Shown: positions 1-64,000, counted from the stretch's first letter. The stretch is 64,000 nt of DNA from a virus (IMGVR_UViG_3300029305_002203:1-64000), one strand, 5' to 3'. The notes: a model not told the origin generated them from the letters alone. Numbers and translations are program-made.

Positions 1-2
1 AT

Positions 3-176
3 GCGTTTGTTTTAGATGATTATGGTGTCAAAGGTGCTGTTATGGAGTACGGATGGGACGAAGATGCAGGTGAATTTGGAATTGTAGATACAAATGGATT
101 TGATGATTTTTATAGTATTGATAGCATTAGAGTTGTTGGAAATATCTATGAGAATAAAGATTTGATTACAAGATAA
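3..176 (+). CDS. YopX-family phage protein, C-terminal fragment (truncated by window)
   Basis: Frame 3 reads ...DSIRVVGNIYENKDLITR*; the VVGNIYEN..L ending is the YopX-family signature. Confidence 0.7.
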   Translation, partial: AFVLDDYGVKGAVMEYGWDEDAGEFGIVDTNGFDDFYSIDSIRVVGNIYENKDLITR

Positions 177-206
177 AATAAATCTTTGATAGGAGGTAAC
201 TAATAT

Positions 207-506
207 ATGTATAAATTATTTTCATTTCCAAATCCGGAAACTCATGCTCACGGAACTATTATTGGAATAAAGGATGAGGACGGGAAAGAGGTTGATGCAT
301 ATTTTAGAGATCAAAACGATGCATTTGATTACATTAAAACAAAATTAGAAAATGATGAACAGTATAAGAATTTCATTTCTCATCCAGAGATTTATGCAAA
401 AGATATTTATGATGCATTAGATGATTGGAATAAAGCAATGATACAAAAATCTTTGGTTAGCAAATATAAAAACCAATGTATGTATGAATATTTTATGAAG
501 GAGTAA
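207..506 (+). CDS. hypothetical phage protein
   Basis: ORF with AGGAGG SD. Confidence 0.75.
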   Translation: MYKLFSFPNPETHAHGTIIGIKDEDGKEVDAYFRDQNDAFDYIKTKLENDEQYKNFISHPEIYAKDIYDALDDWNKAMIQKSLVSKYKNQCMYEYFMKE

Positions 507-536
507 ATAAAAACAAAGTTTGATCAGGAGGATAAC

Positions 537-731
537 ATGACAGTAGGCGATTTAATTCATGAATTAAATAAATATGATAAAAGTAAGAAAGCTGTATTTA
601 GTGAATATGTTTTAAAGTCTATCGAAGGACTTAATTGTTATTGTCCAGAACCAAGAGACATAGCATTGGTAGATGATGAATTGCATGATGGATGTGTCAC
701 TTTGATTTTAGGCGTAGACACAATAGAATAA
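537..731 (+). CDS. hypothetical phage protein (MTVxELI-type small protein)
   Basis: ORF with AGGAGG SD. Confidence 0.7.
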   Translation: MTVGDLIHELNKYDKSKKAVFSEYVLKSIEGLNCYCPEPRDIALVDDELHDGCVTLILGVDTIE

Positions 732-750
732 CACTTTAATAGGAGAAATT

Positions 751-1071
751 ATGGTTGAAAAATATGTTTTAAAACACAGAAAAGATTCAGAGCCAATCCA
801 AGTATTAAAGTACACTGGCTGCAATTATGATGAAGTTATGGAGTTTATTGGTGATAGTTGGGGAGAGATAAAATATGTACCAAAAGAATGGTACGTTGGA
901 TTTGAAGACAATGTATTAGATTTTAAAGATGAAACCGGATCAATGTTCTGTTATGCCGGAGATTATATTATTAACGATAATAACAATGTACATTGTCTTC
1001 AGAAATTTTATCCATGTAGAAAACATTTATTTGAACCATATTATGAACCATATGATAAAAGCAGCATTTGA
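751..1071 (+). CDS. conserved phage protein (GDYII...FYPC..FE..YE family)
   Basis: AGDYIIND...FYPCRKHLFEPYYE motif common in phages; SD AGGAG. Confidence 0.7.
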   Translation: MVEKYVLKHRKDSEPIQVLKYTGCNYDEVMEFIGDSWGEIKYVPKEWYVGFEDNVLDFKDETGSMFCYAGDYIINDNNNVHCLQKFYPCRKHLFEPYYEPYDKSSI

Positions 1072-1085
1072 TGAGGAGGTGTGAA

Positions 1086-1487
1086 ATGATTACAAACCCT
1101 AGACATGGTTGGTGTAGTTTTGAATTAGGAGACTTTAAAGGTTCTCCAAGTTATTTAACAGACGTACCGGTTGAATTGTTAGATGCATTTCTTGATTACC
1201 ATACAAAAGGATATGGAGTAGCAGTTTTTGACGAAGAAGGATCTTATTTTACACTAGTTATGACAGCATATAATTGGGGAATATATATTATAGAAGAAAA
1301 GGATTATCCAAAGTTACATACTTTTGGTGATTTTGATGTTGATGATTTAAAAGAAGAACTGGTAAGAGATATTGAGAAAGATTTGAATGGTTGGTCTGAA
1401 TTTATTACAGATGATGACCCAGAAGAAATTGCACAACACAGAAATGAAATTCGACAGAGAATTGCAAGACTGAAACACAATTGGTAA
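1086..1487 (+). CDS. hypothetical phage protein
   Basis: ATG at 1086 after GAGGAGG. Confidence 0.75.
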   Translation: MITNPRHGWCSFELGDFKGSPSYLTDVPVELLDAFLDYHTKGYGVAVFDEEGSYFTLVMTAYNWGIYIIEEKDYPKLHTFGDFDVDDLKEELVRDIEKDLNGWSEFITDDDPEEIAQHRNEIRQRIARLKHNW

Positions 1488-1504
1488 ATCAGGAGGAAAG
1501 AACA

Positions 1505-1753
1505 ATGGTTGATTTTGATGATTATTTTGGTGGTTTAACCAGAGAAGAATATGAACAAGTATCTGAAGAACACTTCAAATATATTGACCATATATGCAAA
1601 TGTGATTATGAAAGAGCTTCATTGTTGTTAGATAAGTTCAAGGAAAATTTATTTGCCAGTGAATTTATTTCTGATGAAGAAGCAACAATGCTTTATCATA
1701 CAATTTTAAATTGGAAAGATAAATCTGAGATGTATGACGGCTTATGTGACTAA
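1505..1753 (+). CDS. hypothetical phage protein
   Basis: ATG at 1505 after AGGAGG. Confidence 0.7.
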   Translation: MVDFDDYFGGLTREEYEQVSEEHFKYIDHICKCDYERASLLLDKFKENLFASEFISDEEATMLYHTILNWKDKSEMYDGLCD

Positions 1754-1880
1754 ATGCAAAAATTAAAAACCCTTTAAAATAAGGGTTTTTCAAAGGTCAA
1801 TAAGTCAATAAAAACAGAATTTGATTCGGAGGTAAGAAGGAGGTGGAAAAAAAATAAAAATAGAAAATGTAAATATTGGA

Positions 1881-3245
1881 GTGCCGTATACTTACAAAGA
1901 ACTATGTGATTTGTTAGGTGCTAAATATACAAATGCGACTAATAAAAAGGTTGAATTTCTTGAAGAATTGGAAAGCTATTGTGAGTACGAAAGAGTTGAT
2001 AGTAAACATTTTATAATAACAAATATATATGATAATCCATTACCTACATTATGCAATGGCTATTATTACAAAACAATAATTATTCCAGTTAAGTGTTCAA
2101 AAGAAGATTATGATTACTTAATGCAATGTAGTAAATGGGCAGGAGATTGTTGGAATAAAATTGTAGAAGCAGATCATTCTTTCCATGAACAAAATGACAG
2201 ATGGATGAAAAAATGTGAGCTGCAAAATTTTGTAAAAGGATTAACTCCACTTCATGCTGTTGGTAATCAACACGTATATATTAAGTATGAAACTTCTCGT
2301 GATGCAATGTTTAGATCAATTGAGTCAGAACATAGTGGCAGCAACAAAGTAAGACTTCCATATAAAAAGAAAAAATATTTTGTAGTTGGTTGGAATGTTT
2401 TTTGTTCCCAGATTGATTATAAGAATCATATTTTAAAGCTTGCAAAGAAAGCAGATGAGAATAGAAGACAACAGAAACCTATTGTATGTTATTTTAAGAC
2501 AATGCCAAAGCATGTTGTTGAGATTGAGTTGATATACAGAAATGGTTTATGTTTAGCAATTAAATATAAAGAACCAAAAACAAATGATACCATCCAGTAC
2601 AATAATGTTGCTGCAATAGACCTTGGTGAAATACATAGTATCACTTCTATTGATAATAATGGTAATGCAATTATTATTACTGGAAGAAGGATTAGAAGTA
2701 TTAAAAGATTGCAAAACAAAGAACAAGCAAAACTTCGTAGTAAAAGAGATAAACTTACAAAAGGAAGTAGACAATATAAGAAATACAGTCGAGCCATATA
2801 TAAACTAAAGATAAAATCAGATAGGCAGATTTTGGACTGTGTTCATAAGATAAGCAAATTGTACTTAGATTATTGCATTGAAAATAATATCTCAAAAGTT
2901 TATTACGGAGACTTAGATTCTTGCACAAGAAATACAAAAGAAAGAACCGGTAAATTAGTAGGACAGAAGTTAAATGATTGGTGTTATGGATTGTTGACAC
3001 AGCAGTTGGAAAACAAATTGAGTAGATATGGTATTGAAATGATAAAGATTTCAGAAGCATATAGTTCCCAGACTTGTCCTCATTGTGGTAATAAGTACAA
3101 GCCAACTAATAGAAATTATCAGTGTAAATGTTGTGGATATGTACAACATAGAGATTTAGTTGGAGCGATGAATATTCTTAGCTTCAATGAAAAAGATGTT
3201 CATATTGAAAAGTATAGTAACTTAAAGTATCTACGTATTGCGTAA
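1881..3245 (+). mobile_element. tnpB: Solo TnpB RNA-guided endonuclease (IS200/IS605/IS607 superfamily, no TnpA)
   Basis: RuvC-I AAIDLGE, RuvC-II region YYGDL...ISEAYSSQTCPHCG, Zn finger CPHC/CKCC, RuvC-III HRDLVGAMNI; true start may be ATA at 1854 after AGGAGGTGG. Confidence 0.9.
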
Positions 3246-3357
3246 AGCAGAAGTAGTAGATGGGTAGGTTGGACTCCTAAGTAGTCTGGTTAAAATGTAA
3301 TCAGAAAGTACAAAATATTGTACACCCAACCAAACCAGAGTTTTATGAGTGCGAAGA

Positions 3358-3615
3358 TTATTCACACTCAGCTCTGCAATACATACCAAATCTATGTAAA
3401 CATATGTATTCATCAGAATCATGTGTTTTGATTTCGCAATCACCATACATTTGATGGCATTTGGAACAAGTAAACAGTAGTTCTTCCGAAAAAGGTAATT
3501 TTTTGCCATATTCATAAATTTCGTCATAGTCAGATAAGAATTCAAATAGTTCTTCTTCCGACATAGAATTGATGATGTTACATAAAGTGGTTTTAATTCT
3601 TTCAAGATTTGTCAT
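3358..3615 (-). CDS. small Cys-containing hypothetical protein, inverted relative to neighbours
   Basis: GGAGG SD upstream on - strand; possible own promoter at ~3645-3678. Confidence 0.65.
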   Translation of the reverse strand: MTNLERIKTTLCNIINSMSEEELFEFLSDYDEIYEYGKKLPFSEELLFTCSKCHQMYGDCEIKTHDSDEYICLHRFGMYCRAECE

Positions 3616-3721
3616 AGTTAAGTACCTCCGTATATGTTCTTATATGTATAGGATAGTATGTATTAGATGCCAAATCAAGAAAAATAGCTTTCCGATTTTA
3701 AAATTTAATAGGAGTGAGTTT

Positions 3722-3973
3722 ATGACAGTTGGAGATTTAATTAAAGATAAAAACTATGATTATATATCTTGGAGAGTAACATTGCCTGAAGATTTGGGTG
3801 GTGAAGATATATTCTTTGGCGCAGCTAAAAGTGAGAATGGTAAATTAATTTCTCTTGACGGAGACAGTTATTCAGAATGCACTGAAATTATTGGTTATGA
3901 AGAATGGGACAATCCGGAAGAAGGAATTAAAAACGGTCTTACAGTAATTTATAAAGGTGAATGGATGAGGTGA
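3722..3973 (+). CDS. hypothetical phage protein
   Basis: ATG 3722 after AGGAG. Confidence 0.7.
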   Translation: MTVGDLIKDKNYDYISWRVTLPEDLGGEDIFFGAAKSENGKLISLDGDSYSECTEIIGYEEWDNPEEGIKNGLTVIYKGEWMR

Positions 3974-3979
3974 TGCTTA

Positions 3980-4300
3980 ATGAAATGGAATGTGTATATC
4001 TATAATTTTAATCAAAATAGAATAGAGAAATACAACGTATTTAAACACGGTTCTTTTATGGAATATCTAAAGAAAGCTTGCGAAGAATGTAAAAGTAAAG
4101 ACATGCTCGCTGAAAAAATTAAGTCTGAATTGAGATATTATTTTTGGGCAAAAAGCCAATGGGAAATTATTATTTCTCCGTGGGTCGGCAAGTCAGAACC
4201 ATGCGATATAAAAATAGACGTGTTCGACCAGGTAATGATGAATTTTGATATTTTTGTGGATTATATTTGGAAAAATAGAAAGGAACTTTTAGAATTATGA
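3980..4300 (+). CDS. conserved hypothetical phage protein
   Basis: ORF with GAGGTG SD. Confidence 0.75.
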   Translation: MKWNVYIYNFNQNRIEKYNVFKHGSFMEYLKKACEECKSKDMLAEKIKSELRYYFWAKSQWEIIISPWVGKSEPCDIKIDVFDQVMMNFDIFVDYIWKNRKELLEL

Positions 4301-4467
4301 AAAGAATAATTAAAGTAACTGCTACTTACGATTTGAGTGATCCAAAATTTAAACAATTTCAGATTACTCCAAAAGAAAGAGTAAAAGAGATGATAGAAAA
4401 AGATGTTATACATGTATTTGCCGGAGAAGGATTTCGTGGTGTAGAAGTTGAAGTTATTGATAAATAA
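4297..4467 (+). CDS. hypothetical 56-aa protein (not in ORF track)
   Basis: MKRIIKVTATYDLSDPK...EVIDK*, ATGA overlap with previous gene, AAGGA SD. Confidence 0.6.
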   Translation: MKRIIKVTATYDLSDPKFKQFQITPKERVKEMIEKDVIHVFAGEGFRGVEVEVIDK

Positions 4468-4494
4468 AATCTTGGTTTGGTTAGGTGGTGAGTT

Positions 4495-4767
4495 ATGTTT
4501 AAAGTGATTGATATGTGTGATTGTATTCACGATGCATATGGAACATTTATTGATGAAGATGGAGATGTCCAGCTTATCTTATGTAATAGTTTTGGAGAGT
4601 TTTATAAAACCGATTCCATTAAAGGATATTATAAATTGTATGAAGAGTCTACAGAATATGATTTGCGTATTATCTTTCCGCAAACAATAGGGGATATAAC
4701 ATTTTATGATAGACATGAATTGATTGAATGGGTAATGAATCAACAAAAGATAAACAAGAATATATAA
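4495..4767 (+). CDS. hypothetical phage protein
   Basis: ORF with AGGTGG SD. Confidence 0.7.
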   Translation: MFKVIDMCDCIHDAYGTFIDEDGDVQLILCNSFGEFYKTDSIKGYYKLYEESTEYDLRIIFPQTIGDITFYDRHELIEWVMNQQKINKNI

Positions 4768-4798
4768 ATAAAAGAAATGTTTGATTAGGAGAAAAAAT

Positions 4799-5707
4799 AT
4801 GGGTAAGTTATATTTTTTGGTCGGACTCCCCGGTTCCGGCAAGAGTACATATGCAGAAAAATTGAAAGAAGAAGGAGTTATTATTCATTCTTCGGATGCG
4901 ATTAGAGAAGAGTTCGGTGATGTTAACGACCAGAGTAAGAATACAGATGTATTTACAATTCTTCATAGAAGAATTAAGGACGATTTAAGAGACGGTAAGA
5001 ATGTCTGCTATGATGCAACAAATCTCTCACGCAAGAGACGAGTGGCTTTTCTTCGAGAACTAAAGAACATTCCGTGTGAAAAAATTTGTATATTAATTGC
5101 TACACCGTTTGAGAGATGTTTATTACAGAACTTAGAAAGAGAACGTACTGTTCCTAGAGATGTTTTAGACAGAATGTATAGAAACTTTCAGATACCTTGT
5201 AAACAAGAAGGGTTTGATGAAGTTATTATTCATTATCTGAAAGAAGAATTTAAAGAGTATTATGGAGATGTTGCAGACCATGTGAATGGTTTGTGTGATT
5301 TTGAGCAAAATAATTCTCATCATGCACTTACTCTTGGCGAACATATGAAAGTGGCTGGCCGTTATATATCTTCAATCGTAAAAGAAGAGAACGACCTTGT
5401 TCATGCTACATATACACACGACATTGGTAAAGTTGATACTAAGGCTTTTATGAATGCTAAAGGAGAACCTATTGAAGAAGCACATTTCTACAATCATCAG
5501 AATGTTGGCTGCTATAAAAGTTTATTCTTTGGATACCCTTCATATATTAATAAAGAACATGTTGCATTATTAATTGAATTACATATGAATCCTTGGTTAG
5601 TTTGGGAACAGTCTGAGAAAGCAAAACAAAAAGAATTAGAGCTATTTGGTGAAGATATTGTCGCAGAAGTAGAGTTATTACATCAGGCAGATTTATATGC
5701 TCATTAA
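4799..5707 (+). CDS. polynucleotide kinase (AAA_33) / HD phosphoesterase, Pnkp-like RNA end-healing enzyme
   Basis: P-loop GLPGSGKS, DATNL motif, C-terminal HH..TLGEH...HDIGK HD domain. Confidence 0.8.
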   Translation: MGKLYFLVGLPGSGKSTYAEKLKEEGVIIHSSDAIREEFGDVNDQSKNTDVFTILHRRIKDDLRDGKNVCYDATNLSRKRRVAFLRELKNIPCEKICILIATPFERCLLQNLERERTVPRDVLDRMYRNFQIPCKQEGFDEVIIHYLKEEFKEYYGDVADHVNGLCDFEQNNSHHALTLGEHMKVAGRYISSIVKEENDLVHATYTHDIGKVDTKAFMNAKGEPIEEAHFYNHQNVGCYKSLFFGYPSYINKEHVALLIELHMNPWLVWEQSEKAKQKELELFGEDIVAEVELLHQADLYAH

Positions 5708-5729
5708 TTAAACTAATTAAAATAATAAC

Positions 5730-5758
5730 TTGACAAAGCAAAAGTTATCTGATAATAT
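5730..5758 (+). promoter_or_regulatory. sigmaA-type promoter flanked by two operator motifs
   Basis: TTGACA(5730)-17bp-TAATAT with TG extension. Confidence 0.75.
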
Positions 5759-5818
5759 ACAATTAAACTAATCAAAATAATAAATATGCAAGACAAAAAC
5801 AAGAGAGGAGATTCAAAT

Positions 5819-6421
5819 ATGTGTTACATTTTTGTTGACGGAGATATTTATCTTGGTATGAGTCAGAATAGTTATTTGCCTGTTAAGGATAAACTAAAAG
5901 CTAAAAGATTTCCGTCAAAACAATATGCAGAAAATATATTTAAAAGTAGTGTTCCTAAGATTTTGAAAAAAACTTATGATTGGAATATTGAAGAAGCAGA
6001 AGAATTAGAAGTTAATAGAAAAGTAAATGCTTCATATGTACATATAGATGTTACAGATTTGCAAACTATTATTAATGATTTATCCAATAAGATATCAACT
6101 TTACAAGGCAATAAAGAATGGCTTTTAGAACAAGAGTCGAATATTGATAAACAGATCAGTGATATCCTACACTTTATTGAGTTTGAAAAATTCTCTGCAT
6201 CTGAAGGTTTTAAATTGTGTAAGGCTTTAAAAGAGTTGAGATTAAAGAGAAGAGATGTCAAGAACGAACTTGAGATTATTGGTATTCTAAATTCACATAC
6301 ATGCAACAATATTGCTAACGGACATACGAATAAAGCTATTTCCGGAATTGAGAATAAACAATATACTCCTAGAGTATTAACTGAATTATTTGAAAATAGG
6401 AATATAAATGATTTAATTTAA
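5819..6421 (+). CDS. hypothetical coiled-coil phage protein
   Basis: ATG 5819 after GAGGAG. Confidence 0.75.
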   Translation: MCYIFVDGDIYLGMSQNSYLPVKDKLKAKRFPSKQYAENIFKSSVPKILKKTYDWNIEEAEELEVNRKVNASYVHIDVTDLQTIINDLSNKISTLQGNKEWLLEQESNIDKQISDILHFIEFEKFSASEGFKLCKALKELRLKRRDVKNELEIIGILNSHTCNNIANGHTNKAISGIENKQYTPRVLTELFENRNINDLI

Positions 6422-6452
6422 AAATTAAACTAATCAAAATAATAAAATACTA

Positions 6453-6481
6453 TTGACAAGAGTTTTCTGATATGATAATAT
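6453..6481 (+). promoter_or_regulatory. sigmaA-type promoter flanked by two operator motifs
   Basis: TTGACA(6453)-17bp-TAATAT with TG extension. Confidence 0.75.
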
Positions 6482-6583
6482 AACAATATCGAAACTAATC
6501 AAAATAATAATTAGTAAAGATAACAAGAGTTTTCTTGTGTAAAACCTTCCTTTCTAAAATGGCAGTGTTAAAGCTGCCAACAT

Positions 6584-6655
6584 TGGGCTATCGCCAAGCG
6601 GTAAGGCACAGGACTTTGACTCCTGCATTCGTTGGTTCGAATCCAACTAGCCCAG
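6584..6655 (+). tRNA. trnQ: tRNA-Gln(TTG), CCA not encoded
   Basis: Acceptor TGGGCTA/TAGCCCA, anticodon arm CAGGA-CTTTGAC-TCCTG, T-loop GGTTCGAATCC. Confidence 0.95.
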
Positions 6656-6696
6656 TTTCTATAAAATTCGCATAAATAATTAATAGGAGGTATATT

Positions 6697-8736
6697 ATGG
6701 AATTTGTAGCTATGAGAGACAAGTTAATGGAGAACTTCGCAGAGATGACAAAGGATGTAACACATTTATTTGAGGTAAATGTTGATAAGGATGAAATGTG
6801 GAATCTTTATCTGGATAGTTTTCCGGCTGGCACAAATGAGATTTACAGAGAGCGCCGAGAACATGATTGTAGTTGTTGTCGTCAGTTTATCAAAACTATT
6901 GGTAATGCAGTTGTAATCAAGAACAATAAGATTACAACCATTTGGGATTTTAATACAGACGATAGTACATATCAGCCAGTGTTAGATGCTTTAGCAGCTT
7001 TCATTAAATCTCACGCAGTTTCAGATATTTATGTAAGTAAGTTTAAAAAGATTGGAACTTTGCAGAATTATGAAGAGATGGAAAACGGTCATATGCACGA
7101 ATGGAGTCACTTCTTCTTAGAACTTCCTGATAAGTTTGTAGATAGAAGTAACCGTTCTGAGGGTGATATCAAAGGTGGTTTAAGAGATACAAAAAATGTA
7201 TTCAAACGTTCTCTTGATGAAATTGATATGGATTCACTTGATACAATTCTTGAACTTATTACATCAAACACTTTATATAAGGGAGAAGAATGGAAGGGTG
7301 CTTTAACTGAGTTTCGTAAGTATAAGAAAGAATATGACAAACTCACAACTGAAGAAGAGAAGAATAATTTTGCATGGGAACAGTCTGTAAAAGTTGGCAT
7401 TGCAATTGGCAGAATCAGAAATCACAGTATTGGTACTCTGCTTGTAAATGTAAGCGAAGGTATGGATTTAGATACAGCAGTTAAGAAGTATGAACAGATT
7501 GTTGCACCTAGCAATTATAAACGTCCAAAAGAAATCTTTACAAAGAAAATGTTAGAAGACGCAAAGAAGACCATTGAAGAATTAGGATATATAGATTCTC
7601 TTAGTAGAAGATTTGCTACTCTTGATGATATTACAGTAAATAACATCTTATTCTCTAATAAAGATTCTGCTAAGAGAATTGGTGGTATGGATGACATATT
7701 TGGTGAGATGGAAAGAGAAGTTATTTCAAATCCTAAGAAGTTTTCTAAAGTAGAAGAAATTCCAGTTGATAAATTTGTATCTGATGTACTTCCAACTGTC
7801 AGTGAAGTAGAAGTTTACTTTGAAAATAAGCATACAAACAATATGGTTTCACTTATTGCACCTGAAAATAGAGATGCAAAGACAATGTTTAAGTGGAACA
7901 ATAATTTTGGATGGGCTTATGCCGGCAACATGACAGACTCTATGAAGGAAAGAGTAAAGGCGGCTGGTGGTAAGGTTGATGGTGATTTGAGATTTTCTAT
8001 TCAGTGGAATGAAGATGGAAAAGATAATTGCGACCTTGATGCACATTGTAAGGAAGCAACTGGATTTGAAATTTACTATGGAGATAAGTATTCAAGATAT
8101 ACAAATGGCAGACTTGATGTTGATATTATTCATCCAGACGGAAATATTGCGGTTGAAAATATCACATGGGCAGATAGAAGAACTATGAAGACTGGCAAGT
8201 ACTTATTCTTTGTACATCAGTTCTCAGGAAATGCAAGAAATGGATTTAGAGCAGAGATTGAGTTTGACGGGCAGATTTATTCATTTGACTACAATAAGTC
8301 AATGAGAAGTGGAGAAAAAGTAAATGTAGCAGAAGTTACTTATAATGCAGATGGAACATTTACAATTAAGGAATTATTACCTTCTAACTTATCATCTAAG
8401 GACGTTTGGGGAATAAAGACAAATCAGTTTGTACCTGTTTCTGTTATTTGTTATAGTCCGAATTGGTGGGATACTGATAATGGAGTTGGCCATAAGCATG
8501 TGTTCTTTATGCTGAAAGATTGTATCAATCCTGAACAACCAAATGGTATGTTCAATGAATACTTAAAGGAAGAGTTATTGACACATAAGAGAGTATTTGC
8601 TGCGTTAGGTTCAAAGATGCATGTAAAAGATTCTGATGACCAGTTATCAGGCGTAGGTTTTTCAACCACCAAGAGAGATGAAGTAATTGTTAAGGTAAAA
8701 GGTAAGACTGAAAGAGTATTAAAGGTTAAGTTTTAA
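6697..8736 (+). CDS. conserved large-phage protein of unknown function (679 aa)
   Basis: HDCSCCRQF motif; C-terminal DLDAH...GRLDVD...VENI (YfaP/DUF2135-like). Confidence 0.7.
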   Translation: MEFVAMRDKLMENFAEMTKDVTHLFEVNVDKDEMWNLYLDSFPAGTNEIYRERREHDCSCCRQFIKTIGNAVVIKNNKITTIWDFNTDDSTYQPVLDALAAFIKSHAVSDIYVSKFKKIGTLQNYEEMENGHMHEWSHFFLELPDKFVDRSNRSEGDIKGGLRDTKNVFKRSLDEIDMDSLDTILELITSNTLYKGEEWKGALTEFRKYKKEYDKLTTEEEKNNFAWEQSVKVGIAIGRIRNHSIGTLLVNVSEGMDLDTAVKKYEQIVAPSNYKRPKEIFTKKMLEDAKKTIEELGYIDSLSRRFATLDDITVNNILFSNKDSAKRIGGMDDIFGEMEREVISNPKKFSKVEEIPVDKFVSDVLPTVSEVEVYFENKHTNNMVSLIAPENRDAKTMFKWNNNFGWAYAGNMTDSMKERVKAAGGKVDGDLRFSIQWNEDGKDNCDLDAHCKEATGFEIYYGDKYSRYTNGRLDVDIIHPDGNIAVENITWADRRTMKTGKYLFFVHQFSGNARNGFRAEIEFDGQIYSFDYNKSMRSGEKVNVAEVTYNADGTFTIKELLPSNLSSKDVWGIKTNQFVPVSVICYSPNWWDTDNGVGHKHVFFMLKDCINPEQPNGMFNEYLKEELLTHKRVFAALGSKMHVKDSDDQLSGVGFSTTKRDEVIVKVKGKTERVLKVKF

Positions 8737-8756
8737 GAAAAAAGGAGAATAAGATT

Positions 8757-9143
8757 ATGAATACAGAAAAGATTTTTGAGTATGCAGTTAGAAATAAGGT
8801 AAGATTTCCGTTTAAGGGAATGATTTCAGTAGAGGATCTGTGGGACTTATCTCTCACAAACCTTGACTCTATCTACAAAACATTGAATAAACAGGTTAAA
8901 CAGTCAGAAGAAGAAAGTCTTTTGAGTACAAAAGAGAGTGTAGATGTAGAACTTGAAGTACAGATTGCTATTGTAAAACACATTGTAACTGTTAAATTAG
9001 CGGAAAAAGAAGCTGCTGAGAAGGCATCTGCAAAGAAGGCTCAGAAGCAGAAGATTATGTCTATTATTGCATCAAAAGAAAATGAAGCATTACAGAATAG
9101 TTCTATTGATGATTTGAAGAAGATGCTTGAGGAATTAGACTAA
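8757..9143 (+). CDS. conserved phage protein, usual partner of preceding gene
   Basis: KVRFPFKGMISVEDLWDL motif; SD AAGGAG. Confidence 0.75.
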   Translation: MNTEKIFEYAVRNKVRFPFKGMISVEDLWDLSLTNLDSIYKTLNKQVKQSEEESLLSTKESVDVELEVQIAIVKHIVTVKLAEKEAAEKASAKKAQKQKIMSIIASKENEALQNSSIDDLKKMLEELD

Positions 9144-9222
9144 AACTAGTCAAAATAATATTAGCTTTCATAAAACCTCCTCTTTAAATATAACCGAGCT
9201 AGGCGGTATATCCTAGCAAAAC

Positions 9223-9296
9223 GGACACTTAGCTCAGTTGGTTAGAGCAACCGGCTCATAACCGGTAGGTCTTGGGTTCGAGTCCCAAAGTGTCCA
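9223..9296 (+). tRNA. tRNA with CAT anticodon (probably Ile2, possibly Met)
   Basis: GGACACT/AGTGTCC acceptor, ACCGG-CTCATAA-CCGGT anticodon arm, GGTTCGAGTCC; resembles Firmicutes tRNA-Ile2. Confidence 0.9.
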
Positions 9297-9586
9297 TTGG
9301 GGCAACAGACTACATACTGAAGTGACTTCACAATTCTTCAAGAGAAAGAATTGGTCGGGAAGCAGACGTAGCTTTGACTTTTCAAGTGGTTTTCAATATG
9401 AAAATGACTCCTTACTGTGATTAGGTGGAGAAAATAACAGAGGCAGTGACTTACACTTGACCGTTACTCTTTTACAAATAGACACATAAAGAGCGTTTCA
9501 GTAAAATGTATCAGGCTTACGTTATAGTGCTGAATCATAATCCCCTTTCGCTGCAGAGTCTGGGGTCTGTACAGAGACAAGAATAT

Positions 9587-9731
9587 GGCGATAGCAAGCA
9601 GAGAAGGAAGTCTATAAAAATCCTTAAATGCGAGATTGCTTTTTGATAGTCCAGTGGGACAGTGGTGATAGGCTTATGGTGAGCACAAGGAGTGAGATCC
9701 TTGAGGGCAGATTCGATTTCTGCTATCGCCA
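9587..9731 (+). ncRNA. ~145-nt tRNA-like structured RNA
   Basis: Acceptor stem GGCGATA/TATCGCC+A, T-arm GCAGA-TTCGATT-TCTGC, enlarged interior with several hairpins. Confidence 0.6.
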
Positions 9732-9788
9732 TTATATTATCCTAGTGCACGGGATAATAAAAAGATAACAAGGAGAAGAAAAAAATAA

Positions 9789-10742
9789 ATGTTTTGGATT
9801 ATTTTAAGTATTATTGGTATTATAGCACTATTCATTTTATTAGGATTTAATGTTACTTTTGAAAAAAACAATTGGGGAGAACTAAAACCGCTTTTTAATT
9901 GGAAAATTAATAAAAAACAGGTTTTAGCAGTATTTGCTGCTTTGCTTATTATTCCGGCTTTTATTGCAAAAGTCCCGGCAAACTCGGTAGGTATCAAATA
10001 TTCACCTTTTTCGGGAACTAGTGAAACAACTTTATCAGAAGGTTTTCATACAAAGAGTCCCTTTGACAAGGTGTATAATATTAGCACAGAAGTTCAGACA
10101 ATGACTGTTGCTAATTTAACTACTCAGACGCAGGATGCTCAGTATGTTAATACAACTTTAGATATTAAATATCGTGTAAGTTCGACAAACGCATATCTGA
10201 TTTTTACACAGTTTAGAACATTAGATAAAATGTCAGAAACATTAATTGTTCCTACAACACAAAGAGTTTTAGAATTAATTACAACAAATTATAATGTAAT
10301 GGATGTTCTTGGAGAAAAGAGAAGTAATATTTATGGAGAATTAGAAGCAAATCTTACAGAAGAACTTTCAAAATACGGCGTGGAATTCTATTCAATTTCA
10401 ATTACGGATATGGATGCAGGAGAAGCTATTGAATCTGCAATTACGGCAGAAGCAGTTGCAAAGAAAGAAGTTGAGACAGCAGAACAGGAACTTCTTAAAG
10501 CTCAGACAGAAGCACAGAAGATGTCTGTTGAAGCACAGGCAGAACAAGATGCTGCTAAAATTGAAGCAGAAACTAAAGTCATCCAGGCTCAAGCTGAAAA
10601 AGAAGCTAATGAATTATTGCAGAAATCTTTAACAGATCAGATTCTTATTCAGCAGTGGATTGACAAATGGGACGGTCAGACCCCTACATATTATGGTGGA
10701 AATGGTGCTGATTTAATTTTTAATGCAGGCACAGTTGAATAA
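9789..10742 (+). CDS. SPFH/prohibitin (Band 7) membrane protein
   Basis: N-terminal TM helices, LSEGFH..SPF, alanine/glutamate coiled coil, WIDKWDGQTP. Confidence 0.85.
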   Translation: MFWIILSIIGIIALFILLGFNVTFEKNNWGELKPLFNWKINKKQVLAVFAALLIIPAFIAKVPANSVGIKYSPFSGTSETTLSEGFHTKSPFDKVYNISTEVQTMTVANLTTQTQDAQYVNTTLDIKYRVSSTNAYLIFTQFRTLDKMSETLIVPTTQRVLELITTNYNVMDVLGEKRSNIYGELEANLTEELSKYGVEFYSISITDMDAGEAIESAITAEAVAKKEVETAEQELLKAQTEAQKMSVEAQAEQDAAKIEAETKVIQAQAEKEANELLQKSLTDQILIQQWIDKWDGQTPTYYGGNGADLIFNAGTVE

Positions 10743-10767
10743 AAAATACTTGTTTGGAGAGATTAGA

Positions 10768-10926
10768 TTGTATTACGAAGAATTAAAAAAGCAATTATTG
10801 TCCAACGTGGATGAAATAATTAAGGCTATAGAGTCTGATAAAACAATCGAGATAAAAAAAGAAAGAGATACTTTACAGATTTTTGAAGTAAAGAAGAAGA
10901 AATATTTAAAAACAAAAATTAAATAA
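10768..10926 (+). CDS. small basic hypothetical protein
   Basis: TTG at 10768 after GGAGAG; IIKAIESDKTIEIKKE. Confidence 0.55.
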   Translation: MYYEELKKQLLSNVDEIIKAIESDKTIEIKKERDTLQIFEVKKKKYLKTKIK

Positions 10927-10960
10927 TGTACCTTATAACAGGTTGGTTATAAGAAGCGTG

Positions 10961-11030
10961 AGGTGGCACGACATTTGATTATGTGATTTATACATTAGAT
11001 TACATGTTGAGATGTTGTGCCACCTTTTTT
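10961..11030 (+). terminator. long hairpin + U tract (terminator/attenuator)
   Basis: AGGTGGCACGACAT...ATGTTGTGCCACCT-TTTTT. Confidence 0.7.
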
Positions 11031-11059
11031 AGTTTTGATTAAGAAATGGAGGTGTAAAA

Positions 11060-12244
11060 ATGAGCGAAAGAGCATTAGCTCATATTGAGAAAGTAGCATG
11101 GATTAAACCAATTGAAGGAGCAGATAATATTGAACTCATTGGTATCTTGGGATGGGTATGTATCGCCAAGAAAGGTGAGTTTAAAGAAAATGATATGTGT
11201 ATCTACTTTGAAATTGATTCTAAGTTGCCTGAAAAAGAATGGTCTGAATTTATGAGATCAAAACATTTCAAGGTTAAAACAATGAAATTGGGAAAATTTA
11301 ATGTAATTAGCCAGGGATTAGCTTTGCCTTTAAGTGCATTTAATTCAGAAGGATGTATATTCCCAGCAACAAACGATGGTGTTCCAATTGAAGGAACTGA
11401 TGTTACTGAACTTCTTGGAGTTACATATTCAGTAGAAGAAGACAATCAACGTAAATCTAAGAATGGTGATCCGAATGCTAAATACAAATCAATGGCAGCA
11501 AGACATCAAAAGTTATTTAAGACTAAACCTTTTAGATGGTTAATGAAGAGAACTTGGGGAAGAAAATTATTATTTATTTTATTTGGAAAGAAGAAGGATA
11601 AACCAAAAGCATTTCCGGATTGGATTGTAAAAACTGATGAAACAAGAATAGAAAATGCGCCCTGGTACTTAGAAAGCAAAGAACCTTGGGTTAAAACAGA
11701 AAAGATAGATGGCACTTCAAGTACATATGCAATTGATTTTAACAAGAATAAAAAAGGTGAATTTATTGTTTGTTCTCGTAATGTAAGACAAGTAGATGTA
11801 GCCCAAACATGTTATCACGATTGTGGCAATGTGTATTGGGAAATGGTTGGTAAGTACAATATCGAGTCAGCAATTAGAAAAATTGCAGAAAAACATAATG
11901 CGACCAGAGTTGTATTACAGGGTGAAACCTATGGAGAATCTCTACAAGGCAATCCCTATAAATTAAAAGAAAGAAGATTTGCAGCATTTAATTTAATTAT
12001 TGATGGCAATAGATTCGGGTCTGTAAAAGCACAAGAGATATTAAAAGAATATGACATTCCTTTTGTCACTATCATTGACACAGAATATTATCTTCCGAAA
12101 GATATGGAAACTTTTAAATTAGAAGCAGATGGTAAATCAACTATTGCAGATGTTCCAAGAGAAGGATTTGTATATAGAAGTTTAGATGGTAGTAAAAGTT
12201 TTAAAAATATAAGTAGAGAATTTTTACTCAAACACAACTCCTAA
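11060..12244 (+). CDS. RNA ligase (DRB0094/Rnl5-like)
   Basis: N-terminal IEGADNIE OB-like domain, motif I TEKIDGTS, LQGE, REGFV, SFKNIS. Confidence 0.85.
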   Translation: MSERALAHIEKVAWIKPIEGADNIELIGILGWVCIAKKGEFKENDMCIYFEIDSKLPEKEWSEFMRSKHFKVKTMKLGKFNVISQGLALPLSAFNSEGCIFPATNDGVPIEGTDVTELLGVTYSVEEDNQRKSKNGDPNAKYKSMAARHQKLFKTKPFRWLMKRTWGRKLLFILFGKKKDKPKAFPDWIVKTDETRIENAPWYLESKEPWVKTEKIDGTSSTYAIDFNKNKKGEFIVCSRNVRQVDVAQTCYHDCGNVYWEMVGKYNIESAIRKIAEKHNATRVVLQGETYGESLQGNPYKLKERRFAAFNLIIDGNRFGSVKAQEILKEYDIPFVTIIDTEYYLPKDMETFKLEADGKSTIADVPREGFVYRSLDGSKSFKNISREFLLKHNS

Positions 12245-12311
12245 AACTAATCATAATAATACATGGGTAATACTGTATAACATAGTTTAAAAGAAAGGAG
12301 GTTGCGGATGA

Positions 12312-12515
12312 GTGGAAGATTTAAAACATAACAAGAAATGCACAAAATGTAAAGAAGATTTTGTTTACTTTCAAAAAGATACTTGGTGGGACTATACCGG
12401 AATAAACAATGTAAAACTTGTAAAATGTCCATTTTGCGAAAGCATACAATCTTTGAAATATGGAAAATTATCAAATCCAAATTATGATGAAAAATATTAT
12501 CAATATAAGAAATAA
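12312..12515 (+). CDS. Zn-ribbon small protein
   Basis: CTKC...CPFC; SD AAGGAGG. Confidence 0.65.
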   Translation: MEDLKHNKKCTKCKEDFVYFQKDTWWDYTGINNVKLVKCPFCESIQSLKYGKLSNPNYDEKYYQYKK

Positions 12516-12559
12516 TTAAACTAATTAAAATAATGAAGAAGAAAAGGAGAAAAGTTTAA

Positions 12560-13786
12560 ATGGCAAAGAAAGAAAAAAAAACTTTAGCAAAACAGAATTG
12601 GCAGCAATCATTCAATCTTGTAGGAGAAGTAAGTCTTAATGACTATACTTTTAAACTGGATGAAAAGAGTGAAAAAAGCGATTGGGTTTACAATGCTCTG
12701 AATTTGACTATTGATTGTGGGGAGCATTATGGAAAGTGTAATTGTGAATTAATGGGTGGTTACGGAAGTGAAAGAACAAATAATGTAGTTTATGTTCATG
12801 GCAAGGATGAAAACGGAAGAGATGATTTCAATAATTCTTATCAGATTGATTGGGATGACCGTTTTGAAGAATCTATTTTAGAAGATATCGGTGACTTATG
12901 TTTTCTTACTATTGGACTAGAAAAGGACTCGAAAGACAAGACTTTTTATAAAAAGTTCCTTACACCTTATGATTTTATTGCTTATGCAAATGAACATCTA
13001 GCTGATGGTATGGTAGTAAACATTAGAGGCCAGATCAAGTACACAATTTACAATGGCAATATCCAGTGCAGAAAAGAAATTAATAGCATTGCTTTATCTT
13101 CTGCAACACCGGATAAGTACAGAGCTACATTTACTCAGACAATTTTATTAGATAAGGATTCTGCTACTAAGGATTCTATCGACAAGGAAAAGGGTGTTTT
13201 AAATGTCGATGCTTATGTTCTTGAAAAATTTAAGGAATATAATGGTTGGGACTTAACTGATGGTGGAAAGGTTAAGGGCGGTATTTTCATTCCTTTACAT
13301 AAGAACTTTGAATATGTAATTGATACTGAAAATCCTGAACTTACTTCTAAGATTATTAGCAAGATTTTCAAGGTTAAGAAGGGTGTTACCCAGGTTACTT
13401 TTGAGGGTGAGTTTATTGAAACAGGTGCTGCAGTTACTGCTACAGAAGAAGATCTCACAGATGATATCAAGGAACTTATCGACTTAGGATTATACACTCT
13501 TGAAGAAGCACTTGCTAAGTGTGCAACCGGTGGTGCTAAAGAAAGAAGAATGGTTCTTTTGAAGCCTGCAATTCGTATGGTTGGTGAGGATGAAGAAAAA
13601 GTTCCTCAGATTCAGAGATTTGAAGAACAGTTCGATGAAGAAGATTTATTGCTTGACTGTTTGGTAGCAAAAAATGAAGAAGATGATGACGATGAAGAAG
13701 TTCCTTTTGAAGAAGAGACAACAGAATCAGAAAGCACTTCGGATGAAGATGATGAACTTGCAGCATTGTTAGATGCCCTTGATTAA
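12560..13786 (+). CDS. putative single-stranded DNA-binding protein
   Basis: First gene of replication cluster, beta-rich, strongly acidic C-terminal tail. Confidence 0.55.
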   Translation: MAKKEKKTLAKQNWQQSFNLVGEVSLNDYTFKLDEKSEKSDWVYNALNLTIDCGEHYGKCNCELMGGYGSERTNNVVYVHGKDENGRDDFNNSYQIDWDDRFEESILEDIGDLCFLTIGLEKDSKDKTFYKKFLTPYDFIAYANEHLADGMVVNIRGQIKYTIYNGNIQCRKEINSIALSSATPDKYRATFTQTILLDKDSATKDSIDKEKGVLNVDAYVLEKFKEYNGWDLTDGGKVKGGIFIPLHKNFEYVIDTENPELTSKIISKIFKVKKGVTQVTFEGEFIETGAAVTATEEDLTDDIKELIDLGLYTLEEALAKCATGGAKERRMVLLKPAIRMVGEDEEKVPQIQRFEEQFDEEDLLLDCLVAKNEEDDDDEEVPFEEETTESESTSDEDDELAALLDALD

Positions 13787-13885
13787 TTTTTGAAACATCA
13801 AGAAACTAGTTAAAATAATAAATGATATTTAAACAAGCCACTGCTCTTAATTGGGCAGTGGTAGTTAAAGATAAGGAGATAAGAA

Positions 13886-15025
13886 ATGGCTAAATTTGGT
13901 AAAAAGAATCATGTGTCTATTAATCCACTTGATTATTCTACATGCTTATTAGGTGAAGCTAAGTGCGGAAAGACAACTTTGATTAAAGAAGTATGTGAAA
14001 AACTTACTGGCTCTCAGGACGGATACCTGTTCTTAGAATTTGGTGATGAACGTGGTGCTGCAGCAATTGAGAATATCAACTATGAAAATGTTGAAGCATG
14101 GTGGTCTGATGAAGATGAAGATATTGTTGGATTTGCAGATATTGTAGAAGATATTTGTGAAAATAAGAGTACTGATTATCCTGATTTGAAAGTTGTAATC
14201 TGGGATACCTATGACCAGATTATTCCTATCGCAGAAGCAGAAGTAATCCGTCTTTACAATAAGACAGTTCCTGCTGACAAGAAGGCTGAGACTATTAATT
14301 CTGCATTCGGTGGATTTGGACGTGGCGAGAAAAAAGCTATGGAACTTATGTGGGATATGAAGAATCGTTTAAAGAAGGTTGGAGTTGAAACTATCATTAT
14401 TGGACATGTCAAAACAAAAGACATTACAGATACAATCTCAGGTGAACAGTATCAGATTTTAACATCTGACCAGCAACAGAATTATTTTAATGCATTAAAG
14501 AAACAGTTGCATTTCTTAGCTTTGGCATATGTAGATAGAGAAATTGTTAAAGAAAAGACTGGAAAGAAAGACATTAAAGGCAAGGATATTATGAAGAGTG
14601 CCATTACGGAAGAAACTAGAAAAATCAAATTCCGTGATGAGGGATATGCGGTAGATGCAGGTTCTCGTTTCGCAGATATTGTTCCTGAGATTCCTATGGA
14701 TGCTGATGCATTTATTACTGCAATTACCGATGCAATCAAGGCAGAACAGTCTAAATCCGGTAAGTCTTTCGAAGAGACTAAAGCCGAACAAGAAAAAGCA
14801 GAAGCAAAGCGTTTAAAAGAAATCGCAGCTGCGGAAGAGAAGAACAAAGCAAAGAAAGAGATCGATACAGTAATCACTAAGATTATGGATTACGTTAAGG
14901 AAAACAAATCAGATATGTCTAAAGTGAAACCGGTACTCGCAAAGTGCAAGGAATTTGGTGCTGCTAAACCTACTGATTTAGAGAAGTTAGAAGATGCTTT
15001 AGCAGTATTAGAAGTTATTGGATAG
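13886..15025 (+). CDS. AAA_24 / Sak4-like ATPase (SPbeta YorG-like)
   Basis: GEAKCGKTT Walker A, VIWDTYD Walker B, IIGH. Confidence 0.75.
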   Translation: MAKFGKKNHVSINPLDYSTCLLGEAKCGKTTLIKEVCEKLTGSQDGYLFLEFGDERGAAAIENINYENVEAWWSDEDEDIVGFADIVEDICENKSTDYPDLKVVIWDTYDQIIPIAEAEVIRLYNKTVPADKKAETINSAFGGFGRGEKKAMELMWDMKNRLKKVGVETIIIGHVKTKDITDTISGEQYQILTSDQQQNYFNALKKQLHFLALAYVDREIVKEKTGKKDIKGKDIMKSAITEETRKIKFRDEGYAVDAGSRFADIVPEIPMDADAFITAITDAIKAEQSKSGKSFEETKAEQEKAEAKRLKEIAAAEEKNKAKKEIDTVITKIMDYVKENKSDMSKVKPVLAKCKEFGAAKPTDLEKLEDALAVLEVIG

Positions 15026-15089
15026 GGTTAATCCCTTTGAGGTTACGAGGGTCAAACCTCGTAGCCTTGTTTAGTAAAAGGTGGTAGTT

Positions 15090-15569
15090 ATGGCAAAGAA
15101 GAAAGAAACACTTTTACCTAGAGATAAAGAACAGTGGAATGAACTTTGTGCATGGGTAGAACTTAATATATTTGAATATGAGTCAACTCAGAAATTACAA
15201 CGTCAAGCTTGTTTGACTTTAGAAGGACTTCGTAAAGGGCAGAATACAGCAAATAACAAGCAAGATACATATGGAGAGTACCCATTAAATGTTATTTTAC
15301 TCACTTTTAAGGCCAATAAAAACGTTCTTTTATCAGCTCTCAAAGGCAAGAATTTTGAGTCCGAAGATAAGAAGATGAGATACTGTTGTGCAGTTATCAG
15401 AGATAAGATAAATGACGTTTACACCCGGTACTTAAATGCTCAGAAGGTGCAGAAGAAAACAGACAATGTTGATACAAGTATCATGGAATCTAATAGCGTT
15501 GAATATAAAAGCGTTGTTAAGACAGAAGAAGAAAAGAAGACAGAAAGTAAGTATGAAGGATTGTGGTAA
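15090..15569 (+). CDS. hypothetical replication-cluster protein (possible helicase loader)
   Basis: Located immediately before the helicase. Confidence 0.6.
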   Translation: MAKKKETLLPRDKEQWNELCAWVELNIFEYESTQKLQRQACLTLEGLRKGQNTANNKQDTYGEYPLNVILLTFKANKNVLLSALKGKNFESEDKKMRYCCAVIRDKINDVYTRYLNAQKVQKKTDNVDTSIMESNSVEYKSVVKTEEEKKTESKYEGLW

Positions 15570-17117
15570 ATGACAGATATTAAAAACAAGACTAAAAATA
15601 CTGCAAATGTTGCAAAAAATAATCAGAATAAAAAACAGAAAATCGAACTTACTCCTTTTGAAAAGGAACAGTTAGATACATTAAAGAAGATAAATGAATT
15701 TAAGTTGGCGGCAGAAGCTTCAGCAGTTGCTAGTTTATATAAAAAACCAGATTTAATTACACAAATAACTTTAAAACTAGAAGACCTGACCAATAACGAA
15801 TGGCGTGTCTTTTATGCAATTGCTTATGGTGTAATCGTAACAGAAAACAAAAATTCTCTTTCTGATGTCGATGTGAATTTTTATTTAGAGAAACATCCTA
15901 AACTGAGAGAAAAATTTGAATCTTATGGTGGCTATGACACAATTCAATCTGCGATGTCTTACGTGTCTGAATCATCAATTAGTGGATACGTGGATGAAAT
16001 CAAGAAGTGGAATACTGTTATTGAATTAGTAAAATTTGGTTTCCCTGTTAAAGATAAATTAAAAGAATATGTAGATCAGAGTTTGGATTCTATTTACCGA
16101 GAACTGGAAGGATATTTAAATCATGTATTTGCAAATGCAGACTCCAAGATAAAAACATATAACGCATTAAGTGATTTACATGAATTAGTTGATGATATGA
16201 ATAAGGGTGAAGAAGTAGGACTGCCTTTTACATCAGACTTGCTTACTAAAGAAATAGGTGGTTTAAGAAAAGGTCATATCTATAGCTTTATTGGGTCATC
16301 TGGTGCCGGTAAGAGTACTGTTGTAATGAACACAATTTTACCTCAAATCATTGCTAAAAACCAGAGGTGCTGCATCTACATCAATGAAGAAGATGTTACT
16401 AAGGTAAGACGAGAACTTTTAATATTTTGTTGTAGATATATTTTAAATACTCCGATCAAAAAGGTTCAGTTAAGAGATGGTAAGTTTGACGAAAAGACTT
16501 TGGAAACATTACATAAAGCAGCTGATTGGTTAGAAGCACAAGATAAGAATCATAACATTACAGTTATCCCTCTTGAAAGATATACTGTAAAAACTGTTAC
16601 AGCTTTAATTAAGAAATATAAGAATCTCTTTGATGTGGATTACCATATTGTAGATACCCTGAAAGAATCTAGTGATTCTACAGAAGAAACATGGAAAAGT
16701 ATGTTAAAAGATTCTACCACGCTATATGACTGTATAAAACCAGCCGGATTAAATGTTTGCCTTGTTGTTACTATGCAGATGGCAAAGTCTTCAATGAAAA
16801 ATAGACATTTAACTTTGTCGGATATAGGGCAGAGTCGATCAGTTGCAGATGTAATGTCAGTCTGTTGTCTTCTTAGAAAAGCAGAACAAGAGGAATATAA
16901 AGGCGGCAAGAAAGAATTAAAGTGTTTTAGATTAGAAGGAACAAATAAAAAGAGTAAGATACCATTTTACTTAGAAGAGGATAAATATTATTTAATTTTA
17001 TTCTTAGGAAAGAATAGATTTGGAGTCAGTGATTCTTATAGTTTGGTATGGGAAGTAGATTATTCTACAAATCTATTTAAGGATTTAGGTTATACGATTG
17101 TGCCGGAGGATTGGTAA
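15570..17117 (+). CDS. dnaB: replicative DnaB-like helicase
   Basis: GSSGAGKS Walker A, IVDTLK, MQ motif, KNRFG arginine finger. Confidence 0.85.
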   Translation: MTDIKNKTKNTANVAKNNQNKKQKIELTPFEKEQLDTLKKINEFKLAAEASAVASLYKKPDLITQITLKLEDLTNNEWRVFYAIAYGVIVTENKNSLSDVDVNFYLEKHPKLREKFESYGGYDTIQSAMSYVSESSISGYVDEIKKWNTVIELVKFGFPVKDKLKEYVDQSLDSIYRELEGYLNHVFANADSKIKTYNALSDLHELVDDMNKGEEVGLPFTSDLLTKEIGGLRKGHIYSFIGSSGAGKSTVVMNTILPQIIAKNQRCCIYINEEDVTKVRRELLIFCCRYILNTPIKKVQLRDGKFDEKTLETLHKAADWLEAQDKNHNITVIPLERYTVKTVTALIKKYKNLFDVDYHIVDTLKESSDSTEETWKSMLKDSTTLYDCIKPAGLNVCLVVTMQMAKSSMKNRHLTLSDIGQSRSVADVMSVCCLLRKAEQEEYKGGKKELKCFRLEGTNKKSKIPFYLEEDKYYLILFLGKNRFGVSDSYSLVWEVDYSTNLFKDLGYTIVPEDW

Positions 17118-17118
17118 A

Positions 17119-18357
17119 ATGAGAAGAATTTATTTGGAGGATTTACCAACCAATAAAAATGGAACAGTATCATGGAAACAAAGTGTTGGATGCAATGTAA
17201 GATTTGAATATGATGACATGTTTGGTAGCATTAAAATTCTTGAATATAATACAAAAAATTTTTATTTAAAAATTCAATATAAAGATAGGATCAGAGATAT
17301 TTTTGTTGGTAATTTTAAAAAATGTGCAATAAAAGAAGTGTTAGGAATAATACATTCAGAGTACAAATTTAATGTAGGTGAAGTTATTTTTGAAATATTT
17401 AAAATTGAAGAACAAATAAGAGTTCCACATGCAAAAAAGCATGACAAAAATTCAAAATCAAAAACAGGTATGAATAAAGCATATGTTATTAGGTGTTTAG
17501 AATGTAATTCATTGTTTCCAATTGGCGAAGACACTTTAATTAATAAAGATGGTGGTGAGTGTCCTATATGTGGAAAATACCACAAAAAAGTTGTTGTGGG
17601 TATTAACGATATGTGGACAACAAATCCACAACAAGCCTCAATGTTATTAAATCAAGATGATGGATATAAATATATGCAATCTTCTAACGCATATGTAAAC
17701 TGGAAATGTCCATTTTGTCATTCAATAATTGAAAATAAATCTATTAATAACGTGAATAAAAATGGATTAAGTTGTCCTATTTGTAGCGATAATATATCAA
17801 TGCCTGAAAAAATAATGAGGGAAATACTGACTTATTTAAATATTGATTTTAAAATGCATACTACATTTTTTTGGTCTGATAGGAAGGAATATGATTTTTA
17901 TTTATCGGATTATAAAATGATTATTGAAACACATGGGGAACAACATTATATTGAAAGTAAATTGTCTACTAGAACATTAGAAGAAGAGCAGGCTAACGAT
18001 TTATATAAAAAACAAATGGCATTACAAAATGATATTAAACATTATATTGTAATAGATTGTAGATATAGCGACTTTGATTATATATACAATAATATTTTAA
18101 ATAGTAGTTTGCATAAAATATTTAATTTTAACGAATTATCAAAAGAAGATATTATTTTGCAATCTAACAGTAATGATTTTTTATTGGTATGCCAAGAATG
18201 GAACAGAGGAAATAACGATATAGAATCTATTTCTAATTTAATACATATGAGTGAATATACAACAATGAGTTATTTGAAAAAGGGTACAAAGTTAGGAATA
18301 TGTAATTATGATGGCAAAACAAAGAAATATTTAAATCATAGAAACAAAACTAGTTAA
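17119..18357 (+). CDS. free-standing putative homing endonuclease (Zn-finger + DUF559/PD-(D/E)XK-like)
   Basis: CLEC, CPIC, WKCPFCH, CPIC, YDFYL...IIETHGEQHY; inserted between helicase and primase. Confidence 0.75.
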   Translation: MRRIYLEDLPTNKNGTVSWKQSVGCNVRFEYDDMFGSIKILEYNTKNFYLKIQYKDRIRDIFVGNFKKCAIKEVLGIIHSEYKFNVGEVIFEIFKIEEQIRVPHAKKHDKNSKSKTGMNKAYVIRCLECNSLFPIGEDTLINKDGGECPICGKYHKKVVVGINDMWTTNPQQASMLLNQDDGYKYMQSSNAYVNWKCPFCHSIIENKSINNVNKNGLSCPICSDNISMPEKIMREILTYLNIDFKMHTTFFWSDRKEYDFYLSDYKMIIETHGEQHYIESKLSTRTLEEEQANDLYKKQMALQNDIKHYIVIDCRYSDFDYIYNNILNSSLHKIFNFNELSKEDIILQSNSNDFLLVCQEWNRGNNDIESISNLIHMSEYTTMSYLKKGTKLGICNYDGKTKKYLNHRNKTS

Positions 18358-18404
18358 AATAAAATGTGCAAAAATAACCATAAAATAAAAGGAGCGAATT
18401 ATGG

Positions 18405-19484
18405 ATGACCTCTCAACAACTTAAAGAATATATTTGTACTGAAAATTGCATAGAGAAGATTCTTGAAGACATTGGGTGTCACTCCATAAAGTTTCACTCA
18501 GATAAAGACTATTTTACGGCTTGTCAAAAGGATGGTGATAATCCGTTAGGTGTGATAGTAAAGAATAATTTATATCTTAATTACTACTCATATTCAAGAA
18601 ATATTCACATAGAAGACGGTAAAGACCTATTCGCTTTAGTCCAAGAAACAAAGAAAATAACATTTGCAGAAACAATGAAGTACCTACATAACCTTCTTGG
18701 ACTAAAGTATACTTTTAAAAAAGAAGAACCGAAAGATGATAAACCTAAGTATGACCCGTTAGCAATATTCAAGAAGGCAGCAAGCAAGAAGAAATGTAGG
18801 AATGTATTGGATTGTACGTTTGAATCTTTAGATGAGAGTGTGCTGACAGACTTAGTTCCTATGATACACATTGATTTATTACGAGAGGGCATAATGCCTT
18901 GGACAGTTAAGAAGTTTGGATTAGCCTATTCATATCGTTGGAAACGTACCATTTTCCCACATAGATATATTAATGGAGAATTAATGGGTTGGAATGGAAG
19001 AAGTAGTGTTCAAGACTGTGAACTTCTAGGAATTACGAAGTATTATATAACTCCAGGTATGAAAAAGATTTGTCCTTACGGATTATATGAAAATTATGCT
19101 GATATTGAGAAAGCAGGATATTGTGTTATCTATGAGAGTGAGAAATCAGTTTTGAAACGTGACTCTAAAACTGATAGTACAGGACTTGCAATATCCGGTA
19201 AAAGTATTAGTGACGAAGAAGTACGTTTGATACTAGGACTTGATATCAAAGAAATTGTGTTAGCATTAGATAAAGACGTAGATATAAATGAAATCAGACA
19301 TTTGGCAGAGAAGTTCTTTAGGCTAAGGAAAGTAAGTTACATTTACGACAAATGGGGGCTTTTAGATAAAAAAGATAGTCCGGCAGATAAATGTAATAAG
19401 ATATATGATTTCTTGTTTAAGCATAGGGTTGTTTATGATGAACAAGAACATCAATTGTATTTAAAGAGTTTAGAAAAGAAATAG
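18405..19484 (+). CDS. dnaG: DNA primase (TOPRIM)
   Basis: VIYESEKS, LALDKD, KDSPAD motifs; follows helicase. Confidence 0.8.
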   Translation: MTSQQLKEYICTENCIEKILEDIGCHSIKFHSDKDYFTACQKDGDNPLGVIVKNNLYLNYYSYSRNIHIEDGKDLFALVQETKKITFAETMKYLHNLLGLKYTFKKEEPKDDKPKYDPLAIFKKAASKKKCRNVLDCTFESLDESVLTDLVPMIHIDLLREGIMPWTVKKFGLAYSYRWKRTIFPHRYINGELMGWNGRSSVQDCELLGITKYYITPGMKKICPYGLYENYADIEKAGYCVIYESEKSVLKRDSKTDSTGLAISGKSISDEEVRLILGLDIKEIVLALDKDVDINEIRHLAEKFFRLRKVSYIYDKWGLLDKKDSPADKCNKIYDFLFKHRVVYDEQEHQLYLKSLEKK

Positions 19485-19519
19485 AAAACTAATCAAAATA
19501 ATAATGAAAGGAATATGCA

Positions 19520-20680
19520 ATGCGTAAAACACATGAGGAATTAATTGAATTGTACAAGAAGTTTAATACTGATCGGCTCTGGTCATGGTCAAGAGTGAAT
19601 TGTACTCACAATAGTTTGTATGAATATTATTTGAAATATATAGCACATGAGAAAGAAGACAGAGCAGATTCTATCTATACTGTAACTGGTGGAATATCTC
19701 ATGATATTATAGAGAAATTCTATTCTGGAGAAATCACCAAAGAGCAGATGCTAGAAGAGTTTAATGATGGATGGACGGTTGCTTTCGATATTGGAGATTT
19801 GAAGTTTAATAGAAGTGATTCTGAAAAAAATAATGATATCGCAGATAAGTATTATAAGAATCTGGAACATTTCTTTAAGAACCATACAGTATTACCTCAG
19901 AAGGTTGCTTTGGAGCAGTTTGTAACAATTAAGATTGGCGAAGAGTATTACCAGGGATATATTGACTGTCTTACAACTGATGAAAATGGTAATTATGTAA
20001 TTATAGATTGGAAAACATCTTCTCTATACGTTGGAGAAAAGGCTAAGAATGAATGCGGACAGCTCGTGCTATATGCAATGGCCTTACATCAGAAAGGTAT
20101 TCCGTATGAAAAGATTCGTATCTGTTGGAACTTCCTCAAGTATCAAAACATCACAGTTCACATGAAGAATGGAACATCTAAGGTTAGACAAATTGAACGT
20201 GTCAAGATTGGTGAATCACTTACTGCAAATGCAAAAATGTGGTTAAAAGCTTTAGGATATGAAAATAAATTAATGGAATATCTTGATTTGTTAGTTCAGA
20301 CAAATGATATTACTGTTCTTCCGGAAGATGTTCAAGAAAAATATATCTGTGAAGATTGTTATGTATATGTTGATTTAACAGAAGAGTTATTGCAGCATTG
20401 GGAAAATTACATTATTGAAACAACCAAAATGATTCGTGATAAAGAAGCAGAATATGAGATTTCTAAAGACGAAAGTATCTGGATGGAGAGTCAGGAAGAT
20501 GTAGCGAAGAATAGTTTTTATTTTGCAAATCTTTGTGCTTATTCAGCAAATAAACATAAGCCTTATAAGATTTACTTGGATAATTTAGAAAAAGAAAAGA
20601 ACGGAGACATTTTTGGAAGTAAACCAAAACCATCTGATGATGACGATGATGATATGAGTTGGTTAGCAGATTTAATATAA
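19520..20680 (+). CDS. PD-(D/E)XK (RecB/Cas4-like) exonuclease
   Basis: SWSR, GYID...IIDWKTS, QLVLY. Confidence 0.8.
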   Translation: MRKTHEELIELYKKFNTDRLWSWSRVNCTHNSLYEYYLKYIAHEKEDRADSIYTVTGGISHDIIEKFYSGEITKEQMLEEFNDGWTVAFDIGDLKFNRSDSEKNNDIADKYYKNLEHFFKNHTVLPQKVALEQFVTIKIGEEYYQGYIDCLTTDENGNYVIIDWKTSSLYVGEKAKNECGQLVLYAMALHQKGIPYEKIRICWNFLKYQNITVHMKNGTSKVRQIERVKIGESLTANAKMWLKALGYENKLMEYLDLLVQTNDITVLPEDVQEKYICEDCYVYVDLTEELLQHWENYIIETTKMIRDKEAEYEISKDESIWMESQEDVAKNSFYFANLCAYSANKHKPYKIYLDNLEKEKNGDIFGSKPKPSDDDDDDMSWLADLI

Positions 20681-20708
20681 TTAAACTAATCAAAATAATA
20701 AATAATTA

Positions 20709-20737
20709 TTGACAAATACATTCTACTGTAGTAGAAT
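20709..20737 (+). promoter_or_regulatory. sigmaA-type promoter for dnaE, flanked by operator motifs
   Basis: TTGACA(20709)-17bp-TAGAAT. Confidence 0.8.
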
Positions 20738-20818
20738 AGCATTAGGATAGGGTAGTTTGTATCCTATCCTATATTTTTTAAACAAATTAAACTAGTCAAA
20801 ATAATAAAGGGGTAAATA

Positions 20819-23800
20819 ATGAATAGAACTTACTCAGCATATCATGTACATTCTACAATGTCGAATGGTGTAACCAATATAGATAGTGTTACAAAATATA
20901 ATGATTACATAGATTATGCAGCATCATTAGGAATGAAAGCAATGGGATTCTCAGAACATGGTTCAGTTTTTCAGTGGGTAAAAAAGAAAGTTGATATAGA
21001 AAAGGCTGGTATGAAATATATTCATGCAGAAGAATTTTATGTGACTGAAGACTTATATCAAGAACCTAAGACAGAAGAATATGAGAAAGCATTAACAGAA
21101 CTTACAGAATCTTTATTGGGGACAGATCCAGAAGATGCTCAACAGGAGATATATGAGTTTGTTGAATCTAATAAAATAAAAGTAAGAGACAATCTTCACT
21201 GTATTCTTATTGCTAAGAATTATGATGGTGTTTTAGAATTAAATACTTTGTCATCTAAAGCTTTTAATAAAGAAGATGGACATTTTTATTATGTACCAAG
21301 AATTACTTTGGATGAATTGTTTAATACTTCTGATAATATTATTGTTACAACTGCTTGCATTGGCGGTATTTTTTGTAAAGGTAATAAAGAAGTACAAAAA
21401 AGAGTGGCAGATTTTTTACTTGCTAATAAACATAGATGTTATTTGGAAGTGCAGCATCATATTGATCCTATACAGATACAATATAATCAGTATCTTGCAA
21501 AGATTTCTGAGAAATATGGTATTCCATTGATAGCCGGTACAGATACACATGCATTAAATAAAACTCATTTAGTTGGTAGAGAAATTCTTCAGAAAGCAAA
21601 AGATGTTAACTTTGAAGGAGAATCCAATTTTGATTTAACATTTAAAACTTATGATGAATTAGTTGAATGTTATAGAAAACAAGGTGCGTTAACAGAAGAA
21701 CAGTATCTTAAAGCTATTGAAAATACAAATGTTATGGCAGATAGTATTGAAGAATTTGAATTGGATTATACTAAAAAATATCCTAAATTATATGAAGATT
21801 CAATGGCTGCTATAAAGCAAAAAATTGTACAAGGTGTAAAAGATAGGGGTATTGATAAATATCCTAACTATAAAGAATATAAAGAAAAAATCGCATATGA
21901 ATTAAAAACATATATACATAATGGTGCGATTGATTTCTTGTTACTTGAAGAAGACTATAAGGCTGCATTAAGAAAACAAGGTGTTTACTGTGGCCCATCA
22001 AGAGGTTCTGTTTCTGGAAGTATTATTGCCTATATACTTGGGATAACAGATGAAGATAGTATAAAGTTTAATCTTAATTTTGAAAGATTTATGAATCAGG
22101 AACGTGTTTCACTCGCAGACGTGGATAGCGACTGGTATAAAGGTGATCGTTGGAAAGTAAGAGATTATCTTTATAAAAGAGACGGTTTGTATTGTTGCGA
22201 TATTATTACATTTAACACGATTGCAATGAAAGGTGCAATTAAAGATGTTGGTAGAGCATTGGGTATGACACCGGAAGAAACACAAAGTATTAGTGATTTA
22301 GTACAACAAGATGAAAATAAAAAAGATTTTGTTGAAAATTGGGTAAGAGAAAAATATCCATTATTGTTTAAATATGTAGATATTGTAATGGGTACTATTG
22401 TTTCTGTAGGTAATCATCCAGCAGGATTAGTAGTTTCTCCACACGATGTAAATCCAGCATTAGGTACATTTTATAGTTCGGCAAATGAAAATCCTATATC
22501 ACAGATTAACATGAAGGCAGTAGATATGCTTAATTATGTAAAACTTGATGTTCTTGGTTTGGATTGTGTTGGACTTATTAATCAGACTTGTAAGTTTGCA
22601 AACATTCCAAGATTAACACCAGATAATATGGATTTTAATGATATTAAAGTGTGGAATGATATTGCACAAGATACAACTATGGTTTTTCAATTCGAATCGG
22701 ATTTCGCTGGAGATTATTTGAAAAGTATCTTGGCAAAAGAAACAGTAGAAAAGATTAAGGCAGTAAACCCTAATTTCTCATATATTGATTTAATGTCAAT
22801 GGCAAATGGTGCAATTAGACCGGCAGGTGAATCATATAGAAATGAATTATCACAAGGTATTTATAGAGATAATGGACATAAAGCATTAAATGATTTTTTA
22901 GCACCAACGTTAGGATATCTTGTATATCAAGAACAGATTATTGAATTCCTTTATAAATTCTGTGGTTTTACAATGGGTGAAGCTGACGTTGTAAGAAGAC
23001 ATTTTGCTAAAAAGACTGGTACAGAAAATGATATCCCAATCATTAAAGATGGTGGATATCTTACAGATGACAGAAAGCATTATATCAAAGGTTTTATTCA
23101 GACAATGAAAGATGATTATAGTGTTGAAAAAGAAGAAGCAGAACAATTGATTGTTAATTTTCTTCAGGTAATCATTGATGCAAGTTCGTATTTGTTTTCG
23201 AAAAACCATTCTGATCCGTACAGTCACCTTGGCTTCGCTTGTGGATATTTAAGATATTATCATCCACTTGAGTTTTTAACTGCGGCAATGAACATTTATA
23301 AAGAAGATTCTGAAAAGAGCATTAAGATAAAAGAGTATGCAAAGAAGAAAGGTATAGAAGTAAAACCAATTCAGTTTGGTAAATCTAAAGCCGAATATTT
23401 TATGGATAAAAAAGAGAATGTTATTTACCAGGGAATTGAAAGTTTAAAGTATTGTAATGCACAGATTGCAGATGAATTATTTGAACTTTCTAAAAACCAC
23501 TACAACAACTTTGTAGAATTGATTCAAGATATCAATGAAAAGACTTCTGTAAACTCTAGACAGTTAGAAATCCTTACTGGTCTTGGTTTCTTTGAAAAAT
23601 TTGGACGCAACGCATACTTACTAGAAATTATTAGATTGTGTAATGGTGTAAAGGAAGGAAGTAAAGTTGTTCGTCCGGCATTATTAGATTGTAAACAGCT
23701 TAAAAAGGATAAACTTGAATCTTACGGAATTTCCGAATACTTGGCTCAAAAGTATAGTGGTAAAGAAACAGCAAAACAATATTCAGATATTGATAATATT

Positions 23801-24181
23801 GGATTGCTTAACGAGTTAACAAACAGATTAGAGAATAAACCACTGAATGTAGTAGAGCAGATTAAATTTGAACTTTCATATTTAGAATATGTTGTTTATA
23901 CAAATCCTAAAATTAATGAGCAGTATTACATAGTAACGGAGTATAAAACATTTAAAGAACCAAGAAAACCATACGTTACACTGCACAATCTAAAAACTGG
24001 AGAAGATGTAAAGACTAAGATTAAATCAGTAAAAGTGTACGAGGGAGCACCATTCGGATTATATAGTATATTGAAAGTAAAAGAGTTTACAATGTCTCCT
24101 AAGACAAAAATGATAAACGGAGAATGGGTAAAAACAGATGAATTAGAACCAATCTTGACTTCCTACGAAGTCATTAAGTAA
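20819..24181 (+). CDS. dnaE: DNA polymerase III alpha subunit
   Basis: PHP HVHS/SEHG/TDTH, GPSRGSVSGS, ADVDSD, HPAG, KLDVLGL, VYQEQ. Confidence 0.95.
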   Translation: MNRTYSAYHVHSTMSNGVTNIDSVTKYNDYIDYAASLGMKAMGFSEHGSVFQWVKKKVDIEKAGMKYIHAEEFYVTEDLYQEPKTEEYEKALTELTESLLGTDPEDAQQEIYEFVESNKIKVRDNLHCILIAKNYDGVLELNTLSSKAFNKEDGHFYYVPRITLDELFNTSDNIIVTTACIGGIFCKGNKEVQKRVADFLLANKHRCYLEVQHHIDPIQIQYNQYLAKISEKYGIPLIAGTDTHALNKTHLVGREILQKAKDVNFEGESNFDLTFKTYDELVECYRKQGALTEEQYLKAIENTNVMADSIEEFELDYTKKYPKLYEDSMAAIKQKIVQGVKDRGIDKYPNYKEYKEKIAYELKTYIHNGAIDFLLLEEDYKAALRKQGVYCGPSRGSVSGSIIAYILGITDEDSIKFNLNFERFMNQERVSLADVDSDWYKGDRWKVRDYLYKRDGLYCCDIITFNTIAMKGAIKDVGRALGMTPEETQSISDLVQQDENKKDFVENWVREKYPLLFKYVDIVMGTIVSVGNHPAGLVVSPHDVNPALGTFYSSANENPISQINMKAVDMLNYVKLDVLGLDCVGLINQTCKFANIPRLTPDNMDFNDIKVWNDIAQDTTMVFQFESDFAGDYLKSILAKETVEKIKAVNPNFSYIDLMSMANGAIRPAGESYRNELSQGIYRDNGHKALNDFLAPTLGYLVYQEQIIEFLYKFCGFTMGEADVVRRHFAKKTGTENDIPIIKDGGYLTDDRKHYIKGFIQTMKDDYSVEKEEAEQLIVNFLQVIIDASSYLFSKNHSDPYSHLGFACGYLRYYHPLEFLTAAMNIYKEDSEKSIKIKEYAKKKGIEVKPIQFGKSKAEYFMDKKENVIYQGIESLKYCNAQIADELFELSKNHYNNFVELIQDINEKTSVNSRQLEILTGLGFFEKFGRNAYLLEIIRLCNGVKEGSKVVRPALLDCKQLKKDKLESYGISEYLAQKYSGKETAKQYSDIDNIGLLNELTNRLENKPLNVVEQIKFELSYLEYVVYTNPKINEQYYIVTEYKTFKEPRKPYVTLHNLKTGEDVKTKIKSVKVYEGAPFGLYSILKVKEFTMSPKTKMINGEWVKTDELEPILTSYEVIK

Positions 24182-24218
24182 TAAGCGAAACTAGTTAAAA
24201 TAATAAAGGTGTAAAGTA

Positions 24219-26483
24219 ATGAGCAATAACACAAACAATAAATCAATAGAATTCGTTGGCAGAGTAATAAATCAAATTTACTCTGCCGAGGACTTCAAAA
24301 TGTATGCATGCGATGTTGATAGAGAAAAATATCCAAATATAAAGTTCGGTAAATTTGGTAATGCAGTAATCGCTGGTAATTTACATAGTTTAACTCCCGG
24401 AGTTGAATATCAAATCAAGGCTATTGAGAAGAATGGTTCAAAAGGATATTTGTATAACGTAATTAATATTCGCAAGACAGATTTGAAGACAGAAGGGGAT
24501 GTATATGAGTTTCTTCAAGAAATACTTACATTTCGTCAGGCATCAGAGCTGTATAAGGTATATCCAAACATTGTTGATATGATAATGAATGGAGAGTCTG
24601 ACAAAGTTGATTTATCAAAACTGAATGGCATAAAAGAATATACCTTTGAAAGAATCAAAGAAAAAATTATAGAAAACTTTTGTCTTTATGAAATTATTAA
24701 TGAATACGGTGGAGTTCTTACTATGAATATGATGAAAAAATTGTATGAAAAGTATCCATCAGTAGAAAAGATTCGTAGTGAATTAAAAAATAAACCATAT
24801 AAGTGTTTGGTTAATCTTAGTAGAGTTGGTTTTAAAACGGCAGATACTATGCTGCTTAAACTTGAGAAAGAGGGTAAGTTAGAATTTTCTTCTGATTTAA
24901 AAACGAGTAAAGATAGATGTATGGCCTGTATGGTTCATTTGCTAGAGAAAAATGAAGAAGAAGGAAATACACGTATGTCCATTCCGGAACTTCGAAAAGC
25001 AGTTCTTAAGCTCTGTCCTGCATGTGCTCATCATTTTGTAGATTGTATCAATGGCAATAAGGATATCTATTACAGTAAAGAGACTATGGATATTGCTTTG
25101 ATGAGCACATATCTAACTGAATTAAAGATTGCTATAACTATTCTTGATGGATTAAAGAAGAAACAAGTGTGGAATATTGATTGGAAATCATATAGAGACA
25201 AAGGGGAATTTCCTTTATCTGATGAACAGTTAAGTTCTTTGGGTATGGCTTGTCTTGAACAAATTATTATCCTTTGTGGTTTTGCTGGTAGTGGAAAAAC
25301 CGCTACAACAAACACGTTAATTAAAATGTTAGAAGATGATAATAAAACATATATGCTTGTTTCACCTACTGGAAGAGCTGCGAAGGTATTGTCTGGATAT
25401 ACTGCAAGACCTGCTGGTACAGTACATAGACAATATAAATACAATCCTAAAGACGGTTGGGGATATAACGAAGAAAATAAGGTTGATGTAGATATTGTTA
25501 TTTGTGATGAATCTTCTATGATAGATATATTTTTATTTCTTCGTTTATTAGAAGGTATAGATTTTAATAGAACAAAATTATTTATTATAGGAGATCCTGC
25601 GCAGTTGTGTTCGGTGTCGGCAGGGAATGTTTTAAATGATTTGATTTCTAGTAAGGTTATTCCAACAACCATATTGTCAAAAATCTTCAGATATTCGGAC
25701 GGAGGATTGATGCAAGTTGCTACTGATACAAGAAATGGCAAAATATTTCTTAAAGAACAAACTGATGGTTTTCAATATTTTGGCAACAATAAAGATTATG
25801 CATTCTTACAGTGTACTAATGAGAACATCATAAAACGTGCAGTGGCATTATATGAGAAATTGTTGCAGCAAGGATATAAACCAGAAGATATCATGGTTCT
25901 TACATCTCAGAATAAGGGAGATTATGGAACAATTGAAATAAACAGACAGTTACAAAAGGTTGCTAATAAAAATTTTGGCTCTAACAAAAACATGAAAGTA
26001 GGAGATTCAATCTACTATTTAGATGATTTAACAATGCAGATACAGAATAATTATAAAGCTATTGTTTATAAAGAAGATGATTTTTTTGATTCATCTGATG
26101 AAATACAAACATTGATTGCAAATGGAGAATTAGGAGTCATTAAAGATATAAATTCATCTCGTGTAGTTATTGATTTTGATGGAACATTAATTAGATATGG
26201 AAGAGAAGATATGCAGAATATAACTGCCGGATATTGTCTTACCACACATAAGAGTCAGGGTGGCTCTGCAAAGATAGTAGTATTTCTTACTCCATCAGCT
26301 CATACCTTCATGTTATCATCAAACCTTTTGTACGTTGGTTTGACCCGAACAAAAGAAAAATGTTTCCATCTTGGAGATATGACAACAGTAAATAGAGCAA
26401 TTAAGAAAAAAGAGAATGTCAATAGAAATACTTTTTTATTGAGTATGCTAAAAACTAATCAAAATAATAAAGGACAAAAATAA
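24219..26483 (+). CDS. recD2: RecD2-like SF1B helicase
   Basis: GFAGSGKT, DESSM, IGDPAQL, TTHKSQGG, LYVGLTR. Confidence 0.9.
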   Translation: MSNNTNNKSIEFVGRVINQIYSAEDFKMYACDVDREKYPNIKFGKFGNAVIAGNLHSLTPGVEYQIKAIEKNGSKGYLYNVINIRKTDLKTEGDVYEFLQEILTFRQASELYKVYPNIVDMIMNGESDKVDLSKLNGIKEYTFERIKEKIIENFCLYEIINEYGGVLTMNMMKKLYEKYPSVEKIRSELKNKPYKCLVNLSRVGFKTADTMLLKLEKEGKLEFSSDLKTSKDRCMACMVHLLEKNEEEGNTRMSIPELRKAVLKLCPACAHHFVDCINGNKDIYYSKETMDIALMSTYLTELKIAITILDGLKKKQVWNIDWKSYRDKGEFPLSDEQLSSLGMACLEQIIILCGFAGSGKTATTNTLIKMLEDDNKTYMLVSPTGRAAKVLSGYTARPAGTVHRQYKYNPKDGWGYNEENKVDVDIVICDESSMIDIFLFLRLLEGIDFNRTKLFIIGDPAQLCSVSAGNVLNDLISSKVIPTTILSKIFRYSDGGLMQVATDTRNGKIFLKEQTDGFQYFGNNKDYAFLQCTNENIIKRAVALYEKLLQQGYKPEDIMVLTSQNKGDYGTIEINRQLQKVANKNFGSNKNMKVGDSIYYLDDLTMQIQNNYKAIVYKEDDFFDSSDEIQTLIANGELGVIKDINSSRVVIDFDGTLIRYGREDMQNITAGYCLTTHKSQGGSAKIVVFLTPSAHTFMLSSNLLYVGLTRTKEKCFHLGDMTTVNRAIKKKENVNRNTFLLSMLKTNQNNKGQK

Positions 26484-26746
26484 TGTTAGAAAAAGGACAG
26501 ATTGTATATTACGCAAGAATAATTGAAAATGTTGGAATTTATGATGTATTAGAACTGAAGATACGTACAGTAGCAGACACCTATTTTGTTGGAACTGAAA
26601 AAAATAGTAAACATGCATATCTATTAAGTAATTTTTATTTAAATGAAACAGTTTTTTATGATAGAAAACAAGCTTTAAAGATCGTAAAAGAAGCAGAGAA
26701 AAATAAGAAAGAAGCGAGCACAGAGACTTATTATGAGGAAGATTAG
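26483..26746 (+). CDS. hypothetical phage protein
   Basis: Translationally coupled ORF. Confidence 0.7.
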   Translation: MLEKGQIVYYARIIENVGIYDVLELKIRTVADTYFVGTEKNSKHAYLLSNFYLNETVFYDRKQALKIVKEAEKNKKEASTETYYEED

Positions 26747-26757
26747 GAGGAAAAATA

Positions 26758-27504
26758 ATGACAGAAGAACAGTTGAAATTTGTAGAACCAATTCTCAATA
26801 CGTTTGAGAATAATGATATCAAAGAATTCGCAGTGGAAATACTAAACAACATTCCTAGTTATATTTGGGATGTTGGAGCATCATCGACTGGTAAGTACCA
26901 TCCGGCTTATACCTTGGGAAGTCTTGGTCTGATGAAACACCAAGTAGCAGTAGTAAGATTTATTAATTTCTTTTTTGAATTAGAACAGTATAAAAACAGA
27001 TTTACTCCAAGACAAAGAGACTTACTTAGGTTGGCAGCATTGACGCATGATGGAAGAAAGTCTGGTTCTCAGGAAGATTATGAGAAATCTAAGTATACAA
27101 AGTTTGAACATCCATTATTAATGGCAAAAGTGTATTTATCGTACAAAGACAAAGGTTTATTACCAGAAGATGAGTTGAAATATATAGCAGTAGCTATTTC
27201 AAAACATATGGGTCAGTGGAATACGGATAAAAGAAGTTCAATTGAATTACCAAAACCTTCAGATGAAGCAAGTGAGTTATTGCATTTGGCTGATTATTTA
27301 GCAAGCAGAAAGTGCTTGAATATGTCTTTTGATGAATACGAAATTCCTATCACCGAAGATATCAATACTTATAAAATGCCTTTCGGAAAACATCAAGACA
27401 CATTAATTAAGAATGTTCCAAAGGATTATCTTAAATGGTTGTCTGAGCAAGAACTAAAAGAACCATTGAAGACTTTTGTAAATCAAATTTTAAAAGACGA
27501 ATAG
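26758..27504 (+). CDS. HD-domain protein with C-terminal DUF3820-like MPFGKH motif
   Basis: SSTGKYHP, LTHDGRK, HMGQW, LADYL; MPFGKH...YLKWL. Confidence 0.75.
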   Translation: MTEEQLKFVEPILNTFENNDIKEFAVEILNNIPSYIWDVGASSTGKYHPAYTLGSLGLMKHQVAVVRFINFFFELEQYKNRFTPRQRDLLRLAALTHDGRKSGSQEDYEKSKYTKFEHPLLMAKVYLSYKDKGLLPEDELKYIAVAISKHMGQWNTDKRSSIELPKPSDEASELLHLADYLASRKCLNMSFDEYEIPITEDINTYKMPFGKHQDTLIKNVPKDYLKWLSEQELKEPLKTFVNQILKDE

Positions 27505-27563
27505 TATATTTTTTTTGACCAAAATTAAACTAGTCAAAATAATAAAAATAAAGGAGAAAAAGA

Positions 27564-29858
27564 ATGAATAAACCCAAATTAACAATGATTGAATTTTTTT
27601 CTGGTATTGGAGCACAGAAGAGAGGTATTGATAACACAGAACTTTATGATTTAGATGTAGTGGCTACTAGCGATGTTGATAAAGAAGTAATGGTTGAATA
27701 TGCAGCTATTCATCATGGATTAACAAATGAGATGGTTGAGAACTATGAAAATTATCCAAGTCGTGAAGAAATGGTAGAAGAATTAAAAACCCGTAATATT
27801 GGTATGGATTTTGACAAGGGTAAAATGTTTGATTGGAACAAGCTTATAAAGAAGAAAACAAAAGATTTAGAGAAGTATTGGCTTGCTATGACATTACAGA
27901 ATAATCTTGGAGATATTAGCAAAATTGAACAAGCACCTACTGCTGATTGTTGGTTTTATTCGAGTCCTTGTCAGTGTTTTTCAGTAGCTGGTAAGCAAGA
28001 TGGTATTGATGCTACTTGTAATGCATGTGGTCAGAAATATAATCCGATGTTATTAGATGCAGACAAGAGATATATTTGTCCCCATTGTGGTTCTGATGAT
28101 GTAAAAGGTACTAGATCAGGATTATTACTTGAAATAGAAAGATTGCTCATCAAGGCTATTGAAACAAATACTGCACCTAAATATCTTTGTTTAGAGAATG
28201 TAAAGAACCTTGTAGGTAAACAGTTTAAAACTGACTTTGATGCTTGGATTAAGAGATTGGAGTATTTAGGGTACAATACATATTGGCAAGTTTTAAATGC
28301 AAAAGAATGTGGAGTTCCACAAAACAGAGAGCGTGTTTTTGCATTCTCAATCCGTAAAGACATCGACACCGACAAATTCACATTTCCACTCCCTTTTGAC
28401 ACCGGTATTCGTTTAAAAGATATTCTTGAAAAAAATGTAGATGAAAAGTATTACATAAACACAGAAAGAGCTTCAAATCTTATTCAGCAGTTAGTAGATA
28501 AAGGCCAGTTAAAAGGTCAGAGAGAATGTTGCGATTCAACTATCAATGACCCTAATGTAAGAGATGTTAGTAATGCAATTATTGCAAGATATGATGCTGG
28601 AATTAGTAATTATAGACAAACAGGATTAGCAGTAGCAGAACCTCAACCTATTCTTGTTAAGAATCAGGGAACAGAATACATAAAAAATCTTGATGAATCG
28701 GTAACACTTAAAGCAAGAGATTGGAAAGGTTGGGATAATTATGGTTCAACTGCTATTGTAGAATCTGAAACTTTAGACTCTTCTAAGAGATTAGGTGGGA
28801 TGTTTGATGATAACACTAAACATCAAGCAGGCTCAGTATGGGATACAAACGGTTTAGCACCTACATTAGATACAATGCAAGGTGGATTGAGACAACCATG
28901 TGTTGTTGACACAGAACCTAAAGAAAGATTCTTCAAACAAGCATTAGAAACATTTAATAATAATGATTGTGAAGAAGGTGATACCATTGATGCTTTCAAT
29001 CAAAGAGTAAACAAGAGTGGTTATAGCCCTACCTTAACAACAAGACCAGAAGGATTTAAAACTGCAATTTTGCCGGTTGTTAAAGAAAATGTATCCGAAA
29101 CTAGTCAAAATAAAAAGTCTACTTGGAAAGACATTAACTCTCATTACAAAATCAGTAGCAAAGGTGTAGTTGTAGATGTTATTAATAAATGCCAAGTAAA
29201 AGAAATAGATGGCAAGGTTGAATTAGAAGTCAAAGGTAAGATGGCTAAATTCCCTATTGATGCTTTAATGAAGAAGTATTTCGCAGAAGAAGTAGATACT
29301 ACAAAGCCTATTTGTGTAGGTAATACAACTCCATCTGGTAAATCACAGTGCAATGCAGTTTATTCAACTGAAGGCGTTTCTCAAACTTTGTGTGCTGGTA
29401 CTCATGGATATGCAACAGGTTCTATATTAGAAGAACAAAAAGAAGTAATAGGTATTAAACAAGCAACTAAGAAGGGATATATTGAGTGCGAACTTCCTGG
29501 GTGTGCAGATTTAAGTTTTCCTTCTTCTACAACAAGAAGAGGAAGAGTACAAGATAATGGTCAAACTTCTCCTACAATTACTGCTACAGAAACAGGAGTG
29601 CATTACATAGAATCTGTTTATCGCATAAGAAAGTTGACCGTTGGTGAGTGTTTCGTGCTTATGGGATTTGAACTATTAGATTGGGATAAATGCGTAGCAG
29701 TGGGTATTTCGAATAGTGCAGGATATAAGGCGGCTGGCAACTCAATTGTCACCAATTGTATCTCCTTGCTCTTTGAACATTTATATAAAGCACAATATGA
29801 TGAATCATATATTTGTACTGATGAAAAAATGCAAAATTTTCAGAAACCAGAGGCATAA
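27564..29858 (+). CDS. multi-TRD (multispecific) DNA cytosine-C5 methyltransferase
   Basis: FFSGIG (I), SPCQ (IV), ENV (VI), QNRERVF (VIII), ~6 tandem TRD-like modules, RKLT..EC..LMGF (IX), AGNSI (X). Confidence 0.9.
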   Translation: MNKPKLTMIEFFSGIGAQKRGIDNTELYDLDVVATSDVDKEVMVEYAAIHHGLTNEMVENYENYPSREEMVEELKTRNIGMDFDKGKMFDWNKLIKKKTKDLEKYWLAMTLQNNLGDISKIEQAPTADCWFYSSPCQCFSVAGKQDGIDATCNACGQKYNPMLLDADKRYICPHCGSDDVKGTRSGLLLEIERLLIKAIETNTAPKYLCLENVKNLVGKQFKTDFDAWIKRLEYLGYNTYWQVLNAKECGVPQNRERVFAFSIRKDIDTDKFTFPLPFDTGIRLKDILEKNVDEKYYINTERASNLIQQLVDKGQLKGQRECCDSTINDPNVRDVSNAIIARYDAGISNYRQTGLAVAEPQPILVKNQGTEYIKNLDESVTLKARDWKGWDNYGSTAIVESETLDSSKRLGGMFDDNTKHQAGSVWDTNGLAPTLDTMQGGLRQPCVVDTEPKERFFKQALETFNNNDCEEGDTIDAFNQRVNKSGYSPTLTTRPEGFKTAILPVVKENVSETSQNKKSTWKDINSHYKISSKGVVVDVINKCQVKEIDGKVELEVKGKMAKFPIDALMKKYFAEEVDTTKPICVGNTTPSGKSQCNAVYSTEGVSQTLCAGTHGYATGSILEEQKEVIGIKQATKKGYIECELPGCADLSFPSSTTRRGRVQDNGQTSPTITATETGVHYIESVYRIRKLTVGECFVLMGFELLDWDKCVAVGISNSAGYKAAGNSIVTNCISLLFEHLYKAQYDESYICTDEKMQNFQKPEA

Positions 29859-29868
29859 CTGTCTCTGG
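29834..29868 (+). other. predicted -1 programmed ribosomal frameshift signal
   Basis: In-frame A AAT TTT heptamer (29834-29840), 6-nt spacer, 9-bp stem CCAGAGGCA/TGTCTCTGG. Confidence 0.7.
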
Positions 29869-30040
29869 CGAAGAAACATTTAAACCACAGCTACTTGCTG
29901 GTTTCGGTGAAATAAACTTTGGCAAACAATATAGACAAGGTAATAGAGTTTATTCGAGCGACCATATAGCCATGGCACTCAATGCTCAACCTGTCGGAAA
30001 TATGGGAGGTTATTCATATTTATATGTCGTTAGAGAATAA
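29840..30040 (+). CDS. -1-frame extension of MTase encoding extra TRD-like module
   Basis: Open -1 frame SETRGITVSGEETFKPQLLAGFGEINFGKQYRQGNRVYSSDHIAMALNAQPVGNMGGYSYLYVVRE*; no own start/SD at its 5' end. Confidence 0.65.
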   Translation, partial: SETRGITVSGEETFKPQLLAGFGEINFGKQYRQGNRVYSSDHIAMALNAQPVGNMGGYSYLYVVRE

Positions 30041-30302
30041 TAAAGAAGTATATATATTAGATGACCTATATGCCAATAGAGATCCAAGACTATACACTGA
30101 ATGCCCCACATTGCGTAGTGAACGATATGGCTTAAAGGTTATAGAAGAATTCCCGGTTTGTTGTGCTATGCGTGGAAGATATAATGAAGACGGAAAGATA
30201 GAGCAGCAATTAGAAGTTAATTCGGCAGATTATTGTAATGCAATTACAACAGTTTTTAAAGATTGTATGATATTGGAGAAATTGGAGAATACAGATGAGT
30301 GA
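30024..30302 (+). CDS. stand-alone protein with two MTase TRD-like modules
   Basis: GGGAGG SD; CPTLRSERYGLKVIE and CCAMRGR...CNAITTVFKDCMILE resemble the PTL/xTL TRD repeats of the MTase. Confidence 0.65.
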   Translation: MSLENNKEVYILDDLYANRDPRLYTECPTLRSERYGLKVIEEFPVCCAMRGRYNEDGKIEQQLEVNSADYCNAITTVFKDCMILEKLENTDE

Positions 30303-30498
30303 TTTAGATTTTACTTATAGTCCATACGTGAATAGTAAATATACGCAATTCTATGAAAAGTATGGATATCTACCTAAATATTTTAATCCTTATAACTGTA
30401 CAGAGTTGGATGGTTATGCTCCAACTCTTACTTCTCAAGGAGATAGTATTACAAAATCAGGAACAGTGTTGATCATAGAAAAAATTGTCGAAAATTAA
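30295..30498 (+). CDS. stand-alone TRD-like module
   Basis: FNPYNCTELDGYAPTLTSQGDSITKSGTVLIIE, cf. AFNQRVNKSGYSPTLTT in the MTase. Confidence 0.65.
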   Translation: MSDLDFTYSPYVNSKYTQFYEKYGYLPKYFNPYNCTELDGYAPTLTSQGDSITKSGTVLIIEKIVEN

Positions 30499-30522
30499 AC
30501 TAATCAAAATAATAAAAACATA

Positions 30523-30551
30523 TTGACAATAATTATTGCGTGTGTTAATTT
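30523..30551 (+). promoter_or_regulatory. sigmaA-type promoter flanked by operator motifs
   Basis: TTGACA(30523)-17bp-TAATTT with TG extension. Confidence 0.65.
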
Positions 30552-30602
30552 ATAATTAAACTAATCGAAATAATAAAACACAAAGAAACGGAGAGTGATA
30601 TT

Positions 30603-30761
30603 ATGTTATGTCCAAAGTGTAATAGTGCAATGCGCAACACAATGCATTTTGAAAAAGATAAAAGATATCAATTCAATGAGTGTTCAATATGCCATGAAAA
30701 GACTAAAAACAAAAGAATTCATTTTGAAGATATTGTGGAAGAAACTAATAAGAAAAAATAA
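30603..30761 (+). CDS. 52-aa Zn-ribbon protein (not in ORF track)
   Basis: MLCPKC...CSICH; GGAG SD. Confidence 0.6.
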   Translation: MLCPKCNSAMRNTMHFEKDKRYQFNECSICHEKTKNKRIHFEDIVEETNKKK

Positions 30762-30781
30762 TTAAATTAGTTAAAATAATA

Positions 30782-31489
30782 ATGAAAGGTGGTATTGTTA
30801 TCAAAGAAATAATTCAGATGAAGAGAGAGAATAGAATAGCATTGTTTGTTCTTATTGTATGTGCAGTATTATTAGGTATTGATATTTTCGCTACATACAA
30901 AACAAATGAAATAATGAAACAATACAATGAAGTGCATGTGCAACAAGTAGAAACACAAACTTATAAAGCAGTACAAGATACTGAGGTTATAACAATAGAT
31001 ATTGTTGAGATTAAGCGTCAGGAATATGTGACAAAAGTTGAAGAACTTAAGTCTATTGAAGATGAACAAGAAAGATTTGTTGCTTACAAAGAATTATATG
31101 AGGAGTATCTGGAATGGTGTGATTTACCGGAAACGATCTATGACTGTTACTCAGAAGAAGAAATTCTTTTAATTCAGAAAGTTGTTGAGACAGAAACATA
31201 TCAATGTGATTTTATGTCAAAAGTTAATGTAGCAAATGTTGTTTTAAATAGAGTAAAGCATGAAAGTTTCCCTAATACTGTAACAGAAGTAATAACCGCT
31301 GCAAATCAATTTGCTTATGGAAGAAATAAGATTTCAGAAAGTACAGTATTGGCGGTGGAATATGCATTCTTAAATGAAGATACAACAGATGGTGCTTTAT
31401 TTTTCCATAGTAATCCAAAGACAGATACATTTAATGGAGCACAGTATGTTTTTAGTGATGACGCAATTCATCACTTTTATAAAAAGTAG
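30782..31489 (+). CDS. membrane-anchored SleB/Hydrolase_2 cell-wall hydrolase
   Basis: TM helix; VETET...VANVVLNRV...FPNTVTEVI..NQF...GALFF...HHFY. Confidence 0.85.
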   Translation: MKGGIVIKEIIQMKRENRIALFVLIVCAVLLGIDIFATYKTNEIMKQYNEVHVQQVETQTYKAVQDTEVITIDIVEIKRQEYVTKVEELKSIEDEQERFVAYKELYEEYLEWCDLPETIYDCYSEEEILLIQKVVETETYQCDFMSKVNVANVVLNRVKHESFPNTVTEVITAANQFAYGRNKISESTVLAVEYAFLNEDTTDGALFFHSNPKTDTFNGAQYVFSDDAIHHFYKK

Positions 31490-31526
31490 AAACTAATTAA
31501 AATAATAATAAAATAAAGGAGTAAAA

Positions 31527-31772
31527 ATGAAAACAAAATTTTCTGTAAACTTAAACAGCATTATTGCTATTAAAGAATTTGTGAATACCACATCAAAATT
31601 TACATCAGATATTGACATCATTAGCGGAAGATATGTTTGTGATGCAAAGAGTCTTAAGGCTTTATTTTCTTACGATTTATCTCGTCCGGTTGACATTGTT
31701 ATTCATTCAGATAATGAAGAAGAGTTAATTAGATTTGCAGAAGCTATGAAGCCTTACGAGGTAAAGGAGTAA
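31527..31772 (+). CDS. HPr-like protein
   Basis: SGRYVCDAKSL (Ser46-type motif); no His15 motif. Confidence 0.75.
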   Translation: MKTKFSVNLNSIIAIKEFVNTTSKFTSDIDIISGRYVCDAKSLKALFSYDLSRPVDIVIHSDNEEELIRFAEAMKPYEVKE

Positions 31773-31774
31773 GA

Positions 31775-31993
31775 ATGAAAGTAAAAGTTGTAAAAAATAT
31801 TGGATATGATAGCAAATTTGAATTTGGTGCTGAAGGAAATATCTTAGAAGTAAAAGATGGTTGTATTAATAGTCTTAGAGCTGGTTGTTTCTGGGAACAG
31901 TGGTCGCAGCATGAATGTACTATTGAAGCATTAAATAAATATTTTGGAGAAGAAGATCAATTTCAGACAGTATTTGAGTTAGTGGAGGAATAA
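31775..31993 (+). CDS. hypothetical protein
   Basis: ORF with AAGGAG SD. Confidence 0.65.
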   Translation: MKVKVVKNIGYDSKFEFGAEGNILEVKDGCINSLRAGCFWEQWSQHECTIEALNKYFGEEDQFQTVFELVEE

Positions 31994-32671
31994 ATGGGAA
32001 AAGTTATTATTCAGGATTTTACATATAAATATCCGATTCAGATGATTGGTACAGAAGCAGGTGTTTGTTATGGGTCTGATACAACAAATGCAGAGAAGAA
32101 TTATAAGAGAGGAATTGATTGTTTAGAAAATAATCATGGACGTACATGGGAATTCCCTGATGTGTATATGGTTTTAGATGAATACTCGGCAAGAGTTTTC
32201 CGTGAATGGTATACCCACATTGGCGGCTCCCCTACAAGACTTCAAGCATCAACTAGATATATTAATTACCAAAAAGGATTTGATTATTTTACACCACCTT
32301 CTATTCAAAACAATAGTACAGCATTAAAAATTTATGATGAGTTGATGGAACATATTTCTTGTAGTTTAGCAACATTAGAAACACTAGGTATTCCAAGAGA
32401 AGATTCAGCAAACGGACTTCCTTTGGGAATGATGTCAAAGATTGTGTGCAAGCATAATTTTAGAAATTTAGTAGATATGTCTCATCAGAGAGAATGTACT
32501 AGAGCCTATCACGAATATCGAAAATTATTTAAGGATATTTGCAATGCCCTTTCAGAATATTCAGAGGAATGGAAGTATTTAGTTGAAACATATTTTATGC
32601 CTAAATGCGACCAGTATGGATATTGTACAGAGAAAAATTCGTGTGGAAGAAAACCTAAGAAGGGAGAATAA
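31994..32671 (+). CDS. thyX: FAD-dependent thymidylate synthase
   Basis: H.R.WEF, QASTRY, REDSA..LP, NFRNL. Confidence 0.85.
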   Translation: MGKVIIQDFTYKYPIQMIGTEAGVCYGSDTTNAEKNYKRGIDCLENNHGRTWEFPDVYMVLDEYSARVFREWYTHIGGSPTRLQASTRYINYQKGFDYFTPPSIQNNSTALKIYDELMEHISCSLATLETLGIPREDSANGLPLGMMSKIVCKHNFRNLVDMSHQRECTRAYHEYRKLFKDICNALSEYSEEWKYLVETYFMPKCDQYGYCTEKNSCGRKPKKGE

Positions 32672-32674
32672 AAA

Positions 32675-33232
32675 ATGATTCTATTAGTAGGCAAGTCGGC
32701 TGCTGGCAAGGATACAATTCGTAACGAGCTTATTAAATTAAATTATAGACCTGTTGTAAATTATACAACTAGGCCACCAAGAGAAGGCGAGGTTAATGGA
32801 GTTACATATAACTTTATCTCAAAAGAATATTTTATGACAAAAGAATCTGCCGGGGCTTTTGCAGAAACAACTTCTTACAATGTTGCATCTGGAGAGACAT
32901 GGTATTATGGGTCAGCAATTGATGATTTAGCACCTGATAAAGTTATGATTGTTAATCCTGACGGTGTAAAAAAATTAAAGAAGCTTACAAATATTAAGCC
33001 GGTTGTTTTTTACATCTTAGCAAATGAAGAAACTCTTTGGAACAGATTGAGACAACGTGGTGGAGACAATGTGGAAGCACGTAGAAGAATGAATGCAGAT
33101 GATATTGACTTCGCAGATATTAATGATTATGTTGATTTCTCCATAAGAAGTGACATTGGTTTATCAGCAAAAGAAATTGCATTGCTCATTGATGATATTT
33201 ATAGAAAGGTGGATCTATTAGATGAAGAATAA
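32675..33232 (+). CDS. gmk: guanylate/dNMP kinase
   Basis: GKSAAGKD, YTTRPPREGEVNGVTYNF. Confidence 0.9.
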   Translation: MILLVGKSAAGKDTIRNELIKLNYRPVVNYTTRPPREGEVNGVTYNFISKEYFMTKESAGAFAETTSYNVASGETWYYGSAIDDLAPDKVMIVNPDGVKKLKKLTNIKPVVFYILANEETLWNRLRQRGGDNVEARRRMNADDIDFADINDYVDFSIRSDIGLSAKEIALLIDDIYRKVDLLDEE

Positions 33233-33650
33233 GTTTTTGATTTATCTATGTGGTGGAATGACCGGTCTATCTCATGAAGAACAAAACAATTGGCGTTCAT
33301 ATTTAAAAACTGCATTAGAAGAGATTCAGTCTTCTGTATATTGTTATAATCCAGTAGATTACTTCACTGTAGAAGAAGTTAATGATGGTGGAATAGATGT
33401 TCAAAGAAGAGCAATGAATCTGGATTTATATAAATTAAGAACTTCATCGTTAGTGATTTGTAATTTTAACAATCCAAATTCATTAGGAACAATGACAGAA
33501 TTAGCAATTGCACATGATAGAGGTATTCCTATTGTGGGCTTAAATATAAATCACAAACAATTACATCCTTGGTGTGAATTAATGTGTGAGATTATCTTTG
33601 ATTCAATTGAGGATTTAATTTTATATATTTCAAAAATGTATTTTAAATAA
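33222..33650 (+). CDS. nucleoside 2-deoxyribosyltransferase-like protein
   Basis: IYLCGGM, SLGTMTELAIA. Confidence 0.8.
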   Translation: MKNKFLIYLCGGMTGLSHEEQNNWRSYLKTALEEIQSSVYCYNPVDYFTVEEVNDGGIDVQRRAMNLDLYKLRTSSLVICNFNNPNSLGTMTELAIAHDRGIPIVGLNINHKQLHPWCELMCEIIFDSIEDLILYISKMYFK

Positions 33651-33668
33651 CAATAAAGGAGGAAAGAT

Positions 33669-33869
33669 ATGGTTACATTTTATAGTACACATTGCCCCAA
33701 ATGTGCAGTATTAGAAAAGAAATTACAGCAGAATAATATTTCTTATGAAGAAATTAATGATGTTAATGTTATGACACAAAAGGGATATAAATCCGTACCT
33801 ATGCTTGAGGTTGACGGTGTAAGTATGGATTTTAATGAAGCAGTTAAATGGATTAATAATAACAACTAA
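33669..33869 (+). CDS. glutaredoxin/NrdH-like redoxin
   Basis: CPKC, SVPML.VDG. Confidence 0.85.
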   Translation: MVTFYSTHCPKCAVLEKKLQQNNISYEEINDVNVMTQKGYKSVPMLEVDGVSMDFNEAVKWINNNN

Positions 33870-33880
33870 AGGAGAAAACA

Positions 33881-35800
33881 ATGAATATTCCAATTAAAAT
33901 GAATAAAGATTTTGAAAGAGCGTTATCTACTATTGATGCAAAATACGGAGAAGATTTTGAGATTTTAAATGGGTTTCATGAATCTCAGCTCAATTTCTCA
34001 GATTTCATTGATGGTTTTGTTGATAAGAATGTTGCAGATGTAACCATTGATGCAAATGCTAATGCTCATCATAAAGATATCTGTAGTATGTTAGGAGAAA
34101 AAGGTAAGTCTGAAGATAAGCTCTTTGCATTTAATAAGATTTTTTATGAAATGAAAAAGAAATATGGGTTAAGAACAGCAAAAGAATGGTTAGAGACTGA
34201 GTACAATGGTGGCTTCTATCTTCATGATGCTCCAAGCGCAACATATAAGCCATATTGCTATGCTTACGATTTAACAAGATTAGCAACAGAAGGATTGTTC
34301 TTCTTGGAGAATTATAACAATCAAGCACCTGGTCATTTAACTACATTCTTAGATGATGTAATTGAGTTCGTCTCATTCTTTAGTAATAGAAGTTCCGGAG
34401 CTTGTGGTTTACCGAATGTATTATTATGGACATTCTATTTCTGGAAAAAGGATTGTGCAGAAAGCTATTATTTGAAGAATCCAGACTATTATATTAGACA
34501 GTCTTTCCAGAAGTTTATTTATAGATTGAATCAGCCTTTCTTAAGAGTTGATCAATCAGCCTTTGTAAATATTTCGATTTTCGATAGACATTATCTCGAA
34601 GCATTATTTGGTGGGGTGGAATTCCCTGATGGTACATTTGCAATTGATTATATTGATGAATTGTTAGAGCATCAGAAGATTTTCATGGAAGTTGTTTCTG
34701 AGATTAGAAGTTCTAATATGTTTACGTTCCCGGTATTAACTTATAGCCTTCTTTATAAAGATGGTAAGTTCCAGGATGAAGAATTTGCAAGATGGTGTTC
34801 AGACCATAACACTACATGGAATGATAGCAACTTCTTTATGAGTGACAATGTTGGTGTTCTTAGCAACTGCTGTAGACTTCTCTCAGACACCTCTAAACTT
34901 GATGGTTTTATTAATTCTATTGGTGGAACCGCACTGTCAATTGGTTCTGTAAAAGTTAATACTATTAACTTAATGCGTATTGCATATGAAAGTGATTTTG
35001 ATGAAAAGAAATATCTTAACTTATTAAAGAAGAGAACTACATTATGTTGTAAATCACTCGATGTTATCCGTCATATCATTGCTAGGAATGTAGTAAAGGG
35101 ATTACTGCCTAACTATTGTGATGGTGGCATCGAAATGAGTAAGCAATATTGTACATGCGGTATTTTAGGTTTATATGAGGTAATTGAAGCATTTGGATAT
35201 ACAGAGAAAGATGAATTTGGAAATGTATCTTATACAGATAAAGGTATTGAATTTGCTTCAAAGATTTTTGAAGTATTAAATGATGTAAAAGATAATTTTA
35301 CTGATGAGTTCAGCTACAATGTTGAATCTGTTCCTGCGGAACGTGCAGCAGTAATCCTTTGTCAGAAAGACAATCTGCTTTATGAGAAAGATGATAAGTT
35401 TATCTATTCTAATCAGTGGATTCCTCTTTCGGAGAAATGTACAATTCAGGAAAAATTGAGACTTAGTTCTATCCTAGATACTAAATGTTCAGGAGGAGCT
35501 ATCGCACATATTAATCTTGAACAGAACTTCCCTAACAAAGATATGGCATGGGATATGCTCAATATGATTGCCGCATCTGGTGTTATCTATTTTGCATTCA
35601 ACACAAGAATTAATGAATGTGATAATCATCATGGATTTGTTGGAACAGATATTTGTCCGGAATGCGGTCACGGTATTATGGATACTTATCAGAGAATTGT
35701 AGGTTTTCTTGAGCCTGTTCGTGCATACTCTAAGGATAGAAAGAAAGAGTTTGACACAAGACAATGGTATTCATATGCAGATATGAAAGGTGAAATTTAA
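33881..35800 (+). CDS. nrdD: anaerobic (class III) ribonucleotide reductase
   Basis: YLHD, TFPV, SNCCRL, VPAE, glycyl-radical motif RIVGF. Confidence 0.95.
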   Translation: MNIPIKMNKDFERALSTIDAKYGEDFEILNGFHESQLNFSDFIDGFVDKNVADVTIDANANAHHKDICSMLGEKGKSEDKLFAFNKIFYEMKKKYGLRTAKEWLETEYNGGFYLHDAPSATYKPYCYAYDLTRLATEGLFFLENYNNQAPGHLTTFLDDVIEFVSFFSNRSSGACGLPNVLLWTFYFWKKDCAESYYLKNPDYYIRQSFQKFIYRLNQPFLRVDQSAFVNISIFDRHYLEALFGGVEFPDGTFAIDYIDELLEHQKIFMEVVSEIRSSNMFTFPVLTYSLLYKDGKFQDEEFARWCSDHNTTWNDSNFFMSDNVGVLSNCCRLLSDTSKLDGFINSIGGTALSIGSVKVNTINLMRIAYESDFDEKKYLNLLKKRTTLCCKSLDVIRHIIARNVVKGLLPNYCDGGIEMSKQYCTCGILGLYEVIEAFGYTEKDEFGNVSYTDKGIEFASKIFEVLNDVKDNFTDEFSYNVESVPAERAAVILCQKDNLLYEKDDKFIYSNQWIPLSEKCTIQEKLRLSSILDTKCSGGAIAHINLEQNFPNKDMAWDMLNMIAASGVIYFAFNTRINECDNHHGFVGTDICPECGHGIMDTYQRIVGFLEPVRAYSKDRKKEFDTRQWYSYADMKGEI

Positions 35801-36273
35801 TGATTATCAAACAATTACTAGATGAAGATTTTGTAAATTATAAAAAGCCATCTATGTTTATTGGTTCATCAATATGCACTTGGAAATGTGAAAAAGAATG
35901 TGGTGAGCAAGTATGCCAAAATAGCATACTTGCTTCCGCAAATAACATTTATATCAATGATGAATCTTTAGTAAATAGATATATTAATAATTCTATCACA
36001 TCAGCTATTGTTGTAGGTGGCTTAGAACCTCTTGATACATGGGAAGAACTGTATAAACTGATAACTTGTGTAAGGACAAAAACAGATGATGACATTGTTA
36101 TTTATACAGGTTATTACAAAGAAGAGATTCAATCATATATTAATAAATTAAAACAATTCTCAAATATTATTGTTAAATTTGGAAGATATATACCAAATAG
36201 AGAGAAACGCTATGATGAAGTATTAGGTGTATATCTAGCATCAGACAATCAGTATGCAGAAAAAATAAGTTAG
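35800..36273 (+). CDS. nrdG: anaerobic RNR activating enzyme
   Basis: CTWKC...CQN, GGLEP, IYTGY, KFGRY, ASDNQ. Confidence 0.9.
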   Translation: MIIKQLLDEDFVNYKKPSMFIGSSICTWKCEKECGEQVCQNSILASANNIYINDESLVNRYINNSITSAIVVGGLEPLDTWEELYKLITCVRTKTDDDIVIYTGYYKEEIQSYINKLKQFSNIIVKFGRYIPNREKRYDEVLGVYLASDNQYAEKIS

Positions 36274-36283
36274 GAGTAACATT

Positions 36284-36472
36284 TTGAAAGTTGTAGTATC
36301 TGAAAATAAAGAATTGGTAAAAGAGATTAGAGAAAAATTAAAAGACAATGATGGTTATTGCCCATGTTCTTTGGTAAAAAATATCAATACAAGATGTCCT
36401 TGTAAAGAGTTTAGAGAGCAAGAAGATCCAGGAGATTGTCATTGTGGGTTATACATTAAAATCAATGAATAG
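36284..36472 (+). CDS. ferredoxin-thioredoxin reductase catalytic-subunit-like protein
   Basis: YCPC, CPC, CHCGLY motifs. Confidence 0.85.
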   Translation: MKVVVSENKELVKEIREKLKDNDGYCPCSLVKNINTRCPCKEFREQEDPGDCHCGLYIKINE

Positions 36473-36482
36473 GGGTGATTGT

Positions 36483-36815
36483 ATGGTTAAAAGATTACCA
36501 TCTAATAGATATAAAATGACGAACCATTCTAAAGATAATTTAAAAAAAATAGGATTTAAAAAAGTGATAAATGAACCGGATTTATATACTTATAGATTCC
36601 CTGTATATAAATATAACAATATCCCTACAGAATGGTGTGTATTAAATATAGACAGTTCAACTGGCGAAGTTAATATTGATGTAGTTAATAATAGTGGTAA
36701 TTTTTTGTCTGCCTTCTATCAACATATGAGTGGCTTTGATGAATTTATTGAAAAGATTAATTCGAGAATTAAAAATAAGTTATCTAAATTAGGAATAAAG
36801 AAAGTGAAAAAGTAA
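36483..36815 (+). CDS. hypothetical protein
   Basis: ATG 36483 after GGGGTG. Confidence 0.7.
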   Translation: MVKRLPSNRYKMTNHSKDNLKKIGFKKVINEPDLYTYRFPVYKYNNIPTEWCVLNIDSSTGEVNIDVVNNSGNFLSAFYQHMSGFDEFIEKINSRIKNKLSKLGIKKVKK

Positions 36816-36980
36816 ATGGCAGAAAATACAATTACAACAAATGAATGCGAAAAATGTAAATACGGAACGATTGATTATTCAAATAAAGCAAAATTACCTG
36901 TGTATTGCAGCTATAAAAATAAGACTTATGTATATGGTCAAAGAATACCATGTGATTATTATGAGGAGACAAAAGAATAA
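36816..36980 (+). CDS. 54-aa Cys-containing protein (not in ORF track)
   Basis: MAENTITTNECEKCKY...PCDYYEETKE* fills the gap exactly. Confidence 0.6.
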   Translation: MAENTITTNECEKCKYGTIDYSNKAKLPVYCSYKNKTYVYGQRIPCDYYEETKE

Positions 36981-37468
36981 TGTATCTCGTTTTAGGTTTA
37001 ATTAAGATTTTAGATAATATAATCCTTACAGCAAAATCGTTATCTCAATATAAAGGGCAAAAGTTTGTTTCTTCTATATTAGTAATTATTTCTCAGTTGT
37101 TGTTTTATTTAGTTATTAAAGAAGTTATTAATGATAATTCTTTGATGGCAATAATTATTGTTGCTGTTAGTTCCGGAATAGGGAATTATATAGCTTTTAT
37201 AATAAATGATAAATTCAAGAAAGATGATGTTTGGGAGAATACGATTACATCATCAGATAAAGATTTTCTTGTTAATCTTTGTACAATGCTTAGAGAACAT
37301 AAAGTCAAATATCTTCTCTATGAAACACTTAATCGTAGGTTTGAGCAATCATATACTGTGACTGCTTTTACCAAGACAAAAGCAGAGAGTAGATTGATTG
37401 ATGAGTATTTGAAGAATACAAATGTTAGGTATTTAAGAATGATTGATGGCGTAGAAGTAAAAATGTGA
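36980..37468 (+). CDS. membrane protein (DUF5698/DUF2179-like)
   Basis: Three hydrophobic helices, GIGNYI motif, soluble C-domain. Confidence 0.65.
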   Translation: MYLVLGLIKILDNIILTAKSLSQYKGQKFVSSILVIISQLLFYLVIKEVINDNSLMAIIIVAVSSGIGNYIAFIINDKFKKDDVWENTITSSDKDFLVNLCTMLREHKVKYLLYETLNRRFEQSYTVTAFTKTKAESRLIDEYLKNTNVRYLRMIDGVEVKM

Positions 37469-37523
37469 TAAAAAAGGGTAAATAAAAGATAGATTTTATT
37501 GTCAAAAATAAAGGAGAATTATT

Positions 37524-37964
37524 ATGGAAACGATTAAGATTAAAAAAATAAATGAAAATGCAATTATTCCAACAAGAGGAAGTGAATATGCAGCCGGTTA
37601 TGATTTGTATGCCTGTGTTAATGTGCCAACCACTATTCCCGCACATTGCACTGAGAAAATCGGAACTGGATTATCAATTGAAATCCCAAATGGATATTTT
37701 GGAGCTATTTTTGCAAGAAGTGGTTTAGCAACAAAGCAAGGATTAAGACCTGCAAATTGTGTAGGTGTTTGTGACAGCGATTATAGGGGAGAATATATAG
37801 TAGCTTTACATAATGATACAGATGAAGCTAAATTAATTATGCCTAGGGAACGTATAGCACAATTAGTTGTTATGCCATTCTTAGAAGTAGAGTTTGACGA
37901 AGTTAATGAATTAGAAAATACCAAACGTGGAGACGGAGGGTTTGGTAGCACAGGAACAAATTAA
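37524..37964 (+). CDS. dut: trimeric dUTPase
   Basis: AGYDL, ARSGLA, GVCDSDYRGE, RIAQ, RGDGGFGSTG. Confidence 0.95.
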   Translation: METIKIKKINENAIIPTRGSEYAAGYDLYACVNVPTTIPAHCTEKIGTGLSIEIPNGYFGAIFARSGLATKQGLRPANCVGVCDSDYRGEYIVALHNDTDEAKLIMPRERIAQLVVMPFLEVEFDEVNELENTKRGDGGFGSTGTN

Positions 37965-37979
37965 TGGAGTAATTATATT

Positions 37980-38171
37980 ATGGAAGATAAAATGCTTTTA
38001 TCCATAAAAGATATTATGGAAATGACAGGTCTTGGTGAAAAGAAAGTACGTCAAATGTTAAAAAGTCCAACAAGTACATTTACAATTCGTAATGGAAATA
38101 GATTATATGCACACAAAGAGTTGTTTAAAGATTACATAGAGAAGTGTGCAAAGTTCCATTTGACATTGTAA
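37980..38171 (+). CDS. xis: excisionase (HTH)
   Basis: LLSIKDIMEMTGLGEKKVRQM; directly upstream of integrase. Confidence 0.75.
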   Translation: MEDKMLLSIKDIMEMTGLGEKKVRQMLKSPTSTFTIRNGNRLYAHKELFKDYIEKCAKFHLTL

Positions 38172-38246
38172 TTGCGACAATTTATAATTAAAGCATCAAG
38201 AAAATTACCCATAGATATTATTAATAATGAAAGGAAGATAATATAT

Positions 38247-39452
38247 ATGGGAAAAGATCTTAAAGGAAAAGAACTGGGAGTTGGATTAGGTCAAAGAAAG
38301 GACGGTAGATACGAAGCAAGAGCTGTTGTTAATGGTGTGAAAATTGCTTTATATGATTTCAATTTAAGTGAATTAAAAAGAGAGTTTGAAAGAGAAAAAG
38401 AAAAAGCAAAAAGAAGTAACGTTGTTCATTGTCCAGATATTACAGTAATGGAATGGTTTGATGCTTGGTTTGAGCAATACAAAAAGCCGACATTAAAACC
38501 AACCGGTGTAGTAACATATAAAAGAAAATTTGTTAATACATACGGTGAACAATTAGGTTTTGTTAAGGTTAAAGAATTAAATCAATTTGCAATCCAAACT
38601 GCAACATCTGAACTAGTTAATAAAGGTTATAAGTTTAAGTCAATCAGAGATGCATTATCTGTTTTAAAACTTATGTTAGACGCAGCCGTTGGTAATTGTG
38701 TAATTGATAACAACCCGGCATTAGGTATTATTGTACCAACATATGCCGAAACAAAAGAAGAAAGAAGAGTATTAACAAAAGAAGAACAAAAAATGTTTCT
38801 TAATAAAGTGGAGTCTTCTCATTATAAAGAATTATATCAATTTATGTTATCAACAGGTGTTAGAGTTGGTGAAATGGGTGCATTACAATGGTCTGATATT
38901 GACTTTGAAAATGAGTTTGTTAATATAAATCATTCATTAACTTGTCACTATGTTAAAAGTAAAAAAACTCTCATGCTTACAACACCAAAAACAAAAAACT
39001 CTTTTAGAAAAATACCGTTCTTCGGAGAAACAAAACAAATTCTTTTAGCACAAAAAGAAAAACAACAAAATCTTAAAAAGCAGCTTGGTGACAGATGGAG
39101 AGGTTCAGAAGAACTTGGGAATGCAGATTTAGTATTTACATCTTCGATGGGTTCTCCAGTTACTCGTTATGTTTTAGAGCATGATATGAGACAGATATCA
39201 AAAGAAATCAATGCGATAGAATTATATAACGCTTCCAGAGAAGGAAGAAATGCAGTTGCTTTTGACTATATTCACCCTCATGCATTAAGGCACACTTTCG
39301 CTACAAGATGCTTTGAAAAAGGTATGAGTGTGGAGACAGTTCAGAAAATAATGGGACACGCAAATATTAATATGACTATGAGTTACACGCATGTTTTAGA
39401 CGATGTATTGAAACAGGCAGCATCAAATGTGGGTAATTTCTTAGATGCGTAA
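38247..39452 (+). CDS. int: tyrosine integrase with Tn916-type arm-binding N-domain
   Basis: QRKDGRYEAR; TGVRVGE, HALRHTF, MGH, catalytic Y in MSYTH. Confidence 0.93.
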   Translation: MGKDLKGKELGVGLGQRKDGRYEARAVVNGVKIALYDFNLSELKREFEREKEKAKRSNVVHCPDITVMEWFDAWFEQYKKPTLKPTGVVTYKRKFVNTYGEQLGFVKVKELNQFAIQTATSELVNKGYKFKSIRDALSVLKLMLDAAVGNCVIDNNPALGIIVPTYAETKEERRVLTKEEQKMFLNKVESSHYKELYQFMLSTGVRVGEMGALQWSDIDFENEFVNINHSLTCHYVKSKKTLMLTTPKTKNSFRKIPFFGETKQILLAQKEKQQNLKKQLGDRWRGSEELGNADLVFTSSMGSPVTRYVLEHDMRQISKEINAIELYNASREGRNAVAFDYIHPHALRHTFATRCFEKGMSVETVQKIMGHANINMTMSYTHVLDDVLKQAASNVGNFLDA

Positions 39453-39790
39453 AACTGTTGCGACAGATTACGATTTGCGTAAAAAAAATTGAACAACCAA
39501 GATTTATCTTAACAAAAGTTGCGTAAAAGTTGCGTAAAAATCGCAAGTAGGGGTTGCGAAGCCAGTAAAATCAATGGTTTCAAAAATTCTTATCAAAGCA
39601 GATGTTAGGATAAATTATTCGGCAAAGATATATGCGAATGACGGTTCAAATCCCCTTATTTTCTAGGATTTGAGCCGTTTTTCTTTACTCAAAAACTAAT
39701 TCTTGATGCGTAATTATAATGGCATAACTTGGCATAAAACGGCATATTTTTTCAGTGTTTTGCGTATGAAATTGCAACGGATTTGCGTAA
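39445..39790. other. putative intact attP with arm-type repeats
   Basis: (T/A)TGCGTAA repeats at 39445, 39475, 39519, 39530, 39706, 39760, 39783; GGCATA x3 at 39721-39746; non-coding, downstream of int. Confidence 0.65.
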
Positions 39791-39881
39791 ATTATGAATG
39801 CAAGAATCTTCGGCTAAGTTTCGCAAATTAAGACCAAGTAACCGGGTAATTTTCTTGAAATAATTATTTCAAATAAAAAGT

Positions 39882-39925
39882 AAAAAAGGGGACATTCTCA
39901 TTGAGAATAATCCCCTTGATTTTTT
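39882..39925. terminator. bidirectional intrinsic terminator
   Basis: A-run AAGGGGA...TCCCCTT T-run between convergent arms. Confidence 0.75.
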
Positions 39926-39927
39926 AT

Positions 39928-40734
39928 TTACATGTGTACCAAATTTTGATAATGCGTATCTAATGTTAGTACAGCATTATATAAAACTGATAGAATAAAA
40001 TTTCTCATATTTGTTATCTTACTCGGATAACTATTAATCGCATCAATAGTATAAGTAATATGATTCATATTAACTTTCAATAATATAATTTTCAAATGTT
40101 CACAATTTATTTCCCCATTATTAATTTTAATACGTTCATAGTTATTAACGAATATATCTACAATTACATCTACAATATTATCTACCAGTTCTTTATCTGA
40201 CGAACCAACAAACACAGGCTTATAATCTATATTTGTTTGTATGATGTTAGTATATAAAGTATTATTCTTTATAGTATTATTACTTAAAGTCTTATTATAC
40301 GAGTGGGTTTCCCACTGCATAGGTAAGCTACCGAGTGGGTTTGCCACAAGTGGAGAAGCCACATGTGGGTTTTCAACATATGGCTTTATAGAAGTTTGAG
40401 CCGTAGGTGGATTTTCAACATATGGGTTATCACATACTTCATATTCATAATAAAACTGTTTTGTTTCGTCATCTTTAAGCCTATGTTGTATAAGATAACC
40501 ATTGTCTTTTAATTCTTTCCACGCACCTCTAAAAGAAGTTTCACCATCCGTAGATTTATTAATTAAGAACTGCTTATAAAGAATGAAGTTCTCCAAACTA
40601 ATATAAGATTCAATGAGTGATAATAATCCCTTGGCTTTCAAAGATAAATTCTCGTCTCTAAGAGCAATGTTACTTACTTGAGCAAATGATGTCTTTTTCT
40701 TTCTGAAAGCTCCTGATTGCTGCATATAAATCAC
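39928..40734 (-). CDS. replication initiator-like protein (wHTH N-term, DUF6017/DnaD-like C-term)
   Basis: FAQVSNIALRDENLSLKAKGLL; PYVENP linker repeats; ITNMRNFILSVLYNA. Confidence 0.75.
   Translation of the reverse strand: MIYMQQSGAFRKKKTSFAQVSNIALRDENLSLKAKGLLSLIESYISLENFILYKQFLINKSTDGETSFRGAWKELKDNGYLIQHRLKDDETKQFYYEYEVCDNPYVENPPTAQTSIKPYVENPHVASPLVANPLGSLPMQWETHSYNKTLSNNTIKNNTLYTNIIQTNIDYKPVFVGSSDKELVDNIVDVIVDIFVNNYERIKINNGEINCEHLKIILLKVNMNHITYTIDAINSYPSKITNMRNFILSVLYNAVLTLDTHYQNLVHM
40303..40433. repeat. iteron-like repeats inside rep (putative origin)
   Basis: GTGGGTTT.C.AC variants at 40303, 40335, 40350, 40365, 40407, 40422 next to AT-rich 40230-40300. Confidence 0.6.
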
Positions 40735-40737
40735 TCC

Positions 40738-41790
40738 TTATTTAATTAGTTTCATTAGTTTTTCTCTTGCAGAAAGTTCTTGAGTTGGTTTCTTATTTTG
40801 TATAGTTATAGTGTAATCATCTTTGAATGTTACACCAGCACTAAACTGCATATCTAACTCAATTTTCTTTTTGTCTTCTTTAATAGATTCGTATAATTTG
40901 TTAATAATAGTCATTGGATATTGCAATCCACTCATAAATATCATATCTGTTTTAGTCTGATATCCTTGGAATATATCTCTCCAATATCCAAAGGTTAATT
41001 GTAACTCATCATAATCAACTTTCACAGTCTTACGCATAGTAGAAGATTTAATCCCACAGTAGTATAATGTATTACGTGGTTCAATATCGGCAAAAATATT
41101 ATTTGCAATAGAAGTCTTTATTGCCGATGTAATATCTGTTTGTGTAGGTTTGCGAACAAAATGATTGAGAATACCATATCCCTTTTGTTCTAACATTGCA
41201 CAGATTTCAGAATAATCATAAATACCATCAATAGAAGTAGACACATCTGATATAAGAGAATAGATTAAATTAGCAAGTGTCTCATTGCTTTTAATAAAAT
41301 TAGACTCTTTATTGTTATCAACAATAAATACAGTATGTTGAGCACAACCGAATAACTCTTTAAGTAATTCATATGAATTGGTTTTTGCTTGTAATGACTC
41401 TGATAAACTTGGAATAGTAATAACCGGAATAACAATTTTTCCTAATTCATTTTCTAATAACTCTGTCATTAATGCACACATTCCAGAAGAAGTACCACCA
41501 CCAGTTGATCCAAATAAAAATACATACTTTCCAGTTAAATAACGTTCTATGTGTTTTAATATATCCTCATAATTATGTGCTAAATATTCTTTAGATACAT
41601 CTCTGTCTTTGTGACAACCAATCGCCCCCTTAACGTGATAGTAGTGCATATCTTGTAATCCTAAACTATTCAAATCTTCCATAGCAGAATTAATATAAAA
41701 ACTTGCCAAGTTATATTTTTTAAAAGCTGCAACCTGATTTCCACCACAAGCACCAATTCCTAATAATCCAAAATCTTTTAAGTCATGCAT
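40738..41790 (-). CDS. tubZ: tubulin/FtsZ-family GTPase (TubZ-like)
   Basis: GIGACGGN, tubulin signature GSTGGGTSSG, VDN, D..EI. Confidence 0.85.
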   Translation of the reverse strand: MHDLKDFGLLGIGACGGNQVAAFKKYNLASFYINSAMEDLNSLGLQDMHYYHVKGAIGCHKDRDVSKEYLAHNYEDILKHIERYLTGKYVFLFGSTGGGTSSGMCALMTELLENELGKIVIPVITIPSLSESLQAKTNSYELLKELFGCAQHTVFIVDNNKESNFIKSNETLANLIYSLISDVSTSIDGIYDYSEICAMLEQKGYGILNHFVRKPTQTDITSAIKTSIANNIFADIEPRNTLYYCGIKSSTMRKTVKVDYDELQLTFGYWRDIFQGYQTKTDMIFMSGLQYPMTIINKLYESIKEDKKKIELDMQFSAGVTFKDDYTITIQNKKPTQELSAREKLMKLIK

Positions 41791-41792
41791 AC

Positions 41793-42053
41793 TTATACCC
41801 CCTTAATTAAATTAATACCATCTTCAGTAATGTAATACATTTTTTGATTACCATAGTTCCCTGATTGACAAACCAAACCTTTATCAATTAATGAGGATAA
41901 ATGTTTCCAAATACAAGATCTTTTTACTTCGGTTATATTCATTTCTTTAATAGTCAACCCAAGTATATGATTTGTTGCCCCATTAGAATCTAAGGAACTT
42001 AAAATGAGATAATCAATTCTGGAAAGTTCTGTATGATTCCCTGCTGTTTCCAT
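41793..42053 (-). CDS. winged-HTH protein, TubR-like adaptor
   Basis: Small wHTH (YYITEDG) immediately upstream of tubZ; GGAGG SD. Confidence 0.65.
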   Translation of the reverse strand: METAGNHTELSRIDYLILSSLDSNGATNHILGLTIKEMNITEVKRSCIWKHLSSLIDKGLVCQSGNYGNQKMYYITEDGINLIKGV

Positions 42054-42081
42054 ATGTTCCCTCCTTTTCTTAACAGTCACA

Positions 42082-42121
42082 AAATGTTATAAAGTGTTAC
42101 AAAGTGTTCCTTTGTTGTTCA
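42082..42121. repeat. 10-bp-phased direct repeats upstream of tubR (tubC-like)
   Basis: AAAATGTTAT-AAAGTGTTAC-AAAGTGTTCC-TTTGTTGTTC. Confidence 0.45.
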
Positions 42122-42202
42122 CATTATAAACAGTATTGTTTATAAAGTCAACAGATATATTTTTTATTTTGTGATATAATTATAGTGAAGGGAGAGAAGA
42201 GT

Positions 42203-42400
42203 ATGGAAGTTAATTATGATAAATTGTTTGTATATATGTTTAAAAATAATATAAGTAAAAGTGAGTTAGCTGAAAAGGCTGGGATTAGTAGAAATACAAT
42301 CATTAAAATGACAAAAGGTGAGCCAGTACATTTATCTGTAATATTAGCAATTTGTGAAGCCTATGGACTTCCATTATCAGATGTAATTCAAGAAAAATAA
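42203..42400 (+). CDS. Cro/C1-type HTH regulator (HTH_26)
   Basis: VNYDKLF...SKSELAEKAGISRNTI; TGnTATAAT promoter at 42172-42180. Confidence 0.85.
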   Translation: MEVNYDKLFVYMFKNNISKSELAEKAGISRNTIIKMTKGEPVHLSVILAICEAYGLPLSDVIQEK

Positions 42401-42442
42401 AAAAAGGGGACTACTCTTGAATTGAGTAATCCCCTTAATTTA
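42399..42442. terminator. bidirectional terminator, near-copy of 39882-39925
   Basis: AAAAAAGGGGAC...ATTGAG.TAATCCCCTT. Confidence 0.75.
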
Positions 42443-43771
42443 TTATTCAGATAAATCTAATAGCATATTATATTCATCCTCAGAAATAATTTTTAATGCC
42501 CAATCTTTAGGACAATACATTTTAAATTTCTTATTTATATTATTCTTCTTATAGTACATATTCCATAAGTAAACATTAGCCAAAGAACGAGCTTTATGCA
42601 TTTCACATATGTATGTTGCACGTTTGTCCGGTGTGCCAAATTCTTGATAATTATATGCGCTACACCACGAACACCCTTCAGCAATAGGGCAGTAAAAACA
42701 TTCATCTGTACTTTGAGTTTTACGATCAATACAGTTTAAACAATGCAAACAATCTTTTTCACATTTAGATGATGCAATGCCATCATTTACATTTCCGATC
42801 CTCATTGGATTACGAGTACAACCAAGAGATGACTCCATATATCTAATACAAGGATATAAGTACCCATCTGGGTCACATGATAACATTAATCCAGTTCCTC
42901 CACACCAATTTTGTAGGTCATTTTCATTTTTCTGTTTGAAGAAGCTTTCTTCAAATAAAGAACAATATATATCCCCAACTAAGTCATTATCAATAAAATA
43001 ATTGGCAATCTTTTTTAATTGTTTATAAAATTCTACAGAGTGTTCTTGTTCCCATCCTTTTTCATAAACACAATTTGCATTTATATCTAAATAGCCCAAA
43101 TCAACCATATGAATAATTGCATCATAAAGATAATTTATGTTACCAGGAGCAATAGTTATTTTGCTTCCCATATAATTACCTTTTGCAATCCAATCGTTTG
43201 CACCAGCAACTGCAATATCATAGCTTGGATTTCCATTAGGGAATATTCTGCAAGAGTCATGTAGTTCTTTATTACCATCAATAGTGATAGAAAAAGACAT
43301 ATGATCTTTATTTTTATTTAAAAACTTTTGCACTCTTTCATCAAAATAAAGTACGCCATTAGAACATATACTTATACAATAATTCGTTGCCCAAGGATGT
43401 ATCAATTCAATGGTGCGTTCTCTAAAATAATCTACGATTTGATCTATTAATTCAATTTCAAGAAAAGGTTCTCCACCAATAAATTCAAGTATGATTGCAG
43501 GAGAGTTTTCAGGATTAATATATTCTTTAAAACCTTTTTTCCCGGAGAGTAATAAGTCAATATATTGCTTTGCAATATCAAAAGACATTCTTCTTTTTCC
43601 TTTATTGATTTGGTAACAATATGTACATGCAAGGTTACAATTATCTGTCACTTGAAAAGTTACAGTTCTTGATAATACCATTTTAGATGAGTCATTAGAT
43701 GAATATTCAGGGTACAATCTTGCAATCATATCTTGCCATTGTTCAAGTCTTCTTAATTTCTTTTCTGTCAT
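42443..43771 (-). CDS. radical SAM/SPASM peptide maturase (CXXX-repeat target family, TIGR04115-like)
   Basis: CNLACTYC, FIGGEP, SITIDG; SPASM WCGG...YPC...CFYCPIAEGCSWC...IC. Confidence 0.9.
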   Translation of the reverse strand: MTEKKLRRLEQWQDMIARLYPEYSSNDSSKMVLSRTVTFQVTDNCNLACTYCYQINKGKRRMSFDIAKQYIDLLLSGKKGFKEYINPENSPAIILEFIGGEPFLEIELIDQIVDYFRERTIELIHPWATNYCISICSNGVLYFDERVQKFLNKNKDHMSFSITIDGNKELHDSCRIFPNGNPSYDIAVAGANDWIAKGNYMGSKITIAPGNINYLYDAIIHMVDLGYLDINANCVYEKGWEQEHSVEFYKQLKKIANYFIDNDLVGDIYCSLFEESFFKQKNENDLQNWCGGTGLMLSCDPDGYLYPCIRYMESSLGCTRNPMRIGNVNDGIASSKCEKDCLHCLNCIDRKTQSTDECFYCPIAEGCSWCSAYNYQEFGTPDKRATYICEMHKARSLANVYLWNMYYKKNNINKKFKMYCPKDWALKIISEDEYNMLLDLSE

Positions 43772-43792
43772 TCCTTTTACTCCTATAATTCC

Positions 43793-44140
43793 TTATTCAA
43801 CATTTTCTAAAGCTGCAATTCCACATTCGCATAAAACATCTATTGTCATAATATTAGTAGTAAAATCAACACTCCAGTTATACTGATGTTTACCATATAA
43901 TTCTTCTGGAACATATAACTTTTCAACTTCCAATTTTGCCATTTCATACTCTGCCTTAATTCTTGACAACTCTTCAGAATATTTCAAAAAAGGTTTGCTT
44001 ACAAACAAACTATCATCAGTATCATCCTTATGCATCTCAAGTAATTTAGTAATAATTTCTTCTCTTGTGAATACTTCATAATTTAATCTCTGTAAATAAT
44101 TAACCATATCCTGAGTAACACTAATTTTAATCTTTTTCAT
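43793..44140 (-). CDS. CXXX-repeat modification system partner protein (TIGR04116-like)
   Basis: Small helical protein ending W.VDF.T between substrate and rSAM. Confidence 0.6.
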   Translation of the reverse strand: MKKIKISVTQDMVNYLQRLNYEVFTREEIITKLLEMHKDDTDDSLFVSKPFLKYSEELSRIKAEYEMAKLEVEKLYVPEELYGKHQYNWSVDFTTNIMTIDVLCECGIAALENVE

Positions 44141-44162
44141 AATTTAATTCTCCTTATTTTCT

Positions 44163-45455
44163 TTATACTGAAGCTTTTGCTGAGCCAAAACATTGTGCAG
44201 AGCAAGTAGCATAACAATTTGTTGAGCATGTTGTTGAACATGAATTTTTACATGTGGCTGTACAATTTGTATTACAACTACTTCCACACCCAGTAGAACA
44301 TGTTGTATAACAAGTAGTAGTACATTGGCCGTAACAAGAACCTTTGCAACCTGAACATTGAGAAGAACATCCGGCACAACCATCACAACCCGAACATGAA
44401 GCGCAAGAGCCACTACATCCTGAGCAACCTGAACCACATCCTGATGAACAACCATTACAACCACCAGTACAACTAGTACATCCACTAGAACATCCGGTAC
44501 CACATCCTTCTGCACATCCTGTGCCGCATCCTATAGCACATGAGCCTCCGCATCCATCTCGGCAAGCACCGTCACAACCAGAACATCCGTTACATCCTCC
44601 GCAAGAACTTGTACAATCACCAGAACAACCACTAGAACATGCACTTGCACAACCTGAACCACAACCACTTGTACAGTTTGAACCACAACCGCCTTGGCAG
44701 CCATAACATCCACCACCACATCCTGCGCCACAACCAGTAGAACAACTACCACCGCAACCAGAACAACCGGTGCAGTCAGCACATCCAGACGAACAACCTG
44801 ATGAACAAGAAGCACCGCATCCACCAGAACAAATATTACCGCATCCGTTAGCACAAGTTGTTCCACAAGTAGCAGTACATCCACTGCCACAACCGCCAGA
44901 ACATCCTGAACAGCCACCATCACATCCTGAACACGATGAACAAGACGAACTGCAACCAGCACATCCTCCACAAGCAGAAGCGCAAGTAGTGCCACAACCA
45001 GTACACGCAGTTCCACATCCTCCGCTACATGTATTACCACAACTTCCTATACAAGTTGCAGAGCAACCGCCAGTACAAGTTCCGCTACATCCGTTACATC
45101 CTCCTGAACAAGTACCAACACACAATCCAGTACAAGCACCTCTACAAGATGAGGTAGTTCCGGTCATAGTTTCTTTTGCCAATGTATCAACATAAGTAAT
45201 TAATTCATTTGTGAAACTGCTTGGTATAAGTTCATTCTGTTTAACGAATTTTAAGTTTCCTTTATCTTTAATTTGCAGTAACAAGTCTATTGTCTTCTGA
45301 CCATGTTCTGCTAAAATTGTTCCACCTTGTTTTGGGGCAGTAGTAAAATCATACGTTGTTGCAGCAAAAGAAGAAAGAGATCCATATCCAGATCTCCTTG
45401 CCATTTCTGCTTTAACTTTATTTTTCAAACTAACAATTTCTGTTGCTGTAAGCAT
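44163..45455 (-). CDS. 430-aa Cys/Gly/Ser-rich CXXX-repeat protein, putative rSAM substrate and tail-associated protein
   Basis: ~100-aa Cys-free N-domain then ~86 Cys spaced only Cx2C/Cx3C; ATG 45455 with GGGGTGA SD overlapping the upstream tail gene stop. Confidence 0.85.
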   Translation of the reverse strand: MLTATEIVSLKNKVKAEMARRSGYGSLSSFAATTYDFTTAPKQGGTILAEHGQKTIDLLLQIKDKGNLKFVKQNELIPSSFTNELITYVDTLAKETMTGTTSSCRGACTGLCVGTCSGGCNGCSGTCTGGCSATCIGSCGNTCSGGCGTACTGCGTTCASACGGCAGCSSSCSSCSGCDGGCSGCSGGCGSGCTATCGTTCANGCGNICSGGCGASCSSGCSSGCADCTGCSGCGGSCSTGCGAGCGGGCYGCQGGCGSNCTSGCGSGCASACSSGCSGDCTSSCGGCNGCSGCDGACRDGCGGSCAIGCGTGCAEGCGTGCSSGCTSCTGGCNGCSSGCGSGCSGCSGSCASCSGCDGCAGCSSQCSGCKGSCYGQCTTTCYTTCSTGCGSSCNTNCTATCKNSCSTTCSTNCYATCSAQCFGSAKASV

Positions 45456-45460
45456 AAAAA

Positions 45461-46420
45461 TCACCCCCAGACTGCTTTCGTTGCGACCCAAGCGGTGCCA
45501 TTATGGTATTTCATTATTCCACCATTACCAGTGTCAATCCATAATAATTCTCTATCAGTAGGAGCTGTAGCACCTATATAACTTCCACCTGAACCTGTTT
45601 CAATTGTTGTCCATGTTGTACCGTTTTTATATTGTAATTCTGCGTTATAAAATCGAATACCATGAGCACCATTCACTGTATTTATAGGTACATCATGTGC
45701 AGTTAATCTGTCGCCTACATTATCTATTTGTTCAGATACATCGTTTAATTGTCCAGCAAAATCACTTAATTGTTCAGCAAAATCGTTTAATTGTGAAGTA
45801 ATATCATCAGTTATATTTGCAAGACATAACCAATTAATATTTGTATCAGTGGGTTCACTGTCAGAATTTTGAACAAGACACTGCCAAAAAGCATTATTAT
45901 GAGCAACAAAATCATTTACTAAATAAAGTGATAAATTATTCCATAAACCTCTTGGGGAAAGTCCCAAACCTGACTCACCTTTCTCACCCTGAATAATTCT
46001 TGGAATCCAATATGTAGTGTTTGTTGGAAGAGTAGCAATAGGTGTATCATCTCTTAAACATTCAAATGTTTGAGTTATGCCATTAACCGAATATGTTACA
46101 AAATTGTATTTTACATATTTGGTTGTTGAATTCCATTCACCTTTATTGACTACTGTTTCATGTATATATGTTTGTATATTATTTAAAAATAAATCTTGGA
46201 CTTCTTCGATAGTCTTACTCAATCTATTCATATATACACTGTCAATAATACATTTTTGTAATTCTGCATTAGATTGTAATAATGTAGCAGCATTAGCAAA
46301 TTGACCATTTGCTATATAACTATTAAATTGTCTCCAGTCAGAATACACACTACTTGATACATCTGTTTTTAAATCAAATCTTTGTACACTGTCAGGAAAC
46401 GTTGTATAACTATTTGCCAT
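45461..46420 (-). CDS. tail fibre/baseplate-associated protein (module B)
   Basis: GEWNSTTKY/GLWN..Y repeats, QGEKGESG, GATAP...LWIDT. Confidence 0.7.
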   Translation of the reverse strand: MANSYTTFPDSVQRFDLKTDVSSSVYSDWRQFNSYIANGQFANAATLLQSNAELQKCIIDSVYMNRLSKTIEEVQDLFLNNIQTYIHETVVNKGEWNSTTKYVKYNFVTYSVNGITQTFECLRDDTPIATLPTNTTYWIPRIIQGEKGESGLGLSPRGLWNNLSLYLVNDFVAHNNAFWQCLVQNSDSEPTDTNINWLCLANITDDITSQLNDFAEQLSDFAGQLNDVSEQIDNVGDRLTAHDVPINTVNGAHGIRFYNAELQYKNGTTWTTIETGSGGSYIGATAPTDRELLWIDTGNGGIMKYHNGTAWVATKAVWG

Positions 46421-46431
46421 ATATTTTCCTC

Positions 46432-47841
46432 CTAGCTATAAGGATCTGTATCATAAAAAGCAACCATGCTAACATCCATAGTACCTCCAGTTGTTGATCC
46501 GTTTATTTGTTTTGTTACATATCTTTTTATATCTTTAGTAGTGTATGATTGATGTTCAATTAACCAATTAACATCCAACCAAGGAATATCAATCATATTT
46601 AAATTTATACTTTCTTGCAATCTACAAGCATGATAAAGTTCATAATTTGCTCTATCTTGAGCTAATGAATTTGAATAAATCTTACTATATTCATCACTGG
46701 ATAATATCTTAGTTATTTCTTCCCCAATATTAGACTTATGAAATGGTGAGAGAGTGTTTGTTTCACTTGCTTCTGCATACACCTGATGTTCACCAAGCCA
46801 ATAAAAGTCATTATTTACTTTTCTATATTTGAATACATTGTATGTTTCTATGGCAAGCGTTTTTGCAGGGATATGTTTTCCTTTGTCATCTACAATATAA
46901 GCCGTTGTTCCTGCAATAGTTAACTTGGAATCTGCACCATTTGTTTGAGGAATAAGAATTGCATATAAATCAAAGTTGCCTACAGATGTGACAGTTGCAA
47001 TAGTGGGAGTATATGTATTAGTAGAAGTATCATAAGTACATGTATCCGTAGAATAAGTTGGTTCTAATTGTTGTCCCCATACAACAACTCGGTTATATAT
47101 TTCTTTAAATGAAGTGTTTAAACCCTCACTGATAACAAGAGGAGAAATAAAATCATAGGTAAGCAAAATATTATCACTATCTTGATGTGGGATTTTTTGA
47201 ATAATAAATGTACCATTAATATCAAAAAACATTTCAAAATCAGAAAATAAAGAAACTACTTCGTTTAATACATCATAATAAGTTTGTGTTGCATCAAATT
47301 CCATTTCGTATGGAATAAGTAATCCATCTAAGTCAGATAAAATATATTTAGTTACATTTGCTTCTTTAAGAAGTGTAACAAGTAATTCTCGAACATTTTC
47401 ATCTTCCTCAAACTTAATAGAACTCTTTAATGCACCGTTTCTGTCACCATTTAATTTACTCATAAGATCCGAACAACTAAGTGAAAGAGTATTAGTAGAT
47501 GAATCAAAAGAGTAATTACTGTCAAGCATTATAAATGTGCCTTTAAGATATTTAATTATCTCACCAGTTCGAACCTCCTTGATGCAAATATAAGGTCTAA
47601 TATACTTGTCCATCCATATACGTTTATCAGTTCCTATTAACATAGAACTATCAGTAACTAATAAATCCATAGAATAAGTTCGTCTAATCGCAGAGTTTGC
47701 ATCAATAGAAAACGAATCAGATATCAATTTCCCTTCTACAACATCAACAACTTTCATATCTGAATTTAACAACTCAACAGTTACAAACAAATCCTTTACA
47801 TTTTGATTTATGATATTTTTATCTCTCTGAGTAATAACCAT
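46432..47841 (-). CDS. tail hub/Tal-like protein (DUF5048-like), module B
   Basis: SAIRRT, MFFDINGTF, IPWLDVN. Confidence 0.65.
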   Translation of the reverse strand: MVITQRDKNIINQNVKDLFVTVELLNSDMKVVDVVEGKLISDSFSIDANSAIRRTYSMDLLVTDSSMLIGTDKRIWMDKYIRPYICIKEVRTGEIIKYLKGTFIMLDSNYSFDSSTNTLSLSCSDLMSKLNGDRNGALKSSIKFEEDENVRELLVTLLKEANVTKYILSDLDGLLIPYEMEFDATQTYYDVLNEVVSLFSDFEMFFDINGTFIIQKIPHQDSDNILLTYDFISPLVISEGLNTSFKEIYNRVVVWGQQLEPTYSTDTCTYDTSTNTYTPTIATVTSVGNFDLYAILIPQTNGADSKLTIAGTTAYIVDDKGKHIPAKTLAIETYNVFKYRKVNNDFYWLGEHQVYAEASETNTLSPFHKSNIGEEITKILSSDEYSKIYSNSLAQDRANYELYHACRLQESINLNMIDIPWLDVNWLIEHQSYTTKDIKRYVTKQINGSTTGGTMDVSMVAFYDTDPYS

Positions 47842-47844
47842 AAG

Positions 47845-48735
47845 CTATACTCCTTCCACATCGACATCAGATAAACCAGCATTGTAAAGATCTGTTGTGC
47901 TATCACTGTCGCCTATTTCCGTGAATTCTATATTATAAATTATATTATCTGGATGACCATCTACTGATTGAGAGATTGTATTACCGGTGCTAACCATCCA
48001 TCTTCGCCCTTTGTTATCCTTTAAAATCATAGCTTGATTTTCTGTTAAAAAATTATTTACTTCTCGTCTGTAAGCAACGGCATTTTCAAAATCTAATTGA
48101 CAATTATCTTTCACTGGTACAAAACTTGTACTCATAGAAAGTGTATCATATTGTGACATTCCGTTAGAGATAGCAAATGGTTTCTTTCTGCCAAGAGTAG
48201 TTATAAATTCCTTATTCTGATTTGTTGTTACTTCCAACGATAAATTCACAAATGCATGATATTGTTTTGCTTGTGTACACAAGTAACATCCATCAAAATC
48301 TGATATAACAGTATTGGTTATATAATTGGCCTCTGTACTATTTAACACCGGAACAATTGCAACTTCGTATTGTGTTTTATTCCCTTTGAGATAGTAATAA
48401 GTTTTAGCAAAATTAAAATCTTCCTCGGAATTAATCTCGTATTCGTAGATGGTTCTCCATAAGGTGTCGCCATATTCTCTTACCTTAATCCTCATAGAAC
48501 TTATTGCACTAATTGGAATCAGAATATTTCCAGCAAGTAAATTCCCCTGGAATGTTGCCCAGAAGATTGTATTAATGTCCCAAATTAAAGAATCGTTTTG
48601 TTTGTTATAATCTGCATTTGCACTAACATATAAATCATTAATTAAACAGTTCATTACATCAATAACATTTATATTATCTCCCAATGTTGTTTTAAGCACA
48701 TCCGTGCCAGTTACAGTCGCACCAAGAAAAATCAT
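47845..48735 (-). CDS. distal-tail-like protein, module B
   Basis: YEVAIVPV, ILKD.KGR.W, FTEIGD. Confidence 0.6.
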   Translation of the reverse strand: MIFLGATVTGTDVLKTTLGDNINVIDVMNCLINDLYVSANADYNKQNDSLIWDINTIFWATFQGNLLAGNILIPISAISSMRIKVREYGDTLWRTIYEYEINSEEDFNFAKTYYYLKGNKTQYEVAIVPVLNSTEANYITNTVISDFDGCYLCTQAKQYHAFVNLSLEVTTNQNKEFITTLGRKKPFAISNGMSQYDTLSMSTSFVPVKDNCQLDFENAVAYRREVNNFLTENQAMILKDNKGRRWMVSTGNTISQSVDGHPDNIIYNIEFTEIGDSDSTTDLYNAGLSDVDVEGV

Positions 48736-49745
48736 ACAATCACCTCCATTTCAAAGAGAGTATCTTTTCTTTTAATCCATAACGAAATCTCATCTTCTGT
48801 ATATGGATTAGCTTTTGTAATCATATAATCATTATTTTTATATATTGCATGAAGTTCAAAATAATATATATCAGAAAACGTATCATATTTATAATCAACA
48901 ATGACAATTTCATCATTTCCTGATAATCTTAAAATTCTTTCATTTACACCAAACTGTGAACCCTTAATTAATAATGAAAAGTCTCCTGAAATAGTAAATC
49001 CTTTATTGAAATGAACAACATTATTTGTCAAGTCTGCAATCTCATTATCAATATAAGTAACATCAGAGTCAGATGTACCTTCTACAGATATAATGTTGGA
49101 TTTCATATAAACTCCACCAGTGTCATACATATTCTGTAACTCAAGTACAAAATATGCTTCCGATTTAATAAAGTCAGCAGAAAAATTAATTCTACCAGTA
49201 GATAACACTATACCATTGATTGTTTCCCCTGTAGCAAGAATAGAATAGTGGTTATTATCTTGTAAGTTAGTTATTTTTACAGTATCAAGTACATAACGTG
49301 TATTAGAATCGTATATTACAACACTATCTGAGTTGTATACTCTAATACGATATGATTGTAACAATTCTCCCTCTGATTGAGCATAGGCAATATTTACACC
49401 ATATGTCTGTGCCTGTATAATTTGGTCTGGTTCAATGTTGATTTGAAAAGTGGGAGTTGAATAGCAATAGAAGAGAAGAACATCTGACCATTCAGAATTA
49501 ACACCATTGCTATCAGTAACCCTAATCGCAGCATTATATAAAGTACCATTTACTAAGCCAGATGAAATAGGTATCGCATGTTCTAATCTCATTGTTGTTT
49601 GAGTCTGTTCGTATACCACTTCGTTTGTTGTGTTATTTTTTATCACAAGTGTATTACTAATAGGTTGATTCCCTAGCCATGAGAACTTAATTGTACTCCC
49701 AAGGGAGGAGTCAAAGCTAGGTATCAAATATAAGCCCGGTTTCAT
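48732..49745 (-). CDS. Ig/FN3-like tail protein, module B
   Basis: SEWSD.LLFYCYSTPTF; tail context. Confidence 0.6.
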   Translation of the reverse strand: MKPGLYLIPSFDSSLGSTIKFSWLGNQPISNTLVIKNNTTNEVVYEQTQTTMRLEHAIPISSGLVNGTLYNAAIRVTDSNGVNSEWSDVLLFYCYSTPTFQINIEPDQIIQAQTYGVNIAYAQSEGELLQSYRIRVYNSDSVVIYDSNTRYVLDTVKITNLQDNNHYSILATGETINGIVLSTGRINFSADFIKSEAYFVLELQNMYDTGGVYMKSNIISVEGTSDSDVTYIDNEIADLTNNVVHFNKGFTISGDFSLLIKGSQFGVNERILRLSGNDEIVIVDYKYDTFSDIYYFELHAIYKNNDYMITKANPYTEDEISLWIKRKDTLFEMEVIV

Positions 49746-49754
49746 AAATTACTC

Positions 49755-50003
49755 CTAATGAGGCAATATTATTGCATTAATCCAACTGTTTTCTGGTAAT
49801 AAAACATATACAATATCATTCTCAGAATAATCTCCATTACTTACTACAACATGAGAAACACCATCTTTTTGTACAACATATTTATTATCAGCAACTTTTG
49901 AAACAACCCTACATTTATATGTCTTATCGAATTTTGCAGAACTAATTACCTTATTACAAACTGTAAATATAGCATCGGATAAAGCATTACTAATTTCTCT
50001 CAT
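49755..50003 (-). CDS. small baseplate/tail protein
   Basis: FDKTY...V.VLLPEN; directly after tape measure. Confidence 0.55.
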   Translation of the reverse strand: MREISNALSDAIFTVCNKVISSAKFDKTYKCRVVSKVADNKYVVQKDGVSHVVVSNGDYSENDIVYVLLPENSWINAIILPH

Positions 50004-50029
50004 AATAATTTCTCCTTTAACAAAAAAAT

Positions 50030-50067
50030 AAAAAAAGGGGCAGTCATAAATTAATATGACCGCCCCT
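50030..50067 (-). terminator. intrinsic terminator after tape measure
   Basis: GGGGCGGTCAT...ATGACTGCCCC-TTTTTTT on - strand. Confidence 0.7.
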
Positions 50068-50073
50068 ATAACA

Positions 50074-53000
50074 TTATTTAGAATGTAGTTTCTGAATTAC
50101 TTTTAGTGGTAATTCCTTAACTATTTCATCAACGATCATATCCGAATTATCCGGATTATAAACGTTAATATCACCAATGGTAATTTCCATAGGCGAATTT
50201 TCTCTTTTGTTAATTGGTGCAATGGAAGAATATGCTTTGTTTAAGTTACTAAACATATTTCCCATTTGATTATTAGTTAACACAACTTCTCCATAAAGAA
50301 GTTTTGCCAGTGTTTCATTTGGTTTTAAGTTGTCCTCTGTTAAAGCTACAAAGTTTTCAGGTAATTTATTCTTAGAGGTCGGCTTACCAACAATACCACC
50401 AGAATGGTATAGATGCATTGTTGCACCATTTTTACCACCTTTGTTTGAAGTTGTGTTACCTTTCGTGCCATTACCTTTGTTTCCATTAGTTCCAGCACTC
50501 GCAGCTTTTGCTTGATAATCAAGAATTTGTTTATAAGTTTCTTTTGCATTGGTAAGAATGGTTTCCAATGAACTAAAAGCAGAGTTAGCCTTACTTACCT
50601 GTGAAGCAATTTGACCATATAAAGACACAGCAACATTTTTAAATTCCTCTAATTTTTTCTGTCTTTCGTCTAAAATAGTGGCCTCAGAATCCTTTGCAGA
50701 AGTATGTGCCGATGTAACAAATTCAAGAGCAGAAGTAATATTAGCATCTGCCTCTGTCCATTTATCAGATAATTCTTTTGTTTCATCAGTTCTATTCTGA
50801 ATAGCCTCTAATTCTTCCTCGTTCTCAACTATTGCTTTATTGATTGCATCTTGAGCTGCCTTTATCTCTAATTGTTTAGCGAGATAGGCTTCAGCTTCTT
50901 CTCTGATTTGCTGCATAGTAGTATTGTTTGCATCAATCTTTTCTTGAATGGTATCTACTTCAGTTTTAGCATTATTTAATGAAGTTTCTAAGATTGTTAA
51001 TATACCTTCATCTTGTTGCAGAATACTATTTTCACCAGATGCTTTAAACAATTCAAGAAATGCTCTTTTAGAAATCAATCGTTCATAACTATCGGAAACT
51101 GCATTTAATTTCTTAGCATATTCTTCCCATGTCTTAATTTCATTATCAATAATTAATAAGTCATCTTCTTTATTTTTATTTAAAGTATCAATCTGCTTAT
51201 CAAAAGAAGCGATAGTATTATTATAATTCTGTTGGTCTAATTCTTGTTGAGCATCACGAATAGCATCCTGATCTGCTTCATAAACAAAACCTTCTCCGGC
51301 ACGATAGATACGCTGAGTCTTGTTTCGCATAGCTTTTTCAAGATTATACTTGGCATTCTCTAAATCAATTTCTCTTTGACGTTCATCATTAGACTCTGTA
51401 AGAGCATCCTTTTGTTCTTGGATTGCTTTGATTTGCTCATCATAACCATCTGATAAAACTTGTCTTCTTTCATTTAAAGCTTCAATTTCATCTTGGACAA
51501 GAATGTTAGCATATCCAATTGCACTTTCTATTTTTGACTGTAGTTTGGTCTGATAGTCTAAATCTTCTTCCAATTCCTTATTTAAATCTTCGTACTGTTT
51601 TATTGGCAATAGAAGAATAGCTCTATTATTTTCTATTTGAGCAATAGTACAGGCATTAATATTATCCTGAGCCTCTTGTACTTGGTCATTATATTCCTTA
51701 TATGCTGCGGTTCCCCATTTTTCGCCATCACGTTTTGCGATAGCTGCTTTAAGGTCAGCTTTATATATCTCTTTGTTTTTTTCATGTAAGGCATTCATAT
51801 CCAAGTATTGCTGTGCAGTTCCTTGACCACCTCTGGCTTCTTCCAAATCTATGTCGTTTTGAATATCTTGGATTCGGCTATTATAATAACTGGTTTTATT
51901 AGCACGACCTTCTCTGCCATTCTCATATTTTTTATCTGGTTCTGCCTCTACATATTCATCATAAGCCTTTTGAAGTTTTAATCGTTCTTCTTCGGTGGTT
52001 GCCAAAGCCAGATTAAGTTTTAGTATTTCACCTTTGATTCTTTTTTCTTCGTCAAGCCATTTATTTTTTTCAGCGACAGTCATACTTTCTTGGTCTACAA
52101 GATTATGATTTTCAAGATTTAATTCATTTTGCTCAAGTAGTGTGGAATTGACTTCGTCTTCATTCGCTTTAAGTTTTTCAACAGCATCGTTATTTTGGGT
52201 TATTGAATCTTGCCATCTATCATAAATCTCAACAAGCTTCATAACTCGATTGTATTCTTCCTCGTTGTCAAAGTTCTCAATTGTTAGCTGACTTCTATCA
52301 CCGGTTATCAATTTTATATATTTGGGGTCAATTTTAGCAGACTCTGTCTCCCAAATGCTTTTATATTCTTCAGAAGCTTCTGCGGTGGCAGTAACTAAAT
52401 CCTCGTTTGCCCCCTTTAATTGCTTTAATACAGCCAATCTTTCAGTAAAACCCTCTGTATTACTAAGAGTGTTATCAAGTTCTTCAATTCTACGATTGGC
52501 ATTTTCTACAGATCTTGCAAACCAGTCAAAATCTTCTGAGAATTTTTCTTCTTCACCTGAATCAGATCCAGAAGCACCAAATGGAAGATCGGTTCTAAAA
52601 TCTGGAACAACAGTAGAAATAGAAGTATTAACTCCATTTATAATTTCTTCTATCTCAACAAGTTCTTTTTCTGCTTGTACCATATCATCATATGCAGATA
52701 TAGAGGGATTTAAATAGTGAGTCCGGTCATTAACAGTTGATTCGTATTTTCTTTGAGCACTTTCAAATATTAATTTTTTACGAGCATACTCTTTATCCAT
52801 AGCAAGTTTTGCTTCAAGATAATTTGAATAGTTGCCTAACTCTATGCCATATTCTTTTGCCTTATTAATTAAATCTTCTGATAAACCATCAACAACAAGA
52901 TCATAGAAAGATTCATCTTCGCCTTTTTTCTGAGCCATATATAATTTGTAATTTTGCAAATCTGCTTCGTATTCTTTTTGTAAATCCCTTAATAAATCTT

Positions 53001-54738
53001 TTTCACTTGCTTTGCCTTCTAAGTATTTATCAATAGTAGCAGTAAGACCGGGATATTGACTTGCAATATTTTGTAAAGTAGAAACAGATATTTTACCACT
53101 TTCAGAAACTTCGCCTTTTACAGTTTTAATCATGGAATGAGTAGACTCTAATTCAGACAACATTTCATCTAAACTAATATTGCTACTCTCTGTAGTCAGA
53201 CCATCAAACAATTCTAAGATTTCATCACTGGCACCAGCATCTTGCAAAGAAGATTTTAAGCTTTTTAACTTGTCATCAATTAAAGTCTGAATGGCATATG
53301 ACAAATTATCGGTTTCACTGGTAAGAGTAGGAAAACTTTGCAATAAATCTAATAGGTCGGAAGAAGATAAGTTATTATTCCTAATCTTATCTAAAGCTTC
53401 TGATAAACTATTTAAATCAGATTGATAATTATCTATTCCTTCTTGGTTTGTAGCATCAAACGAAAATTTTGGGACAGAAGTATTAACTGCTTCTTGTGAT
53501 GTTGCAATACTATTTAAATATTGTAAATATACAGATGCGGGAGTTTGACCTTCTTCTAATATTAAATTAGCATCTTCAAGAGCAGTAATTAAATTATCAT
53601 ATTGAGCAATATCACTTTCAGTCAAAGTTCCATTTGCAAACTTCTGTTGAATTTCTTCCTTAGTTTTATCTAAAGATGTGTCATTTAAAGCAAAATCTAT
53701 TTGAAGTGTATTCCATTCACCAGAGCCATTATTTAGCTGATATATTTTTTTCTTCCAAGACTCTATATAATCCCACATTTGCTGATTAAGTGGATTGTCA
53801 AATGTACCGTCTTCATTTCTAAGTAACATTAATGTCTCTTGTTGCTCTAAAAATCCTTGAAGAATAGAAGCAGAACGTTTTCCTAATTCTTCTTGAAGAA
53901 TTAATTGGCTTTCTTGTAACGAAGTGACAAGTTTATCATTTCCCTCTGTTATTGCGGCATCAATTTGATTATTAACGCTTTCTAAATTAAATAATAGCCC
54001 TTGGTCGTCTATACGAGATGCCTCTTTCTCATTAATTTGTGCTGCCCATCCATGTAGCACATTGCCTTCAGCATTATATTCTGTATCAAAATCTGAACCC
54101 CATTCATCATTAAATGTTTCTCTGTTTTGTACTGATAGTTTTTTGGCATCTTCTTTAGCAAGGTCTTCCTTGGTTTTCTTTTGTTCTTCTAATAATTTAT
54201 TTTGCAGAATTAATTTATTAAGTTCATCATCTTCAACAAGAGTGATTGTACCTTCACTTAATTTATTCCTTAATTCTAATATTCTTTTTTCATTATCTAT
54301 TATTGCATTTCCAAGAGATTCAACTTCTTGGATAGTATTTTCATATTCATTTCTTAATTCTGAAATTTTCTCTTTTTGTTCTTCAATGGTTGGATTCCAT
54401 TTTTTATACACTTTAACTGCAAATCCTACTGCCACAGCGATACCAAGAATCCATGTTGCAGGATTAGTAAGTATTGCGGCTGCCATAGCTTTCGCATTTG
54501 CTAATAGAGCAGTAGTATATGCTTGCATTGAGAATGTAGCCAACCCGGTTGCAGAGGCAGAAGCAGTTTTTGCAACAATAGCTCCCGTCTCTGTTTGGGT
54601 TAATTTTTTATTTGCTAATACACTTGCTTTTTGACTTTCGGTTAAATTTTTAGTTAATCTGTCTAATTCATCCGTATCAGTCGCAGTGCTTCTTAATGCC
54701 TCTCCAAAAGCACTCATACCTTTAAAATCAAATATCAA
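50074..54738 (-). CDS. tape measure protein (apparently lacking usual N-terminus; no clear SD)
   Basis: 1554 aa coiled-coil, NPATWILGIAVAVG TM, C-terminal YHSGGIVG...GEVVLT. Confidence 0.75.
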   Translation of the reverse strand: MIFDFKGMSAFGEALRSTATDTDELDRLTKNLTESQKASVLANKKLTQTETGAIVAKTASASATGLATFSMQAYTTALLANAKAMAAAILTNPATWILGIAVAVGFAVKVYKKWNPTIEEQKEKISELRNEYENTIQEVESLGNAIIDNEKRILELRNKLSEGTITLVEDDELNKLILQNKLLEEQKKTKEDLAKEDAKKLSVQNRETFNDEWGSDFDTEYNAEGNVLHGWAAQINEKEASRIDDQGLLFNLESVNNQIDAAITEGNDKLVTSLQESQLILQEELGKRSASILQGFLEQQETLMLLRNEDGTFDNPLNQQMWDYIESWKKKIYQLNNGSGEWNTLQIDFALNDTSLDKTKEEIQQKFANGTLTESDIAQYDNLITALEDANLILEEGQTPASVYLQYLNSIATSQEAVNTSVPKFSFDATNQEGIDNYQSDLNSLSEALDKIRNNNLSSSDLLDLLQSFPTLTSETDNLSYAIQTLIDDKLKSLKSSLQDAGASDEILELFDGLTTESSNISLDEMLSELESTHSMIKTVKGEVSESGKISVSTLQNIASQYPGLTATIDKYLEGKASEKDLLRDLQKEYEADLQNYKLYMAQKKGEDESFYDLVVDGLSEDLINKAKEYGIELGNYSNYLEAKLAMDKEYARKKLIFESAQRKYESTVNDRTHYLNPSISAYDDMVQAEKELVEIEEIINGVNTSISTVVPDFRTDLPFGASGSDSGEEEKFSEDFDWFARSVENANRRIEELDNTLSNTEGFTERLAVLKQLKGANEDLVTATAEASEEYKSIWETESAKIDPKYIKLITGDRSQLTIENFDNEEEYNRVMKLVEIYDRWQDSITQNNDAVEKLKANEDEVNSTLLEQNELNLENHNLVDQESMTVAEKNKWLDEEKRIKGEILKLNLALATTEEERLKLQKAYDEYVEAEPDKKYENGREGRANKTSYYNSRIQDIQNDIDLEEARGGQGTAQQYLDMNALHEKNKEIYKADLKAAIAKRDGEKWGTAAYKEYNDQVQEAQDNINACTIAQIENNRAILLLPIKQYEDLNKELEEDLDYQTKLQSKIESAIGYANILVQDEIEALNERRQVLSDGYDEQIKAIQEQKDALTESNDERQREIDLENAKYNLEKAMRNKTQRIYRAGEGFVYEADQDAIRDAQQELDQQNYNNTIASFDKQIDTLNKNKEDDLLIIDNEIKTWEEYAKKLNAVSDSYERLISKRAFLELFKASGENSILQQDEGILTILETSLNNAKTEVDTIQEKIDANNTTMQQIREEAEAYLAKQLEIKAAQDAINKAIVENEEELEAIQNRTDETKELSDKWTEADANITSALEFVTSAHTSAKDSEATILDERQKKLEEFKNVAVSLYGQIASQVSKANSAFSSLETILTNAKETYKQILDYQAKAASAGTNGNKGNGTKGNTTSNKGGKNGATMHLYHSGGIVGKPTSKNKLPENFVALTEDNLKPNETLAKLLYGEVVLTNNQMGNMFSNLNKAYSSIAPINKRENSPMEITIGDINVYNPDNSDMIVDEIVKELPLKVIQKLHSK

Positions 54739-54803
54739 ACATTATTATAATACATAATATATTAGGGGTATATTATATATTCAAATTCAACTTTTACGGA
54801 TAA

Positions 54804-55346
54804 TTATTTGTTGTCAATAATAAAATTTTTAAATTCATTTTCATATAATGCATGGCATGTTCCATTCCCATAACAAGCAAAATATTCACTAAACATTGCT
54901 TCCATATTTTCGTGGTCTGTGATAGTAATATGTACTTTACCTTGCTCATCTACATTTTGACTAAAGTAACGCATACCGCCCAAGATACGATCTCTTAAAA
55001 CGGCACAGTCCCGACGCTTTCCATCCTCATCAATTTTGGTTAAACGTTCACTTTGTTCATCAATTTTTTTATCAAGTTGAGTACAACGATCATTCATTAT
55101 AGATACAAATTTTTCAATTCTTGTTGATAATTCTTCAATCGCTGCAGTGTTTTTATCAATTGTAGAAACTTCTTCCTCACGTCCTTTTCTTTTATTGTAA
55201 GCTTTGATAAATACTCCCCACAGCCATTTAATGAATTTTTCCAAACCAACCACAATTGCAACAATTACAATTAGTGCGGATAATAAATCCAAAAAAGTAT
55301 GTTCTGCAAAATATTCAATCATTTGTTCTAGCATTTTACAAATCAC
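54804..55346 (-). CDS. membrane protein of lysis cassette (XhlA/holin-like)
   Basis: TM + coiled coil, LRDRI, Y..GNG motif. Confidence 0.55.
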   Translation of the reverse strand: MICKMLEQMIEYFAEHTFLDLLSALIVIVAIVVGLEKFIKWLWGVFIKAYNKRKGREEEVSTIDKNTAAIEELSTRIEKFVSIMNDRCTQLDKKIDEQSERLTKIDEDGKRRDCAVLRDRILGGMRYFSQNVDEQGKVHITITDHENMEAMFSEYFACYGNGTCHALYENEFKNFIIDNK

Positions 55347-55411
55347 CCTTAGTCATATCTGACTCCTCCCTCTTTTGTTCTAGTCTTATAAATATTTATA
55401 AGAATTTTTAT

Positions 55412-57103
55412 TTACACGGTTTTCCTGTCTTCCTTATGACCATATTGTAAGTAATGCAACACATATGGTTTATAGCCATCCTTTTCTCCAAATGCATTTT
55501 GTAAATCGGGATTGCTTGATTTATAAATTGTAACATTAAATGTACTTTTTGCTTGACGACCCTCTTTAATACCATAATTAATATAGTGATTAAATAATTT
55601 TGTAGCATCAGTACCAAAATGCCTCTTCAAATCACTATAAGAATTTGCATAGTACATAGGATCGAATACAAGAGAATAATCAACTCCGTTATATACATAT
55701 CCCTTTGTCGTAGTGATATCTAATGGTTTTGAGGTTGAAGTAGAACTGGAAGAAGATAATTTAAGAACTTGTCCAACCTTAACGATATAAGGAAATTTAA
55801 TCCTATTTAAATTAGCTATTGTTTTCCATGCAACACCAGTTTTCTGTCCAATCTTAGAAAGAGTATCACCTTTCTGTACAATGTAAGTATTTGCTGATAC
55901 TGTTATAACAGGGGAGTTAGTAATTGGTGTAGAAATACTATTGTCTACCTTTATTCCCACATAATCTAAAAATCCTTTAGCTACATCTTCACCTTGTTCC
56001 TTGCAGAACATTTCAGTTTTCATTAATGCCGCTTCTTCTTTATTAGTCATAAAACCAATTTCAACCAGGCAAGCAGCTTTAACATTCATAGCAACACAGT
56101 TACACATTGCAAGAGATTGTTTCTTTACACCACGATTCTTTTGTTTTGTGCCTTGAACAAGTCGTGCTTGTATTTTAGTTGCCATTGCAAAAGAGTCACC
56201 AATATATGCAGAATTACTATGAATTAATGTTTCTACTCCATTTGCAGAGTTCCATACTGATTGATGTGCATTAGCATGAAAAGAAATAGAATAGTGACAA
56301 CCCTCATTCTTAATTTGTTTCTGTCTTGTTGATAATGCCACATCAGGATCATCTGTTGCATTAGTATCATCCCAACCAACTCTGAATGTTGATATGCCGT
56401 ATTTCTGCAAATACTGTTCACAGTAGTAAGCAGATTTTACGTTAATCCAGTGTTCCAGATGGTTGTCCGGGGTGCGCTTACCGGCAGTATTACTGCCATG
56501 ACCAGCATCTATTGCCACTTTGCATACCATATTCCCATCCTCCTTTACTTTAATCTTTAAAATATCATTTAAAATATCCAAAACCTGATATCCATAACTG
56601 TCCTTTGCTTTATTTGCCTCTTCCAAGCTTTTATACTTCTTGGTGTTATAACCCGGTACAGCCCAAGTCCCACCTAAATCTTCCATATGAGGAGCAGTCC
56701 CACCTTTAACATTTATAAACCACTGTGTTCTTCTAGGGTCTACATTTAGTTCATTTAAAGATGATTTAGTCGCATAAGATTTTGCATGTTGTGCGTGTGC
56801 TAATATACCAATTTCAATGGAAGTAAAAGAGCAACCTGGAACTCCACCGGTAGCACCAATACCGGCAAAATTATTTTGTGTATATTTAACATCTCCACCA
56901 TACTTTAAGTTGCCTGTTTCTTTAAGCATCTGACAGAAGATTAAATCCCCACGAACACCTTCTTTTGCTGGAATATCTAAATATAGCTGGCAAAACTCTA
57001 TGACAGATATACTTCTTGAAAGTTTAGGATTTTTATTTTTAGACAATAAATAAGAAGCCATCTGTTGTGCAGTGGCTTGTGATTTTCCTAAAATTAAAGT
57101 CAT
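55412..57103 (-). CDS. endolysin: glucosaminidase + amidase_3 + LysM + C-terminal binding repeat
   Basis: ETG...NNFAGIGA; IDAGHG...SFHANA...LVEIGFM; YIVQKGDTLSKI; FDP.YY..Y.DL. Confidence 0.9.
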   Translation of the reverse strand: MTLILGKSQATAQQMASYLLSKNKNPKLSRSISVIEFCQLYLDIPAKEGVRGDLIFCQMLKETGNLKYGGDVKYTQNNFAGIGATGGVPGCSFTSIEIGILAHAQHAKSYATKSSLNELNVDPRRTQWFINVKGGTAPHMEDLGGTWAVPGYNTKKYKSLEEANKAKDSYGYQVLDILNDILKIKVKEDGNMVCKVAIDAGHGSNTAGKRTPDNHLEHWINVKSAYYCEQYLQKYGISTFRVGWDDTNATDDPDVALSTRQKQIKNEGCHYSISFHANAHQSVWNSANGVETLIHSNSAYIGDSFAMATKIQARLVQGTKQKNRGVKKQSLAMCNCVAMNVKAACLVEIGFMTNKEEAALMKTEMFCKEQGEDVAKGFLDYVGIKVDNSISTPITNSPVITVSANTYIVQKGDTLSKIGQKTGVAWKTIANLNRIKFPYIVKVGQVLKLSSSSSTSTSKPLDITTTKGYVYNGVDYSLVFDPMYYANSYSDLKRHFGTDATKLFNHYINYGIKEGRQAKSTFNVTIYKSSNPDLQNAFGEKDGYKPYVLHYLQYGHKEDRKTV

Positions 57104-57166
57104 AATTTCACTTCCTTCTAAAGTAGAAGAGTACGGTGATATTTCACACCGTACTCTTAATTACAA

Positions 57167-57514
57167 TTATTTACTTGTATTACTAGCAAGTTCTTTTGCA
57201 GTATTCAAATCTCTAACCGCTGATTCGATTAAAACATTCAATTCTTCCTCAGTAATAGAGTATTTGGTCTTATCAAGAATACCGTTAATAAAATTAAGAA
57301 CATATTCCTTTTTCTGTTCTCCAAGACCAGTACCAACAAAAATCTGTTCTGCAGCTCTTACTGCATAATCAACATACATTGCAATAGTATCAAACTTTTC
57401 TGCACCGATTTCCTCTTTAAGTTTAGGAATTACATATCTTGTAATTAAAACAACAGCCACTGTAATAACTAAACCAATTACCATTTTTAAAATTTCCATC
57501 ATCCATGTTTCCAT
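57167..57514 (-). CDS. holin (LL-H family-like)
   Basis: N-terminal TM, AVRAAEQ...G.QKKEYV...LIESAV. Confidence 0.8.
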   Translation of the reverse strand: METWMMEILKMVIGLVITVAVVLITRYVIPKLKEEIGAEKFDTIAMYVDYAVRAAEQIFVGTGLGEQKKEYVLNFINGILDKTKYSITEEELNVLIESAVRDLNTAKELASNTSK

Positions 57515-57581
57515 AATTCATTTCTCCTTTTCTTTTATGAAATTAAAAAAGAGCCAATATAGGCTCTCAGTTACCATAACT

Positions 57582-57839
57582 TTATTCATTTAATATTTGA
57601 TTAATATCAATTTGTTCCCATATCTCTTTTGGTAAACTACCTAATACTTTAGGAACATTTTCTTTTGCTGATTTTTTTAAGTACCAAATATTACAGGTGG
57701 CAACCTCGCCCCAAGCAAGAGCAGCAATAGTAGTAATATTTGACATATCTAAATTAAAAAAAGTTCCCACAACCAAAACAATTGTAAGAACTATTGCAGA
57801 AATATAACTTGCTAATAATATTTTTTTACTTGTCTCCAT
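57582..57839 (-). CDS. two-TM small membrane protein (holin-like)
   Basis: SKKIL, two TMs, Y.KKSAKEN. Confidence 0.6.
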   Translation of the reverse strand: METSKKILLASYISAIVLTIVLVVGTFFNLDMSNITTIAALAWGEVATCNIWYLKKSAKENVPKVLGSLPKEIWEQIDINQILNE

Positions 57840-57851
57840 AATGCTATTCCC

Positions 57852-58883
57852 TTATATCTCTTCAAAACTTTGTTTATCATTATTCCATTTATATTTATAA
57901 TCTGAAATCGGTTCTTTTGTCTTATATGAAGCTATTTGATTAAGAGTATCACCGTCAGACCCTATAAATATAATACTATTTTTCATTTGAAGCGACTCAT
58001 AAAATAATATTGCATTAACCTTAACATCAGGGTCACTCCAAAATAGTTCCCATATATTTAAATCATTTTTTTTTAAACAATAAAACCCACTGCCGGCACT
58101 ATATTCATATAGATATATTTTATTATCATATAGAAATAGAAATTGTGGTCTAAGTTCTTCACATTCTATATTTTCAATATATGAAAAACTATTTGTAGAT
58201 TCTTTATAACTAATTATATAATGCTTTTTCGAAGCAAACATATGAATTTCATCTTCTATAACATATCCACGTTTATAAATATTATCATCAATTGATGGTA
58301 TAATACCTCCACATGGAATCCATTCCTGCTGTGCTTCATCCCACACACAAGTTCCATTATAATTAATATTGGAAACTGTTATATTTCGATATAAACAAAA
58401 TAATTTATTGTGTAACACAAAATAGTCACAATATCTTGAACTACTAAATTCTGTATCTCTAAATCCAATGTGAGCAGCACCAATTTTATATGCTGCCCTA
58501 TTTGTTATTTTGGGGTCATAAACATACATTTCGTTTTTCGCTTCATACATAATATAAATTAAATCATTATATACTATCGCATGACATGGATCCGTGTATT
58601 GTGGTAAAACACTTGGTTTTTCGCTCCATTTAAATCCATTATATTTCATAACGCAATAAGGGGACATGACATTATTACTACAATTAAAAACATAAATATT
58701 ATTATCATATAAAACCGAAGCCTTCTCTGGATGATTAAATTTATATTGATTACCATCAGAATCTTTTGGTAAATCTGGCAAACGTCCATATTGTGAAAAC
58801 ACTTCTTTTCCATTATGAATCCAGTTAACAATATTATAATTATTAAACAAAACATTGTTTATTTCAATTCCGTTATATATCAT
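57852..58883 (-). CDS. Kelch-like beta-propeller, putative receptor-binding protein (module A)
   Basis: Repeats VLYDNNIYVF, IVYNDLIYIM, VLHNKLFCL, VIEDEIHMF, LYDNKIYLY. Confidence 0.55.
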   Translation of the reverse strand: MIYNGIEINNVLFNNYNIVNWIHNGKEVFSQYGRLPDLPKDSDGNQYKFNHPEKASVLYDNNIYVFNCSNNVMSPYCVMKYNGFKWSEKPSVLPQYTDPCHAIVYNDLIYIMYEAKNEMYVYDPKITNRAAYKIGAAHIGFRDTEFSSSRYCDYFVLHNKLFCLYRNITVSNINYNGTCVWDEAQQEWIPCGGIIPSIDDNIYKRGYVIEDEIHMFASKKHYIISYKESTNSFSYIENIECEELRPQFLFLYDNKIYLYEYSAGSGFYCLKKNDLNIWELFWSDPDVKVNAILFYESLQMKNSIIFIGSDGDTLNQIASYKTKEPISDYKYKWNNDKQSFEEI

Positions 58884-58893
58884 TATTGCCTCC

Positions 58894-59127
58894 TTATTCT
58901 GTATAATCAGATGAACGTGTGGTTAATACACCTGTTTCTTCATCAAAAGAAACAATAAAAATACAACTATTTAATTGAGTTGTCATATCATCAATTTTTT
59001 GCGTCAAACTAGACCCATCACTCATTTCAACTGTATCAGCATGAGTCCATTCTGATACAAGTTTATAATTTTCATCATCAATTTTTAAATGTCGTTTGTA
59101 TTTTTCGTATCCAGATAATATTGACAT
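58894..59127 (-). CDS. small tail-associated protein
   Basis: WTHADTVEMSDG motif seen in fibre proteins. Confidence 0.55.
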   Translation of the reverse strand: MSILSGYEKYKRHLKIDDENYKLVSEWTHADTVEMSDGSSLTQKIDDMTTQLNSCIFIVSFDEETGVLTTRSSDYTE

Positions 59128-59145
59128 ATTATCCCTCCTTTTTTC

Positions 59146-59865
59146 TTACATATTTAAGCCGATGATTCCAAAGATATTTAAACCGTATGTTACTGTACTG
59201 TTTCCAATACGAACAACACATTCTCCATTATATTTTCCAATATTAGCAGTAATCTCAGAATAAGAAGCAGAAGATGTATGTGTATAATTTAATACTTCAG
59301 TATCATTTATTGTTATTGTAAAATTCTCATTTGCATAAAGATAAGCATCAATCTGCAATTTTCTTATACTAGATAAATCCATTTTAAGTTCTATATATGA
59401 ATCTGAATTAACAAAATTTTTGGCAGATGATCCATTTGCATACTTACCATTTGTTAGTCTAAGACCATTGGAATATGAACCTAATGTAATATTATTCTCA
59501 CTCTCTAAGGTACAATTAGTGTATGCCCCATCACTATTACTAGATGCATTGTAATAATATAATTCACTAGGAGGTTGCAACCACCATGTTTTTTTGTCGG
59601 CATCTTCGGTTGGCTCATCACTTAAATATATCTCATCTAATGAATATTCATTGTTTAAAATATGAGTTCCTAAAATATTAATTCTTTCAGCCAACTCATT
59701 AAAAAAAGATGCTCTAGCACCTTTGTCATAATTTTCTTCGTCTAAATAATTAGTGGCTTCTGTATATTTCCCCTCATTAATCAATGCAGCATGTGTATCA
59801 ATTACATCTCTATCGTTTGCCCCCATATCACTTAATGGTTTAAATTTTAATTCTTCTATTTGCAT
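59146..59865 (-). CDS. tail fibre/adaptor protein (module A)
   Basis: N-terminus related to 59878-60207 and 45461-46420; SDEP...WWLQP. Confidence 0.55.
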   Translation of the reverse strand: MQIEELKFKPLSDMGANDRDVIDTHAALINEGKYTEATNYLDEENYDKGARASFFNELAERINILGTHILNNEYSLDEIYLSDEPTEDADKKTWWLQPPSELYYYNASSNSDGAYTNCTLESENNITLGSYSNGLRLTNGKYANGSSAKNFVNSDSYIELKMDLSSIRKLQIDAYLYANENFTITINDTEVLNYTHTSSASYSEITANIGKYNGECVVRIGNSTVTYGLNIFGIIGLNM

Positions 59866-59877
59866 ATTTCACCATCC

Positions 59878-60207
59878 TTACATGGGTTGAAACCAAGAAC
59901 CATTTTGTAATTGATCTTCCGGTTCCTCACTACTAATAATGGTAGGAGAGTAATACATACTAAACACTCCCATATTATATACTTCTTCGCTCAATCTATT
60001 AACGAAAGCACTATTTATAATGTATGGTTCTAACACAGATTTATTAGCTTCATAATACTGATAAGCACCTGAAATATCTTCCTGATCAATATATTCATAA
60101 TAAGTATCAATCATTGTTTTAACAGTATCATTCACATCTTGTTTTTCCACAAAACTAGGCAAAGATGTCGGAAAAGTGCTTCCGAAATTATGATTATAAT
60201 TTGGCAT
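59878..60207 (-). CDS. tail adaptor protein (module A)
   Basis: STFP...II.S...NRL paralogous to N-terminus of 45461-46420. Confidence 0.6.
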   Translation of the reverse strand: MPNYNHNFGSTFPTSLPSFVEKQDVNDTVKTMIDTYYEYIDQEDISGAYQYYEANKSVLEPYIINSAFVNRLSEEVYNMGVFSMYYSPTIISSEEPEDQLQNGSWFQPM

Positions 60208-60210
60208 TTA

Positions 60211-61830
60211 TTATCCCTCCTCCTTTGTTATTAAAAATAAAGGATAGAATCTCGACATTGTAATAGAAGTAGTACAAGACTCCATCTCATTAGATATGCT
60301 TTTAACTATATATTGATGAACAGTATCATCTTGTTGTTTTTGATATTCTACTTTTGTGTTTGTGTCTAAAAATGGTATCATTTTTGTTGCAATCGTTACC
60401 GTATCAAAAACAGAAGAAGATTGTTTGTTGTAATATTTTGCGTTTTCTATTGCTACTGAATCAGATAAAATATTATCCCATTCATCACCATATTTAACAT
60501 CTAACACTTCTCCAATTTTCTGTACAGCAAAAGGACTATCTGGTTCAACTCTTAATACTACATTTCTTTCATCACAATTATACTTATTAGCAAAATATGA
60601 AATAGTATATTTAGAATCATCTGCATTATTAGTCAATGCACAAAGAGCATGAGGTTGATATTGCCCTAAGTAATAAGCAACCAATTTTGTTCCTTGTTGT
60701 GCTATTTTAAATACATAAGTTTTAGCAGACTCAATTGTACCCGGCTCAATACTTTCCTCTGTAAATTCTTTGTAGATTGGCAATACATCTAATTCATTAA
60801 TTTGAAATTTCATATTTGTAATGTTAGTAGATGGTGAAACAAATCCAATATAATCTCCGACATCATATCCTTCATAATCCTCTAATGTAAGTACATAGGT
60901 ATCATTATTTGTCGTACAATCTGTACAATATCTATCCACTTCATATGATTTGCCAAAAACTTCTGTAACATTTTTAATGGTATCAATCGAATATGTTACA
61001 TTTTCGGTTGATTCAGCTAACAATATTTGTTGTAAATAATCATTATCTAAAATCACTGAATCATTTTCTCTTGAAGGAATCATATTAAAACAAAAATGTC
61101 CGTATATATCAAAATACATCTCGTAATTTGGATAGAGATTTTTAATCTCTTCGAAAATTTCTGAGATGTAAGCACCTACACTATATTCTAAATCATAAGG
61201 AAGTTGATTCCATAATGGTTGCAGCTTTCTATATTCTTCATAATTTTCATTGAATTCCGGTAATGCCTTTGGTTCTCCAACATCGCTAATGATATAATCT
61301 GTAATTCCAGCTAATTCTTTTAGAATATCTTCGGTAAGTTTCTTAATAATTACAGGATTTCCGTCTTTGTCATAATTCGGAATGTCAATAATTGGAGCAC
61401 CACCTAATTGCCCATTTCTTGTGCCATTAAAAATAGAGTACCAATCGGACAGATTAAGAGTAAGAGAGTTATCAATAGCACTATATACAGTATTAGCTTC
61501 AGTGATTAAATAATAACCACAATCAAACCATTTATAGTCATCATCTCTTAAACTATATATACCTATTTGTAATAAAAAATTATATCCAATCCAAGAAAAT
61601 AATCTTGTTTCAATAGAAAGCTCTGAATAATATGTGTCTAACAACAGTGTGAGAGAAGTGGTTCTTCTTATATCTGAATCAGGATCAACTGCATATGAAC
61701 CTATATTTGAAATACCAACTAATTCATCAATATAATTTCTATTATTGTCTAAAACAATTAATTTATATTTATAATCTACGGACGGTTGTGTTATTAAAAG
61801 TTTATCATCTTCTGTAATGAGATAATACAT
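60211..61830 (-). CDS. tail hub/Tal-like protein (DUF5048-like), module A
   Basis: SDIRRT, EMYFDIYGHF, IPFLDTN; paralog of 46432-47841. Confidence 0.65.
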   Translation of the reverse strand: MYYLITEDDKLLITQPSVDYKYKLIVLDNNRNYIDELVGISNIGSYAVDPDSDIRRTTSLTLLLDTYYSELSIETRLFSWIGYNFLLQIGIYSLRDDDYKWFDCGYYLITEANTVYSAIDNSLTLNLSDWYSIFNGTRNGQLGGAPIIDIPNYDKDGNPVIIKKLTEDILKELAGITDYIISDVGEPKALPEFNENYEEYRKLQPLWNQLPYDLEYSVGAYISEIFEEIKNLYPNYEMYFDIYGHFCFNMIPSRENDSVILDNDYLQQILLAESTENVTYSIDTIKNVTEVFGKSYEVDRYCTDCTTNNDTYVLTLEDYEGYDVGDYIGFVSPSTNITNMKFQINELDVLPIYKEFTEESIEPGTIESAKTYVFKIAQQGTKLVAYYLGQYQPHALCALTNNADDSKYTISYFANKYNCDERNVVLRVEPDSPFAVQKIGEVLDVKYGDEWDNILSDSVAIENAKYYNKQSSSVFDTVTIATKMIPFLDTNTKVEYQKQQDDTVHQYIVKSISNEMESCTTSITMSRFYPLFLITKEEG

Positions 61831-61831
61831 A

Positions 61832-62743
61832 TTACCACCAGCCCGAACCTACATTGGTTAAACCTGCGTTATACATTGTTTTCATATCATTATAATCGCC
61901 AATTTCAACCCATTCAAAGGTAATATCTCTAACATCACGATGACCACCGTGAGAATCTGTTGGCATACCAGTAACTCTTATCAACCACATCCGTCCATCA
62001 TCAATTTTAAGAATTAAAGGTTTATGTTTTGCCAATCTGTTTTTTAAATCATTTCTATATTGGAGACTTGCTGCTCTGTCTAATTCTGTATGTGTTACAT
62101 CATCCATTTTTAAAAATGTTCCCGTAATTGAACCACTATCACAGTTAACAGAAGAGTTTGACACAACATTCATATATTGATTATTAAGTAATCCTAATGA
62201 TTGATTTTGTATATTTCTCGTAGTGTTGCATCCATCTACATTATAAACAGTTCCATATATAGAATCTTTATCTGCAATATAAAATCCAGCAAATTCTGAA
62301 TATACTTCTCCAATAATATAACTATTTTCTACACCGTTCATATAAGAAGAAATGCAGTATTCGTAATTTGTTTCTGACTTTGCAAAACTATCTCTAAATG
62401 TAAAAGAAAAGTCACCTATATCATTTATCTTTTTGACAAAAATAGTATTCCAATTAATTTCTCCCTTTTCACGTCTGCGAATTGCAATATATTCTGTGAT
62501 GGTTAAATTAAAACCAGTGTTACCTGCTTCTAAACTACCTTTCGTAAAATTCGCATATGCTTGTGTATAATCAGTCCACTGGTCAGAATTTAAAACATCT
62601 GTTGTTTCATCAGAAGAAGATGAAAGATATAAGCGTCTATAAGTACCTTCGTATAATGTCATTTCGTCTATTGATTCTTTTGGTGTAGGTGGAGAAAGTA
62701 AAGAACGTTTTCCACTACAAAAAGTTGTACCTAAAAATAACAT
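61832..62743 (-). CDS. distal-tail-like protein, module A
   Basis: MLFLG, ILKIDDGRMW, WVEIGD; paralog of 47845-48735. Confidence 0.6.
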   Translation of the reverse strand: MLFLGTTFCSGKRSLLSPPTPKESIDEMTLYEGTYRRLYLSSSSDETTDVLNSDQWTDYTQAYANFTKGSLEAGNTGFNLTITEYIAIRRREKGEINWNTIFVKKINDIGDFSFTFRDSFAKSETNYEYCISSYMNGVENSYIIGEVYSEFAGFYIADKDSIYGTVYNVDGCNTTRNIQNQSLGLLNNQYMNVVSNSSVNCDSGSITGTFLKMDDVTHTELDRAASLQYRNDLKNRLAKHKPLILKIDDGRMWLIRVTGMPTDSHGGHRDVRDITFEWVEIGDYNDMKTMYNAGLTNVGSGWW

Positions 62744-62758
62744 GCTTTATTCCTCCTT

Positions 62759-63835
62759 TTATAAATCTTTATATGAAATATTGAAATAATAATAATCACC
62801 ATATCTCTTTATTTCAAAAACCATGCTTTTTCCAGAAACATAAATTTGTCCATTCTCATATGTTGCATCCGGAATTAATATATATTGATTATGGTCAGTA
62901 TTTTTAACATTAAATCTACAATAATAATCTCCACATACATCAACAATACTTAAAGAATAAGTATTATCTTTTGTGGAGAAAAACTTTTTCACAGGAAGTT
63001 TGACTGCCTCTATATATAATGCAAAATCATTTTCTACCAAAAAACCATCATTATAAGTTATACTATTGTCATCAGAAATAATTAAAGCATTATCATCTAA
63101 TGAATAATTGCCATTCTTAATTTCATATCCAATAACTTTAAGACTAACTGAAACTGTAATGTAACCATTACAATAATTATTTTCTAATTGCAAAGTTACA
63201 TTATTTGGAGGTATTGTTTCGTAATTGACATGAATTTGTATATACCCTGTGTCTAATGGCATTCCATGAACAGTTTCTCCAATCGCTCGAAAACTATAAT
63301 ACCCATCATTATTCATTTTATAAAAACTATATGTCATTGAAGTTGTAGAATAAGATGTGTTTGAAGAATTGATAAGAGCACCATTAACATCATATTGCAA
63401 AAATTGAAAACTTTTAATGGATTCATTTTCTTTTTGAGAATAGTTTAAACTTAAGGTGATATCAGAACCATTGTATTCCGAACCATCTACAATTTCATTA
63501 AATGAAAATGTTGGTGTCGAAAAACAATAGAAGAGTACAGGGTCAGATAATGAACTCTGTTTTTCAACCGTTCCAGTTTCTGATATGTATAATACTTGAA
63601 TTTGAATTAAGTATTGATTCCCCGGTTCCAAAATATCTTTATAAATAGTATATGTTGTTCCACCAATGATACGAGTTTCATCAACAACTGTTTGTCCAGT
63701 TAAATTATCCACAATGACAGCACGTATTCTATTATGTTGTTCTCCAGCATACACAAAATTTATTTCATTATTATATTTTGGATCAAATGGGATAATCGCA
63801 TTAATCATTGGAGTTGGTAACATTTTAATTGCCAT
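62759..63835 (-). CDS. Ig/FN3-like tail protein, module A
   Basis: SD.VLFYCFSTPTF, GETVHG..L.TG; paralog of 48732-49745. Confidence 0.6.
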   Translation of the reverse strand: MAIKMLPTPMINAIIPFDPKYNNEINFVYAGEQHNRIRAVIVDNLTGQTVVDETRIIGGTTYTIYKDILEPGNQYLIQIQVLYISETGTVEKQSSLSDPVLFYCFSTPTFSFNEIVDGSEYNGSDITLSLNYSQKENESIKSFQFLQYDVNGALINSSNTSYSTTSMTYSFYKMNNDGYYSFRAIGETVHGMPLDTGYIQIHVNYETIPPNNVTLQLENNYCNGYITVSVSLKVIGYEIKNGNYSLDDNALIISDDNSITYNDGFLVENDFALYIEAVKLPVKKFFSTKDNTYSLSIVDVCGDYYCRFNVKNTDHNQYILIPDATYENGQIYVSGKSMVFEIKRYGDYYYFNISYKDL

Positions 63836-63871
63836 ATTCCCTCCTTTCTAACAAATGTTTTATTCAAACAT

Positions 63872-63976
63872 CTATTCTTCATCTAATATTTTTTGAACAG
63901 CTTCTCTTAAATTTTTAGGTACATCATCAATAGTTTTAAGTCCTTTTTTAATTAAATTTGCATAGATTTTTGCCAT
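63872..63976 (-). CDS. CD1375-family small phage protein (34 aa, not in ORF track)
   Basis: MAKIYANLIKKGLKTIDDVPKNLREAVQKILDEE*; AGGAGG SD. Confidence 0.75.
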   Translation of the reverse strand: MAKIYANLIKKGLKTIDDVPKNLREAVQKILDEE

Positions 63977-64000
63977 AATTAAATTCCTCCTAATATAGAC

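What the first reader, a model, noticed from the sequence alone, without database searches (positions are those of the whole stretch)
45461..63835. Two complete paralogous tail-tip modules in one genome
Seen: module A (62759-63835, 61832-62743, 60211-61830, 59878-60207) and module B (48732-49745, 47845-48735, 46432-47841, 45461-46420) match gene for gene in order and motif (FYC[FY]STPTF; M[LI]FLG...ILK..GR.W...EIGD; IRRT...FDI.G.F; TFP...NRL). They are highly diverged and end in different tip proteins (Kelch propeller vs Cys-rich rSAM substrate). The lysis cassette lies between them. Inference: the phage may build two virion types with different host ranges, a heteromeric tip, or a separate tailocin-like particle.
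Basis: partly seen in the sequence, partly recalled or inferred. Interest (0 to 1): 0.75.

Follow-up and report, generated by a model that had tools for sequence, protein, structure and literature searches.

The report
Two tail tips, one spliced ruler gene
This large gut-bacterium phage carries two complete, distantly related sets of tail-tip genes, each headed by its own alternative back half of the tail-ruler (tape measure) gene with a splice-acceptor signal, so one genome probably builds two kinds of tail by alternative RNA self-splicing, although no RNA or virion data exist yet.

Summary
Modules A and B match gene for gene at 25-31% amino-acid identity, with no DNA similarity and all ORFs intact.

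Each module follows its own copy of the C-terminal part of the tape measure protein (TMP). Copy A is at genome 68321-71830, outside the window. Copy B is at window 50074-54738. Both of these ORFs lack a Shine-Dalgarno site, and both begin at the same 11-mer, GTTTGATATTT.

The single TMP 5' exon (genome 81774-73732) ends at a group I-type 5' splice site. P1 has a U.G pair and occurs in four covarying versions among relatives. The guide sequence also pairs with AUAUUU, which starts both downstream exons in frame after a G.

Each acceptor has its own hairpin whose loop matches a box in the intron, and compensatory changes are seen in relatives. At least five independent assemblies keep the order lysis cassette, acceptor B, module B. 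This rules out a chimeric assembly.

Best reading (about 0.6): alternative 3' splice-site choice gives two TMP isoforms, each matched to its own tip, and hence two tail types. Nothing has been shown at the RNA or virion level. This scan noted the same arrangement earlier in at least three other genomes. I found no published description.

The parts
62759..63835 (-). Module A gene 1 (358 aa), an FN3-rich tip protein
   Evidence: 27% identical to B1. The B1 model (pLDDT 89) is FN3-FN3 plus a beta-sandwich, and its matches include T5 pb4 and lambda gpJ FN3 strings.
61832..62743 (-). Module A gene 2 (303 aa), a Dit-like/tube-initiator ring protein
   Evidence: phrog_27355. 29% identical to B2. The fold was inferred from the B2 model.
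60211..61830 (-). Module A gene 3 (539 aa), the DUF5048 hub-type protein
   Evidence: PF16467, E 1.6e-30. The orthologue in G005 is 47% identical. Homologues of 54-76% identity occur in Lachnospiraceae contigs.
59878..60207 (-). Module A gene 4 (109 aa), a fibre N-terminal adaptor domain only
   Evidence: 31% identical to the N-terminus of B4.
57852..59865 (-). Distal genes specific to module A (239 aa, 77 aa and a 343-aa beta-propeller-like protein)
   Evidence: ORFs with Shine-Dalgarno sites. The Kelch-like fold is a lead only.
54804..57839 (-). Lysis cassette between the modules: two holin-like genes, the endolysin and a 180-aa membrane protein
   Evidence: Amidase_3, LysM and Glucosaminidase domains, and endolysin PHROGs.
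54750..54780 (-). Acceptor-B hairpin with loop CCCCUAA (54768-54762)
   Evidence: The MFE fold shows the loop. The CCUAA(C) loop is kept on covarying stems in six relatives. It is complementary to the GUUAGGG box at genome 73356-73350.
54736..54740 (-). GUUUG. The terminal G (54736) is the proposed omega-G of 3' splice site B
   Evidence: It is identical to site A (genome 71832-71828). These are the only two GTTTGATATTT copies in the record, and both sit at the starts of the TMP-C ORFs.
50074..54735 (-). Alternative TMP 3' exon B (1553 aa)
   Evidence: It has no Shine-Dalgarno site (+0.9 kcal/mol). It is paralogous to exon 2A. It aligns to the C-part of the PMBT24 TMP. The in-silico spliced product aligns colinearly across the junction with uninterrupted TMPs.
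50036..50067 (-). Strong intrinsic-terminator-like hairpin directly after exon 2B
   Evidence: 13-bp stem with 7 GC pairs, then a T7 run. Its role is unexplained.
49755..50003 (-). 82-aa gene heading module B
   Evidence: ORF with a Shine-Dalgarno site. Relatives have an 80-94-aa or 292-aa gene here.
48732..49745 (-). Module B gene 1 (337 aa), an FN3-FN3-beta-sandwich protein
   Evidence: Model pLDDT 89. Foldseek hits are FN3 tandems, T5 pb4 and lambda gpJ.
47845..48735 (-). Module B gene 2 (296 aa), with a Dit-like tube-fold C-domain (residues 148-296)
   Evidence: Model pLDDT 78. VIA gives Z 10-10.8 to baseplate tube-initiator/Dit chains and Z 8.6 to SPP1 Dit.
46432..47841 (-). Module B gene 3 (469 aa), the DUF5048 hub-type protein
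   Evidence: PF16467 4e-29 and phrog_1887 'tail protein'. 837 homologues. The PMBT24 orthologue is annotated as baseplate hub.
45461..46420 (-). Module B gene 4 (319 aa), a tail-fibre protein
   Evidence: Tail-fibre families phrog_26419 and phrog_5073.
42404..45491 (-). Distal genes specific to module B: a Cys-rich protein, a 115-aa protein, a radical SAM enzyme and the operon terminator
   Evidence: ORFs. The block is conserved with B in relatives (cys 45-77%, rSAM 67-86% identity). Terminator at 42436-42404.

Best explanation
The phage encodes two alternative siphovirus-type tail-tip complexes, and RNA splicing chooses which one a given tail receives. Each complex has an FN3 protein, a Dit-like ring, a DUF5048 hub and a fibre adaptor, plus its own distal proteins.

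The TMP gene has one 5' exon (genome 81774-73732, 2681 aa) that ends in a group I-type intron. The intron's guide sequence can align two different 3' exons. Exon 2A (genome 71827-68321, 1168 aa) lies 1.9 kb downstream and heads module A. Exon 2B (window 54735-50074, 1553 aa) lies 19 kb downstream, past module A and the lysis genes, and heads module B. Each acceptor is marked by its own hairpin, whose loop pairs with its own box in the intron.

Splicing to A or to B would give TMP isoforms of 3849 or 4234 aa that share their N-terminal part but differ in the C-terminal part. By established knowledge of siphovirus tail assembly, the C-terminal part nucleates the tip complex. Each isoform would therefore recruit its cognate tip, and one burst would contain two tail types, probably with different receptor specificity and slightly different length.

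Shown here: the paralogy, the genetic coupling, the splice-site geometry with its covariation, and conservation across genomes. Inferred: that splicing to B happens, that both tips are built into virions, and that host range differs.
For: (1) Five colinear paralogue pairs.

(2) The PMBT24 TMP (1508 aa, one ORF) aligns with its residues 20-457 to the end of our exon 1, right up to the splice site, and with residues 1111-1301 to exon 2B. Exon 2A has the same conserved block. In-silico spliced A and B products align colinearly through the junction with uninterrupted TMPs of single-tip relatives. B extends to query position 459-485 and A to 385.

(3) The two TMP-C ORFs lack a Shine-Dalgarno site (-0.5 and +0.9 kcal/mol) and start at TTG, whereas every gene of modules A and B has an ATG and a site of -6 to -12 kcal/mol. 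In two relatives the codon before exon 2A is TAG or CTG, so that exon cannot start translation on its own.

(4) P1: the exon end CGAUGGU pairs with GCCAUCG, with U.G at the splice site. Relatives have CGAAGGU/GCCUUCG, CGGUGGU/GCCACCG and AACGGU/GCCGUU.

(5) P10: AAAUAU, just 5' of the P1 guide, pairs with AUAUUU at the start of both exons. In G003 the guide is GAGUAU and exon 2B starts AUAUUC, which is compensatory. In the single-tip relative the guide GAAUAU pairs with AUAUUC. All junctions are in frame.

(6) Loop A and its box covary: UUCCACAU/AUGUGGAA, AAUCCACAA/UUGUGGAUU, AUCCACA/UGUGGAU and UCCACAAC/GUUGUGGA. Loop B CCUAAC pairs with GUUAGG, with one compensatory C-G to U-A change in ERZ27297751. 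The box is missing in the one relative that has no block B at the syntenic place.

(7) RNAalifold finds P7-, P8- and P9-like helices with both-side changes.

(8) The layout is kept in G002, G003, G005, ERZ27297751, ERZ27297753 and ERZ27302496.

(9) There is published precedent for group I introns of about 19 kb with genes inside (abstract of PMC6545197). There is also precedent for alternative 3' acceptors of a bacterial self-splicing intron (PMC3919590).
Against: There is no RNA, proteomic or imaging evidence.

Rfam's group I model finds nothing in three of these introns, even at E up to 10. The catalytic core is assigned only by eye and by RNAalifold on five sequences.

Every B acceptor seen also offers a possible start codon, TTG in six genomes and ATG in one. 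Independent, Shine-Dalgarno-less translation is therefore not excluded.

A 19-kb splice in a translated bacterial transcript would have to compete with the nearer site A.

A strong terminator-like hairpin lies between exon 2B and module B.

Support for the loop-B/box pairing rests on one compensatory change plus one presence/absence case.

A search of metagenome contigs for a spliced or intron-less junction gave only chance matches.
Confidence: 0.6

Rival explanations
1. Block B is expressed on its own. The 1554-aa ORF is translated from its TTG as a free-standing TMP-like protein. Module B then builds an accessory structure, either a second layer or side appendage of the same tip (a heteromeric tip) or a separate particle that uses shared tube proteins.
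For: All seven B acceptors have TTG or ATG at the junction. A terminator-like hairpin separates exon 2B from module B. Block B is always at the operon end as a self-contained unit.
Against: There is no Shine-Dalgarno site, unlike every gene of modules A and B. The ORF lacks the TMP N-terminal domain that uninterrupted homologues have. The P10 pairing of exon 2B covaries with the guide in G003. The acceptor hairpin and its matching intron box have no role in this model.
Confidence: 0.17
2. TMP heteromers: both isoforms are made by splicing but co-assemble in one tail, giving a single virion type with a composite tip.
For: The shared 2681-aa N-terminal part could drive mixed oligomers. This is inference only.
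Against: The C-parts differ by 385 aa and are only about 30% alike in their best block. Relatives pair block B with an unrelated Dit/Tal tip at position A, which is hard to fit into one ring-shaped tip.
Confidence: 0.08
3. Block B is a relic or a selfish cassette left by recombination at the intron-exon boundary and has no function in the virion.
For: A and B are not each other's closest relatives, and position A is swapped between tip types, which shows frequent module exchange.
Against: All B ORFs, including the 1450-1750-aa TMP-C, stay intact across lineages that have diverged to 40-75% protein identity. The acceptor hairpin keeps its loop while its stem covaries.
Confidence: 0.06
4. The switch acts on DNA, by inversion or deletion between repeats as in the Mu G segment or shufflons.
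For: The two 11-mers are direct repeats. Tyrosine-recombinase genes exist at 38172-39452 and at genome 85217-86287.
Against: There are no inverted or long direct repeats around the modules. Deletion between the 11-mers would remove the lysis genes. The repeats sit exactly at RNA-level P10/omega-G positions that covary with the guide.
Confidence: 0.03
5. Misassembly of two phages.
For: The record is a linear metagenome-derived contig, estimated 56% complete.
Against: The same gene order occurs in at least five independent assemblies from different samples. No DNA repeat exists that could join two genomes, and composition is uniform.
Confidence: 0.02

Closest known systems
C.te.I1, the alternatively splicing group II intron in the S-layer locus of Clostridium tetani (PMC3919590)
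   Same: One 5' exon and one ribozyme. Several downstream acceptors are each marked by a small copy of an intron 3' element and followed by a different in-frame ORF, giving protein isoforms.
   Different: That intron is group II, its acceptors are duplicated D5/6 motifs, and it is chromosomal. Here the intron is group I-type and the acceptors are hairpins that dock by loop pairing. The far exon is 19 kb away with 16 genes in between. Each isoform is tied to a whole set of structural genes. Splicing here is not demonstrated.
Group I introns in phage genes, including tape measure genes (B. cereus-group prophages, PMC2504315). The only natural phage alternative splicing I found reported is exon skipping (Twort orf142, SIOphi polymerase; PMC11878797).
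   Same: A self-splicing-type intron interrupts a phage structural gene, with P1, P10 and omega-G geometry.
   Different: The known cases have one 3' exon per intron, and the alternative products arise by skipping an exon between two introns. None offers two alternative 3' exons.
Invertible host-range segments (Mu G, P1 C). This comparison rests on established knowledge.
   Same: A constant 5' part of a tail gene is joined to one of two variable 3' parts, each with its own downstream partner genes. This gives two particle types from one genome.
   Different: Those systems act on DNA through an invertase and inverted repeats, and they swap only fibre tips. Here no such repeats exist. The swapped unit is the TMP C-part plus the entire tip complex, and the join would be made in RNA.
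Enterocloster phage PMBT24 and the CB457P1-type phages (about 100 kb, siphovirus, 238-nm tail; PMC11035940)
   Same: The same tip cassette directly after the TMP: 381-aa, 309-aa and 471-aa DUF5048 'baseplate hub' proteins, then a chitin-binding fibre.
   Different: They have one TMP and one tip module, with no second acceptor.

Membership tests
Siphovirus tail-tip (Dit/hub) module | Lies directly downstream of the tape measure coding sequence | tested here: met
   B: exon 2B, then an 82-aa gene, then B1-B4. A: exon 2A, then 160-aa, 1127-aa and 122-aa genes, then A1-A4. PMBT24 has the same order.
Siphovirus tail-tip (Dit/hub) module | A ring protein with the tail-tube/Dit fold | tested here: met
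   B2 residues 148-296 give Z 10-10.8 to baseplate tube-initiator chains and Z 8.6 to SPP1 Dit. For A2 this is inferred from 29% identity.
Siphovirus tail-tip (Dit/hub) module | A trimeric hub (Tal/gp27-like fold) | tested here: inconclusive
   Gene 3 has only DUF5048, phrog_1887 'tail protein' and a depositor's 'baseplate hub' label. The PDB profile search gave no hit. I made no model of it.
Siphovirus tail-tip (Dit/hub) module | The proteins are present in virions | not testable with these tools
   Needs mass spectrometry or cryo-EM.
Group I intron | P1 helix between the 5' exon end and an internal guide, with U.G at the splice site | tested here: met
   Six or seven pairs with a terminal U.G in all six introns. 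There are four covarying versions.
Group I intron | The 3' splice site follows a G, and P10 forms between the guide and the 3' exon | tested here: met
   G|AUAUUU at both sites pairs with AAUAU-type guides, with compensatory changes in G003 and in L170/L171.
Group I intron | Conserved catalytic core (P3-P9, with the guanosine site in P7) | tested here: inconclusive
   RNAalifold gives P7-like GACUA/UAGUC, and P8 and P9 helices with both-side changes. R- and S-like boxes were seen by eye. Rfam RF00028 gives no hit, even at E up to 10.
Group I intron | Self-splicing with exogenous guanosine | not testable with these tools
   Needs an in vitro splicing assay.
Alternatively splicing self-splicing intron (C.te.I1 type) | Several acceptor elements, each followed by an in-frame alternative exon | tested here: met
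   Two acceptors, both in frame, conserved in at least five genomes.
Alternatively splicing self-splicing intron (C.te.I1 type) | Group II ribozyme with duplicated D5/6 motifs | tested here: not met
   The geometry here is group I type (P1, P10, omega-G). The system works like C.te.I1 but is not a member.
Alternatively splicing self-splicing intron (C.te.I1 type) | Alternative spliced RNAs observed | not testable with these tools
   The junction 18-mer scan of metagenome contigs gave only chance hits.
Invertible host-range segment (Mu G / shufflon) | Inverted repeats flanking the variable segment | tested here: not met
   Only short AT-rich chance matches were found, and there is no DNA similarity between the modules.

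The most novel reading that the evidence does not exclude
A group I ribozyme acts as a built-in selector. Two dedicated docking hairpins compete for one catalytic core, so that a fixed or regulated fraction of TMP mRNA is joined to a far exon 19 kb away, in cis or in trans. Each burst then contains two virion types that differ in tail tip, tail length and host receptor. This would be bet-hedging of host range written in RNA. The B tip would carry a radical-SAM-modified Cys-rich protein.
Probability: 0.45. Interest if true: 0.95.

Novelty: categorically new. Interest (0 to 1): 0.86.

Why it matters
Known ways for one phage genome to make particles with different specificity act on DNA (invertible segments, diversity-generating retroelements) or add extra fibres to one baseplate.

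In this phage, the part of the ruler protein that seeds the tip and the whole tip complex appear to be exchanged together, through the choice of a 3' exon by a self-splicing intron.

If confirmed, this would be the first functional alternative 3' exon choice by a group I intron. It would also be the first phage shown to build two tails from one genome by RNA splicing.

The consequences would be practical as well. Host-range prediction for gut phages, annotation of 'split' tape measure genes, and engineering of switchable phage tails would all be affected.

The idea is directly testable with RT-PCR and virion proteomics.

Tried and rejected
- **Rfam.** Runs at gathering and at E-value thresholds on the intron of this phage, G002 and G005 gave no group I hit.
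- **blastn against cultured phages.** The intron core found nothing among 50,697 phage records.
- **First IMG/VR search.** A single-protein search for B3 relatives found none. An alignment-based search worked.
- **Loosened DNA pattern.** A pattern meant to find variants of the B box returned only chance hits beyond the five introns already known.
- **Gene 3 and NCBIfam.** A PDB profile search for gene 3 and NCBIfam scans of ten proteins of the two tail regions gave nothing.
- **Possible alternative partner for the B box.** RNAalifold proposed that the GUUAGGGCU box pairs with a GCCCU stretch near P2. I did not adopt this as the main reading, because that stretch is not conserved in G005 or L098. 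The single-tip relative also lacks the box while keeping the rest of the 3' domain. It remains a possible competing pairing.
- **Rejected readings.** I rejected a chimeric assembly, recent tandem duplication and a DNA inversion switch.
- **Not done.** I did not calculate dN/dS, because the A orthologues are too diverged.

Full report
**What the window is.** The window is the first 64 kb of a 95,564-bp linear IMG/VR virus record that CheckV rates as 56% complete. GC content is about 31%. The left arm is transcribed rightward and the region above 39.9 kb leftward. All features of the finding lie on the minus strand in one long late operon. That operon continues beyond the window to the head genes. 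Coordinates above 64000 in this report are genome coordinates, which continue the window numbering.

**The observation.** The eight ORFs are real. They pair up in order:
- A1/B1 are 27% identical (E 2e-22).
- A2/B2 are 29% identical (E 5e-31).
- A3/B3 are 25% identical (E 2e-36).
- A4 matches the first 70 residues of B4 at 31% (E 2e-7).

All quoted motifs are present. Both gene-2 proteins belong to phrog_27355. Both gene-3 proteins end in DUF5048, and these are the only two copies in the record. An all-against-all comparison of the two regions shows no other cross-matches except one further pair upstream, described below. At the DNA level the modules share nothing, and GC3 is similar. Every module gene has an ATG and a Shine-Dalgarno site, so neither module looks decayed.

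**What the proteins are.**
- The B1 model (pLDDT 89) has two FN3 domains plus a beta-sandwich. Its matches include the FN3 strings of T5 pb4 and lambda gpJ.
- The B2 model (pLDDT 78) has a C-terminal domain (residues 148-296) with the tail-tube/Dit fold. It scores Z 10-10.8 to tube-initiator or Dit-type chains of several baseplates and Z 8.6 to SPP1 Dit.
- Gene 3 has no solved relative by sequence. It carries only DUF5048, a 'tail protein' PHROG and the depositors' label 'baseplate hub' in Enterocloster phage PMBT24.
- B4 hits tail-fibre PHROGs.

PMBT24 is a 100-kb siphovirus with a 238-nm tail and a 1508-aa TMP (PMC11035940). It has exactly one such cassette directly after its TMP. 'Tail-tip module' is therefore a fair name, although the hub fold was not tested.

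A 2694-aa ORF (genome 73690-81774) carries the PhageMin_Tail domain and TMP PHROGs only near its C-terminus. Its last 470 residues align to residues 20-457 of the PMBT24 TMP, and the alignment runs right to the end of the ORF. The rest of the PMBT24 TMP (residues 1111-1301) aligns to the 1554-aa ORF at window 50074-54738. That ORF in turn is paralogous to a 1169-aa ORF at genome 68321-71830 (31% over 198 aa, with colinear weaker blocks). The genome thus has one TMP front half and two TMP back halves, and each back half heads one tip module. These two ORFs lack a ribosome-binding site (-0.5 and +0.9 kcal/mol, against -6 to -12 for every gene of modules A and B). Both begin at the same 11-mer, GTTTGATATTT. 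That 11-mer occurs nowhere else in the record.

A note of this scan on the same genome (e1-5905754) proposed a group I intron with two 3' splice sites. I tested that idea.

**5' splice site and guide sequence.**
- The exon 1 frame can be cut after ...GGC GAU GGU (genome 73732).
- About 50 nt into the non-coding stretch lies AAAUAU-GCCAUCG.
- GCCAUCG pairs with the exon end CGAUGGU, giving seven pairs with U.G at the cut. This is the P1 arrangement of group I introns.
- AAAUAU pairs with AUAUUU, which is P10. AUAUUU is the first six bases after the G of GUUUG at both downstream ORFs.
- Both joins are in frame: ...KGDG/IFKDI... for A and ...KGDG/IFDFK... for B.

**Covariation in relatives.**
- P1 occurs in four covarying versions: CGAUGGU/GCCAUCG, CGAAGGU/GCCUUCG, CGGUGGU/GCCACCG and AACGGU/GCCGUU.
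- In G003 the P10 guide is GAGUAU and exon 2B starts AUAUUC, which is a compensatory change.
- In a single-tip relative the guide GAAUAU faces AUAUUC.
- Two relatives have TAG or CTG before exon 2A, so that exon cannot be translated on its own.
- In-silico joined products align colinearly through the junction with uninterrupted TMPs of single-tip relatives. B aligns further past the junction than A.

**The ribozyme core is the weak point.** RNAalifold on five introns finds a P7-like GACUA/UAGUC helix that encloses a hairpin in which all seven pairs show both-side changes. It also finds a P9-like helix. However, Rfam's group I model finds nothing in the three introns scanned (this phage, G002, G005), even at E up to 10. 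Blastn finds no cultured-phage relative.

**Each acceptor has its own tag.**
- Site A is preceded by a hairpin with a UCCACA loop. This loop is complementary to an AUGUGGAA box in the intron's 3' domain (genome 73184-73177). The loop and box change together in relatives: UUCCACAU/AUGUGGAA, AAUCCACAA/UUGUGGAUU, AUCCACA/UGUGGAU and UCCACAAC/GUUGUGGA.
- Site B is preceded by a hairpin (window 54780-54750) whose loop CCCCUAA is complementary to GUUAGGG (genome 73356-73350).
- In six relatives the MFE fold again presents CCUAA(C) in a loop, on stems of different sequence.
- The box is invariant in five further introns. In ERZ27297751 it reads AUUAGGG opposite a CCCUAAUU loop, which is one compensatory change.
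- The only relative examined that has no block B at the syntenic place keeps the A box but lacks GUUAGGG.
- This evidence is good but thin for B. RNAalifold also suggested a competing internal partner for the box.

**Conservation and history.** The order lysis genes, acceptor B, TMP-C-B, module B (with the Cys-rich protein and radical SAM gene in five of the seven) recurs in seven places:
- IMG/VR records G002, G003 and G005;
- ENA contigs from ERZ27297751, ERZ27297753 and ERZ27302496;
- a Logan contig.

A chimeric assembly is therefore excluded.

Of 36 IMG/VR relatives, 35 have one DUF5048 hub and one has two. A single DUF5048 does not mean a single tip, however. G002, G003 and the fragment L098 carry a classical Dit (271-272 aa) plus Tal (1130-1396 aa) after exon 2A. 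G002 and G003 also keep block B, whereas the L098 fragment does not reach that far.

Genomes in which both tips are of the DUF5048 kind are this one, G005, ERZ27297751 and ERZ27302496. Two pairs of hits share the same longest-contig length, which suggests two more such genomes.

In a quick maximum-likelihood tree of 58 hubs, the A hubs of this phage and G005 are sisters. The B hubs form their own clade. Each is nearer to hubs of other phages than to its partner (the careful search did not finish). The pair is therefore old or was assembled by exchange, and both members have stayed intact through divergence to 35-75% identity.

The names that sources give to A3 homologues (Lachnospiraceae, Roseburia, Acetatifactor MAGs) and the Enterocloster phages point to Lachnospiraceae hosts.

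**Mechanism proposed.** The TMP C-terminus lies in the tail tip and, with Dit and the hub, forms the complex on which the tube polymerises. This rests on established knowledge of lambda, SPP1 and T5 assembly. A TMP whose C-part is chosen by splicing would automatically match the tip genes that follow that exon. The predicted isoforms are 3849 aa for A and 4234 aa for B. The difference of 385 aa corresponds to roughly 58 nm of tail.

A splice across 19 kb is unusual but has precedent. Group I introns of that size with genes inside are spliced in corallimorph mitochondria (PMC6545197). A bacterial group II intron uses four alternative 3' acceptors to make S-layer isoforms (PMC3919590). In phages, the only natural alternative splicing I found reported is exon skipping (PMC11878797). 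Searches for group I introns together with tape measure genes found ordinary single-acceptor introns only.

I cannot tell whether B is used in cis or in trans, or in what proportion.

**Open points.**
- A strong terminator-like hairpin (50067-50036) sits between exon 2B and module B. Module B may therefore need read-through or its own promoter.
- Every B acceptor also offers TTG or ATG, so free-standing translation remains the main rival.
- There is no repeat structure for a DNA switch.
- A scan for spliced or intron-less junctions in metagenome contigs gave only chance matches.

**Relation to earlier notes of this scan.** The same arrangement was noted and followed up on at least three other genomes (e1-5688839, e1-5642447, e1-5756738, e1-5688842). 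My tests here were made on this genome and its relatives, independently of those reports.

**Verdict.** It remains an inference until junction RNA or virion proteins are shown.

Noticed in passing
L006:8831-10731 (genome 71831-73731, beyond the window): The intron carries cargo on the opposite strand. One is a 182-aa ORF (genome 71900-72448, + strand). Another is a roughly 25-aa hydrophobic peptide gene with a strong Shine-Dalgarno site and its own terminator (genome about 72866-72943, + strand), which looks like a type I toxin. Relatives carry other cargo at the same place, for example a PemK-family toxin in L171.
   Followed up: partly
window 50036-50067 (- strand): A strong intrinsic-terminator-like hairpin (13-bp stem, T7 tail) lies directly after the stop of TMP exon 2B and before the first gene of module B. 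G002 has only a 25-nt gap there. Its role in expression of module B is unexplained.
   Followed up: partly
window 40738-42080 and 38172-39452: A tubulin-like TubZ (GGGTSSG signature) with a small winged-helix partner, next to a tyrosine integrase. This suggests maintenance as a plasmid-like prophage or a temperate lifestyle. TubZ is 86-90% identical in relatives.
   Followed up: no
L005:5217-6287 (genome 85217-86287): A 356-aa integrase-family ORF (phrog_1, E 2e-32) sits inside the structural operon, between the head genes and the TMP. A RuvC-like resolvase and homing-endonuclease-like ORFs lie next to it.
   Followed up: no
genome 73732-81774 (beyond the window): TMP exon 1 is 2681 aa, and only its last 470 or so residues resemble the N-terminus of the PMBT24 TMP. 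The full isoforms would be 3849 and 4234 aa, which implies tails near 0.6 micrometre if the usual 0.15 nm per residue holds.
   Followed up: partly
L009:14178-16547: In the ERZ27297751 relative, the radical SAM gene of block B is 789 aa and carries an intein with a LAGLIDADG endonuclease (Pfam hits listed). In G002 the TMP front half is itself split by an HNH-type ORF (L090:17595-18518).
   Followed up: no
L006:1361-4744 (genome 64361-67744): A 1127-aa protein with a pectate-lyase-like beta-helix domain (PF12708, E 9e-14) lies between exon 2A and module A. It is probably a depolymerase tailspike that belongs to tip A only.
   Followed up: no
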